Assembly: GCA_964016885.1 (NCBI GenBank)
Contig: OZ024747.1
Span: forward strand, 29,140,001 to 29,204,000
Length of the DNA: 64,000 nucleotides
Origin: Eledone cirrhosa
Taxonomy: Eukaryota
Reading direction: 5' to 3'
A program made the translations under genes and the position numbers. The notes beneath the pieces are model-generated. The model searched no databases. It was not told where the DNA came from and saw nothing but the letters and a program-made list of their open reading frames with translations. Below, piece by piece: positions 1 through 64,000 of this stretch (position 1 is its first letter; every line of letters begins with the position of its first letter).

Positions 1-980
1 ACTCGAACTATGGTGGCTTTCAAAGAATCTTTGGTGCTATGGGGGTGTTCATTGACATTTTTCTCAACAGTGCTCCACACATAGTAGTCCAGTGGGTTGA
101 GATCTGGAGAATTAGGAGGCCAAATGTTGGGGGTGATGTGAGCATGTAAATTGTCAGCCATCCATTCTTGTGTCATTTGAGCCTTGTGTGATGGTGCAGA
201 ATCTTGTTGAAAGACATAAGGCCTTCCATTGCATACACTGTTGATCCAAGGCTTAACAACTTTATCCAGAACCTCAATATATGCAGCAGCATTGACCCTA
301 AGGCCTTGTGGAAAAAAGTGAGGAGGCATCACATGTCCTTCATAGTTAACAACACCCAAAACCATGGCACTTGCAGGAAATTTTGTGTGCATTACTATTG
401 GAACCTCAGAAGGGTCTGCACATAGCCACCTGTCATTTCTTCTGTTAGTTTTCTTGTACTGGTCAAAGTGTTTCTCATGTGAGAAAAACCAAATCACACC
501 ATCTTCTGATGGATTTTTAAGTTTGTTTAAAAGTCTTTTGGATCTGATTAAACGCTTTTCTTTTGTTTTTTTCTGACATGAATTGACCTCTTCTCATCAC
601 ACAAGATTTGTATCTGATATCTTCATGCACAACATGTCTGATTGTTTTTTTCTGACACATCAACACTTTTTGCAATTGACCTCATTGATTTTCCTGGATT
701 ATCATCAATGTTTTGCTTAACTTCCTGAATAAATTCAGGTGTCCTGATAGAATCAGAGCGTTTGGAATGTTTTTTACGTTTTGATACAGGTAATACTCTT
801 CCATCTTCTTTCTCTAACTCACACCGAATCTTGCAACTTTCAGAAAACGAGAAATTTCTAAATCCCCATGCTTAGCCTTCAAAGCCACAATCACAGCATG
901 CCTTTTCATTTCATTAGTAAGCATAGTTATTTTCATTGTTATTTTCTAAATACATGTCCTCAAATACTGTCCGCACCCTG
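1..980 (-). mobile_element. Tc1/mariner superfamily DD37D (maT) transposon remnant, 5' TIR at right end, cut by window start
   Basis: Minus strand ~66-212 reads FQQDSAPSHKAQMTQEWMADNLHAHITPNIWPPNSPDLNPLDYYVWSTVE, with 37 residues between the 2nd and 3rd catalytic Asp. The terminus reads TA|CAGGGTGCGGACAG on the minus strand at 980. No long open ORF remains. Confidence 0.85.
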
Positions 981-986
981 TATATA

Positions 987-1187
987 TAGAGGGTTGGCTG
1001 AAAAGTTTATGAGATGACCAAGCTACTCTCATGGAATGACCAGATGAGGTTTATTTTTCAACATAGTCTCTAGAAAGAAACAATGCAGTTATTAATAAGA
1101 AGAGTTGAAATTAATGCATGCAAAATTTCACAGCTCTAGCATCAATCTTTCATCGTCACTCTATGAACTTTTCAGCCGACTCTCTTA
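987..1187. mobile_element. Mariner-derived MITE (~200 bp)
   Basis: Imperfect ~30-bp TIRs: GAGGGTTGGCTGAAAAGTTTATGAGATGAC versus the reverse complement of the right end GAGAGTCGGCTGAAAAGTTCATAGAGTGAC; TA on both flanks. Confidence 0.65.
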
Positions 1188-3335
1188 TACATATCGCTAT
1201 AAGTTTAAAGCTTCTAAAAATAATGGAGAAAGCTGGCTGGGTTCATTGGCGAAATGGCAACAAAGGAGGCGTGGGTTCGATTCACATGTGTGCTGATACC
1301 CATCTTTTTCCGTTCAATGGGTTTATATACCCCATTATTAGACTATATTATGCAGTCAAAATATTACGGCTGAGTTGGCTTGTTGAGTCCTATGAGTTGA
1401 AATGATGATATTTTGAAAAGATCAGCAATTCGTCGGTCAGCAGTATTTCAGTATAAATTGTTGCTCTTTTTGTTCTTTCCTCCCACAGGAAAGATGTGAC
1501 CATTAGGTTAGAATATGTAGAAGCACCATCTGTGAGTAGATTCTAATTTCACCTTGAATTTCCACAATTTCTGACATCTCTGAGCCAATTCTTTTATTCC
1601 ATTTTGAATTTTCACTAACAAGATATCTTATATTTAAAGAAGTAATATAAAAAAAAAACCTGCACCTCAAAGGCTTTTTATGTACAACTTGGAAATACAT
1701 AAATAGGAAGGTATTTCCAGTGGGTCAGCGTTCTGAGTAAGAAGTACTGCCTTTAACGGAGTTCTCTCCATTGCAAACAGTCGAGCCAGGTCTCTGGTTT
1801 AAGTATACTTTCATTCCTCCATCTTTCCATTCAAGTAGTTTCGGGAGGCTTGAAATGTATCATGGACACCACTGTATCCATCACTGATTAAATAACGTTT
1901 TATGTTTCAAATATGTTAAATGTGTCTTACATTAGATGTGTTAAAACTAGGACTCTTTCTCATGAATGTTGGTTTCAGACTGTGGGTATATGTGTTCGTG
2001 TTATTTACGAACCAACGTCTTTTCTTTCATAGACTAAAGTATTTTTCAGAATATCAAATGTAGCTATAAAAATAATTATTTTCAAACAATTCTTTATAAT
2101 TAAGAATCCGCTCTTTGCCACAACCGTTGCAGCACTGAGGGTATTGTGAACGTTTTGATGTACTTTCATGTTTGACGATTTAATTATTTCTACTGATGAA
2201 GATAGCGAGGATTTTAATGATAATCAGAATACAAAGAAAAAATAATAGACAGTGTAAACAATGGCCACAGAGAATTCATCATATAGTCTCGAAGATAAAG
2301 AGATATCGATGATTGAGGATAAAGACATCCGTGAATGAACTGCAGTTGACAACGGTATTGAATTAAACCAGCTGTTTTTTTTATATTTTCATATCAGTAG
2401 ATTGTTGACAGAGGTGTGGTTAATCTCGACAATCAAGATTCAGTAAATTTGTTCCGACAAAGATGATGACAGAAGCAACGAACTGATTAAAAAGGTTTAT
2501 TGATCTAAAGGGGTATTGATCTAAGGCTCAATCATGCAATTTCTCCTTCATTAGAACAGGACACAAGCTTCTTTGAGGAACGCAAGGACATTGGCTTCAA
2601 AAATCCAATGATTACTGCAAAACAAATCCACCGAATAAAATGTCATTTGGAAATTTTAAACTTTTTTTGATACCAAATCCCTTGAAACTGCCCATGGTTC
2701 TATGATACAAAACTGCTTATTTTAAAGTATTTTATGTAAGGACCTTTTTTAAGTTATGTTCCAAACAGCAGCTTAATAATGAGAAAATTACTTACATTAC
2801 CAAATCCACCTAAATTATTGATTATTTTCAAAATTATTAGAAAATCATAGTCTGTCTTTCATTAGTAATATGGTAACGAAAGGGTTAAAAAATCCATCGG
2901 AGAAACTGTGACGGATCCTCCGTCGGTTTCGACAATGAGCTTTCGGTTGTTCGATCATCTGAATTACAGTTCGACACTTTCACAGTTTTACCAGTCAAAC
3001 ATCTAGACTGCTAGATTTATCCGTGATCTTCATTTTGAAGACTGCAAAGTGTGATATAAGGGAGATTTGGTTGCTATTTCTAATAGGTCGAAGGACTGCG
3101 TAGAAGCTTCATTCGCTGTTGGCTCACCGGGTTTTGGTGTTAAACCCTGCAGCGTGCTAGTGAAAAAAAAAGGAGCCCACACTATGCACTGAAACTAAAC
3201 TTTTATATCAGATGTAATTTATATGAATACTATAAAAATCTATTTCTTAATTAAAACAATGATATGAAAGAAGCCAAGATTTAACGATATAGAAATGAAG
3301 TTGGCACACGCACACACATACACAGCCAGAGACAC

Positions 3336-4112
<777 letters not shown>

Positions 4113-4204
4113 CACACAACCAGACACACAACTAGACACACAACCAGACACCCACCCAGATACACAGACAGACACAGACAGACAATGTACAATGTACAAC
4201 GTAA

Positions 4205-4500
4205 GGACCTCCGTCGGTTACGTTGGAGAATGTTCCAGTTGTTTAAACAAGGGAACAACCCACTCGTGAAATTAACGCCCAATTGGCTAAGAATTCCACA
4301 GACATGTGTACCCGTAATGTATCTCTCAGGAAGATTCACGCAATACAATGTGTGACAAGATTTACCCTTTGAATAACAGGTACAACTCATTTTTTCAGCT
4401 TTAGAAACGTAAAATAGAATGTTTTGCTCAAAGACACAACGCGGAGTTAGGAATCGAATTTCACGACCTCACACTCTTGAGTCAAACATACCACATACGA
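4205..4500 (-). mobile_element. tRNA-derived SINE, degenerate
   Basis: CTCCGTCGGTTACG...CTCGTGAAATTAACG...CCACAGACATGTGTACCC matches the reverse complement of the copy at 24536-24920; B-box-like GGAATCGAA near 4450. Confidence 0.6.
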
Positions 4501-4685
4501 ATAAACAAAAGAAAATATATTTATTCAAAATAAAGAAAGTATATTTGCACAGCCGGCTGCTTACAATCCAACGCATATATGCACGCATACACGCACACAC
4601 ACAGACACACACAGACATACACCTAGACGCACACACACAGGGGCACACACAACAGAACATAGACACACACACAGTCAGATACATA

Positions 4686-6700
4686 TATAGCGAGAGTACT
4701 GGGTTGTATGAATGTAACAAGGAATACATTGTTTGTGTGTATAATATTTATTTAACAATGGTAGATAGTATAGTTGACATGTCAAAGATGAGGATGATGT
4801 TAGAATGAAGCAAAGTTAGTAGTTACCGTTTTGATTGCCAGGCAAACGCGGCTGGCAGAGGACGCCTGGCTAAAGCCAGGGCGCCGGAAGGGCAATGAGA
4901 GAAAGAGTGGTTAAAGTTGTTAGTTTTATAGGGCTCTGACCGGAAGTTGCAGAAAGGGCTCCACTTCCCGTCTAGATCCTAATCAAAACAAGGGAGACAA
5001 CCGCTACATAACCTCCCGCCAGAATTTTAGTGTATAAAAATCGAAATGAAAATATGTAGCAAGTTGGCGAGAATGTTGTAACAGGCATGAAAATTACGAC
5101 AAAAGAATGTTTGGAAAAATCAATGATAGATATCAAGGTAGCCAACCGCTCTTGGCCAGAGAACGACTGGACATCCATCTATCCATCACCCAAAGATACA
5201 ATGTAATAAAGTAAAAGTAATAGAAGAGCTCAAAGTTCAAAATATAGTTCACAGGTGTGCAATCACATGACAGCAGGAAAGAAAGTGTGTTCCAGAGAAT
5301 GAATGCAGGTGGTTTCTGTTCTGTGGTATATCGTGAAATTTCCAACCTCCGAATGGATTTTCTCACAGGAAGAATGCTGCAAAAATGAATTCTCTGGCTT
5401 TGGTGAAGCTGTGTTGATGTATTGCTGTTGCTGCTGCTGTTGTCTCGCTGAGTGAGCGTATTCGGTGTTTAAATTCACAGTAAAAAAATTTTTTTAGAAA
5501 AAATGAGTTGCGCAAAGTGCTAGAAATAGCAGCCGAAGTTGATGGTCGATGTTGAGAATGCGTTGACCTGGAAGGGTCAAGAGGCCAGCGACCAGAGAAA
5601 TAAGCATTCTTAATAAATGCGCGATTATCAACGGTAAATTTACATTGTAAATTTATAAACCGGCAAATAGAAGAATATAGCTTAAGGCTGAAGAATCCTT
5701 GGCGAGAAATGTTATCTCTGGCGTGCGGCTATGTCTGTGAGTAGAGACATCTCTGTGAATCGAGAATTTGTGCTGCCTACACGTGCCAATACAAGGTTGA
5801 AAAAAATAATATTTCTAACGCGCGAGAAAATGATAGTGCAATTTTGAAAGCGACAACGATGAAAAAGAAAGGCTTCACTCAGCATAATTATTGGTGTGAA
5901 CTTTGGAAAAAAACAAAAAACTTGAACGATGAAGAAAACGATGAACAAAAATGCAATGGTTCATCGAAAATAAATGTTCCTGTTGAAATGTTTTTTGAAG
6001 AATATCAAATTTCTTTTTTTTTTTTTTTTTGTTGTTGTTTTGAAAGAGTTCGTTGTAAGACACGAGAAACATATATATATATCGTGAAATGTTTTTTTTT
6101 TTTTGTTTTGAAAGTGTTCGTTGTAAGAAACGAGAAACATATATATATATTGGTGAAATGCGACAGTTAGTTGATGCGTGAGAGAAAAAGTCTGTCTGTG
6201 CGAATTCCACATGTGCGTGTGTGCGTGTCCTTGAGTATTTTCATAGTTTGTCGCTAAATTTGCTGTGTATTCGTAATGTTACTCACAAAACCAGATGTGC
6301 TATTTTTTTCTTTTTTGGGGGGGTGACCACTTATAGCGATGAACGGCTGCGTGTTCGTATCACGTCAGGGTTACCAATATAGCGAGAGTACTGGGTTGTA
6401 TGAATGTAACAAGGAATACATTGTTTGTGTGTATAATATTTATTTAACAATGGTAGATAGTATAGTTGACATGTCAAAGATGAGGATGATGTTAGAATGA
6501 AGCAAAGTTAGTAGTTACCGTTTTGATTGCCAGGCAAACGCGGCTGGCAGAGGACGCCTGGCTAAAGCCAGGGCGCCGGAAGGGCAATGAGAGAAAGAGT
6601 GGTTAAAGTTGTTAGTTTTATAGGGCTCTGACCGGAAGTTGCAGAAAGGGCTCCACTTCCCGTCTAGATCCTAATCAAAACAAGGGAGACAACCGCTACA
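4686..6700 (-). mobile_element. Non-autonomous LTR retrotransposon (Gypsy-like termini, non-coding interior)
   Basis: 323-bp LTRs at 4686-5008 and 6378-6700, identical by eye, with termini TGTAGCG...CGCTATA on the minus strand. TSD CATA at 4682-4685 and 6701-6704. PBS and a purine-rich tract GGCGGGAGG are present. No gag/pol ORF in the 1.37-kb interior. Confidence 0.9.
6359..6376 (-). promoter_or_regulatory. Primer-binding site complementary to tRNA-Trp 3' end
   Basis: Minus strand TGGTAACCCTGACGTGAT, 1 nt from the 5' LTR; differs at 2 of 18 positions from the metazoan tRNA-Trp PBS TGGTGACCCCGACGTGAT. Confidence 0.8.
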
Positions 6701-6754
6701 CATACATTGGCATCTATACACCCACACACCACATACACAAAGACGAAGCAAAAT

Positions 6755-6960
6755 ATATTGGTTTCTAATTTAGGCAGGATAACAATTTGAGGAGAAGGGA
6801 AATCGATTATATCGGCCTAGTAATTCACTCGTACAATATTTTATCGATCCCAGAAAGATGAAAAGTTAAGTTGATCTCGGTGGGATTTAAACTGAGAACG
6901 AGAAGACCCAGAACTAAATGCTGCTAGGCCTTGATCTAATGTCACTGCCAATCTATTGCC
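6755..6960 (-). mobile_element. tRNA-derived SINE, degenerate
   Basis: TTTTATCGATCCCAGAAAGATGAAAAG..AAGTTGATCTCGGTGGGATTTAAACT recurs at ~9340, ~20825 and, reverse-complemented, at ~24290. Confidence 0.6.
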
Positions 6961-7192
6961 AAGACAAAGTAAAAAAAAACTCAAAAGAAAATAGCTCCTA
7001 TCCGATGATAATATAGTTTGCAGTGTCAATTGGAATGAATATATTCTATTCTGTCATGATTCTACTCTAAATTACTTTGGTGTTAAACTTATTTACTGAA
7101 ATCATACTATTAAATAGCTTATGAAATGGAATGGAACTTTATTAATACTTAGACGTCCAACCATAGTACATTTACACTCACACTGCATACGT

Positions 7193-7318
<126 letters not shown>

Positions 7319-7770
7319 GTAGCCGTTTTCAGTTTAAAGCGAATTTGACAAGTAATGCACCGAAGCGAAAGATAAAATAAATATGAAAAACATAAAATGA
7401 AATAAGAAATAAAATAATGAGGTAAAGCGAATGTTTGGAAATAATAAAAAGCAATTTTTTTTCTTTGGAGAGAAGATGTGATTGAGGTCTGTGAGAAACG
7501 GTTCAATTACACATGATAAAATGAAAATGGTGTTTGGATCAATGTGTCTCAAGCCAAAATGGACGGTTGTCAAATTGAATAATTATGAGGTTGTTGGAGT
7601 TACTAGAAAAAACAGCTAAATTTCCATAAAATCACTTCCTAACATTTTAAAACAAAACAAAACAGGAAGGATGATTTTGGTGATGGATTATTTGTCGGTT
7701 TCGACGATGAGCATTCATTTGTTCAGTCAATGTGGTAGAATATGGTAGAATATTTCATATACGTCTACTC

Positions 7771-8144
7771 CTGGGTTTCCCAACCTGTTTTTCAGACAGC
7801 GCCTCCCTTTGGGCGCAAACTTTTTTGTCAAGCCCCCATCCCCCCCGTCAAATTAAATATCAAATAAGATACTGAATTCACAAAACTTAGCACATTATCT
7901 GGTGTATGGCCGCAGTTCAAATGGGTACAAAACATAAAGCAAATGTGTGTGGTCGGGCCTTTAATCACCAGGGTCAATTTAAGTTCAAAGTGGAAAAAGT
8001 GTTTTTAAAATTTTTGAAAATTTGAAAGAAAAAAAATGGATAAATGCCCACCGCATACCTGAGCATATTGACCGCCCCCTCAAATGAAATAAAAACTCCC
8101 AGCGCCTCCTTTCAACACAACAGCGCCCACGTTGGGAAAAGCTG
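7771..8144. mobile_element. hAT (Charlie-like) MITE inserted in a SINE
   Basis: TIRs CTGGGTTTCCCAAC / GTTGGGAAAAGCTG; perfect 8-bp TSD GTCTACTC at 7763-7770 and 8145-8152; subterminal CAGCGCC repeats. Confidence 0.85.
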
Positions 8145-10130
8145 GTCTACTCTTAATGTAATTCTTAAGTCAATCAACGTGACCCAATAAGTAACAAAGC
8201 TGACCTTTTGAATTAGAAGTACAATCCATCCGACAGGTTTTCTCATAGTTTTCGTCTACCCAATTTTACCCACTAGGTGGGTCTATTCAAGTCTATGGTA
8301 AATACACTTACTCAAGATGCCACGCGGTGAGATCGACCCAGAGCTCTCATGATTGTAAAGTGAACTTTTTAACTATAAATCCACACTTTTACCACCCAAG
8401 AACCATTATAAACAATCCAATGGGCTCCATCACAGTTTCACCGACTCAATCTCCTTCAAAATGCCGGGTGTATACCCGTGACTATGTTAAAAGACATTTG
8501 GCTAAAGTACAGTACAATGGGCTTGAACCCAGAACTACTTGAATGTAAAGCGAACTTCTAAACCACACGACATATCTGCACTTTTATAGATAATAACATA
8601 CTTACAGACAAGACACTAAAATAATGACATTCATCATTTTACTCAAACCGTTTCAAATAAATCCATTTCTATTTTACCTTTAATAAAATGAATTAAATTG
8701 GATTAATTGTTTATTAGAGCAAATATCTTACCGTGTGTATAAGGTAAAACGCAATCAATCAATCAATCAATAGGTCATTGGGTCGACCCGAGGCTATGGT
8801 AAATAACACTTGTCCAAGATGTTACGCAGTGGAACCGAACCTAGGACCTAATGATAACAAAGTGAACTCCTTAACCATTCGGTTACACTGAGTCAAATTA
8901 ACAAACAATAAACTGAAAAAAAGGCAAGATTCATCGAGTACTCTAAAATTACTCGCAAAATCACACGAATGATGAGTTACCAAGCATTCAGTAAAGCCGA
9001 ATTAATGCGATCTAAGATCTGCTAGAAGTTTCAATCAAATCTTCTTCAAATCGGATTAACTGTTTTAAAAAACGAAGGCCTCATTGGAAATGCAGTCTTC
9101 GATACACTATCTGTAAAACAAAAAGAAGACTGGATAGTTACGGCTGGAACTCCTTTGACCATAGGATAGATTAAGTCTATCCTCTAAGAGGTCATACTGG
9201 GTTTAAACTCGAAACTCAAAGAGCCGAAACATCAAGGTATATCGCCCGATGCTCTAACATTTCCACTAATTACCTCCCTGGAAAGTATGGAAGCAAAGTT
9301 GACCTCAAGGGAATGAAAGGCAAAGTTGACTTCGAGAGTATGAAAGGCAAAGTTGATCTCGGCGAGCTTTGAACTCAGAGCATTTTGTCCCAGCCCGGTA
9401 GAAGATTATCTTCAAAATCAGGTTTAACTTCATTGCATTGGTTTGACTTCCTTTCATTGGTTTGACTTCATTGCTATTTTCTCGTAAATGACATAAACAT
9501 TTTTTTATATAAAAAAAAAAAAACGGAGACAAGATATATTTGCTTTCATTTTGGTTGATATTTTTGTATATTTTACGCAGTCTATCGAGATCATTATCAA
9601 TTTATCGATTTCATATATTTTCAACCCTGATCACGCACAATAACATCTCCACAATTGATTAAGCCATTTTAACTGTCAGAATAGACTCGCAAACAACAAG
9701 CAATAACTGGATAATAAAAGTCAATATCAGAGATATAATCGATAATGTTGCATTAAATATGCCTCCATATCACAACTGAGGGATTAGGTTTATATATACT
9801 TGCAGAAAACTCATCCACAGGGCGCTGTTTCCGTTTGTTTATGTATTATATAAATAAACCCTTTCATAACAATCGACTGTTTACAGTTATTTTCTGAGTT
9901 TGAGATTTCTACATTATATATATATATGTGTATATATAGATAAATCTACCAAAAGTTTACGGTAGTGTCCAATCCGTAGAAAGAACTCAATGTAATCCGG
10001 ATATCATGAAAAGAGAAGATGCATTCAAAAACTACTTTCGGTGAAAAATAAACGGAAAACAGAGTCAAGATAAATTATTAAAAAAATAATGAATAAACAA
10101 AGAAACAGTTCCTTATATTAAAAAAAATTT

Positions 10131-10270
10131 CATTATTTTACGATCGTTTCTAGGATATATATGTGTTAGAGTTGGTATGTATATTCTATAGATCTATGTA
10201 CAATATTTATACAAACTATCAGAGGGAATATACATACCTTCACATATATATGCTGTCTTCAGAAATAATG
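10131..10270 (-). ncRNA. Type I hammerhead ribozyme with long stem II
   Basis: CATTATTT-CTGAAGA-[long hairpin: ATATATATGTG/CACATATATAT, GGTATGTATATTC/GAATATACATACC]-GAAA-C-GATC-G-TA-AAATAATG; 8-bp stem I; palindromic loop III; two mismatches at the base of stem II. Confidence 0.8.
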
Positions 10271-10926
10271 ATACTTGTTTATTGATAAGAACAAAGATTC
10301 AATACAATAGGTCTGTTTGGGAACAGGTTTTGAATTGACCAATCAGGAGATAGTGAGGGTCAAGATAGTGATATAGAATTAGGAGAACCTTAAATTATGG
10401 GTAGGGGAAGTGGATTTCAGTTTTGGATGGAAAAGAGTATTATGAATGAAGGATTACTTTAGGGAAGAAGTAGGTCATATGTTGACCTCAGAAATAATTT
10501 TATTTGTTCATTGAATAAAACCAACAAAGATCAAATATATTCTGTCTGTTTGGTAGGAGGTTTAGAATTAACCAATAGAAAGTTAATAATTGGCCAAATG
10601 GTAAAATAGTAGTAATTGAAACTTATTTTAGGGGTGAAATTAGGTCAGGTAGAAGGTATACAAGCAGTTGCTGTTATAAAATAGTAATTCCAATACAAAT
10701 ATCTAAGGTGACCAGAGTTTTAAGATAAGGATGTTAGTGAAAAAAATACATCTATGAAAAGGATATAAAATTAATTTAATTGATGGGTATATTTATATTG
10801 ATAAAATTATACTAATACATATAGATGTGATAAATAAGAGTCAGATGCAGTTGAAAAGTGCTGTTAAGGATGCGGGGAGATTAAAAGAATATAAAAATGA
10901 TATATATATATATATATATATACCTA

Positions 10927-11024
<98 letters not shown>

Positions 11025-11053
11025 CATACACATACACACACAAACATATACCC

Positions 11054-11084
<31 letters not shown>

Positions 11085-11092
11085 GTACATAT

Positions 11093-11214
<122 letters not shown>

Positions 11215-11647
11215 TTTTTTACACTCACATACATACACACATACACATACATACACACTTATATACACACACATCCATACTTATATATACATATAATTAT
11301 TGGGGGGGGGGGATTAAATTTATTAGTGGGAAATAGTAAATATATATAGGTTTCAAGGAACATGGAGTCATAATCTGAAGTTAAAGCATTATATATGTTT
11401 ACTTAATGGTATCAGTTTTAGGAAATGATATTTGTAAGAAGGAAAGCCAAATTATGTAGTTCATCAGTAGTAGAATATTAATTATAGGTTAACTAAATTA
11501 AAAATAGTTTATATATTAATTTCTAAAGTGTATATTAATTAGGTTTATGATATTTAAAGCAGAATTTTGTAATTCATCTGTAGTAGAATATTAATTATAG
11601 GTTAACTAAATTAAAATTAATTTATATATTAATTTCTAAAGTGTATA

Positions 11648-12287
11648 TTAATTAGGTTTATAATATTTAAATGTTTTTCTCAGTTTATGGTTACACGATA
11701 TTATTAATTCCTGTCGCTTATTTAATAGGATATCCTTAGATTTAATTATTTCGAAAAGTTCTTGGGAACACAATCTACATTCATTTCTACTATTTTGATA
11801 AGGGGTAGCCCTTTTGAGCACACTCCAGGTCAGGTCATATTCTATATTCCTCTTTCTATAACTATTCATTTTTTCAGCTAGAGATGTTGTATTAGCTAGT
11901 GCGGCATTTTTAAAACTATGTTTGTGGGTATTAAATCTTACCTTAAAATTGTTAGAGGTAGCTCCTATATATGAATAAATAGAGTCCTTAGTGTTAACTT
12001 TACATTTATATATTATGTTATTAACAAGGCAATTTCCTTTTAATGGACAGTTTGCCTTGTTTCTACAGTTACAACTTTTCGTGAATCCTGTATCTGAGGA
12101 GATATTATGGCTAGTTTGATGTACTGGTGGTATACTTATGGTTTTTTTACATTTATATGCATTATAGGCACTTATATTTTGTTTTATGTTTTTGGTTGTT
12201 GAATAGGAGAATTTAACTGTTGATCTATTTAAGATTTGATGGTATTTGTGGTTTGGCGGGAAGTTTTTCTCTAGGATATTAAAGAAT

Positions 12288-12292
<5 letters not shown>
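11648..12292 (-). pseudogene. PLE linker plus GIY-YIG endonuclease fragment
   Basis: CNCRNKANCPLKGNCL, IIY..SYIG, FKVRFNTH, CRLC, LLNKRQELIISCNH. The track's N-terminal YIYI run is the (TA)n tract. Confidence 0.85.
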
Positions 12293-12359
<67 letters not shown>

Positions 12360-12580
12360 AGGGATAACAAAATATCGTTATAGGTAATCCAGCTAGAGGT
12401 TGTGAATAATTCTTATTATGGATAGTTCTAGCGTCGGCGTTGTTTGCCTCAACAAGTGGTTTACGTAGATGGCGAGTTTATGATTTCACTTGTATTCCTA
12501 TGTAAGTTTATCTTGGAGTAATAAATTTGAAAAAGTGAAGAATAACATTGTCAACAGTACAACAAAGGGATTTATTTACA

Positions 12581-12685
12581 GTCTAACAATTGTTTCACTG
12601 ATTAAGATGTCTAAAAATTGCTGAACACTAGAAGCAGTGCCACTCAATTTCAAATACGATGTTAGCTAATCAGATCATCAGAGAC
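12581..12685 (-). ncRNA. Type I hammerhead ribozyme at a PLE 3' end (fragment ~12357-12750 abutting (TA)n)
   Basis: GTCT-CTGATGA-T-CTGATTAG...TTAATCAG-T-GAAA-C-AATT-G-TT-AGAC; palindromic AATT loop III; ~70-nt stem II domain. Confidence 0.75.
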
Positions 12686-13152
12686 AACTATCCGGTAAAT
12701 TTACAAATTCAAATTACAGCATCATTAATAATATTAATAATAAAGATAGAGAGAGAAAAAAAGAAAGAGAGATAGATAAAAGAAAGAAAGAAAACGGAAG
12801 GGAGGGGGAAGTCTGCAGCATCCAAGCCGCCTCACACAATATATACTCTACAAGATTGAATAAAATAAAACTATTCACACACTATATACTCTACAATTAC
12901 AACCATGATACATTAATGCTACACATGCAACACACTGCACACTCAACACATGTGGAATATGTTCATCACCGATCAAACAAAGCAACCACTAAAATAACTC
13001 CAGAAACAACAAGCTAAGCCTCATAATAATACACTAACTGGAATTTACTCTCCTTCCAATTAAACTACAACAACAACAACAAAAAACAACAACAGAAAAA
13101 TGCACAATGCTGCCTACACCTCAAGAACTACTAATACCGGCACCAGCACCAG

Positions 13153-13158
13153 CACCAG

Positions 13159-13231
<73 letters not shown>

Positions 13232-13241
13232 GCTGCTGCTG

Positions 13242-13318
<77 letters not shown>
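13153..13318. repeat. (CTA)n trinucleotide repeat with (CTG)n interruption
   Basis: Direct reading; produces the poly-T/L/V ORF artefacts. Confidence 0.95.
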
Positions 13319-13319
<1 letters not shown>

Positions 13320-13451
13320 ATTTAACAGTTTCACTGATCGTGGTAGTTACGTTATGGCTGTTAATATATTTTAATGAGCAATCATTACAATTTAATATCA
13401 CATTAATCCCAACACTTCATTTTGATTGGTTTTACTGGAGAGAGAGAGAAA

Positions 13452-13483
<32 letters not shown>

Positions 13484-13520
13484 AAGAGGAAGAAAGTGTA
13501 TGTGTGTGAGTGTGAGAGAG

Positions 13521-13573
<53 letters not shown>

Positions 13574-13739
13574 TGTTTTACTGTTGTGAACAAATCATCA
13601 AAGAGGAAAAGAGAAAGAAGAGAAAGGGAGAGATATATTGTAACGATCAGATAGTCAGAGAGAAAAAATGAGAGAGAGAGAAAAGAGAGAGAGAGAGAGA
13701 GAAAAAAAGAGGGAGAAAGAGAGAGAAATATATATATAT

Positions 13740-13786
<47 letters not shown>

Positions 13787-14018
13787 AAGAGAGAGAAAGA
13801 TATATATATATATATATAGTATTAGTTATACTATTTATGGTTATGTAAACACAAAACCTTAAGCAGTTGTAAGTATTTTACACACACCCTAAATAGTGGT
13901 AGGCAGTAATGTATTACTACCTTATTACCAGTAAGTTAAGTAGCTCAATGTAAAAACATCAGATGATTTACAGAGCAGTTATATGAAATATAAGAATCAA
14001 AGAACTGTTCAAAACATT

Positions 14019-14071
14019 ATTGTGCTTACAGCTGTTTCCTCCAAACCGAGGTTTGGATTCTTCGGAGCAAT
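14019..14071 (-). ncRNA. Minimal type I hammerhead ribozyme, CCGA core variant, left arm
   Basis: TGCT-CCGAAGA-A-TCCAAAC-CTCG-GTTTGGA-G-GAAA-C-AGCT-G-TA-AGCA on the minus strand. Confidence 0.7.
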
Positions 14072-15513
14072 TTATTGATGCATGGACAGTTATATGACCT
14101 CCTTTTCAGCCGAGAGACATACCAATACATATTCAAACATTGATACATATTCAAACATTGTGGGTCAACATTCATTACAGAATTTAGAGTGGCAGTACAC
14201 ACTTCGAGATTACATTTATATTAATAGGTACAATCAAAAATCAAAGATATAGGTTAAAGTACAACATGAAGATAAGTGGTTATATAGTGCAAATGTTATA
14301 TGTGTGGCACGCATGTGCGTCTTGTTTATATAGTGTGGCAGAGAGATATGTGTGGTAGAGGCACTTAGGTAGGTAAATAAGAGTGTTAGGTTGGTAGATC
14401 TGGTGGCAAAGTCTTTATATGATTGATGTAGTCTGTGTGTGGAGAAATATTATAAGCATTAAAGATAGTGCAAGCATTAAAAGTGTTATAAGTATTGGAG
14501 ATGCACAGCGCAGGGATGTCAAGTAATTCATGTACTTCGGCATTTTCATGGTCAAGGGAGTGTATATTTCGATTATATGCCTTTCACATAATCCACGACA
14601 ATCCAGTTAGAGATCGTAGTCTGGTGTTCTTTAGTTCGATACAGGAGGTTGTTACGTTTCGAGAAACGCCATTGAATACCGGAAGAGTGTGTGTGGCTAA
14701 GGGGAGTTAATGCATGCGGGGAGGTAACTCTGGGGTTTCCATATCTAGCCATTAAAATGTGTCCCAATATAGACCCTAAAATTCTATGGTGAGGTGCACC
14801 TTCCAAGAGAGACTTTTAAAGCATAAAGTGTACTAACTATAGAGTAGTTTAACTAAATTATGCTGAAGGTGATCATATTATTATTAAGGTGGATTAACCC
14901 ATCATAAGGTGCTACAAATGGAAATTATAGATGATGAGCGAGGATTCTAAATTAATGATCTCTGTGGTTGTAGTCTGCTCATATGGCCAGGCGCGGTGAT
15001 TGCAGGATTGCTTCAGGACCCAATGATCTCTGGTAAGATCTGGGTCATCACTTGCTACATTGGATGTCGAAAGATAATCGTCCCCAGGCAGGCCAAAGGT
15101 CAATCCGCAGTCCTCGCGACCCCTCTCTGACCGTCAGATCATCCATATACGTACAACCCGCACGGCAGTTGCATTGCATTCACTCACTGCGCTCCGCAGC
15201 CCGGTCCTACTGGTCAACAGCGCTACTCGATTAAATCATTTTACATCTGTCTAAGGAAGGTGTTTCCTCTGCCCAACACCATCCAACCGATCAATTCATG
15301 CTCAAATTACCCTTAGAGCGGTGTAGTGCCGTCCAAGTGGGTGGATGTTGTCACACCTGCCGTAGAGGTATAAATGGGTATTTTCCCTGCGAAGGGTTCC
15401 AGAGGGATGTCGTTGTTTGTGTTATAATGGATCAGCTAGTGTTGGGTATGTAGTATAGGGTGTGTCTCTGGTGTTTGATGCTAGATGTGGTGTTAGGTTC
15501 CAGTCCGACATTG

Positions 15514-17180
15514 CTATATATAGGGCTTAAAGTTTTGGAAGGAATGTCTGAGGCGGTGCTGGCAAGTTGCAAACACCTCAGATTTTTTGTTAAGTAGGTT
15601 ACGGTTGGAGAAGATAATATTGTGTGTCTCTAGTATACAGAGGTTACAGAATTTATTAGGTGGTTTGTACGAGGTCGCGCTGCCTATCACTTCCCATTTG
15701 AGTGTGTATGGTTTATTTTTAGATTTTAGATAGTGTATGTAGCTAGAAAGTGAGGTGGAGTTGGCTAGGCTGTGCTTTTTGAACGAGTGGATGTGCGAGT
15801 TATATCTGATTTTGAAGCAGTTAGAAGTGGAGCCTACATAGGTTTCTGAAGAGTTATTAGTCGTGACTGTGCATGAGTATATGACATCCTTGGTTAGGCA
15901 TTTTTTATCTAAAGGGCAGGTTCTATTAGCTCTACAGTTACAATTATTCTGTGCGTTAGTCCGCTGGTTATAATGCAATGCGGAAGTCTGTGTGGTGGAT
16001 ATAGGATTTTGGGTGTTCGGGTTGACAACCCTGGTGTTATTACTTATACTAGTGTTATTTCTATTGTTACTGCCGTTGCTATTGTTGCTTGCTACAGTGG
16101 TATTTAGAGGGTTTGCATCCCGTTGTGATTTTGTTTGTTGGAAGTAAGAACTAATTTTACTATTATTGCTGCTAGCTATGTGGTATGCTAAGTTAGGCGT
16201 CGTAGAGTAAGAGATTTTAATGGTGTTTTTGTTTAAGAGGTTGTGGTACTTGTGTCCTAGAGGGAAGTTTTTATCTAGTAGTGAGAAGAAAGCCCTAGGT
16301 ATGTTGGTGGAGACATTTAGGTTGAAAGGAGGGTTGAAAAATGTATTATTTCTTCTTCTATTTTTGCTTTTAGTGTTTGGTGTGTTGCTTCCTCCTAAGG
16401 CCTCACAGTAGTTTCCATGGTAATGGTTACTTCCGGTGGCACCCTCCGCTTTGGTGCACTTGTGGTTGCTATTCCTATTATTAGATTTCCTCATGGACAT
16501 GTTGTGCGAGATGATGTTGTAGCTATGTGTTTTCTTAGGTAGGAACTCAATTTCTATATTATGGCCGGAGCTAGCTAATGCTTGATTATAATATTGTGAG
16601 TTTTTGCTAAATATGTTTGCGTCATAGGACAGACTAGAGATTCTATTGGACACCCCCTTAGAGATAGAGTTTAATATTGATCTAGGGTGATTAGACTTGG
16701 TATCTACGTAAATAAGTTTCTCATTAGGCTTATGGAAAGGTGTATATATTTTTGAGTCTAGGTATAGTGTGGCGTCTAGGAAGTTAACATTTTTAGTGTT
16801 TTTGTCCATGGTGATACTAAGGTTAAAGTTTTTGAATGTCTTATGCAGTTGTTTTCTAGTTCTTTCTATATTAAATTTTTTATATTCTATGAGTAGAAGT
16901 GCATCATCGCGGTACAAACCACCGTTGAGGTAAGGGAGGTCTTTATGGATTTCATTGAGGAGGTATAGGCCGACCAAATCAGTGACCTGCGCCGAGTCAC
17001 TAGATCCCATGGTTATGTCGAAGTTGTTGTGCGTATCCTTGCGTGTCCATAGTTGGTCCTCGAAGGTGATTATGGTTTTACGGGCCGCAAGGATGACATC
17101 AACCTGGGCTCTAGTCAGGTCGCTATTGGCCATGGCCATGATAAGTGCCTTATTTAATAGGATAGGGGAAATAGAATAAA
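15514..17180 (-). CDS. PLE reverse transcriptase (C-terminal part) plus GIY-YIG endonuclease, 5'-truncated but open
   Basis: MGS..S, GLYRDD, VNFLD, FHKP, SNHP, FFNPPF, CNCRANRTCPLDKKC, VIY..YVG, CNLC, LLNK..E...CQH. The track start at 17139 is internal; the frame is open to ~17180. Confidence 0.9.
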
Positions 17181-17190
17181 TGAAATAGAA

Positions 17191-18635
17191 TCAATGAAAT
17201 CCATAAAGACCTCCCTTACCTCAACGGTGGTTTGTACCGCGATGATGCACTTCTACTCATAGAATATAAAAAATTTAATATAGAAAGAACTAGAAAACAA
17301 CTGCATAAGACATTCAAAAACTTTAACCTTAGTATCACCATGGACAAAAACACTAAAAATGTTAACTTCCTAGACGCCACACTATACCTAGACTCAAAAA
17401 TATATACACCTTTCCATAAGCCTAATGAGAAACTTATTTACGTAGATACCAAGTCTAATCACCCTAGATCAATATTAAACTCTATCTCTAAGGGGGTGTC
17501 CAATAGAATCTCTAGTCTGTCCTATGACGCAAACATATTTAGCAAAAACTCACAATATTATAATCAAGCATTAGCTAGCTCCGGCCATAATATAGAAATT
17601 GAGTTCCTACCTAAGAAAACACATAGCTACAACATCATCTCGCACAACATGTCCATGAGGAAATCTAATAATAGGAATAGCAACCACAAGTGCACCAAAG
17701 CGGAGGGTGCCACCGGAAGTAACCATTACCATGGAAACTACTGTGAGGCCTTAGGAGGAAGCAACGCACCAAACACTAAAAGCAAAAATAGAAGAAGAAA
17801 TAATACATTTTTCAACCCTCCTTTCAACCTAAATGTCTCCACCAACATACCTAGGGCTTTCTTCTCACTACTAGATAAAAACTTCCCTCTAGGACACAAG
17901 TACCACAACCTCTTAAACAAAAACACCATTAAAATCTCTTACTCTACGACGCCTAACTTAGCATACCACATAGCTAGCAGCAATAATAGTAAAATTAGTT
18001 CTTACTTCCAACAAACAAAATCACAACAGGATGCAAACCCTCTAAATACCACTGTAGCAAGCAACAATAGCAACGGCAGTAACAATAGAAATAACACTAG
18101 TATAAGTAATAACACCAGGGTTGTCAACCCGAACACCCAAAATCCTATATCCACCACACAGACTTCCGCATTGCATTATAACCAGCGGACTAACGCACAG
18201 AATAATTGTAACTGTAGAGCTAATAGAACCTGCCCTTTAGATAAAAAATGCCTAACCAAGGATGTCATATACTCATGCACAGTCACGACTAATAACTCTT
18301 CAGAAACCTATGTAGGCTCCACTTCTAACTGCTTCAAAATCAGATATAACTCGCACATCCACTCGTTCAAAAAGCACAGCCTAGCCAACTCCACCTCACT
18401 TTCTAGCTACATACACTATCTAAAATCTAAAAATAAACCATACACACTCAAATGGGAAGTGATAGGCAGCGCGACCTCGTACAAACCACCTAATAAATTC
18501 TGTAACCTCTGTATACTAGAGACACACAATATTATCTTCTCCAACCGTAACCTACTTAACAAAAAATCTGAGGTGTTTGCAACTTGCCAGCACCGCCTCA
18601 GACATTCCTTCCAAAACTTTAAGCCCTATATATAG
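17191..18635 (+). CDS. Second copy of the PLE RT/GIY-YIG ORF, more 5'-truncated
   Basis: Near-identical to 15514-16958 (T/A and R/Q differences); begins shortly before YRDD, with no native start. Confidence 0.88.
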
Positions 18636-20077
18636 CAATGTCGGACTGGAACCTAACACCACATCTAGCATCAAACACCAGAGACACACCCTATACTACA
18701 TACCCAACACTAGCTGATCCATTATAACACAAACAACGACATCCCTCTGGAACTCTTCGCAGGGAAAATACCCATTTATACCTCTACGGCAGGTGTGACA
18801 ACATCCACCCACTTGGACGGCACTACACCGCTCTAAGGGTAATTTGAGCATGAATTGATCGGTTGGATGGTGTTGGGCAGAGGAAACACCTTCCTTAGAC
18901 AGATGTAAAATGATTTAATCGAGTAGCGCTGTTGACCAGTAGGACCGGGCTGCGGAGCGCAGTGAGTGAATGCAATGCAACTGCCGTGCGGGTTGTACGT
19001 ATATGGATGATCTGACGGTCAGAGAGGGGTCGCGAGGACTGCGGATTGACCTTTGGCCTGCCTGGGGACGATTATCTTTCGACATCCAATGTAGCAAGTG
19101 ATGACCCAGATCTTACCAGAGATCATTGGGTCCTGAAGCAATCCTGCAATCACCGCGCCTGGCCATATGAGCAGACTACAACCACAGAGATCATTAATTT
19201 AGAATCCTCGCTCATCATCTATAATTTCCATTTGTAGCACCTTATGATGGGTTAATCCACCTTAATAATAATATGATCACCTTCAGCATAATTTAGTTAA
19301 ACTACTCTATAGTTGGTACACTTTATGCTTTAAAAGTCTCTCTTGGAAGGTGCACCTCACCATAGAATTTTAGGGTCTATATTGGGACACATTTTAATGG
19401 CTAGATATGGAAACCCCAGAGTTACCTCCCCGCATGCATTAACTCCCCTTAGCCACACACACTCTTCCGGTATTCAATGGCGTTTCTCGAAACGTAACAA
19501 CCTCCTGTATCGAACTAAAGAACACCAGACTACGATCTCTAACTGGATTGTCGTGGATTATGTGAAAGGCATATAATCGAAATATACACTCCCTTGACCA
19601 TGAAAATGCCGAAGTACATGAATTACTTGACATCCCTGCGCTGTGCATCTCCAATACTTATAACACTTTTAATGCTTGCACTATCTTTAATGCTTATAAT
19701 ATTTCTCCACACACAGACTACATCAATCATATAAAGACTTTGCCACCAGATCTACCAACCTAACAATCTTATTTACCTACCTAAGTGCCTCTACCACACA
19801 TATCTCTCTGCCACACTATATAAACAAGACGCACATGCGTGCCACACATATAACATTTGCACTATATAACCACTTATCTTCATGTTGTACTTTAACCTAT
19901 ATCTTTGATTTTTGATTGTACCTATTAATATAAATGTAATCTCGAAGTGTGTACTGCCACTCTAAATTCTGTAATGAATGTTGACCCACAATGTTTGAAT
20001 ATGTATCAATGTTTGAATATGTATTGGTATGTCTCTCGGCTGAAAAGGAGGTCATATAACTGTCCATGCATTAATAA

Positions 20078-20130
20078 ATTGCTCCGAAGAATCCAAACCT
20101 CGGTTTGGAGGAAACAGCTGTAAGCACAAT
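20078..20130 (+). ncRNA. Minimal type I hammerhead ribozyme, CCGA core variant, right arm
   Basis: Mirror of 14019-14071, about 40 nt before the (TA)n tract. Confidence 0.7.
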
Positions 20131-20157
20131 AATGTTTTGAACAGTTCTTTGATTCTT

Positions 20158-20252
<95 letters not shown>

Positions 20253-20464
20253 AGAGAGAGAGAGAGAGACAAAGATAGATAGAAAGGAATATTTCACGAG
20301 CTTGTTGAAGTTATATATATAAATATAATGCCACATAGCCGTTTGCTATTGATAATAATAGCATTTGACATTACTGGTCGATATTTGCAGATAGACAAAC
20401 TCCATACGACAACAGTTATTGGTAAACGTAATGAAATGTGGAATTAGTGTACGTACGCCGCACG

Positions 20465-20544
<80 letters not shown>

Positions 20545-20769
20545 CACATATATATATATATATACGCACACATACACACACATACACTCACGCACACACA
20601 AATGCCAGTACCAAACGGTAAACATATTGAGAAATTGCTGGTTGAAATATAGTAAATTGGGAACTTAGACACACACTGACACGTGAGTGTATCAGATGCA
20701 TTGAAAGGATTGCCATAGGTCTAAGGGCAGTATAGATCATACTATAAAAATTTCCAATATATAATTGTG

Positions 20770-20935
20770 TCTACTTTTGGCACAAGGCCAGCAATTATCT
20801 CTGTGCATTACTGGTGCTTTTTTCTATCGACCCCGTAAGGATGAAAAGCAAAGTTAACCTTGGCTGGATTTGAATTCAGACCGTAAAGGGGCGTGACTCT
20901 ATGCTGCAAAGCATGGTGTCTGACCCTCTACCGAT
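20770..20935 (-). mobile_element. tRNA-derived SINE, degenerate
   Basis: GGCACAAGGCCAGCAATT...ATCGACCCCGTAAGGATGAAAAGCAAAGTTAACCT is the reverse complement of the 24207-24415 family. Confidence 0.6.
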
Positions 20936-21084
20936 ACATATAATATTGTGTTCAGTCTATCTTTCTGAGTGACTATGGGCTCTCATTGGAAGTGTTATGC
21001 AGCAGGTGTTGTTACAGCAGCCAAGGGCATAGGAGGTGTGTCTTTTTAGCTCGTTGTGATCCTCTGTTCTTGTCGTGACCAGAA

Positions 21085-21705
21085 ACACCGGGTGAATTTT
21101 AACCTATGCTGGCAGGCTTTGAGTGCTTCGCTTCTAGTGTTTAGAAAGGCATTTGGCTCTAGAGAGTTCTTCAAAATGAGCTATATTTCTGTGTTGCACA
21201 CCTGCATCTCCTGTTTCCATTGATATAGTGTCTGTTATTTTCCGCTATCCTCCAGTTGATGTTATAGTCTATGGAAGTTTCTTTTAATTTTTAGACATAA
21301 CTTGAAGAGTTTTGTTGCGTTTCTTTTATCCTCGTAGCAGAACAGCGCATTACGATTATTACACCGCTCTTTGAATTAACATGTCGTAAGCCCGACGTAT
21401 CGCTTTAGGTTGGTGGTACAGTCGGGGTTAATTGATTTGACTGTTGCCACATATATCATAGCCTCTCTTTTACAGGCATCGTCGAGAGGGTACGTGACTC
21501 TTTTCATGCATGAGCATCCGGCTACATTAAGTCGTCGGGATTTAGTTGTGACTTTGTTTATAAACCTGGGAGTAGAGCTATAACTAATTTTTAGGTTGTT
21601 TGTTAAATAGTTTTCTATACATATGGCGAGGGGAATAGTGTTTATCTATTAATGCTAGGAGGGTTCTACTGATATTGGTCTTGACGTTCAATGAGAAGGG
21701 CGGTA
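21085..21705 (-). pseudogene. Decayed PLE linker/GIY-YIG remnant (different family)
   Basis: Minus strand PPFSLNVKTNI..., GCSCMKRVTYPLDDACKREAMIYVATV...RYVGLTTC*FK, IDYNINWRI, LNTRSEALKACQHRLKF, with stops and frameshifts. Confidence 0.8.
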
Positions 21706-22297
21706 ATGTTTCAACGCCTACTTTCACTTTTTTAATTTTTGGCTGGGGTTGTATCTACTTTTCTTCTTAAATACGCTTCTCTCTTTGGCATCGCTGCAAT
21801 ATATGATGATGATTGATTCATCTTTTCAGATGATAACTGTCTCAAAATCACCCCAACTCCTCATGTAAATCTGCCCCTCCCACTAGCGACGACTTTTCAA
21901 TCCAGAAACAAAAGGTTAAGTCAAAACCCACACCCCATACACTGACAAAATTCTACATGGCTTTCTGAGGGGATTTCTGAGTTCCCGTGCATTAATGGGT
22001 TGACCTAATTGTGACTAAAGGATCCCATCTAGCCCAGTTTTAAAATAAGAGTGATCCTTCTCCTTGACAGACTACTATCCAAGGCTGACGAGTCCTATGT
22101 ACATGGAGCGACTAGTTTTAAGGTATCAGTATCTCGCCTTTTCCCTTGACAGATCCAAACATCTCCGCCAGGGAAGGCCAAGAGCTGAGTTCCGAGGCAC
22201 ATGTCCGGGAAAGGTGTTTTTGTGGAAGACCAGCAGTCGCTCATGCATATCTGAGTGACTATGGCTAAATACGTAGATAGGATAGTGAGATAGATAC

Positions 22298-22390
<93 letters not shown>

Positions 22391-22489
22391 ATCGATCAAC
22401 TTTCGTCAAATCGGACCGAGGAAACAATGTTTTCGTCGGTCTTTCTAGTTGCTAGTACTATCTATCGGTCGCAACTCCAGGTAGAAGGA

Positions 22490-22611
22490 GCAACGTGAAA
22501 TAAAGTGTCTTGCTCAAGGACATAACGCATCACCCGGTCCAGGAATCGAACTCACAACCTCAAGATTGTGAATCCAATTCTCTAACCACTCAGCCACACA
22601 CCCTCACACAC

Positions 22612-22612
<1 letters not shown>
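22490..22612 (-). mobile_element. tRNA-derived SINE head
   Basis: Minus strand A box TGGCTGAGTGG and B box GTTCGATTCC, followed by CCTTGAGCAAGACACTTTA; similar decayed copies near 8300-8880. Confidence 0.65.
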
Positions 22613-22675
<63 letters not shown>

Positions 22676-22686
22676 CCGTGTACCAA

Positions 22687-23428
22687 TTTATCACGCTATC
22701 TAACGTATGTTAATTATTCTAAGGTGATACAGCCTTATTGAGTGCTTTGGTGCACAAGCCTAATTGTATATCGTTAGCTTTGCCACAGCTAAAACTTCGA
22801 TTTTACTAAACTTCCATTTGTGTTATTATTAATTAATTAATTAATTAATTAATTAAATTAGACAATTCTATTGATTGATTAATTATTTATGTTTGTTTAA
22901 TAACATCTAGTCGAGAGCTTCTTATTCGGTTTGCGGAATGGAATCAATTTTTTTGTTCACACTTTGAATTTGTCCGCCAAAAACCCGGCGGTTATTTCCC
23001 TTGTTGGGGAAAATGCACGTGAAAGTGAAACATTGACTGCTACCATTAGTAGTAGCCTACTGCTATACTTCACACCGGCACAGAACGGAAACCTGTTGAT
23101 AACGCGAGTCCACGGTTCGGCTATAGAATACTACACACTTGCATATTTCGCAAGTAGGATTGTTGATTTTGGATTCATAGAAACCTAGCGGAGGTATTGC
23201 ACAATACTTTCCGAGACGGTCCAGGTTTGTTATCTAACCTGAATGTATTTTCGTTGCTTTGGTATTATGTGGCTAGGCACGCCTACCGCAGTTTTCAATT
23301 TGTCACGCTAACGTATGTTTATTACTCTAAGGTGATACAGCTTTATTGTGTGCTTTGTTGTACAAACCTAATTGTATATCATTAGCTTGGCCATAGCCAA
23401 AACTTCGATTTTAGTAAACTCCCATTTG
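22687..23428. repeat. Diverged ~135-bp direct repeats (22687-22821 and ~23299-23428) between (CA)n tracts
   Basis: Shared TCACGCTA..ACGTATGTT..CTAAGGTGATACAGC..CCTAATTGTATATC..AAAACTTCGATTTTA..CCATTTGT. Confidence 0.75.
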
Positions 23429-23449
23429 TATATATATATATACGCACAT

Positions 23450-23591
<142 letters not shown>

Positions 23592-23594
23592 ACT

Positions 23595-23650
<56 letters not shown>

Positions 23651-24206
23651 TGGGTGTGATGAGAGAGAGAGAGAGAGAGAGAGAATCAATGTGTGTATCT
23701 ATTTAAAAGTTTGCAATAACTTGAAATGCCAGTGAATCAATAAATGTTGATAATCTTTGACCGAAGAATGGCAGCACAGGTCATTGATTGCTCACACTCA
23801 TGGCAACAGTCATTTCAAGGGAATCAAACAGATTGACACTTTCATCATGTTAATCTTTTACCCGCTTTTCTCTCTCTCTTTCGCTCCCTCTGTCTCTCTC
23901 TGTCCTCCTCTCTCTCCCTCTCTCTTTCGCTCTCTCTCTCTGCATTCTTTCATCCACCTACCCATCCATCCTTCATCTCTGTCTCCTCCCACTCATTCTC
24001 TCATTCGTTTCTCTCCCACTCCCACCCCCACCCTCTCTCTTTTATTCACTTCTCACTCCCACTATTACCCCCACTCATCCATTCACTTTCTCACTACAAC
24101 TCACACTGCCACTTCTCTTTCACTCTCAGTACCACTTACACTGCCACCCTCACTCACTTATTCACTTCTCTCTCATCCTCACTATCACTAATTCCCCTAC
24201 AAAAAG

Positions 24207-24415
24207 GGCGGTGGATTGGCAGTATCGGTAGAGGGTCGGATGCCAGGCTTTGCAGCACAGAGTTACAGCCCTTTATGATCTGATTTCAAATCCCGCCGAG
24301 GTTAACTTTGCCTTTCATCATTATGGGGTCGATCAAATAAAGTACCAGTCTCGCACTGGGGTCGATTTAATCGACTTTCCCCTCTCCCCAAATTGCTGGC
24401 CTTGTGCCTATATAA
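24207..24415 (+). mobile_element. tRNA-derived SINE, near full length
   Basis: A box TGGCAGTATCGG, B box GATTTCAAATCC, body TTTGCCTTTCATC..GGGGTCGAT..GTACCAGT..AAATTGCTGGCCTTGTGCC. Confidence 0.7.
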
Positions 24416-24535
24416 GACATCATTATCATAATTTTCTCACTCATGTATTCAGTACTCACCCACTCACTCACATTGCCATTGCTCCGACCCCTAGACAAGT
24501 AAGGGAGTGAGTGAAACCCTTATACGATATTACGA

Positions 24536-24920
24536 AGGCGCATGGCTTAGTATTAAGGGTGATCGGTTATCGATCGTAGGATCGTGAATTCGATTCCCAC
24601 CGACACGCTGTCTACTCATCTGAAAAAAGTGAGTTTTAAGTGTAATTCAAAGAGTTAGCCTTGTTATAAACCACGTCACGCTGAATCAACTTGAGAATTA
24701 CATTAAGGGTACGAAATGTTCTGAAACTTACACTTTAATACAAGGTGAACTTGCCTGTAATTCAAAGATTTAGCCTTGTCACACACTGCATCACGCTGAA
24801 TTTCTACGTTAAGAGTGCACGTGTCTGTGGCATGCTTAGCTACTTGCATGTTAATTTCGTAAGCAGACTGTTCTGTTGAACAAACAACTGGAATATTCGT
24901 CGTCAAAACCGACGGAGGTC
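24536..24920 (+). mobile_element. tRNA-derived SINE with internal duplication
   Basis: A box TGGCTTAGTA, B box TTCGATTCC, duplicated TGTAATTCAAAG..TTAGCCTTGT..TCACGCTGAAT block, tail CGTCGTC..CCGACGGAG. Confidence 0.65.
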
Positions 24921-24964
24921 CGATACATACACTATTCCAAGTCATGCAGCCCATACCTATATTT

Positions 24965-25014
<50 letters not shown>

Positions 25015-25118
25015 CGTTATTCCGGGTTGAATCGGAGGTAACCACAGTAAGTAAGGTACTCAATACATTGCAGAGTATAAAAGTTTTAATATAGATGAGA
25101 TTCTACAGGACTCATCAG

Positions 25119-25168
25119 GATTCCTGATGATTTCTAAAGAATGAAACAGTTCTAGTCCTGTAGAATCT
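25119..25168 (+). ncRNA. Type I hammerhead ribozyme inside a small fold-back PLE end (25016-25177)
   Basis: GATTC-CTGATGA-TTTCTAAAGAAT-GAAA-CAG-TTCTAGTC-CTG-TA-GAATC; its 3' part is repeated inverted at ~25089-25112; (TA)n on both sides. Confidence 0.75.
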
Positions 25169-25182
25169 CATCTATATCTATA

Positions 25183-25248
<66 letters not shown>

Positions 25249-25321
25249 TATATATATAGTGTATTTTGCAATACACTGTATGCTTAATTAAAAGCATTTC
25301 GAAAACCTTATGCTATTGTTT

Positions 25322-25464
25322 TAGAGTAGTGACAGACTCACTTACTTTAATTTTCAGCAAGCAGGGGAGATAAAGCTGACAAGGCCCTGTTTCGCATTTA
25401 TTGATGCTTATCAAAGTCAACTACTCCTCTGAAAATTAAAGTAAGTGAGTCTGTCACTACTCTA
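25322..25464 (-). repeat. 36-bp perfect inverted repeat enclosing a degenerate hammerhead
   Basis: IR 25322-25357 / 25429-25464; minus-strand interior GACT-TTGATAA-GCAT-CAATAA-ATGC-GAAA-CAG-GGCC-TTG-TC-AGCT. Confidence 0.65.
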
Positions 25465-26291
25465 ATTTATATTCATAGAAATCTGGGACTTGTTTCCTTC
25501 TTCCTCTCTTTCTGCTGCTTAAACCATTTTGTTTGTTTACCCTAGCGTCCCCTTTATTTACGTGTCCCAACGACTTTTTTTTAGCCGTTGCTCGCACCAA
25601 CCTGAGGTATATGGCCTTTAATGCGACGAAATGCCTACGACGGTTGGATGGCCACTGATGAGGACAAACTTTTTCATATGTAACCCATTTGCAGCGCCGC
25701 AGCTCCATTATTATCATATTTACACATATATTTTTTCCTCCGCTGCCACCAGTCTGTTTCGTTCTTTGTGTCTTTACCCTTTCTAGCAGTCTCTCTCTGT
25801 TAGCCTCTTCCTCACCTTTCACTCACTCACTCTCTGTCACTACCCCTCCTCCTCCCCTTTCTTCCCGTTTGACCTGTCCACAATCCTTTTCTCGCGGGCA
25901 CTTGGCCAAGCCGGTATGAATTTTTTTTTTTTTCTCTCTCGTCTGCGACTTCATAGAACTTATATTTACCGAATTCGCAGACCAGACCCCTTCTTCCTCC
26001 CGTTAGACCTGTGCGAAATTCCTTCCTTGCTCACATTTCAACCAGGTTTGATGGTCTTTATTCTCTCGTTCACGATTCCACCGAATTTATATTCATAGAA
26101 ATCTGGGACTTGTTTCCTTCTTCCTCTCTTTCTGCTGCTTAAACCATTTTGTTTGTTTACCCTAGCGTCCCCTTTATTTACGTGTCCCAACGACTTTTTT
26201 TTAGCCGTTGCTCGCACCAATCTGAGGTATATGGCCTTTAATGCGACGAAATGCCTACGACGGTTGGATGGCCAGTGATGAGGACAAACCT

Positions 26292-26299
<8 letters not shown>
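25464..26299 (+). repeat. ~216-bp direct repeats (25464-25679, 26084-26299), pseudo-LTR-like, ending in (TA)n
   Basis: Near-identical copies 620 bp apart, no TG..CA ends or PBS; each holds a hammerhead-like fold missing the CUGANGA strand. Confidence 0.7.
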
Positions 26300-26329
<30 letters not shown>

Positions 26330-27869
26330 CGAAGGAAATGTGGTAAGGAACCAGGTGGACCATAACGCACCAAAGTACTCAATACTTGAGGTAGTAGAGT
26401 GGGTAATAGGAACCAGTAAGACCCCGACAGCTGAGCTCAAGCCGTTTCGACGGCTAATTCTGGACTAAATGAAAATTTATCCTGGTATTTAAATAGCCGA
26501 TCTTCTCAGGGGGTAATTCCATATATGGTCAAAGTGATTGTCAAAAATCAGTAGTAATTCTGTGGTTGCAAATTAGTAGGGGAGATGGTGGCTAAACCTG
26601 CCAGTAGGAGAAAGAGGGGAGGGGGTGGAGTAGACCCAATCAAGCGTTGGTAGTGCCAGCTACAGCTGGGCATGAGGTCAAAGAAGATACAGGGGAGGGG
26701 GAGGGGGAGGAAGTCGGAACGGTAGGTAGAACAATGGGGGGTAGAAATATATAGGAAAGAAAAAATACTGAGAGTGAAGAAAAGCAAATAAGTGTAAAGA
26801 AAAAAGTAAAGTAAATTAAATTCTACGACCTAGGTCTCAGGCTATTGTTAGGCTAGAATAAAATAAAGAAAGAAAGAAGTAAATAAATAAATAAATAAAT
26901 AAAGAAATAACGAAATAAGTAAAAGAACTAGGTGGGACGGAATAGGCAAGGACCCTTTTAAGAGGTATAAGTACGTAAATGATACGGTGACGGGTCAACA
27001 AAAGGGGCCAAAATACTAAAGAGACTACCACGAAATAAACAATAAAGGTTTCCATCCCGGGCCAGCAACGACCCAGTGCAGCAAAGTGAACTTGTACGAG
27101 ATAATAATTCTGAGTCCCGAGAAAAATATATACTAATGCTAACTCTAAAAGATCTAAAACAAGCTACATGAAAGTTCGTACGAAATAAAGGTAGAATACG
27201 GAGAAATAAATTCAGAATCCACCCCGCCCAGAAGAAAAGCGAAGCAAGAAATACTGAAACGAAAAAATAAGGCATAAGTGCCACTAAGAAATATAGAGGG
27301 CACAGAGAATAGTGGGAGCGGTCGGAAAAAGGGGGCAAGTATCCGGGGTCTAAGCCAACTGCTATAAAGGGCGGAGTCCGCCAAATCTATCATAGACTAG
27401 GGGAGGGGGTGGTGGGGGTACTAAGGCTACGTGGGGCCAAAGGGCAGCCTCGGGTGGGCGAGAAAAGACGCCGACAAAGGAGAAGAGCTGGGGTAGAAGG
27501 ACTAAGGAGAGAGGGGGGAAGGAAATAAAGGAAGCGATAAAAGAATACAAAGAAGATCTTACGTCTTCCTTGGCAAGCAGGGGTTACCCATTGCAAAATC
27601 GGCAAGTGGGGTGTTATAGCCCTAGTCTACCCCCCCGGGTCATTATGGGGTTTGAGGGCGAGGTAAGTCCTACGCAATCTATGTTTACATGCAGTGACCA
27701 GTTCATCTTTCTTGTTTAGGAGTTGGTCCGTCGAAAACAGCATTTGTAAAGTTTCCTCCGAGCATAAATTGCACGGACGGCGTCCTCCCGTGTAAGAATT
27801 GGCTCTGGACAGTAATCTCCAAGTGAGATCATAGGTGATGTTGTTGTCCTTGAGGTCCCATAAGTGGCC

Positions 27870-27871
<2 letters not shown>
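26330..27871 (-). mobile_element. 3' fragment of another PLE family between (TA)n tracts
   Basis: Minus-strand frame absent from the track: YDLTWRLLSRANSYTGGRRPCNLCSEETLQMLFSTDQLLNKKDELVTACKHRLRRTYL (~27660-27835), homologous to the other PLE C-termini; hammerhead near the 3' end. Confidence 0.85.
26421..26514 (-). ncRNA. Type I hammerhead ribozyme with core mutation
   Basis: ACCCC-CTGAGAA-GATCGGCTA...TAGCCGTC-GAAA-CGGCT-TGAGCTC-AGCTG-TC-GGGGT; G8 appears as A. Confidence 0.7.
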
Positions 27872-27903
<32 letters not shown>

Positions 27904-27946
27904 ATAATATTAATAAATGGAAACTATCTTTATAAAACCATATTTA

Positions 27947-28002
27947 TTTTATTATATATATTTCAAGGGTACCAAATTTTGGTACGCTCTCATCAGATAA
28001 AA
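27947..28002 (-). ncRNA. Minimal type I hammerhead ribozyme
   Basis: TTTTAT-CTGATGA-GAGCGTACCAAAATTTGGTACCCTT-GAAA-T-ATAT-A-TA-ATAAAA. Confidence 0.75.
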
Positions 28003-28127
28003 TACAAAAGTTGGTTTACAGATAGTGACATATTCAGACAAGAACTTAATGTTGTGAGTTCTATTTGAATACTCACATCATTAAGTTCTTGTCTGAATAT
28101 GTCACTATCTGTAAACCAACTTTTATA

Positions 28128-28184
28128 TTTTATCTGATGAGTGCGTACCAAAATGTTGGTACCCTTGAAATATATATAATAAAA
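28128..28184 (+). ncRNA. Minimal type I hammerhead ribozyme
   Basis: TTTTAT-CTGATGA-GTGCGTACCAAAATGTTGGTACCCTT-GAAA-T-ATAT-A-TA-ATAAAA. Confidence 0.72.
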
Positions 28185-28227
28185 TAAATATGGTTTTATA
28201 AAGATAGCTTCCATATATTAATATTAT

Positions 28228-28307
<80 letters not shown>

Positions 28308-28874
28308 CCGACTCTCTCTTTCTATTGACAAAAATTTGTGAAATTATAAAACCAGAAGAACATATATGCATACATTCATACATGCATACATGCATACATA
28401 CAAGGTGATTGCCAACTAATTTTCGAGTACGGCCACTACTTTATATCCATGTAGGAGAACCCCTACCGATGCGCTGAACGAGTGTGAATTTTTAGTCCAG
28501 CCAGCGACTTGAAAACTCTGGTACAAACGCTACACTTGTGACAATTATTGACACATAGTGCTGGGCCCATGGTGCCATGTGATGACAAGTGCAGAGAGAT
28601 CTCCAGATATAAAGCATTTCCTGTGCCGTGAAGCTTTTATAGTGAGAAAAGGCACTGCACAAAGCCAGTCCCACTCTCTTAACCAAGATGATATTTACCA
28701 AAAAGAAGAACAAGTCAACATCATTGGATACCATCAGGGTTGCAGGTGTTATATCAGAGTTTTCCTTCTCCTAGAATTCTGCCTTGACAAAGGCTAAGGG
28801 GTCATCTCTCCCGGTGATTTTGGATGGCCATTGACTCTTAAGAGCTCCTACATACATACATACATAATCATACA

Positions 28875-31800
28875 AAATCACCCCTCCCCCAAAAAGTACA
28901 CAGCCATAAACATGGCAAAAAAGAACTCATATAATATATAAAGCAGCACACAGACATCACAGAAAAAAACTACTACTCCCCACCAACACCAAGAACTCTC
29001 CCTACAAACATAAGCATCATTGAAATCTCAATAGAACAGTACAAACCTTTAAAACAAAAATTCCCCAACGCAGTTGGAGATTTCAGAGGGTCGGTTACCA
29101 AGAGGATATACACTGACATCCTCTTGGAAACACCCATGACCAGCGAAAGGGACGGTTCTACTGTCCCTTCACCACACGATCAAGGTAAGTGACCCCTTCT
29201 CACTTGCCCCGTTTCCCATCCAACATGGCCGTACACAGAATAGGCAGTGGCCTGGGGTCATCTTGGAAGCAGGGTCACCTGCTCAACGACCTCAGGTCAC
29301 TAAACATAGATGTGGTGGCCATCAGTGAGACCAGAATCTCCGAAGCACAAACCTTCGCACCGATCTTCGGCGGCTACGATGTATACGCATCTCCCAGCCG
29401 TCCAGGATCGGGGGGAGGGGTTGCCGTCCTTTTTCGGAGAGGCTTGGATCTCGCCATACGGGCCATCTTCCTAGACCCAGAAGGTAAGTCGGTGGTGCTG
29501 GACGTGACCGGCAGCGAAGGCAATGCTTTCAGGCTAGTAGCCGTCTACGCCCCGACAGGGGCAGGACGGCCAGATTTCTTCAGACGTCTAGAGACCTTTC
29601 TTGGAACGTCCCGCCCTTTAGTGTTAGTGGGCGACTGGAACGGTATCTTGGATGCACGCTGGGATTGTGTGGGGCTAGTGGATAGGGGAGGAGGGTGCAA
29701 GAGCCTCACCAACCTGCTCAGACGTTTTGAACTGTCTGACAAGTATCGACTGGATCACCCGAATGTGCCAATGTGGAAATGGACAAATCGCATAGCCTCA
29801 TCCAGATCGTATCTCGATAGGGTATTCTGCAGAGAACTAGATAAGGCTAGTATAAGTTGTGCACAATTTAAAATAGTCAACTACACAGACCACAAATTTG
29901 AGATCTGTGAGATCGACATAGACAGACTTCATAGACAAGGGCCCGGTTACTGGAAGCTGAACGCGTCTTTCCCGGCGCACAAAGCCTACAGAGACCGGAT
30001 TAGCGTATTAGTTAAGCGGGCGTTGACGAGAGCGGTCGTCAACAACAGGTGGTGGTTCGCCCTGAAAAGAGCAATTAAAGTAGAGTCGATTAGGTTTAGC
30101 AAAGGAGTAGTGATAGAGGAAAATAGAGTAGAGGGAGAGTTAGTCAGAAAGCTAGAAGAGGCGTTTAGGACAGGCATCGCAACCGACGTGCTTGTGGCGA
30201 GATTGGCACTCGACCAATTCTTCAACGCAAAACACGAAGGCTGCGTTGTCAGAGCTAGAGCGCGTGCTCTGAAACACGAGGGGACAAAAGCCGTCCAATG
30301 GGCCCGGGTGGCAGAGGCGCGACGTGGCAACAAAGCCACAATTCGATCTTTGTCTGACCAAAACGGGTGCGTGATGCTCTAACCCGAGCGGATGTGCGAA
30401 GCCTTTCAGCAGCACTTTGCTGAACTGTTCGGGAACAGCGGCGGCCCGGATCGGGGCATAGACTTCAGTGCACACCTCGACGGACTGCCTCGGCTCTCGA
30501 CGACCGCAGCACAGTGTTGCGAAAATCCAATAACATCCGGTGAAATACGGGAAGCGATGGCTAACTGCACGAGGGGTAAATCGCCAGGTTTTGATGGTCT
30601 GCCTACAAGCTTTATGCATTTATGCCAGACTTGTTCGGTGACCTCTTGGCAGACGTCTACTGCAACTGGCAGCAGAACGGGAGCATTCCCAGTTTTGTGA
30701 ACCGGGGAGCGGTGGCGCTGCTGAGAAAAGACTTGAACAAGGGGGATGTTATCGATAATTTCAGGCCCATAACGCTGCTAAACGCAGAGTTCAAGATTTT
30801 GGCCAAGGTGTTAGCAACGGGGTTGGCGCTTGTCGTCAAGGGTCTGGTGGGAGATGCGCAGACATGCGCCATTCCGGACAGATCCATACACGACAACCTC
30901 CACCTCATGCGATACATCATAGAGAGGGTGGTTAAGGAACCTGGAACGGGTGGGGCCCTGATCAACTTGGATCAATCCAAAGCATTCGATAGGGTCGATC
31001 ATCGGTACCTGGCGGCGGTCCTCGAGGCAGCCGGTTTCGGGCCCGTTTCAGGGGTTGGATCGCAGCAATGTACAGCGACATTTGCTCAGTTGTGAGGGTG
31101 AACGGTCACCTGTCGCAGCCGTTCAGCATCATGCGCTCAGTCCGCCAGGGTTGTCCCCTCTCGTCCCTCTTGTACGTATTGGCTCTCGAGCCGTTACTGC
31201 ACAAACTGGGGGCGATGAGGGGCGTCCCACGCGAACTAGGATGCGGGAAATCCGAGTCGGCTTACGCTGACGATGTCACCGTGGTGGTGTCGAGCACCAG
31301 ACACGTCCAGATGCTCGGCACCGCTCTCAAGGAATACGAAGCGGTGACAGGAGCAAAGATACACCAGGAAAAGTCGGTGGGCTTGCAGCTCGGCACCTGG
31401 AGAAGCAAGTCCATGCCGTCCGACAGCGTCGTGGCGCGTTGGACGGACGGACCGGTTAAATTGCTCGGGGTCTGGTTCGGACCGGACCTCCAGATGGAGA
31501 AAAACTGGAACGAGAGGACGAGCAGGGTGGCCTCCCTCACCCTGAAAGGCCGGGCGGAGATGGCGAATGCGTACATCGTATCCGTCATCTGTTACCGCCT
31601 CACCGTCGTCCCTTGCTCCAGCCCAACTCTCACCAAAATGGAGCGCCTCCTCTTCCGCTTTTTGTGGAAGGGACGCGCTCCCATGGTCAGACGATCCATC
31701 TGCTGTCAACACCCGTTGCGTGGAGGACTGGGCATGCCATGGCTGATGATGCGCAAACATGCGCTGAGGCTGCGACATCTCTGGTGCTTCCTTGATGGTG

Positions 31801-32921
31801 AACGGGTGTGGTCGCCGTTCGCCAGGCACGTTTTCCCACAGCTCGTCTTCTTGACGGAGCTGCAGTCCTGGGTCAGAAAAACACCGAGGGATAGCGCTTG
31901 GAAACTGGAATGTCGCCAGGCGCTCACTGCCCTCTCCCAGCTGGGCACCAGTATCGGTGGAACATCCACCTCGGCGTTCTATAGAGGACTAGTGGAGGGG
32001 AAGAGCGACGACATTCTCGGAGAGATCCTGGGCGTCGAAGAAGATCAGCTGCTTGCTCTCTTCCGGAGAACTTTCAGCCCGGGGCCTATGGATAACTTCC
32101 AAAAATCCCTGGCCTGGCAGTGCTACCGGGGAGCGCTGCCGGTTCGAGATAAGCTCTACAGGCACGGAAGTGCCGTCAGCCGAGCCTGTCCGAGATGCGC
32201 GCAGGGCGACGAAACCGTTGTGCACGCACTCGTTCAGTGCCCGAGCATTGCTGACTTGTGGAGCTATGTCGAACAGTTGCTGTCACGTGTGGGACTGATC
32301 CGGTTGTCGACTGAGTCTATTGTGCAGATGGTCTCGCCGTCTTCCTTCGAGGAGGAAGGGCAGGCGGTTTTCATCTGCCTGGTGGCCATGGCGAAAGAGA
32401 TTGCGTGGTGGACAAGGTTAAAAGGGTTAAAGACAGACACTTTCCTCTTCGGCGAATCCCTAATTAACTTTTTCAAGTTTCACTTGAAGAGGAAAATCAG
32501 GGTGGAGAGGCAAGTCCTGCTTTCTAGCAAGTTTGTTGAAAGGTGGGTGAATGTAGCGAGAATGGTCCGAGTGAACGGGACCACTCTGAATATACGTCTG
32601 TAGTTTGAGAGATGGAAAAATTGAGAGAGGGCGCTTGCCCTGGTGGTCAGGGTGGCCGTGGTCTTTTGTGTGGTTTTCGCCACGAGTAACCCTCGGAGGT
32701 TTCCCCCCCCCCTATTGGGGAATTTTTCATTCTTTCAATTTTCATTTTTATTGTTTATATATATATATGTTTCTATGTCCTTTTTTTCTTTTCTTATATA
32801 AATAATAAAAATATTTACACGCACAAAACCCACATCGTACCGTTCTGTGCCGTCTGTAATGTTTTTCTTGATGTCAGCCCTTGTGGCCAATAAAGAAATC
32901 ATTATTATTATTATTATTATT
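28875..32921 (+). mobile_element. Older, 5'-truncated, decayed Tx1/L1-type LINE related to the array unit
   Basis: End of ORF1 (KFPNAVGDFR), then ORF2 APE-RT broken into 29225-30382, 30392-30700, 30622-31095 and 31068-32603; 3' UTR ends AATAAAGAAATC(ATT)7. Confidence 0.92.
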
Positions 32922-34106
32922 ATGATTGTTCTTTGAGTCTCAGTCATTGATGTTGGGTAACTGGAAAGTTTGTTGAAATGAATATCAAGCCACTACCTGC
33001 AGCCTCAGATATTCAGGACATATCGGAGGGTTCTTGCTGTTCCCAGCAAGCATGCCTTTTGAAGTGTTCCAAAAAGCGGGGCGGGACCAATTTTCTTTAA
33101 CCATCCCTGGAAACTCTTTGAGATAGTATCTAGTGCGCCTATGACAATCTTTGACTTCATCGCAGTTCCAAATCCTTTTTACCTCCCACTTTAAGTCCTG
33201 GTATCGGTGGTTAATTTTCTCCCTCTCCTTCTCTTGCACTCTCGTGTCGAATGGGCAGGCCACATCCACAATCAGGCACGATCTTTTTTCCTTGTCCTAA
33301 ACCACCAGGTCAGATCTATTGTGTTCCAGTTTCTTGTCCGTCTGTATCCTAAAATCCTACAGCACCTTCACCTGATCGTTTTCTATCACCGACTCTGGCT
33401 TATGCTCATACCACTTCTCAGAATGTGGTAAATTGTTTACTTTGCATAGGTGCCAGTGGATCACCCTGCCCATCACATCATGTCTCCAGCCTTTATAGTG
33501 AGTCTGGGCTAGGTGTTTACACTCGGATACAATGTGAGCCACAGTCTCCTCTCTCTCTCCACAGATCCTGCACAGTGGGCTAGCCTCCCCTTGTAAATAT
33601 GGTGTTTCAGCCATTTCGTTTTGAGGGCCTGCTCTTGCGCAGCCATTAGCATTCCTTTTGTAGCCTTTTTAAGGTCTCCTCTTTTCAACCAGTTCCATGT
33701 CTGTGGATCTCTGAATTCAGTTTTCTCAAAGAAGGTACTATGAAGGGATTTTTCATGAAGGTTGCTCTTTCTCCTTGTTGTTATTTCCTCCTTGGACATC
33801 CCCTGGTCTATTGTCCTGTCCTTCAGTACAATTCTGAGCATTGGCTCCCTACTAGCAGTCACGTATTTGTGTAGGTTGTTTTTCTCCATCTGAACACAGT
33901 CCAACTTGTATCCTGCTCTCACTTTTCGCAGTATAATAGTCAGGGGCATCAGGGCAAGGACAAACTACAGAGGGGACAGACTATCTCCCTGGAAGATACC
34001 TCTCTTGATCTTCACGCCTCCTAAGGATTCTCCAGCTGATGTTAACTCTGTTTTCCAGGACTTCATACTTTTGCTCAACAACTGTCTGATGTTATATGCC
34101 ACCTTT
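32922..34106 (-). mobile_element. R4/Dong-type non-LTR retrotransposon fragment (restriction-like endonuclease), 5'-truncated and internally deleted
   Basis: GVKIKRGIFQGDSLSPL (RT), AAQEQAL, CRICGEREETVAHIVSEC, RHD, HKPESVIEND, DVACPFD..EKEREKI..YQDL; flanked by (TAA)n on its own strand on both sides. Confidence 0.85.
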
Positions 34107-34345
34107 ATTATTATTATTATTATTATTATTGAATGCCATGGTTGACGGAGGCTCGGCTCTGTAAGGTATAGTAATTTTTAACCGTTAAAACAATTGTAAA
34201 TTGTTTAAAACTTGAACCAAATTGTTGATAAAGACACCCTCCTCCTCGTGAGAGGGGTCTTTCTGTCCGTTATTTGGCCCTTCGGGGTTAAATAACCAGT
34301 TATTGGGGTTTTGTACCCAAAATTTCATTTTAAACAAAAAACAAC

Positions 34346-36442
34346 ATGGCTACGAAAAAAAAATTTCATACGTCACTCCCACTCATTCCGTCTTCTTCTT
34401 CCTCAATCATCACTACAGCAGAGAGAAGATTGTCTCTCTCCCTCCCTTCTTTAAATGTGTCTCTCTCCCTCCCTTCTCTTTCGCAAGTGACGAAAGAAAA
34501 GAAAAGTCTCGTGCAAAGCGTGCAAGGTTTCTCCACGACGACGACGACAGCGACGAAACAGGTGTGCGGGAAATACGAAAACCCAGTTCATTCGTCTGAC
34601 GTCAGGAATAATAGCAGTAGCAGCCGTAATAACAACAGCAACAGTGACAATGAAAACAACAGTAGCAGCCGCAACAGCATCACCAGCAGCATAAACAACA
34701 ACAGCATTAGCAGCAGCAACACCAACAACAACCACAGCAACAGCGGCGGAGGCAGTAGTCGTAGTACCTGCAGCAACAACAAAAGTACCAGCAGCTCTGA
34801 CGACAACAACAACAGCAGAGAAAAACCAATCTCATTTGCAGGTATTGCGAAAAACTTGGAAACAATCCTCATAACAAATGAGGAATTAGAGGAAGCGAAG
34901 AAGATGGTGACAAAGAACGGACACCGAGCAATCTGCAAGGCAGCGGAAAAATTTTTCAAAACCCAAGAGCACTGTACGGTCACGTACCGTACAGTAAGTA
35001 CAAAATCCCGTAGGGTGGAAAGAGCCACAGAGGCCCAAATACAAAAAGCCTTGGGGTCTGTGTGGCAGAGGAAAACGCACATCACCCGAGGCAAAAAAAT
35101 ACGCCACCGTAGACGTACTTTTTGCCACACCCCAGGAGGCAAAGGCCCAATCAGTAGTGACCCTAAGGAGCGAGGAAATGGTGTTGGTGCCCTCCTACTG
35201 CGGGCAAAAAATTGTGAGGGTCAAACTGACCCACGTCCCCCCCGGAATGACCCCTTCTTGGCTGGCCGCGTCTGTCCTCGTCGGAATCGAGGACAAAACA
35301 ACTGTACTGCAAGTACAGAAAAATGTAAGAGAAGATTGGGTCGGCTCCTCCATTGAGATGCTAATCCAAACCAACCAGGAGTGCATCGAAGCTATCCCGG
35401 ATGTGATAGACTTCGATAACGGCACTCAACTGCCCATAAGTGTTGAGGGCAAACGCCCGAAATGCTTTCGCTGTGGATCGAAGACTCACCTCAGGGCCTT
35501 CTGCAACGAGAAGACCCTGAGAAAGGAGAAAACCCCCCTCCTTCCGAATCCGGCTCCACGGCTACCAGCAACAGGACAAGCGGCAACCAGGAACGATAGG
35601 TCCGTGGCACCCATACCCACTCCACGGAAATCAAAGACAGCAGCAGCAGTGGAAATATTAACAACAACAACAGCAATACCAAATGCAGCTGCAACAGAGA
35701 CTCCAGTGCAAACATCACCAACAACAACAAGTGAAAGAGTGGAGCTGGTACCCCTCCCCGACCTTACAGAATCAGACATGGAGTGTGAGGTGGGAGAGGG
35801 ATGGCAAAAGGTCGCAAGAAGGCACAAACGCAGAAGCAGCGCATCGTCGCCTTTGAAAAGGGAGGAAAGAAATGAGAAAAGGGTAAAGTCTACTGCAAAG
35901 AGACCCACAGCAGCAACACCACCAACACCATCACCACCCACACCAGCACCACCATCACCACCGGCGACAACCCCACCGCCAACAACACCTTCAACACCAC
36001 CACCACAAGCACCAACATCGCAAACACAACAACAAAACACACACACCCAGCAACAACGACAAGAAAATAGCAGAACCCCACCCCACCCCAGAAAAACAAA
36101 TGCACGGCAATAAACACACACAACAAGAAACTAATGACTTACATAATTGAACACACAGACATTTCACAACAGGACTACATAATACCAGCACCAATCAAAA
36201 CGCCAACTAACATAAGACTGCTAAAAATAGCACAGAAACAATACACAAACATTAAAACGAAATTCCCCAACGCAGTTGGTGATTTCAGGGACCTAGGAGG
36301 AACCATTAATCGAAGAGTATATTCAGACATTCTCTTAGAAGAGCCGACGACCAGCCGAAGGGACGATTCAACGGTCCCTTCACCAGACGATCAAGTGAAA
36401 AGGGATGTAAAAACCATCCCTCCTCTACCAAAAGTACGGTAA
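34346..36442 (+). pseudogene. LINE ORF1 copy 1, two homopolymer frameshifts
   Basis: Extra A at ~35093-35099 and a missing C at ~36086-36089 relative to the other copies; could be sequencing error. Confidence 0.8.
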
Positions 36443-36477
36443 GTGGTCTTTCCCATCTTTTCCACTCTATTTTAAAC

Positions 36478-39400
36478 ATGACCTCACTCAGAATAGGCAG
36501 CATAAATGCGCGTGGCTTGGGGTCGTCATGGAAGCAGGGTCACCTGCTCAACGACCTCAGGTCACTAAACATAGATGTAGTGGCCATCAGCGAGACCAGA
36601 ATCTCCGAAGCACGGGCCTTCGCACCGATCTTCGGCGGCTACGATGTGTACGCATCTCCCAGCCGTCCTGGATCGGGTGGAGGAGTTGCTGTGCTTTTTC
36701 GGAGAGGTTTGGATCTCGCCATACGGGCCATCTTCCTGGACCCAGAGGGTAAGCTGGTGGTGGTGGACGTGACCAGCGGAGACGGGCAAGCTTTCAGGCT
36801 AGTGGCCGTCTATGCCCCGACAGGAGCAGGGCGGCCTGATTTCTTCCGGCGTCTGGAGACCTTTCTTGGAACGTCGCGCTCTTTAGTGTTAGTGGGCGAC
36901 TGGAACGGGATCTTAGATGCACGCTGGGACTGTGTGGGATTAGCGGATAGGGGTGGAGGGTGCAAGAGCCTCACCAACCTGCTCAGGCGTTTTGAACTGT
37001 CTGACAGGTACCGATTGGATTTCCCGAATGTGCCAATGTGGACTTGGACAAACCGCGTAGGGTCATCCAGATCATATCTAGATAGAGTATTTTGTAGGGA
37101 AATAGATAGGTCTAGCATAGGCTGTCCACAATTCAAGATAGTCAGCTACACGGACCACAAATTCGTGACCTGTCTGCTTGACTTAGATAGGCTTCATAGA
37201 CGAGGACCCGGCTACTGGAAGCTAAACGCGTCCTTACCAGCGCGCAAGGCCTACAGAGACCGGATTAGCGAACTAGTTAAGCGGGCGTTGACGGGGGCCA
37301 TCGTCAACAACAAGTGGTGGTTTGCTCTGAAAAGAGCGATTAGAATAGAATCGATTAGGTTTAGTAAGGCTTTAGCAATAGAGAAAAATAGAGCAGAGGG
37401 AGAACTAGTTAGAAAATTAGACGAGGCGCTTAGCAAAGGCATTGCGACCGACGTGCTTGCGGCGAAATTGGCCCTTGACCAATTCTTCAATGCAAAGCAC
37501 GAAGGCTGCGTTGTCAGAGCTAGGGTGCGTGCTCTCAGACACGAGGGGACGAAAGCCGTTCAATGGGCCCGAGTGGCGGAGGCGCGTCGTGGCAACAAAG
37601 CCACGATCCGGTCTTTGGTGGACCCCGACGGGCGCATGCTACTCGATCCCGGGCAAATGTGTGAAGCTTTTCAGCGACACTTCGCTCAGCTGTTCGGGGG
37701 CAGCGGGGGGCCGGGTAGAGGGATGGACTTTAGTGTCTACCTCGACGGACTGCCGCGGCTCTCGGCCACTGAGGCGAAGTGTTGCGAAAAGCCGATAACA
37801 GCCGCTGAAGTAAGGGAGGCAATGACTGGCTGCACAAGGGGTAAATCGCCTGGTTTGGATGGTCTGCCCTATGAACTTTACGTACAGATGCCAGACTTGT
37901 TCGGAGGCCTCTTGGCGGACGTCTACTGCAACTGGCAACAGAACGGGAGAATTCCCAGTTCTGTGAGCCGAGGAGCGGTGGCACTGCTGAGAAAGGATCC
38001 GAACAAGGGGGATAACATAGAAAATTTCCGGCCCATAACTCTGCTAAACACAGAGTTTAAGATTTTGGCCAAGGTGCTAGCAAAGAGGTTGGCGCTTGTC
38101 GTTGGTGGTCTGGTGGGAGAGGCGCAGACATGCGCCATTCCCGACAGATCCATCCACGACAACCTCCACCTCATGCGATACATCGTAGAGAGGGTAGCTA
38201 GGGAACCTGGCACGGGTGGGTCCTTGATCAATTTAGATCAGTCGAAAGCTTTCGATAGGGTCGACCATCGTTACCTAGCGGCAGTCCTGAGGGCGGCTGG
38301 CTTTGGGCCCGTCTTCAGAGGCTGGATCGCTGCCATGCACAGCGACATCTGCTCTGTGGTGAGAGTGAACGGTCACCTGTCGGAACCGTTCAACATCATG
38401 CGCTCGGTCCGCCAAGGATGTCCCCTCTCGTCCCTCTTGTACGTATTGACTCTCGAGCCATTACTGCACAAACTGGAGACGTTGAGGGGGGTCCCGCGCG
38501 AACTAGGATGCGGAAGATCCGTATCAGCATATGCGGACGATGTCACCGTAGTGGTGTCGAACGCCAAACACATCGAGGCGATCGGCACTACACTAAGAGA
38601 ATACGAAGCGGTGACAGGAGCAATGATCAACCAGGAAAAGTCAGTGGGCCTGCAGCTCGGCACCTGGAGAGGCAGGTCCATGCCGTCCAACAGCGTCGTC
38701 GGACGCTGGACGGACGGACCAGTTAAATTGCTAGGGGTCTGGTTCGGTCCGGACCTCCAGACGGACAAAAACTGGGACGAGGTGACGAGCAGGGTGGCTT
38801 CTCTCACCCAGAAATGGGCCGAGAGGAAGCTATCCCTGAAAGGTCGAGCGGAGGTGGCTAACGCGTACATCGCGTCCGTCATCTGCTACCGCCTGACCGT
38901 CGTACCTTGTCCTAAGCCTCGCCTGACTGTGCTGGAGCGTTTGCTCTTTCGCTTTTTGTGGAAGGGACGCGCTCCGATGGTCAGGCGGTCCATCTGTTGT
39001 CAACACCCGCTACGTGGAGGGCTGGGCATGCCGTGGCTGATGATGCGCAGGCACGCGCTCAGGCTACGACATCTCCACCTCTTCCTCGACGGTGATCAGG
39101 TGTGGTCGCCGTTTGCTAGACGCGTTTTTCCCCAGCTCGTTTCCTTGACGGAGCTGCAGTCCTGGGTCAAGCGAAGACCGAGAGGGAGCGCCTGGAGACT
39201 GGAATGTCTTCAGGCGCTCACAGCCCTCGACCAATCGGGCAATGTGATCGGTGGAAACTCCACCTCGGCGTACTATAGAGGATTAGTGGAGGGGAAGAGC
39301 GACGACGTACTTGGGGAAACTCTAGGCGTCGACGAAAATCAACTAGCCAATCTCTTCGGAAGAACTTTCGGGCCGGGGCCTATGGACAACTTCCAGAAAT

Positions 39401-39897
39401 CTCTGGCCTGGCAGTGCTACCGAGGAGCCTTGCCAGTTCGGGATAAACTCTACAGGCATGGAGGTGCCGTCAGCCGGGCATGTCCGAGATGCGCGCAGGG
39501 CGACGAAACCGTCCTGCACGCACTCGTCCAGTGTCCGAAAATTGCTGACTTGTGGGTTTATGTCGAACACCTGCTGTCGCGTTTAGGACGGATCCAGCTA
39601 TCATCTGAGTCTATCGTGAGGATTGCCCCGCCCTCCTCCTTTAGCCGGGAAGGGCAGGCAGTTTTTATCTGTCTGGTGGCCATGGCGAAAGAGATAGTAT
39701 GGTGGACACGTTTGAAAGGGCTGAAGACGAGCACTTACCTCTTCGGTGATGCTCTGATTGACTTTTTCAAATTTCATTTGAAAAGGAAAATCAGAGTAGA
39801 GAAGGAAGTGCTCTCTTCCCAGCATTTTGTTGAAAGATGGGTGAGAGAAGCAAGAATGGCCCGAGTGAATGGGCCGACTCTGAGTATATATCTGTAA
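36478..39897 (+). CDS. LINE ORF2 copy 1: APE endonuclease, RT, C-terminal CCHC
   Basis: SINARG, SET, GDWN, YLDR, TDH, GYWKLN, KSPGLDG, FRPITLLN, DQSKAFDRV, QGCPLS, AYADD, CPRC..ETVLHALVQC; 1139 aa. Confidence 0.95.
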   Translation: MTSLRIGSINARGLGSSWKQGHLLNDLRSLNIDVVAISETRISEARAFAPIFGGYDVYASPSRPGSGGGVAVLFRRGLDLAIRAIFLDPEGKLVVVDVTSGDGQAFRLVAVYAPTGAGRPDFFRRLETFLGTSRSLVLVGDWNGILDARWDCVGLADRGGGCKSLTNLLRRFELSDRYRLDFPNVPMWTWTNRVGSSRSYLDRVFCREIDRSSIGCPQFKIVSYTDHKFVTCLLDLDRLHRRGPGYWKLNASLPARKAYRDRISELVKRALTGAIVNNKWWFALKRAIRIESIRFSKALAIEKNRAEGELVRKLDEALSKGIATDVLAAKLALDQFFNAKHEGCVVRARVRALRHEGTKAVQWARVAEARRGNKATIRSLVDPDGRMLLDPGQMCEAFQRHFAQLFGGSGGPGRGMDFSVYLDGLPRLSATEAKCCEKPITAAEVREAMTGCTRGKSPGLDGLPYELYVQMPDLFGGLLADVYCNWQQNGRIPSSVSRGAVALLRKDPNKGDNIENFRPITLLNTEFKILAKVLAKRLALVVGGLVGEAQTCAIPDRSIHDNLHLMRYIVERVAREPGTGGSLINLDQSKAFDRVDHRYLAAVLRAAGFGPVFRGWIAAMHSDICSVVRVNGHLSEPFNIMRSVRQGCPLSSLLYVLTLEPLLHKLETLRGVPRELGCGRSVSAYADDVTVVVSNAKHIEAIGTTLREYEAVTGAMINQEKSVGLQLGTWRGRSMPSNSVVGRWTDGPVKLLGVWFGPDLQTDKNWDEVTSRVASLTQKWAERKLSLKGRAEVANAYIASVICYRLTVVPCPKPRLTVLERLLFRFLWKGRAPMVRRSICCQHPLRGGLGMPWLMMRRHALRLRHLHLFLDGDQVWSPFARRVFPQLVSLTELQSWVKRRPRGSAWRLECLQALTALDQSGNVIGGNSTSAYYRGLVEGKSDDVLGETLGVDENQLANLFGRTFGPGPMDNFQKSLAWQCYRGALPVRDKLYRHGGAVSRACPRCAQGDETVLHALVQCPKIADLWVYVEHLLSRLGRIQLSSESIVRIAPPSSFSREGQAVFICLVAMAKEIVWWTRLKGLKTSTYLFGDALIDFFKFHLKRKIRVEKEVLSSQHFVERWVREARMARVNGPTLSIYL

Positions 39898-40158
39898 ACT
39901 AAAGGTGGAAAACTGGGAGAGGGCACTTGCCTTGGTGGTCAGGGTCATTGTGGCTTTTTACTGGGCTTTCTCCACAAATGTCCCTCCGAAGTCTCCCCCC
40001 TATTGGGGAATTTTTCATTGTTATTTTCATTGTTATTTTTGTTACATCCTCTGTTTTTGTTTTTTTTACACGCAGAAATGCCCATTTGTACCGTCCTGCA
40101 TTGTCCTGCACTGTCCTTAATGTCTACTTTATGTAAACCCTTGTGGTTAATAAAGAAA

Positions 40159-40190
<32 letters not shown>

Positions 40191-40405
40191 GAATGCCATG
40201 GTTGACGGAGGCTCGGCTCTGTAAGGTATAGTAATTTTTAACCGTTAAAACAATTGTAAATTGTTTAAAACTTGAACCAAATTGTTGATAAAGACACCCT
40301 CCTCCTCGTGAGAGGGGTCTTTCTGTCCGTTATTTGGCCCTTCGGGGTTAAATAACCAGTTATTGGGGTTTTGTACCCAAAATTTCATTTTAAACAAAAA
40401 ACAAC

Positions 40406-42502
40406 ATGGCTACGAAAAAGAAATTTCATACGTCACTCCCACTCATTCCGTCTTCTTCTTCCTCAATCATCACTACAGCAGAGAGAAGATTGTCTCTCTC
40501 CCTCCCTTCTTTAAATGTGTCTCTCTCCCTCCCTTCTCTTTCGCAAGTGACGAAAGAAAAGAAAAGTCTCGTGCAAAGCGTGCAAGGTTTCTCCACGACG
40601 ACGACGACAGCGACGAAACAGGTGTGCGGGAAATACGAAAACCCAGTTCATTCGTCTGACGTCAGGAATAATAGCAGTAGCAGCCGTAATAACAACAGCA
40701 ACAGTGACAATGAAAACAACAGTAGGAGCCGCAACAGCATCACCAGCAGCATAAACAACAACAGCATTAGCAGCAGCAACACCAACAACAACCACAGCAA
40801 CAGCGGCGGAGGCAGTAGTCGTAGTACCTGCAGCAACAACAAAAGTACCAGCAGCTCTGACGACAACAACAACAGCAGAGAAAAACCAATCTCATTTGCA
40901 GGTATTGCGAAAAACTTGGAAACAATCCTCATAACAAATGAGGAATTAGAGGAAGCGAAGAAGATGGTGACAAAGAACGGACACCGAGCAATCTGCAAGG
41001 CAGCGAAAAATTTTTTCGAAACCCAAGAGCACTGTACGGTCACGTACCGTACAGTAAGTACAAAATCCCGTAGGGTGGAAAGAGCCACAGAGGCCCAAAT
41101 ACAAAAAGCCTTGGGGTCTGTGTGGCAGCGGAAAACGCACATCACCCGAGGCAAAAAATATGCCACCGTAGACGTACTTTTTGCCACACCCCAGGAGGCA
41201 AAGGCCCAATCAGTAGTGACCCTAAGGAGCGAGGAAATGGTGTTGGTGCCCTCCTACTGTGGGCAAAAAATTGTGAGGGTCAAACTGACCCACGTCCCCC
41301 CCGGAATGACCCCTTCTTGGCTGGCCGCGTCTGTCCTCGTCGGAATCGAGGACAAAACAACTGTACTGCAAGTACAGAAAAAAGTAAGAGAAGATTGGGT
41401 CGGCTCCTCCATTGAGATGCTAATCCAAACCAACCAGGAGTGCATCGAAGCTATCCCGGATGTGATAGACTTCGATAACGGCACTCAACTGCCCATAAGT
41501 GTTGAGGGCAAACGCCCGAAATGCTTTCGCTGTGGATCGAAGACCCACCTCAGGGCCTTCTGCAACGAGAAGACCCTGAGAAAGGAGAAAACCCACCTCC
41601 TTCCGAATCCGGCTCCACGGCTACCAGCAACAGGACAAGCGGCAACCAGGAACGATAGGCCCGTGGCACCCATACCCACTCCACGGAAATCAAAAACAGC
41701 AGCAGCAGTGGAAATACTAACAACAACAACAGCAATACCAAATGCAGCTGCAACAGAGACTCCAGTGCAAACATCACCAACAACAACAAGTGAAAGAGTG
41801 GAGTTGGTACCCCTCCCCGACCTCACAGAATCAGACATGGATTGTGAGGTGGGAGAGAGATGGCAAAAGGTCGTAAGAAGACACAAACGCAGAAGCAGCG
41901 CATCGTCGCCTTTGAAAAGGGAGGAAAGAAATGAGAAAAGGGTAAAGTCTACTGCAAAGAGACCCACAGCAGCAACAACACCAACACCATCACCACCCAC
42001 ACTAGCGCCACCATCACCACCGGCGACAACGCCACCGCCAACAACACCTTCAACACCACCACCACAAGCACCAACATCGCAAACACAACAACAAAACACA
42101 CACACCCAGCAACAACGACAAGAAAATAGCAGAACCACACCCCACCCCCAGAAAAACAAATGCACGGCAATAAACACACACAACAAGAAACTAATGACTT
42201 ACATAATTGAACACACAGACATTTCACAACAGGACTACATAATACCAGCACCAATCAAAACGCCAACTAACATAAGACTGCTAAAAATAGCACAGAAACA
42301 ATACACAAACATTAAAACGAAATTCCCCAACGCAGTTGGTGATTTCAGGGACCTAGGAGGAACCATCAATCGAAGAGTATATTCAGACATTCTCTTAGAA
42401 GAGCCGACGACCAGCCGAAGGGACGATTCAACGGTCCCTTCACCAGACGATCAAGTGAAAAGGGATGTAAAAACCATCCCTCCTCTACCAAAAGTACGGT
42501 AA
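40406..42502 (+). CDS. LINE ORF1 copy 2: gag-like nucleic-acid-binding protein
   Basis: 698 aa; single CCHC knuckle CFRCGSKTHLRAFC; Ser/Asn-rich N-terminal and Pro/Thr-rich C-terminal tracts. Confidence 0.9.
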   Translation: MATKKKFHTSLPLIPSSSSSIITTAERRLSLSLPSLNVSLSLPSLSQVTKEKKSLVQSVQGFSTTTTTATKQVCGKYENPVHSSDVRNNSSSSRNNNSNSDNENNSRSRNSITSSINNNSISSSNTNNNHSNSGGGSSRSTCSNNKSTSSSDDNNNSREKPISFAGIAKNLETILITNEELEEAKKMVTKNGHRAICKAAKNFFETQEHCTVTYRTVSTKSRRVERATEAQIQKALGSVWQRKTHITRGKKYATVDVLFATPQEAKAQSVVTLRSEEMVLVPSYCGQKIVRVKLTHVPPGMTPSWLAASVLVGIEDKTTVLQVQKKVREDWVGSSIEMLIQTNQECIEAIPDVIDFDNGTQLPISVEGKRPKCFRCGSKTHLRAFCNEKTLRKEKTHLLPNPAPRLPATGQAATRNDRPVAPIPTPRKSKTAAAVEILTTTTAIPNAAATETPVQTSPTTTSERVELVPLPDLTESDMDCEVGERWQKVVRRHKRRSSASSPLKREERNEKRVKSTAKRPTAATTPTPSPPTLAPPSPPATTPPPTTPSTPPPQAPTSQTQQQNTHTQQQRQENSRTTPHPQKNKCTAINTHNKKLMTYIIEHTDISQQDYIIPAPIKTPTNIRLLKIAQKQYTNIKTKFPNAVGDFRDLGGTINRRVYSDILLEEPTTSRRDDSTVPSPDDQVKRDVKTIPPLPKVR

Positions 42503-42537
42503 GTGGTCTTTCCCATCTTTTCCACTCTATTTTAAAC

Positions 42538-45500
42538 ATGACCTCACTCAGAATAGGCAGCATAAATGCGCGTGGCTTGGGGTCGTCATGGAAGCAGGGT
42601 CACCTGCTCAACGACCTCAGGTCACTAAACATAGATGTAGTGGCCATCAGCGAGACCAGAATCTCCGAAGCACGGGCCTTCGCACCGATCTTCGGCGGCT
42701 ACGATGTGTACGCATCTCCCAGCCGTCCTGGATCGGGTGGAGGAGTTGCTGTGCTTTTTCGGAGAGGTTTGGATCTCGCCATACGGGCCATCTTCCTGGA
42801 CCCAGAGGGTAAGCTGGTGGTGCTGGACGTGACCAGCGGAGACGGGCAAGCTTTCAGGCTAGTGGCCGTCTATGCCCCGACAGGAGCAGGGCGGCCTGAT
42901 TTCTTCCGGCGTCTGGAGACCTTTCTTGGAACGTCCCGCTCTTTAGTGTTAGTGGGCGACTGGAACGGGATCTTAGATGCACGCTGGGACTGTGTGGGAT
43001 TAGCGGATAGGGGTGGAGGGTGCAAGAGCCTCACCAACCTGCTCAGGCGTTTTGAACTGTCTGACAGGTACCGAATGGATTTCCCGAATGTGCCAATGTG
43101 GACTTGGACAAACCGCATAGGGTCATCCAGATCATATCTAGATAGAGTATTTTGTAGGGAAATAGATAGGTCTAGCATAGGCTGTCCACAATTCAAGATA
43201 GTCAGCTACACGGACCACAAATTCGTGACCTGTGTGCTTGACTTAGATAGGCTTCATAGACGAGGACCCGGCTACTGGAAGCTAAACGCGTCCTTACCAG
43301 CGCGCAAGGCCTACAGAGACCGGATTAGCGAACTAGTTAAGCGGGCGTTGACGGGGGCCATCGTCAACAACAAGTGGTGGTTTGCTCTGAAAAGAGCGAT
43401 TAGAATAGAATCGATTAGATTTAGTAAGGCTTTAGCAATAGAGAAAAATAGAGCAGAGGGAGAACTAGTTAGAAAATTAGACGAGGCGCTTAGCAAAGGC
43501 ATTGCGACCGACGTGCTTGCGGCGAAATTGGCCCTTGACCAATTCTTCAATGCAAAGCACGAAGGCTGCGTTGTCAGAGCAAGGGTGCGTGCTCTCAGAC
43601 ACGAGGGGACGAAAGCCGTTCAATGGGCCCGAGTGGCGGAGGCGCGTCGTGGCAACAAAGCCACGATCCGGTCTTTGGTGGACCACGACGGGCGCATGCT
43701 ACTCGATCCCGGGCAAATGTGTGAAGCTTTTCAGCGACACTTCGCTCAGCTGTTCGGGGGCAGCGGGGGGCCGGGTAGAGGGATGGACTTTAGTGTCTAC
43801 CTCGACGGACTGCCGCGGCTCTCGGCCACTGAGGCGAAGTGTTGCGAAAAGCCGATAACAGCCGCTGAAGTAAGGGAGGCAATGACTGGCTGCACAAGGG
43901 GTAAATCGCCTGGTTTGGATGGTCTGCCCTATGAACTTTACGTACAGATGCCAGACTTGTTCGGAGGCCTCTTGGCGGACGTCTACTGCAACTGGCAACA
44001 GAACGGGAGAATTCCCAGTTCTGTGAGCCGAGGAGCGGTGGCACTGCTGAGAAAGGATCCGAACAAGGGGGATAACATAGACAATTTCCGGCCCATAACT
44101 CTGCTAAACACAGAGTTTAAGATTTTGGCCAAGGTGCTAGCAAAGAGGTTGGCGCTTGTCGTTGGTTGTCTGGTGGGAGAGGCGCAGACATGCGCCATTC
44201 CCGACAGATCCATCCACGACAACCTCCACCTCATGCGATACATCGTAGAGAGGGTAGCTAGGGAACCTGGCACGGGTGGGTCCTTGATCAATTTAGATCA
44301 GTCGAAAGCTTTCGATAGGGTCGACCATCGTTACCTAGCGGCAGTCCTGAGGGCGGCTGGCTTTGGGCCCGTCTTCAGAGGCTGGATCGCTGCCATGCAC
44401 AGCGACATCTGCTCTGTGGTGAGAGTGAACGGTCACCTTTCGGAACCGTTCAACATCATGCGCTCGGTCCGCCAAGGATGTCCCCTCTCGTCCCTCTTGT
44501 ACGTATTGACTCTCGAGCCATTACTGCACAAACTGGAGACGTTGAGGGGAGTCCCGCGCGAACTAGGATGCGGAAGATCCGTGTCAGCATATGCGGACGA
44601 TGTCACCGTAGTGGTGTCGAACGCCAAACACATCGAGGCGATCGGCACTACACTAAGAGAATACGAAGCGGTGACAGGAGCAATGATCAACCAGGAAAAG
44701 TCAGTGGGCCTGCAGCTCGGCACCTGGAGAGGCAGGTCCATGCCGTCCAACAGCGTCGTCGGGCGCTGGACGGACGGACCGGTTAAATTGCTAGGGGTCT
44801 GGTTCGGTCCGGACCTCCAGACGGACAAAAACTGGGACGAGGTGACGAGCAGGGTGGCTTCTCTCACCCAGAAATGGGCGGAGAGGAAGCTATCCCTGAA
44901 AGGTCGAGCGGAGGTGGCTAACGCGTACATCGCGTCTGTCATCTGCTACCGCCTAACCGTCGTACCTTGTCCTAAGCCTCGCCTGACTGCGCTGGAGCGT
45001 TTGCTCTTTCGCTTTTTGTGGAAGGGACGTGCTCCGATGGTCAGGCGGTCCATCTGTTGTCAACACCCGCTACGTGGAGGGCTGGGCATGCCGTGGCTGA
45101 TGATGCGCAGGCACGCGCTCAGGCTACGACATCTCCACCTCTTCCTCGACGGTGATCAGGTGTGGTCGCCGTTTGCTAGACGCGTTTTTCCCCAGCTCGT
45201 TTCCTTGACGGAGCTGCAGTCCTGGGTCAAGCGAAGACCGAGAGGGAGCGCCTGGAGACTGGAATGTCTTCAGGCGCTCACAGCCCTCGACCAATCGGGC
45301 AATGTGATCGGTGGAAACTCCACCTCGGCGTTCTATAGAGGATTAGTGGAGGGGAAGAGCGACGACGTACTTGGGGAAACTCTAGGCGTCGACGAAAATC
45401 AACTAGCCAATCTCTTCGGAAGAACTTTCGGGCCAGGGCCTATGGACAACTTCCAGAAATCTCTGGCCTGGCAGTGCTACCGAGGAGCCTTGCCAGTTCG

Positions 45501-45957
45501 GGATAAACTCTACAGGCATGGAGGTGCCGTCAGCCGGGCATGTCCGAGATGCGCGCAGGGCGACGAAACCGTCCTGCACGTACTCGTCCAGTGTCCGAAA
45601 ATTGCTGACTTGTGGGTTTATGTCGAACACCTGCTGTCGCGTTTAGGACGGATCCAGCTATAATCTGAGTCCATCGTGAGGATTGCCCCGCCCTCCTCCT
45701 TTAGCCGGGAAGGGCAGGCAGTTTTTATCTGTCTGGTGGCCATGGCGAAAGAGATAGTATGGTGGACACGTTTGAAAGGGCTGAAGACGAGCACTTACCT
45801 CTTCGGTGATGCTCTGATTGACTTTTTCAAATTTCATTTGAAAAGGAAAATCAGAGTAGAGAGGGAAGTGCTCTCTTCCCAGCATTTTGTTGAAAGATGG
45901 GTGAGAGAAGCAAGAATGGCCCGAGTGAATGGGCCTACTCTGAGCATATATCTGTAA
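42538..45957 (+). pseudogene. LINE ORF2 copy 2 with premature stop
   Basis: TCA>TAA at 45661-45663 removes the last 98 aa. Confidence 0.88.
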
Positions 45958-46217
45958 ATTAAAGGTGGAAAACTGGGAGAGGGCACTTGCCTTGGTGGTC
46001 AGGGTCATTGTGGCTTTTAACTGGGCTTTCTCCACAAATGTCCCTCCAAAGTCTCCCCCCCTATTGGGGAATTTTTCATTGTTATTTTCATTGTTATTTT
46101 TGTTACATCCTCTGTTTTTGTTTTTTACACGCAGAAATGCCCATTTGTACCGTCCTGCATTGTCCAGCACTGTCCTTAATGTCTACTTTATGTAAACCCT
46201 TGTGGTTAATAAAGAAA

Positions 46218-46252
<35 letters not shown>

Positions 46253-46465
46253 GAATGCCATGGTTGACGGAGGCTCGGCTCTGTAAGGTATAGTAATTTT
46301 TAACCGTTAAAACAATTGTAAATTGTTTAAAACTTGAACCAAATTGTTGATAAAGACACCCTCCTCCTCGTGAGAGGGGTCTTTCTGTCCGTTATTTGGC
46401 CCTACGGGGTTAAATAACCAGTTATTGGGGTTTTGTACCCAAAATTTCATTTTAAACAAAAAAAC

Positions 46466-48568
46466 ATGGCTACGAAAAAGAAATTTCATACGTCACTCCC
46501 ACTCATTCCGTCTTCTTCTTCCTCAATCATCACTACAGCAGAGAGAAGATTGTCTCTCTCCCTCCCTTCTTTAAATGTGTCTCTCTCCCTCCCTTCTCTT
46601 TCGCAAGCGACGAAAGAAAAGAAAAGTCTCGTGCAAAGCGTGCAAGGTTTCTCCACGACGACGACGACAGCGACGAAACAGGTGTGCGGGAAATACGAAA
46701 ACCCAGTTCATTCGTCTGACGTCAGGAATAATAGCAGTAGCAGCCGTAATAACAACAGCAACAGTGACAATGAAAACAACAGTAGCAGCCGCAACAGCAT
46801 CACCAGCAGCATAAACAACAACAGCATTAGCAGCAGCAACACCAACAACAACCACAGCAACAGCGGCGGAGGCAGTAGTCGTAGTACCTGCAGCAACAAC
46901 AAAAGTACCAGCAGCTCTGACGACAACAACAACAGCAGAGAAAAAAAAAAACCAATCTCATTTGCAGGTATTGCGAAAAACTTGGAAACAATCCTCATAA
47001 CAAATGAGGAATTAGAGGAAGCGAAGAAGATGGTGACAAAGAACGGACACCGAGCAATCTGCAAGGCAGCGAAAAATTTTTTCGAAACCCAAGAGCACTG
47101 TACGGTCACGTACCGTACAGTAAGTACAAAATCCCGTAGGGTGGAAAGAGCCACAGAGGCCCAAATACAAAAAGCCTTGGGGTCTGTGTGGCAGAGGAAA
47201 ACGCACATCACCCGAGGCAAAAAATACGCCACCGTAGACGTACTTTTTGCCACACCCCAGGAGGCAAAGGCCCAATCAGTAGTGACCCTAAGGAGCGAGG
47301 AAATGGTGTTGGTGCCCTCCTACTGCGGGCAAAAAATTGTGAGGGTCAAACTGACCCACGTCCCCCCCGGAATGACCCCTTCTTGGCTGGCCGCGTCTGT
47401 CCTCGTCGGAATCGAGGACAAAACAACTGTACTGCAAGTACAGAAAAAAGTAAGAGAAGATTGGGTCGGCTCCTCCATTGAGATGCTAATCCAAACCAAC
47501 CAGGAGTGCATCGAAGCTATCCCGGATGTGATAGACTTCGATAACGGCACTCAACTGCCCATAAGTGTTGAGGGCAAACGCCCGAAATGCTTTCGCTGTG
47601 GATCGAAGACCCACCTCAGGGCCTTCTGCAACGAGAAGACCCTGAGAAAGGAGAAAACCCCCCTCCTTCCGAATCCGGCTCCACGGCTACCAGCAACAGG
47701 ACAAGCGGCAACCAGGAACGATAGGTCCGTGGCACCCATACCCACTCCACGGAAATCAAAGACAGCAGCAGCAGTGGAAATATTAACAACAACAACAGCA
47801 ATACCAAATGCAGCTGCAACAGAGACTCCAGTGCAAACATCACCAACAACAACAAGTGAAAGAGTGGAGCTGGTACCCCTCCCCGACCTTACAGAATCAG
47901 ACATGGAGTGTGAGGTGGGAGAGGGATGGCAAAAGGTCGCAAGAAGGCACAAACGCAGAAGCAGCGCATCGTCGCCTTTGAAAAGGGAGGAAAGAAATGA
48001 GAAAAGGGTAAAGTCTACTGCAAAGAGACCCACAGCAGCAACACCACCAACACCATCACCACCCACACCAGCACCACCATCACCACCGGCGACAACCCCA
48101 CCGCCAACAACACCTTCAACACCACCACCACAAGCACCAACATCGCAAACACAACAACAAAACACACACACCCAGCAACAACGACAAGAAAATAGCAGAA
48201 CCACACCCCACCCCCAGAAAAACAAATGCACGGCAATAAACACACACAACAAGAAACTAATGACTTACATAATTGAACACACAGACATTTCACAACAGGA
48301 CTACATAATACCAGCACCAATCAAAACGCCAACTAACATAAGACTGCTAAAAATAGCACAGAAACAATACACAAACATTAAAACGAAATTCCCCAACGCA
48401 GTTGGTGATTTCAGGGACCTAGGAGGAACCATCAATCGAAGAGTATATTCAGACATTCTCTTAGAAGAGCCGACGACCAGCCGAAGGGACGATTCAACGG
48501 TCCCTTCACCAGACGATCAAGTGAAAAGGGATGTAAAAACCATCCCTCCTCTACCAAAAGTACGGTAA
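46466..48568 (+). CDS. LINE ORF1 copy 3
   Basis: Intact; ATG of MATKKK at 46466 (track start is an upstream TTG); in-frame KK insertion. Confidence 0.9.
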   Translation: MATKKKFHTSLPLIPSSSSSIITTAERRLSLSLPSLNVSLSLPSLSQATKEKKSLVQSVQGFSTTTTTATKQVCGKYENPVHSSDVRNNSSSSRNNNSNSDNENNSSSRNSITSSINNNSISSSNTNNNHSNSGGGSSRSTCSNNKSTSSSDDNNNSREKKKPISFAGIAKNLETILITNEELEEAKKMVTKNGHRAICKAAKNFFETQEHCTVTYRTVSTKSRRVERATEAQIQKALGSVWQRKTHITRGKKYATVDVLFATPQEAKAQSVVTLRSEEMVLVPSYCGQKIVRVKLTHVPPGMTPSWLAASVLVGIEDKTTVLQVQKKVREDWVGSSIEMLIQTNQECIEAIPDVIDFDNGTQLPISVEGKRPKCFRCGSKTHLRAFCNEKTLRKEKTPLLPNPAPRLPATGQAATRNDRSVAPIPTPRKSKTAAAVEILTTTTAIPNAAATETPVQTSPTTTSERVELVPLPDLTESDMECEVGEGWQKVARRHKRRSSASSPLKREERNEKRVKSTAKRPTAATPPTPSPPTPAPPSPPATTPPPTTPSTPPPQAPTSQTQQQNTHTQQQRQENSRTTPHPQKNKCTAINTHNKKLMTYIIEHTDISQQDYIIPAPIKTPTNIRLLKIAQKQYTNIKTKFPNAVGDFRDLGGTINRRVYSDILLEEPTTSRRDDSTVPSPDDQVKRDVKTIPPLPKVR

Positions 48569-48603
48569 GTGGTCTTTCCCATCTTTTCCACTCTATTTTA
48601 AAC

Positions 48604-51600
48604 ATGACCTCACTCAGAATAGGCAGCATAAATGCGCGTGGCTTGGGGTCGTCATGGAAGCAGGGTCACCTGCTCAACGACCTCAGGTCACTAAACATAG
48701 ATGTAGTGGCCATCAGCGAGACCAGAATCTCCGAAGCACGGGCCTTCGCACCGATCTTCGGCGGCTACGATGTGTACGCATCTCCCAGCCGTCCTGGATC
48801 GGGTGGAGGAGTTGCTGTGCTTTTTCGGAGAGGTTTGGATCTCGCCATACGGGCCATCTTCCTGGACCCAGAGGGTAAGCTGGTGGTGCTGGACGTGACC
48901 AGCGGAGACGGGCAAGCTTTCAGGCTAGTGGCCGTCTATGCCCCGACAGGAGCAGGGCGGCCTGATTTCTTCCGGCGTCTGGAGACCTTTCTTGGAACGT
49001 CGCGCTCTTTAGTGTTAGTGGGCGACTGGAACGGGATCTTAGATGCACGCTGGGACTGTGTGGGATTAGCGGATAGGGGTGGAGGGTGCAAGAGCCTCAC
49101 CAACCTGCTCAGGCGTTTTGAATTGTCTGACAGGTACCGATTGGATTTCCCGAATGTGCCAATGTGGACTTGGACAAACCGCATAGGGTCATCCAGATCA
49201 TATCTAGATAGAGTATTTTGTAGGGAAATAGATAGGTCTAGCATAGGCTGTCCACAATTCAAGATAGTCAGCTACACGGACCACAAATTCGTGATCTGTG
49301 TGCTTGACTTAGATAGGCTTCATAGACGAGGACCCGGCTACTGGAAGCTAAACGCGTCCTTACCAGCGCGCAAGGCCTACAGAGACCGGATTAGCGAACT
49401 AGTTAAGCGGGCGTTGACGGGGGCCATCGTCAACAACAAGTGGTGGTTTGCTCTGAAAAGAGCGATTAGAATAGAATCGATTAGGTTTAGTAAGGCTTTA
49501 GCAATAGAGAAAAATAGAGCAGAGGGAGAACTAGTTAGAAAATTAGACGAGGCGCTTAGCAAAGGCATTGCGACCGACGTGCTTGCGGCGAAATTGGCCC
49601 TTGACCAATTCTTCAATGCAAAGCACGAAGGCTGCGTTGTCAGAGCTAGGGTGCGTGCTCTCAGACACGAGGGGACGAAAGCCGTTCAATGGGCCCGAGT
49701 GGCGGAGGCGCGTCGTGGCAACAAAGCCACGATCCGGTCTTTGGTGGACCAGGACGGGCGCATGCTACTCGATCCCGGGCAAATGTGTGAAGCTTTTCAG
49801 CGACACTTCGCTCAGCTGTTCGGGGGCAGCGGGGGGCCGGGTAGAGGGATGGACTTTAGTGTCTACCTCGACGGGCTGCCGCGGCTCTCGGCCACTGAGG
49901 CGAGGTGTTGCGAAAAGCCGATAACAGCCGCTGAAGTACGGGAGGCAATGACTGGCTGCACAAGGGGTAAATCGCCTGGTTTGGATGGTCTGCCCTATGA
50001 ACTTTACGTACAGATGCCAGACTTGTTCGGAGGCCTCTTGGCGGACGTCTACTGCAACTGGCAACAGAACGGGAGAATTCCCAGTTCTGTGAGCCGAGGA
50101 GCGGTGGCACTGCTGAGAAAGGATCCGAACAAGGGGGATAACATAGACAATTTCCGGCCCATAACTCTGCTAAACACAGAGTTTAAGATTTTGGCCAAGG
50201 TGCTAGCAAAGAGGTTGGCGCTTGTCGTTGGTGGTCTGGTGGGAGAGGCGCAGACATGCGCCATTCCCGACAGATCCATCCACGACAACCTCCACCTCAT
50301 GCGATACATCGTAGAGAGGGTAGCTAGGGAACCTGGCACGGGTGGGTCCTTGATCAATTTAGATCAGTCGAAAGCTTTCGATAGGGTCGACCATCGTTAC
50401 CTAGCGGCAGTCCTGAGGGCGGCTGGCTTTGGGCCCGTCTTCAGAGGCTGGATCGCTGCCATGCACAGCGACATCTGCTCTGTGGTGAGAGTGAACGGTC
50501 ACCTGTCGGAACCGTTCAACATCATGCGCTCGGTCCGCCAAGGATGTCCCCTCTCGTCCCTCTTGTACGTATTGACTCTCGAGCCATTACTGCACAAACT
50601 GGAGACGTTGAGGGGAGTCCCGCGCGAACTAGGATGCGGAAGATCCGTGTCAGCATATGCGGACGATGTCACCGTAGTGGTGTCGAACGCCAAACACATC
50701 GAGGCGATCGGCACTACACTAAGAGAATACGAAGCGGTGACAGGAGCAATGATCAACCAGGAAAAGTCAGTGGGCCTGCAGCTCGGCACCTGGAGAGGCA
50801 GGTCCATGCCGTCCAACAGCGTCGTCGGGCGCTGGACGGACGGACCGGTTAAATTGCTAGGGGTCTGGTTCGGTCCGGACCTCCAGACGGACAAAAACTG
50901 GGACGAGGTGACGAGCAGGGTGGCTTCTCTCACCCAGAAATGGGCGGAGAGGAAGCTATCCCTGAAAGGTCGAGCGGAGGTGGCTAACGCGTACATCGCG
51001 TCTGTCATCTGCTACCGCCTAACCGTCGTACCTTGTCCTAAGCCTCGCCTGACTGCGCTGGAGCGTTTGCTCTTTCGCTTTTTGTGGAAGGGACGTGCTC
51101 CGATGGTCAGGCGGTCCATCTGTTGTCAACACCCGCTACGTGGAGGGCTGGGCATGCCGTGGCTGATGATGCGCAGGCACGCGCTCAGGCTACGACATCT
51201 CCACCTCTTCCTCGACGGTGATCAGGTGTGGTCGCCGTTTGCTAGACGCGTTTTTCCCCAGCTCGTTTCCTTGACGGAGCTGCAGTCCTGGGTCAAGCGA
51301 AGACCGAGAGGGAGCGCCTGGAGACTGGAATGTCTTCAGGCGCTCACAGCCCTCGACCAATCGGGCAATGTGATCGGTGGAAACTCCACCTCGGCGTTCT
51401 ATAGAGGATTAGTGGAGGGGAAGAGCGACGACGTACTTGGGGAAACTCTAGGCGTCGACGAAAATCAACTAGCCAATCTCTTCGGAAGAACTTTCGGGCC
51501 AGGGCCTATGGACAACTTCCAGAAATCTCTGGCCTGGCAGTGCTACCGAGGAGCCTTGCCAGTTCGGGATAAACTCTACAGGCATGGAGGTGCCGTCAGC

Positions 51601-52023
51601 CGGACATGTCCGAGATGCGCGCAGGGCGACGAAACCGTCCTGCACGCACTCGTCCAGTGTCCGAAAATTGCTGACTTGTGGGTTTATGTCGAACACCTGC
51701 TGTCGCGTTTAGGACGGATCCAGCTATCATCTGAGTCTATCGTGAGGATTGCCCCGCCCTCCTCCTTTAGCCGGGAAGGGCAGGCAGTTTTTATCTGTCT
51801 GGTGGCCATGGCGAAAGAGATAGTATGGTGGACACGTTTGAAAGGGCTGAAGACGAGCACTTACCTCTTCGGTGATGCTCTGATTGACTTTTTCAAATTT
51901 CATTTGAAAAGGAAAATCAGAGTAGAGAAGGAAGTGCTCTCTTCCCAGCATTTTGTTGAAAGATGGGTGAGAGAAGCAAGAATGGCCCGAGTGAATGGGC
52001 CGACTCTGAGTATATATCTGTAA
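48604..52023 (+). CDS. LINE ORF2 copy 3 (APE-RT)
   Basis: Intact 1139 aa, same motifs as copy 1. Confidence 0.95.
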   Translation: MTSLRIGSINARGLGSSWKQGHLLNDLRSLNIDVVAISETRISEARAFAPIFGGYDVYASPSRPGSGGGVAVLFRRGLDLAIRAIFLDPEGKLVVLDVTSGDGQAFRLVAVYAPTGAGRPDFFRRLETFLGTSRSLVLVGDWNGILDARWDCVGLADRGGGCKSLTNLLRRFELSDRYRLDFPNVPMWTWTNRIGSSRSYLDRVFCREIDRSSIGCPQFKIVSYTDHKFVICVLDLDRLHRRGPGYWKLNASLPARKAYRDRISELVKRALTGAIVNNKWWFALKRAIRIESIRFSKALAIEKNRAEGELVRKLDEALSKGIATDVLAAKLALDQFFNAKHEGCVVRARVRALRHEGTKAVQWARVAEARRGNKATIRSLVDQDGRMLLDPGQMCEAFQRHFAQLFGGSGGPGRGMDFSVYLDGLPRLSATEARCCEKPITAAEVREAMTGCTRGKSPGLDGLPYELYVQMPDLFGGLLADVYCNWQQNGRIPSSVSRGAVALLRKDPNKGDNIDNFRPITLLNTEFKILAKVLAKRLALVVGGLVGEAQTCAIPDRSIHDNLHLMRYIVERVAREPGTGGSLINLDQSKAFDRVDHRYLAAVLRAAGFGPVFRGWIAAMHSDICSVVRVNGHLSEPFNIMRSVRQGCPLSSLLYVLTLEPLLHKLETLRGVPRELGCGRSVSAYADDVTVVVSNAKHIEAIGTTLREYEAVTGAMINQEKSVGLQLGTWRGRSMPSNSVVGRWTDGPVKLLGVWFGPDLQTDKNWDEVTSRVASLTQKWAERKLSLKGRAEVANAYIASVICYRLTVVPCPKPRLTALERLLFRFLWKGRAPMVRRSICCQHPLRGGLGMPWLMMRRHALRLRHLHLFLDGDQVWSPFARRVFPQLVSLTELQSWVKRRPRGSAWRLECLQALTALDQSGNVIGGNSTSAFYRGLVEGKSDDVLGETLGVDENQLANLFGRTFGPGPMDNFQKSLAWQCYRGALPVRDKLYRHGGAVSRTCPRCAQGDETVLHALVQCPKIADLWVYVEHLLSRLGRIQLSSESIVRIAPPSSFSREGQAVFICLVAMAKEIVWWTRLKGLKTSTYLFGDALIDFFKFHLKRKIRVEKEVLSSQHFVERWVREARMARVNGPTLSIYL

Positions 52024-52522
52024 ACTAAAGGTGGAAAACTGGGAGAGGGCACTTGCCTTGGTGGTCAGGGTCATTGTGGCTTTTTACTGGGCTTTCTCCA
52101 CAAATGTCCCTCCGAAGTCTCCCCCCTATTGGGGAATTTTTCATTGTTATTTTCATTGTTATTTTTGTTACATCCTCTGTTTTTGTTTTTTTACACGCAG
52201 AAATGCCCATTTGTACCGTCCTGCATTGTCCTGCACTGTCCTTAATGTCTACTTTATGTAAACCCTTGTGGTTAATAAAGAAATCATTATTATTATTATT
52301 ATTATTATTGAATGCCATGGTTGACGGAGGCTCGGCTCTGTAAGGTATAGTAATTTTTAACCGTTAAAACAATTGTAAATTGTTTAAAACTTGAACCAAA
52401 TTGTTGATAAAGACACCCTCCTCCTCGTGAGAGGGGTCTTTCTGTCCGTTATTTGGCCCTTCGGGGTTAAATAGCCAGTTATTGGGGTTTTGTACCCAAA
52501 ATTTCATTTTAAACAAAAAAAC

Positions 52523-54619
52523 ATGGCTACCAAAAAGAAATTTCATACGTCACTCCCACTCATTCCGTCTTCTTCTTCCTCAATCATCACTACAGGAGAG
52601 AGAAGATTGTCTCTCTCCCTCCCTTCTTTAAATGTGTCTCTCTCCCTCCCTTCTCTTTCGCAAGCGACGAAAGAAAAGAAAAGTCTCGTGCAAAGCGTGC
52701 AAGGTTTCTCCACGACGACGACGACAGCGACGAAACAGGTGTGCGGGAAATACGAAAACCCAGTTCATTCGTCTGACGTCAGGAATAATAGCAGTAGCAG
52801 CCGTAATAACAACAGCAACAGTGACAATGAAAACAACAGTAGCAGCCGCAACAGCATCACCAGCAGCATAAACAACAACAGCATTAGCAGCAGCAACACC
52901 AACAACAACCACAGCAACAGCGGCGGAGGCAGTAGTCGTAGTACCTGCAGCAACAACAAAAGTACCAGCAGCTCTGACGACAACAACAACAGCAGAGAAA
53001 AACCAATCTCATTTGCAGGTATTGCGAAAAACCTGGAAACAATCCTCATAACAAATGAGGAATTAGAGGAAGCGAAGAAGATGGTGACAAAGAACGGACA
53101 CCGAGCAATCTGCAAGGCAGCGAAAAAATTTTTCGAAACCCAAGAGCACTGTACGGTCACGTACCGTACAGTAAGTACAAAATCCCGTAGGGTGGAAAGA
53201 GCCACAGAGGCCCAAATACAAAAAGCCTTGGGGTCTGTGTGGCAGAGGAAAACGCACATCACCCGAGGCAAAAAATACGCCACCGTAGACGTACTTTTTG
53301 CCACACCCCAGGAGGCAAAGGCCCAATCAGTAGTGACCCTAAGGAGCGAGGAAATGGTGTTGGTGCCCTCCTACTGCGGGCAAAAAATTGTGAGGGTCAA
53401 ACTGACCCACGTCCCCCACGGAATGACCCCTTCTTGGCTGGCCGCGTCTGTCCTCGTCGGAATCGAGGACAAAACAACTGTACTGCAAGTACAGAAAAAA
53501 GTAAGAGAAGATTGGGTCGGCTCCTCCATTGAGATGCTAATCCAAACCAACCAGGAGTGCATCGAAGCTATCCCGGATGTGATAGACTTCGATAACGGCA
53601 CTCAACTGCCCATAAGTGTTGAGGGCAAACGCCCGAAATGCTTTCGCTGTGGATCGAAGACTCACCTCAGGGCCTTCTGCAACGAGAAGACCCTGAGAAA
53701 GGAGAAAACCCCCCTCCTTCCGAATCCGGCTCCACGGCTACCAGCAACAGGACAAGCGGCAACCAGGAACGATAGGTCCGTGGCACCCATACCCACGCCA
53801 CGGAAATCAAAAACAGCAGCAGCAGTGGAAATATTAACAACAACAACAGCAATACCAAATGCAGCTGCAACAGAGACTCCAGTGCAAACATCACCAACAA
53901 CAACAAGTGAAAGAGTGGAGCTGGTACCCCTCCCCGACCTCACAGAATCAGACATGGAGTGTGAGGTGGGAGAGGGATGGCAAAAGGTCGCAAGAAGGCA
54001 CAAACGCAGAAGCAGCGCATCGTCGCCTTTGAAAAGGGAGGAAAGAAATGAGAAAAGGGTAAAGTCTACTGCAAAGAGACCCACAGCAGCAACACCACCA
54101 ACACCATCACCACCCACACCAGCACCACCATCACCACCGGCGACAACCCCACCGCCAACAACACCTTCAACACCACCACCACAAGCACCAACATCGCAAA
54201 CACAACAACAAAACACACACACCCAGCAACAACGACAAGAAGATAGAAGAACCACACCCCACCCCCAGAAAAACAAATGCACGGCAATAAACACACACAA
54301 CAAGAAACTAATGACTTACATAATTGAACACACAGACATTTCACAACAGGACTACATAATACCAGCACCAATCAAAACGCCAACTAACATAAGACTGCTA
54401 AAAATAGCACAGAAACAATACACAAACATTAAAACGAAATTCCCCAACGCAGTTGGTGATTTCAGGGACCTAGGAGGAACCATCAATCGAAGAGTATATT
54501 CAGACATTCTCTTAGAAGAGCCGACGACCAGCCGAAGGGACGATTCAACGGTCCCTTCACCAGACGATCAAGTGAAAAGGGATGTAAAAACCATCCCTCC
54601 TCTACCAAAAGTACGGTAA
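52523..54619 (+). CDS. LINE ORF1 copy 4
   Basis: Intact, CCHC knuckle present. Confidence 0.9.
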   Translation: MATKKKFHTSLPLIPSSSSSIITTGERRLSLSLPSLNVSLSLPSLSQATKEKKSLVQSVQGFSTTTTTATKQVCGKYENPVHSSDVRNNSSSSRNNNSNSDNENNSSSRNSITSSINNNSISSSNTNNNHSNSGGGSSRSTCSNNKSTSSSDDNNNSREKPISFAGIAKNLETILITNEELEEAKKMVTKNGHRAICKAAKKFFETQEHCTVTYRTVSTKSRRVERATEAQIQKALGSVWQRKTHITRGKKYATVDVLFATPQEAKAQSVVTLRSEEMVLVPSYCGQKIVRVKLTHVPHGMTPSWLAASVLVGIEDKTTVLQVQKKVREDWVGSSIEMLIQTNQECIEAIPDVIDFDNGTQLPISVEGKRPKCFRCGSKTHLRAFCNEKTLRKEKTPLLPNPAPRLPATGQAATRNDRSVAPIPTPRKSKTAAAVEILTTTTAIPNAAATETPVQTSPTTTSERVELVPLPDLTESDMECEVGEGWQKVARRHKRRSSASSPLKREERNEKRVKSTAKRPTAATPPTPSPPTPAPPSPPATTPPPTTPSTPPPQAPTSQTQQQNTHTQQQRQEDRRTTPHPQKNKCTAINTHNKKLMTYIIEHTDISQQDYIIPAPIKTPTNIRLLKIAQKQYTNIKTKFPNAVGDFRDLGGTINRRVYSDILLEEPTTSRRDDSTVPSPDDQVKRDVKTIPPLPKVR

Positions 54620-54654
54620 GTGGTCTTTCCCATCTTTTCCACTCTATTTTAAAC

Positions 54655-57600
54655 ATGACCTCACTCAGAATAGGCAGCATAAATGCGCGTGGCTTGGGGT
54701 CGTCATGGAAGCAGGGTCACCTGCTCAACGACCTCAGGTCACTAAACATAGATGTAGTGGCCATCAGCGAGACCAGAATCTCCGAAGCACGGGCCTTCGC
54801 ACCGATCTTCGGCGGCTACGATGTGTACGCATCTCCCAGCCGTCCTGGATCGGGTGGAGGAGTTGCTGTGCTTTTTCGGAGAGGTTTGGATCTCGCCATA
54901 CGGGCCATCTTCCTGGACCCAGAGGGTAAGCTGGTGGTGCTGGACGTGACCAGCGGAGACGGGCAAGCTTTCAGGCTAGTGGCCGTCTATGCCCCGACAG
55001 GAGCAGGGCGGCCTGATTTCTTCCGGCGTCTGGAGACCTTTCTTGGAACGTCCCGCTCTTTAGTGTTAGTGGGCGACTGGAACGGGATCTTAGATGCACG
55101 CTGGGACTGTGTGGGATTAGCGGATAGGGGTGGAGGGTGCAAGAGCCTCACCAACCTGCTCAGGCGTTTTGAAATGTCTGACAGGTACCGATTGGATTTC
55201 CCGAATGTGCCAATGTGGACTTGGACAAACCGCATAGGGTCATCCAGATCATATCTAGATAGAGTATTTTGTAGGGAAATAGATAGGTCTAGCATAGGCT
55301 GTCCACAATTCAAGATAGTCAGCTACACGGACCACAAATTCGTGACCTGTGTGCTTGACTTAGATAGGCTTCATAGACGAGGACCCGGCTACTGGAAGCT
55401 AAACGCGTCCTTACCAGCGCGCAAGGCCTACAGAGACCGGATTAGCGAACTAGTTAAGCGGGCGTTGACGGGGGCCATCGTCAACAACAAGTGGTGGTTT
55501 GCTCTGAAAAGAGCGATTAGAATAGAATCGATTAGATTTAGTAAGGCTTTAGCAATAGAGAAAAATAGAGCAGAGGGAGAACTAGTTAGAAAATTAGACG
55601 AGGCGCTTAGCAAAGGCATTGCGACCGACGTGCTTGCGGCGAAATTGGCCCTTGACCAATTCTTCAATGCAAAGCACGAAGGCTGCGTTGTCAGAGCAAG
55701 GGTGCGTGCTCTCAGACACGAGGGGACGAAAGCCGTTCAATGGGCCCGAGTGGCGGAGGCGCGTCGTGGCAACAAAGCCACGATCCGGTCTTTGGTGGAC
55801 CACGACGGGCGCATGCTACTCGATCCCGGGCAAATGTGTGAAGCTTTTCAGCGACACTTCGCTCAGCTGTTCGGGGGCAGCGGGGGGCCGGGTAGAGGGA
55901 TGGACTTTAGTGTCTACCTCGACGGACTGCCGCGGCTCTCGGCCACTGAGGCGAAGTGTTGCGAAAAGCCGATAACAGCCGCTGAAGTAAGGGAGGCAAT
56001 GACTGGCTGCACAAGGGGTAAATCGCCTGGTTTGGATGGTCTGCCCTATGAACTTTACGTACAGATGCCAGACTTGTTCGGAGGCCTCTTGGCGGACGTC
56101 TACTGCAACTGGCAACAGAACGGGAGAATTCCCAGTTCTGTGAGCCGAGGAGCGGTGGCACTGCTGAGAAAGGATCCGAACAAGGGGGATAACATAGACA
56201 ATTTCCGGCCCATAACTCTGCTAAACACAGAGTTTAAGATTTTGGCCAAGGTGCTAGCAAAGAGGTTGGCGCTTGTCGTTGGTGGTCTGGTGGGAGAGGC
56301 GCAGACATGCGCCATTCCCGACAGATCCATCCACGACAACCTCCACCTCATGCGATACATCGTAGAGAGGGTAGCTAGGGAACCTGGCACGGGTGGGTCC
56401 TTGATCAATTTAGATCAGTCGAAAGCTTTCGATAGGGTCGACCATCGTTACCTAGCGGCAGTCCTGAGGGCGGCTGGCTTTGGGCCCGTCTTCAGAGGCT
56501 GGATCGCTGCCATGCACAGCGACATCTGCTCTGTGGTGAGAGTGAACGGTCACCTGTCGGAACCGTTCAACATCATGCGCTCGGTCCGCCAAGGATGTCC
56601 CCTCTCGTCCCTCTTGTACGTATTGACTCTCGAGCCATTACTGCACAAACTGGAGACGTTGAGGGGAATCCCGCGCGAACTAGGATGCGGAAGATCCGTG
56701 TCAGCATATGCGGACGATGTCACCGTAGTGGTGTCGAACGCCAAACACATCGAGGCGATCGGCACTACACTAAGAGAATACGAAGCGGTGACAGGAGCAA
56801 TGATCAACCAGGAAAAGTCAGTGGGCCTGCAGCTCGGCACCTGGAGAGGCAGGTCCATGCCGTCCAACAGCGTCGTCGGGCGCTGGACGGACGGACCGGT
56901 TAAATTGCTAGGGGTCTGGTTCGGTCCGGACCTCCAGACGGACAAAAACTGGGACGAGGTGACGAGCAGGGTGGCTTCTCTCACCCAGAAATGGGCGGAG
57001 AGGAAGCTATCCCTGAAAGGTCGAGCGGAGGTGGCTAACGCGTACATCGCGTCTGTCATCTGCTACCGCCTAACCGTCGTACCTTGTCCTAAGCCTCGCC
57101 TGACTGCGCTGGAGCGTTTGCTCTTTCGCTTTTTGTGGAAGGGACGTGCTCCGATGGTCAGGCGGTCCATCTGTTGTCAACACCCGCTACGTGGAGGGCT
57201 GGGCATGCCGTGGCTGATGATGCGCAGGCACGCGCTCAGGCTACGAGATCTCCACCTCTTCCTCGACGGTGATCAGGTGTGGTCGCCGTTTGCTAGACGC
57301 GTTTTTCCCCAGCTCGTTTCCTTGACGGAGCTGCAGTCCTGGGTCAAGCGAAGACCGAGAGGGAGCGCCTGGAGACTGGAATGTCTTCAGGCGCTCACAG
57401 CCCTCGACCAATCGGGCAATGTGATCGGTGGAAACTCCACCTCGGCGTTCTATAGAGGATTAGTGGAGGGGAAGAGCGACGACGTACTTGGGGAAACTCT
57501 AGGCGTCGACGAAAATCAACTAGCCAATCTCTTCGGAAGAACTTTCGGGCCAGGGCCTATGGACAACTTCCAGAAATCTCTGGCCTGGCAGTGCTACCGA

Positions 57601-58074
57601 GGAGCCTTGCCAGTTCGGGATAAACTCTACAGGCATGGAGGTGCCGTCAGCCGGGCATGTCCGAGATGCGCGCAGGGCGACGAAACCGTCCTGCACGCAC
57701 TCGTCCAGTGTCCGAAAATTGCTGACTTGTGGGTTTATGTCGAACACCTGCTGTCGCGTTTGGGACGGATCCAGCTATCATCTGAGTCTATCGTGAGGAT
57801 TGCCCCGCCCTCCTCCTTTAGCCGGGAAGGGCAGGCAGTTTTTATCTGTCTGGTGGCCATGGCGAAAGAGATAGTATGGTGGACACGTTTGAAAGGGCTG
57901 AAGACGAGCACTTACCTCTTCGGTGATGCTCTGATTGACTTTTTCAAATTTCATTTGAAAAGGAAAATCAGAGTAGAGAAGGAAGTGCTCTCTTCCCAGC
58001 ATTTTGTTGAAAGATGGGTGAGAGAAGCAAGAATGGCCCGAGTGAATGGGCCGACTCTGAGTATATATCTGTAA
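54655..58074 (+). CDS. LINE ORF2 copy 4 (APE-RT)
   Basis: Intact 1139 aa. Confidence 0.95.
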   Translation: MTSLRIGSINARGLGSSWKQGHLLNDLRSLNIDVVAISETRISEARAFAPIFGGYDVYASPSRPGSGGGVAVLFRRGLDLAIRAIFLDPEGKLVVLDVTSGDGQAFRLVAVYAPTGAGRPDFFRRLETFLGTSRSLVLVGDWNGILDARWDCVGLADRGGGCKSLTNLLRRFEMSDRYRLDFPNVPMWTWTNRIGSSRSYLDRVFCREIDRSSIGCPQFKIVSYTDHKFVTCVLDLDRLHRRGPGYWKLNASLPARKAYRDRISELVKRALTGAIVNNKWWFALKRAIRIESIRFSKALAIEKNRAEGELVRKLDEALSKGIATDVLAAKLALDQFFNAKHEGCVVRARVRALRHEGTKAVQWARVAEARRGNKATIRSLVDHDGRMLLDPGQMCEAFQRHFAQLFGGSGGPGRGMDFSVYLDGLPRLSATEAKCCEKPITAAEVREAMTGCTRGKSPGLDGLPYELYVQMPDLFGGLLADVYCNWQQNGRIPSSVSRGAVALLRKDPNKGDNIDNFRPITLLNTEFKILAKVLAKRLALVVGGLVGEAQTCAIPDRSIHDNLHLMRYIVERVAREPGTGGSLINLDQSKAFDRVDHRYLAAVLRAAGFGPVFRGWIAAMHSDICSVVRVNGHLSEPFNIMRSVRQGCPLSSLLYVLTLEPLLHKLETLRGIPRELGCGRSVSAYADDVTVVVSNAKHIEAIGTTLREYEAVTGAMINQEKSVGLQLGTWRGRSMPSNSVVGRWTDGPVKLLGVWFGPDLQTDKNWDEVTSRVASLTQKWAERKLSLKGRAEVANAYIASVICYRLTVVPCPKPRLTALERLLFRFLWKGRAPMVRRSICCQHPLRGGLGMPWLMMRRHALRLRDLHLFLDGDQVWSPFARRVFPQLVSLTELQSWVKRRPRGSAWRLECLQALTALDQSGNVIGGNSTSAFYRGLVEGKSDDVLGETLGVDENQLANLFGRTFGPGPMDNFQKSLAWQCYRGALPVRDKLYRHGGAVSRACPRCAQGDETVLHALVQCPKIADLWVYVEHLLSRLGRIQLSSESIVRIAPPSSFSREGQAVFICLVAMAKEIVWWTRLKGLKTSTYLFGDALIDFFKFHLKRKIRVEKEVLSSQHFVERWVREARMARVNGPTLSIYL

Positions 58075-58575
58075 ACTAAAGGTGGAAAACTGGGAGAGGG
58101 CACTTGCCTTGGTGGTCAGGGTCATTGTGGCTTTTTACTGGGCTTTCTCCACAAATGTCCCTCCGAAGTCTCCCCCTATTGGGGAATTTTTCATTGTTAT
58201 TTTCATTGTTATTTTTGTTACATCCTCTGTTTTTGTTTTTTTACACGCAGAAATGCCCATTTGTACCGTCCTGCATTGTCCTGCACTGTCCTTAATGTCT
58301 ACTTTATGTAAACCCTTGTGGTTAATAAAGAAATCATTATTATTATTATTATTATTATTATTGAATGCCATGGTTGACGGAGGCTCGGCTCTGTAAGGTA
58401 TAGTAATTTTTAACCGTTAAAACAATTGTAAATTGTTTAAAACTTGAACCAAATTGTTGATAAAGACACCCTCCTCCTCGTGAGAGGGGTCTTTCTGTCC
58501 GTTATTTGGCCCTTCGGGGTTAAATAACCAGTTATTGGGGTTTTGTACCCAAAATTTCATTTTAAACAAAAAAAC

Positions 58576-60672
58576 ATGGCTACGAAAAAGAAATTTCATA
58601 CGTCACTCCCACTCATTCCGTCTTCTTCTTCCTCAATCATCACTACAGGAGAGAGAAGATTGTCTCTCTCCCTCCCTTCTTTAAATGTGTCTCTCTCCCT
58701 CCCTTCTCTTTCGCAAGCGACGAAAGAAAAGAAAAGTCTCGTGCAAAGCGTGCAAGGTTTCTCCACGACGACGACGACAGCGACGAAACAGGTGTGCGGG
58801 AAATACGAAAACCCAGTTCATTCGTCTGACGTCAGGAATAATAGCAGTAGCAGCCGTAATAACAACAGCAACAGTGACAATGAAAACAACAGTAGCAGCC
58901 GCAACAGCATCACCAGCAGCATAAACAACAACAGCATTAGCAGCAGCAACACCAACAACAACCACAGCAACAGCGGCGGAGGCAGTAGTCGTAGTACCTG
59001 CAGCAACAACAAAAGTACCAGCAGCTCTGACGACAACAACAACAGCAGAGAAAAACCAATCTCATTTGCAGGTATTGCGAAAAACCTGGAAACAATCCTC
59101 ATAACAAATGAGGAATTAGAGGAAGCGAAGAAGATGGTGACAAAGAACGGACACCGAGCAATCTGCAAGGCAGCGAAAAATTTTTTCGAAACCCAAGAGC
59201 ACTGTACGGTCACGTACCGTACAGTAAGTACAAAATCCCGTAGGGTGGAAAGAGCCACAGAGGCCCAAATACAAAAAGCCTTGGGGTCTGTGTGGCAGAG
59301 GAAAACGCACATCACCCGAGGCAAAAAATACGCCACCGTAGACGTACTTTTTGCCACACCCCAGGAGGCAAAGGCCCAATCAGTAGTGACCCTAAGGAGC
59401 GAGGAAATGGTGTTGGTGCCCTCCTACTGCGGGCAAAAAATTGTGAGGGTCAAACTGACCCACGTCCCCCCCGGAATGACCCCTTCTTGGCTGGCCGCGT
59501 CTGTCCTCGTCGGAATCGAGGACAAAACAACTGTACTGCAAGTACAGAAAAAAGTAAGAGAAGATTGGGTCGGCTCCTCCATTGAGATGCTAATCCAAAC
59601 CAACCAGGAGTGCATCGAAGCTATCCCGGATGTGATAGACTTCGATAACGGCACTCAACTGCCCATAAGTGTTGAGGGCAAACGCCCGAAATGCTTTCGC
59701 TGTGGATCGAAGACTCACCTCAGGGCCTTCTGCAACGAGAAGACCCTGAGAAAGGAGAAAACCCCCCTCCTCCCGAATCCGGTTCCACGGCTACCAGCAA
59801 CAGGACAAGCGGCAACCAGGAACGACAGGTCCGTGGCACCCATACCCACTCCACGGAAATCAAAGACAGCAGCAGCAGTGGAAATATTAACAACAACAAC
59901 AGCAATACCAAATGCAGCTGCAACAGAGACTCCAGTGCAAACATCACCAACAACAACAAGTGAAAGAGTGGAGCTGGTACCCCTCCCCGACCTTACAGAA
60001 TCAGACATGGAGTGTGAGGTGGGAGAGGGATGGCAAAAGGTCTCAAGAAGGCACAAACGCAGAAGCAGCGCATCGTCGCCTTTGAAAAGGGAGGAAAGAA
60101 ATGAGAAAAGGGTAAAGTCTACTGCAAAGAGACCCACAGCAGCAACACCACCAACACCATCACCACCCACACCAGCACCACCATCACCACCGGCGACAAC
60201 CCCACCGCCAACAACACCTTCAACACCACCACCACAAGCACCAACATCGCAAACACAACAACAAAACACACACACCCAGCAACAACGACAAGAAAATAGC
60301 AGAACCACACCCCACCCCCAGAAAAACAAATGCACGGCAATAAACACACACAACAAGAAACTAATGACTTACATAATTGAACACACAGACATTTCACAAC
60401 AGGACTACATAATACCAGCACCAATCAAAACGCCAACTAACATAAGACTGCTAAAAATAGCACAGAAACAATACACAAACATTAAAACGAAATTCCCCAA
60501 CGCAGTTGGTGATTTCAGGGACCTAGGAGGAACCATTAATCGAAGAGTATATTCAGACATTCTCTTAGAAGAGCCGACGACCAGCCGAAGGGACGATTCA
60601 ACGGTCCCTTCACCAGACGATCAAGTGAAAAGGGATGTAAAAACCATCCCTCCTCTACCAAAAATACGGTAA
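58576..60672 (+). CDS. LINE ORF1 copy 5
   Basis: Intact, CCHC knuckle present. Confidence 0.9.
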   Translation: MATKKKFHTSLPLIPSSSSSIITTGERRLSLSLPSLNVSLSLPSLSQATKEKKSLVQSVQGFSTTTTTATKQVCGKYENPVHSSDVRNNSSSSRNNNSNSDNENNSSSRNSITSSINNNSISSSNTNNNHSNSGGGSSRSTCSNNKSTSSSDDNNNSREKPISFAGIAKNLETILITNEELEEAKKMVTKNGHRAICKAAKNFFETQEHCTVTYRTVSTKSRRVERATEAQIQKALGSVWQRKTHITRGKKYATVDVLFATPQEAKAQSVVTLRSEEMVLVPSYCGQKIVRVKLTHVPPGMTPSWLAASVLVGIEDKTTVLQVQKKVREDWVGSSIEMLIQTNQECIEAIPDVIDFDNGTQLPISVEGKRPKCFRCGSKTHLRAFCNEKTLRKEKTPLLPNPVPRLPATGQAATRNDRSVAPIPTPRKSKTAAAVEILTTTTAIPNAAATETPVQTSPTTTSERVELVPLPDLTESDMECEVGEGWQKVSRRHKRRSSASSPLKREERNEKRVKSTAKRPTAATPPTPSPPTPAPPSPPATTPPPTTPSTPPPQAPTSQTQQQNTHTQQQRQENSRTTPHPQKNKCTAINTHNKKLMTYIIEHTDISQQDYIIPAPIKTPTNIRLLKIAQKQYTNIKTKFPNAVGDFRDLGGTINRRVYSDILLEEPTTSRRDDSTVPSPDDQVKRDVKTIPPLPKIR

Positions 60673-60707
60673 GTGGTCTTTCCCATCTTTTCCACTCTAT
60701 TTTAAAC

Positions 60708-63700
60708 ATGACCTCACTCAGAATAGGCAGCATAAATGCGCGTGGCTTGGGGTCGTCATGGAAGCAGGGTCACCTGCTCAACGACCTCAGGTCACTAAAC
60801 ATAGATGTAGTGGCCATCAGCGAGACCAGAATCTCCGAAGCACGGGCCTTCGCACCGATCTTCGGCGGCTACGATGTGTACGCATCTCCCAGCCGTCCTG
60901 GATCGGGTGGAGGAGTTGCTGTGCTTTTTCGGAGAGGTTTGGATCTCGCCATACGGGCCATCTTCCTGGACCCAGAGGGTAAGCTGGTGGTGCTGGACGT
61001 GACCAGCGGAGACGGGCAAGCTTTCAGGCTAGTGGCCGTCTATGCCCCGACAGGAGCAGGGCGGCCTGATTTCTTCCGGCGTCTGGAGACCTTTCTTGGA
61101 ACGTCGCGCTCTTTAGTGTTAGTGGGCGACTGGAACGGGATCTTAGATGCACGCTGGGACTGTGTGGGATTAGCGGATAGGGGTGGAGGGTGCAAGAGCC
61201 TCACCAACCTGCTCAGGCGTTTTGAACTGTCTGACAGGTACCGATTGGATTTCCCGAATGTGCCAATGTGGACTTGGACAAACCGCATAGGGTCATCCAG
61301 ATCATATCTAGATAGAGTATTTTGTAGGGAAATAGATAGGTCTAGCATAGGCTGTCCACAATTCAAGATAGTCAGCTACACGGACCACAAATTCGTGATC
61401 TGTGTGCTTGACTTAGATAGGCTTCATAGACGAGGACCCGGCTACTGGAAGCTAAACGCGTCCTTACCAGCGCGCAAGGCCTACAGAGACCGGATTAGCG
61501 AACTAGTTAAGCGGGCGTTGACGGGGGCCATCGTCAACAACAAGTGGTGGTTTGCTCTGAAAAGAGCGATTAGAATAGAATCGATTAGGTTTAGTAAGGC
61601 TTTAGCAATAGAGAAAAATAGAGCAGAGGGAGAACTAGTTAGAAAATTAGACGAGGCGCTTAGCAAAGGCATTGCGACCGACGTGCTTGCGGCGAAATTG
61701 GCCCTTGACCAATTCTTCAATGCAAAGCACGAAGGCTGCGTTGTCAGAGCTAGGGTGCGTGCTCTCAGACACGAGGGGACGAAAGCCGTTCAATGGGCCC
61801 GAGTGGCGGAGGCGCGTCGTGGCAACAAAGCCACGATCCGGTCTTTGGTGGACCACGACGGGCGCATGCTACTCGATCCCGGGCAAATGTGTGAAGCTTT
61901 TCAGCGACACTTCGCTCAGCTGTTCGGGGGCAGCGGGGGGCCGGGTAGAGGGATGGACTTTAGTGTCTACCTCGACGGGCTGCCGCGGCTCTCGGCCACT
62001 GAGGCGAGGTGTTGCGAAAAGCCGATAACAGCCGCTGAAGTACGGGAGGCAATGACTGGCTGCACAAGGGGTAAATCGCCTGGTTTGGATGGTCTGCCCT
62101 ATGAACTTTACGTACAGATGCCAGACTTGTTCGGAGGCCTCTTGGCGGACGTCTACTGCAACTGGCAACAGAACGGGAGAATTCCCAGTTCTGTGAGCCG
62201 AGGAGCGGTGGCACTGCTGAGAAAGGATCCGAACAAGGGGGATAACATAGACAATTTCCGGCCCATAACTCTGCTAAACACAGAGTTTAAGATTTTGGCC
62301 AAGGTGCTAGCAAAGAGGTTGGCGCTTGTCGTTGGTGGTCTGGTGGGAGAGGCGCAGACATGCGCCATTCCCGACAGATCCATCCACGACAACCTCCACC
62401 TCATGCGATACATCGTAGAGAGGGTAGCTAGGGAACCTGGCACGGGTGGGTCCTTGATCAATTTAGATCAGTCGAAAGCTTTCGATAGGGTCGACCATCG
62501 TTACCTAGCGGCAGTCCTGAGGGCGGCTGGCTTTGGGCCCGTCTTCAGAGGCTGGATCGCTGCCATGCACAGCGACATCTGCTCTGTGGTGAGAGTGAAC
62601 GGTCACCTGTCGGAACCGTTCAACATCATGCGCTCGGTCCGCCAAGGATGTCCCCTCTCGTCCCTCTTGTACGTATTGACTCTCGAGCCATTACTGCACA
62701 AACTGGAGACGTTGAGGGGAGTCCCGCGCGAACTAGGATGCGGAAGATCCGTGTCAGCATATGCGGACGATGTCACCGTAGTGGTGTCGAACGCCAAACA
62801 CATCGAGGCGATCGGCACTACACTAAGAGAATACGAAGCGGTGACAGGAGCAATGATCAACCAGGAAAAGTCAGTGGGCCTGCAGCTCGGCACCTGGAGA
62901 GGCAGGTCCATGCCGTCCAACAGCGTCGTCGGGCGCTGGACGGACGGACCGGTTAAATTGCTAGGGGTCTGGTTCGGTCCGGACCTCCAGACGGACAAAA
63001 ACTGGGACGAGGTGACGAGCAGGGTGGCTTCTCTCACCCAGAAATGGGCGGAGAGGAAGCTATCCCTGAAAGGTCGAGCGGAGGTGGCTAACGCGTACAT
63101 CGCGTCTGTCATCTGCTACCGCCTAACCGTCGTACCTTGTCCTAAGCCTCGCCTGACTGCGCTGGAGCGTTTGCTCTTTCGCTTTTTGTGGAAGGGACGT
63201 GCTCCGATGGTCAGGCGGTCCATCTGTTGTCAACACCCGCTACGTGGAGGGCTGGGCATGCCGTGGCTGATGATGCGCAGGCACGCGCTCAGGCTACGAC
63301 ATCTCCACCTCTTCCTCGACGGTGATCAGGTGTGGTCGCCGTTTGCTAGACGCGTTTTTCCCCAGCTCGTTTCCTTGACGGAGCTGCAGTCCTGGGTCAA
63401 GCGAAGACCGAGAGGGAGCGCCTGGAGACTGGAATGTCTTCAGGCGCTCACAGCCCTCGACCAATCGGGCAATGTGATCGGTGGAAACTCCACCTCGGCG
63501 TTCTATAGAGGATTAGTGGAGGGGAAGAGCGACGACGTACTTGGGGAAACTCTAGGCGTCGACGAAAATCAACTAGCCAATCTCTTCGGAAGAACTTTCG
63601 GGCCGGGGCCTATGGACAACTTCCAGAAATCTCTGGCCTGGCAGTGCTACCGAGGAGCCTTGCCAGTTCGGGATAAACTCTACAGGCATGGAGGTGCCGT

Positions 63701-64000
63701 CAGCCGGGCATGTCCGAGATGCGCGCAGGGCGACGAAACCGTCCTGCACGCACTCGTCCAGTGTCCGAAAATTGCTGACTTGTGGGTTTATGTCGAACAC
63801 CTGCTGTCGCGTTTAGGACGGATCCGGCTATCATCTGAGTCCATCGTGAGGATTGCCCCGCCCTCCTCCTTTAGCCGGGAAGGGCAGGCAGTTTTTATCT
63901 GCCTGGTGGCCATGGCGAAAGAGATAGTATGGTGGACACGTTTGAAAGGGCTGAAGACGAGCACTTACCTCTTCGGTGATGCTCTGATTGACTTTTTCAA
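60708..64000 (+). CDS. LINE ORF2 copy 5 (APE-RT), cut by window end
   Basis: ATG at 60708, colinear with the other copies; absent from the track because no stop falls inside the window. Confidence 0.9.
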   Translation, partial: MTSLRIGSINARGLGSSWKQGHLLNDLRSLNIDVVAISETRISEARAFAPIFGGYDVYASPSRPGSGGGVAVLFRRGLDLAIRAIFLDPEGKLVVLDVTSGDGQAFRLVAVYAPTGAGRPDFFRRLETFLGTSRSLVLVGDWNGILDARWDCVGLADRGGGCKSLTNLLRRFELSDRYRLDFPNVPMWTWTNRIGSSRSYLDRVFCREIDRSSIGCPQFKIVSYTDHKFVICVLDLDRLHRRGPGYWKLNASLPARKAYRDRISELVKRALTGAIVNNKWWFALKRAIRIESIRFSKALAIEKNRAEGELVRKLDEALSKGIATDVLAAKLALDQFFNAKHEGCVVRARVRALRHEGTKAVQWARVAEARRGNKATIRSLVDHDGRMLLDPGQMCEAFQRHFAQLFGGSGGPGRGMDFSVYLDGLPRLSATEARCCEKPITAAEVREAMTGCTRGKSPGLDGLPYELYVQMPDLFGGLLADVYCNWQQNGRIPSSVSRGAVALLRKDPNKGDNIDNFRPITLLNTEFKILAKVLAKRLALVVGGLVGEAQTCAIPDRSIHDNLHLMRYIVERVAREPGTGGSLINLDQSKAFDRVDHRYLAAVLRAAGFGPVFRGWIAAMHSDICSVVRVNGHLSEPFNIMRSVRQGCPLSSLLYVLTLEPLLHKLETLRGVPRELGCGRSVSAYADDVTVVVSNAKHIEAIGTTLREYEAVTGAMINQEKSVGLQLGTWRGRSMPSNSVVGRWTDGPVKLLGVWFGPDLQTDKNWDEVTSRVASLTQKWAERKLSLKGRAEVANAYIASVICYRLTVVPCPKPRLTALERLLFRFLWKGRAPMVRRSICCQHPLRGGLGMPWLMMRRHALRLRHLHLFLDGDQVWSPFARRVFPQLVSLTELQSWVKRRPRGSAWRLECLQALTALDQSGNVIGGNSTSAFYRGLVEGKSDDVLGETLGVDENQLANLFGRTFGPGPMDNFQKSLAWQCYRGALPVRDKLYRHGGAVSRACPRCAQGDETVLHALVQCPKIADLWVYVEHLLSRLGRIRLSSESIVRIAPPSSFSREGQAVFICLVAMAKEIVWWTRLKGLKTSTYLFGDALIDFF

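Follow-up and report, generated by a model that had tools for sequence, protein, structure and literature searches.

Among the LINEs that bear on the locus studied here, Dong belongs to the R4 clade and carries a restriction-like nuclease and a single ORF. Dong targets TAA in Bombyx, Anopheles, and Biomphalaria (PMC3812793), and the targets of Kibi, Koshi, and the crocodilian Tx1 elements are (TC)n, (TTC)n, and (TTCC)n/(TTTC)n (PMC4494074, PMC3812793), with neither edge bias nor long arrays being mentioned for the latter group in the passages compared here. Convergence of different elements on one target is described for Keno and Utopia at U2 (PMC4640811). Tandem arrangements are represented by the R1 array of Drosophila, in which copies of a site-specific LINE are separated by a target duplication and were expanded by unequal exchange (PMC5932611), and by SINEU-3/Tx1-Mar, in which Tx1-driven tandem insertions sandwich a target-site duplication (PMC4494074). 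In O. vulgaris, 13 young L1-Tx1 families with 421 insertions and 1,129 Dong-R4 insertions are reported in PMC13282606, the main text of which does not contain the word "target". Our comparison further covered PMC12628747, PMC5753468, and PMC8967140. No ATT-, AAT-, or TAA-targeting Tx1 element of the APE type was found in the literature, the search being one of papers rather than of repeat libraries such as Repbase and Dfam; an ATT-specific Tx1 may therefore have been described before. Further Tx1 targets are listed in PMC4494074 (Fig. 3 and supplementary material).

The window, that is, the whole stretch of 64,000 nucleotides analysed here (contig C7:29,140,001-29,204,000 of a 3.0-Gb genome), contains a head-to-tail run of full-length copies of a two-ORF LINE, referred to as family A (Table 1). 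As the first-pass annotation had proposed from the letters alone, each unit starts with GAATGCC straight after a tract of 8 to 11 ATT triplets, and the four 3' ends inside the window read AATAAAGAAATC(ATT)n. The annotation counted at least five units; the run comprises exactly five, because copy 5, which ends 388 bp beyond the window, is succeeded by a different family. The units were 6,026-6,033 bp long with pairwise differences of 0.30-0.96%, and both ORFs were open not only in copies 3 and 4, as had been noted, but also in copy 5. In correction of the annotation, the first tract comes after an unrelated RLE fragment and not after a family copy.

Table 1. Features of the array and its left flank, in positions of the window
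Feature	Position	Strand	Remarks
Older Tx1-type copy, about 80% nucleotide identity to the array unit	28879..32900	+	Without 5' part; ORF2 broken; end AATAAAGAAATC
(ATT)7 ATG ATT tract	32901..32927	+	
RLE-type (Dong/R4-like) element, second family	32928..34106	-	5'-truncated, broken; remnants of the RT end, the zinc finger, and the nuclease
(ATT)8, left target tract	34107..34130	+	
Copy 1, full length	34131..40160	+	ORF1 frameshifted; ORF2 36478-39897 open, 1,139 aa
(ATT)10 junction	40161..40190	+	
Copy 2	40191..46219	+	ORF1 40406-42502 open; ORF2 42538-45663 stops early, 1,041 aa
(ATT)11 junction	46220..46252	+	
Copy 3	46253..52285	+	ORF1 46466-48568 and ORF2 48604-52023 open
(ATT)8 junction	52286..52309	+	
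Copy 4	52310..58335	+	ORFs 52523-54619 and 54655-58074 open
(ATT)9 junction	58336..58362	+	
Copy 5	58363..64000, plus 388 bp outside the window	+	Both ORFs open

The array belongs to an extended series of elements linked by ATT tracts, which also takes in Dong-like elements and a sister family of the Tx1 type. Past copy 5, (ATT)3AGT(ATT)10 leads to a full-length 5.9-kb copy of the sister family (family B) and a further tract, (ATT)8. Next come two RLE elements on the minus strand with (ATT)23 between them, and then (ATT)8 with a SINE-like repeat. The 5' UTR and ORF1 of the family B neighbour are unlike those of family A, and its ORF2 region is 96% identical. The RLE element on the left of the array showed 37-49% identity to a downstream RLE element (tblastn, E 8e-38). 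The labels Dong/R4-like and SINE-like are presumptive, being taken from RT, zinc-finger, and RPD-type nuclease motifs rather than from a tree.

Copy 3 was used to describe the element, which consists of a 213-nt structured 5' UTR that folds well (z = -3.4), an ORF1 of 700 aa, a 35-nt spacer, ORF2, and a 262-nt 3' UTR, with no poly(A) at the 3' end. ORF1 has one CCHC knuckle (CX2CX4HX4C at residue 373), and its Atlas features scored 0.91-0.93 to CCHC/ZCCHC3-RBD clusters; it gave no significant Pfam match, and protein-cluster look-ups returned no element name. An RNA-binding ORF1 with a CCHC knuckle is common in Tx1. The only Pfam domains of ORF2 were an N-terminal Exo_endo_phos (APE), RVT_1, and a C-terminal zf-RVT, the motifs of which could be located, and no RNase H was detected by Pfam in this ORF. 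The closest named protein was that of Argonauta hians (74% across the RT region), which makes an octopod the likely host, and phmmer gave 319-346 bits to five of the six TX1/YTX2-named proteins (106 to the sixth) versus 181 for human L1, the best PDB match. In an RT tree of 51 RTs (4 rows omitted; vertebrate L1 and curated Tx1 not included), families A and B formed their own starred clade, and the deep nodes were open. These scores support the initial assignment to the Tx1/L1 type, and the element appears to be an L1-group LINE closest to Tx1; this placement is the best but not a proven one, because it relies on scores and on a tree with open deep nodes and no curated references. Considering that both ORFs were open in 42 of 83 full-length copies, a sample enriched for young ones, and that at least 1,600 heads exist, family A probably ranks among the principal active LINEs here.

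Target usage was assessed genome-wide with exact sequence patterns for heads and 3' ends, and the reversed control patterns gave 0 matches, indicating that the counts are not due to chance. Straight after TT(ATT)3 came 1,553 of the 1,604 exact family A 5' ends, and 65 of the first 66 position-ordered heads on contig C1 were preceded by (ATT)3. For family B (1,883 exact heads), ATT stood directly before all 30 heads sampled. The 3' ends of both families together numbered 6,639, with (ATT)3 next in 5,463 and absent in 1,176. Among the first 100 ATT-flanked 3' ends on C1, a listed head lay upstream in 44, and 40 of the other 56 were fetched, revealing 19 copies with a variant head and 21 5'-incomplete copies; 9 of the latter adjoined (ATT)n and 12 did not, two of these 12 adjoining (TTC)n. 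The 5' end was kept in about 70% of the copies in this C1 sample. The family is thus microsatellite-specific, its copies lying almost only in (ATT)n, and the flank tabulation supported the (ATT)n targeting that had been suggested for it. Since truncated copies also adjoin (ATT)n, the 5' tract is target and not leader, and an RNA leader was ruled out as the whole story. The 5' tract had a median of 6 triplets in truncated copies (counted by hand) versus 8 in full-length ones (p = 0.015); a leader may contribute a small share, though the junction mode of six triplets described below speaks against a large one. The pool of targets is small: 13,743 in-phase tracts of at least 11 triplets followed a non-T base, a count for that phase only, and 30 of the first 100 were tails of young A or B copies.

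Insertion was biased to the 5' edge of the tract, as seen from the flank lengths. At the 40 of the 66 loci in which both tracts could be scored, the 3' tract was longer than the 5' tract in 33, with medians of 15 and 8 triplets, respectively (p = 3e-6). Furthermore, 12 of 13 family A copies located directly before a head of family B, which is the older family by nearest-neighbour distance, had 8 triplets or fewer on their 5' side, while solo B tracts averaged 13.5; a nick placed uniformly in B tracts gives P <= 0.004 for this outcome. A within-locus edge test with an assumed 6-triplet tail was not significant (p = 0.09-0.25), and the mirrored flanks presented below speak against a tail of that length.

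Arrays were then considered across the genome. On C1, 75 of the first 100 heads were solo, having no same-family neighbour within 6.3 kb, and the longest run was 4. The view of a growing coding satellite was accordingly overstated for the typical copy, although arrays do occur, one of them with about 17 units on contig C4. The flanks upstream of the 66 heads were Tx1 ends in 26 cases, RLE ends in 11, SINE-like ends in 5, and other sequence in 24; unequal exchange cannot produce the heterotypic joins (37 of the 66 heads are preceded by a Tx1 or RLE end). ATT also precedes 2,669 ends of one RLE family and, in a sample of 68 ends from another RLE family, 63. The tracts are thus common to the sister Tx1 and the Dong-like elements, and self-arraying by a single family, as originally envisaged, claims too much. 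A junction census identified 13 arrays implying at least 5 units, 11 of them with at least 3 observed junctions. In 200 simulations with a matched link rate and one new target per insertion, such arrays averaged 0.45 and never exceeded 3. The census ruled out the idea, drawn from the C1 sample, that target saturation alone yields the arrays as its geometric tail.

What links the units was judged from tracts with interruptions. The first-pass annotation held that the units are joined by their own (ATT)n tails, which rebuild the target; the regeneration is supported, and the route is not. The tracts have the character of a duplicated target site, any added tail being short (0 to about 3 triplets). 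Interrupted flanks showed a target-site duplication of 15-18 bp. In three truncated copies (L258, L284, and L289), the interrupted stretch of 14-18 bp is repeated on the 5' side and the duplicated target begins no more than one triplet from the 3' end, and in a full-length copy at C1:278.83 Mb a 17-bp non-repeat stretch is duplicated directly after the 3' end. These four loci argue against the view that the element supplies the (ATT)n tail itself, an explanation that we regard as improbable. In its favour are the longer 3' tracts mentioned above, a mild excess of interruptions at triplets 2-6 (12/660 vs 4/672, p = 0.046), and the about 2-3 triplets that precede the duplicated T-run in L064. 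The flanks of L064 and of a further copy, L145, are mirrored as well and leave room for up to about 3 added triplets. Against it, the 5' and 3' tracts of copies lying before family B sum to 21.8 triplets, which after subtraction of the 13.5 of solo B tracts leaves about 8 for the duplication (6) and any tail. Moreover, the 39 3' ends with an interruption at triplet 4 carry mixed variants (AAT, AGT, and ACT) and not those of a single donor lineage, which also ruled out a donor-inherited tail as the source of the AGT in the 3' tract of copy 5. Among the 37 of these ends that were fetched, 9 belonged to an older family and were left unscored, 3 were the mirrored copies L258, L284, and L289, 10 were incomplete copies without a mirror, and 15 were full length, none of them mirrored. 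By estimate, the last figure is about the number that later point mutation would give, which could explain these cases; alternatively, the 5' join could overwrite the duplicate. The exact junctions before family A heads, 224 in total on many contigs, numbered 3, 43, 29, 33, 27, 19, 13, 24, 16, and 17 for 5 to 14 triplets, some having an older family at the upstream end (4 of 27 at nine triplets). The resulting floor at six triplets (43 versus 3 at five) fits an 18-bp duplication. No allele with an empty site was encountered.

With the joins read as target-site duplications, the origin of the copies was evaluated. In a 66-copy tree, from which 17 older copies were omitted, the five window copies required 5 changes, at least 4 of them forced by starred branches. 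Since they come from different branches of the family, the copies are likely separate, independent insertions, and the window is not a transposon-derived satellite with locally homogenised units, its five units being of mixed origin. A window array that started as one or two insertions, multiplied by tandem duplication or unequal exchange, and diverged afterwards would agree with the identical neighbours found in five other arrays, with an AU test that did not reject a single clade (p = 0.177), and with the 1,748-nt identical run common to copies 3 and 5 (99th percentile); the latter two results make some conversion or exchange within the window possible. Such an origin is nevertheless very improbable, given that each of copies 1 and 2 stands 58th-59th among 82 in the ranking of the other, that the nearest relatives of the window copies lie mostly on other contigs, that the copies are spread over starred branches, that the junctions, all of 8-11 triplets, are unlike one another, and that the family B and RLE neighbours require separate insertions. 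Nor did the window copies lie closer to one another than random young sets (mean distance 0.64% versus 0.78%, P = 0.12). The array at C4:357.94-358.05 Mb has 15 heads on a grid of 6.06 kb across 16 periods with two slots unseen, corresponding to about 17 units and about 100 kb, and the units are closer to one another than background. Growth of such arrays mainly by local retrotransposition, from array RNA or read-through multimers in cis instead of unequal exchange, is conceivable though somewhat unlikely. It would accommodate the non-identity of the C4 units (1-5 differences per 1.5 kb of tail), their variable spacings (6,046 to 6,077), and the fact that, of the 40 best matches to the head of one unit, 11 fall within the C4 array itself. 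It would also accommodate one C4 unit in which 11 of 11 private changes are A>G within the first 210 nt, in the well-folding 5' UTR, a cluster unique in the genome. A genome-wide A>G excess was not seen, with one such copy among 158 heads. The cluster likely reflects A-to-I editing of RNA, and a likely edited RNA source would make the unit a fresh RNA-derived insertion inside the array. On the other hand, the C4 subfamily is so young and near-identical genome-wide that distance cannot show origin, alternating short and long spacings fit dimer duplication, and the strictly identical neighbours elsewhere fit exchange. In the five other arrays, neighbours differ by 0-1 per 1.5 kb, which points to unequal exchange as a second step, and assembly duplication could give the same picture. 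An assembly artefact in the form of an over-expanded repeat, to which the identity of units in some arrays elsewhere would lend itself, is extremely improbable for the window, where the units carry numerous private substitutions and vary in their breaks and in the length of their junctions, and the head-to-tail junctions counted above are spread over many contigs.

Taken together, the window contains five young, full-length copies of a LINE, likely Tx1, that is specific for (ATT)n and probably renews its target by duplication, later copies being placed beside earlier ones. In this reaction, the APE domain would set the specificity, its endonuclease nicking close to the repeat's 5' boundary, and target-primed reverse transcription would follow. 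The duplication of 15-18 bp at the ends would likely leave a new target on each side, and later copies could land next to earlier ones in the renewed targets. With some 18 bases of repeat likely duplicated per insertion, fresh landing sites would be provided, and runs reaching about 17 units could be accounted for in this way. The window array would have been built mainly by separate insertions, and the longest arrays would have gained further units on the spot, with unequal exchange as the most likely route, while new copies kept retrotransposing into them. A more far-reaching proposal is that an octopod Tx1 evolved Dong's target independently, reads the 5' edge, inserts mostly at full length, prefers its own arrays for re-insertion, forms 100-kb coding satellites by retrotransposition, and has ADAR-edited transcripts recorded in the germline genome; as a whole, we consider this tentative and rather doubtful.

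The solo copies, dimers, 5-6-mers, and 17-mer of one young family represent all transposon-to-satellite stages in one genome, and the shares of re-insertion and unequal exchange are therefore measurable. The (ATT)n niche held in common with unrelated RLE elements offers a direct test of convergence and competition. Family A is also likely to be a candidate site-specific insertion enzyme and to cause errors when ATT microsatellites serve as markers or when repeats are annotated.

Compared with mammalian L1, the copies of which are mostly truncated, family A has the same ORF2 layout and differs in its lack of a poly(A) tail, its knuckle-bearing ORF1, its strict target, and the share of copies keeping the 5' end; the poly(A), the loose TT/AAAA target, and the mostly truncated copies of L1 proper were all not found. 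Like Kibi, Koshi, and the crocodilian Tx1 elements, family A is an APE-RT LINE in a simple repeat, with the difference that Kibi and Koshi target (TC)n or (TTC)n and family A (ATT)n, (TTC)n occurring only at the two incomplete copies mentioned above. Its RT is about 30% identical over ORF2 to the TX1-named vertebrate proteins and falls into its own starred clade. Dong has the same microsatellite as target, and Dong-like RLE elements use the same tracts here, whereas family A has two ORFs and an APE and occupies the opposite strand of the tract. These differences in ORF layout, nuclease, and strand indicate that the ATT target was likely reached independently of Dong, a convergence like that of Keno and Utopia at U2 (PMC4640811), and (ATT)n is likely a new target for APE-type nucleases. 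SINEU-3 forms SINE dimers in a Mariner target, while family A forms arrays of autonomous 6-kb elements. The mechanism itself is known elsewhere, from the R1 array, Kibi and Koshi, and Dong at TAA, and the array route as initially put forward was overstated, as double insertion and unequal exchange are already described for arrays of transposable elements in PMC5932611. R1 has one rDNA site and an array of 0.5-1.3 Mb, whereas family A has thousands of dispersed microsatellite targets and many arrays of 2-17 units, which are mostly full-length, often intact, and mixed with other families. Family A is thus a version of an R1-array-like system with a new and dispersed target, and is distinguished by this target, its edge bias, its share of full-length intact copies, the niche common to RLE elements, and its 100-kb array.

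Family A, the young and likely Tx1 LINE inserted in (ATT)n, was found to form a long array on another contig, in which approximately 17 units (~100 kb) are arranged at G000:C4:357,944,626-358,047,600 (loci L341-L345), with 15 heads, i.e., 5' starts of units, located. The units all belonged to one young subfamily, and the length of the junctions was not constant. In the unit at G000:C4:357,974,927 (L342:1534-1745), the private changes within the 5' UTR were A>G in all 11 cases and were found nowhere else in the genome; this unit is thus likely a retrotransposed copy of an ADAR-edited RNA that landed in the array. Separately, three 3' ends spaced 395 bp apart at G000:C1:45,777,202-45,778,022 constituted a short tandem repeat of the 3' fragment of the element.

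The sister family B, represented by 1,883 heads genome-wide, including one copy at C7:29,204,431-29,210,322 (L031), differed from family A in the 5' UTR and ORF1, whereas the two were 96% identical from the ORF1-ORF2 spacer onward. Chimeras having an A head and a B tail were also present (L043, L067, L069, and L145), and some copies were followed by an additional head type starting with GGTCT (L151 and L210). The (ATT)n tracts preceding the heads were longer and broader in older A and B copies (L209-L239) than in young A copies, which may reflect either tract growth after insertion or a shifted nick position.

Two families of LINEs with a restriction-like nuclease (RLE, Dong/R4-like) occupied the same (ATT)n tracts in the opposite orientation, and their truncated copies likewise adjoined ATT. 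SINE-like repeats with GAAAC(A/C)(ATT)n ends (L046, L151, L159, L163, and L176) were the source of many targets.

Within the window, the inverted pair, whose GIY-YIG match was weak (E 0.89), is likely Penelope-like, and the palindromic element is possibly a MITE.

RLE elements and further features of the window
Feature	Position	Strand or arrangement
RLE (Dong/R4-like) elements (L031-L032)	C7:29,210,347-29,220,533	opposite to A/B
RLE (Dong/R4-like) element	window 32928-34106	opposite to A/B
Inverted pair, 2,979 bp each, 99.8% identity	window ~13,980-20,170	head-to-head
ORFs of inverted pair	window 15514-17139, 17340-18635	-, +
Palindromic element, 390 bp	window ~27,870-28,260	centred on (AT)n run

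Near-identical sequence of the element was also contained in two runs labelled as other organisms (X4 and X6), suggesting that it may be common to related species or may have been transferred between them.
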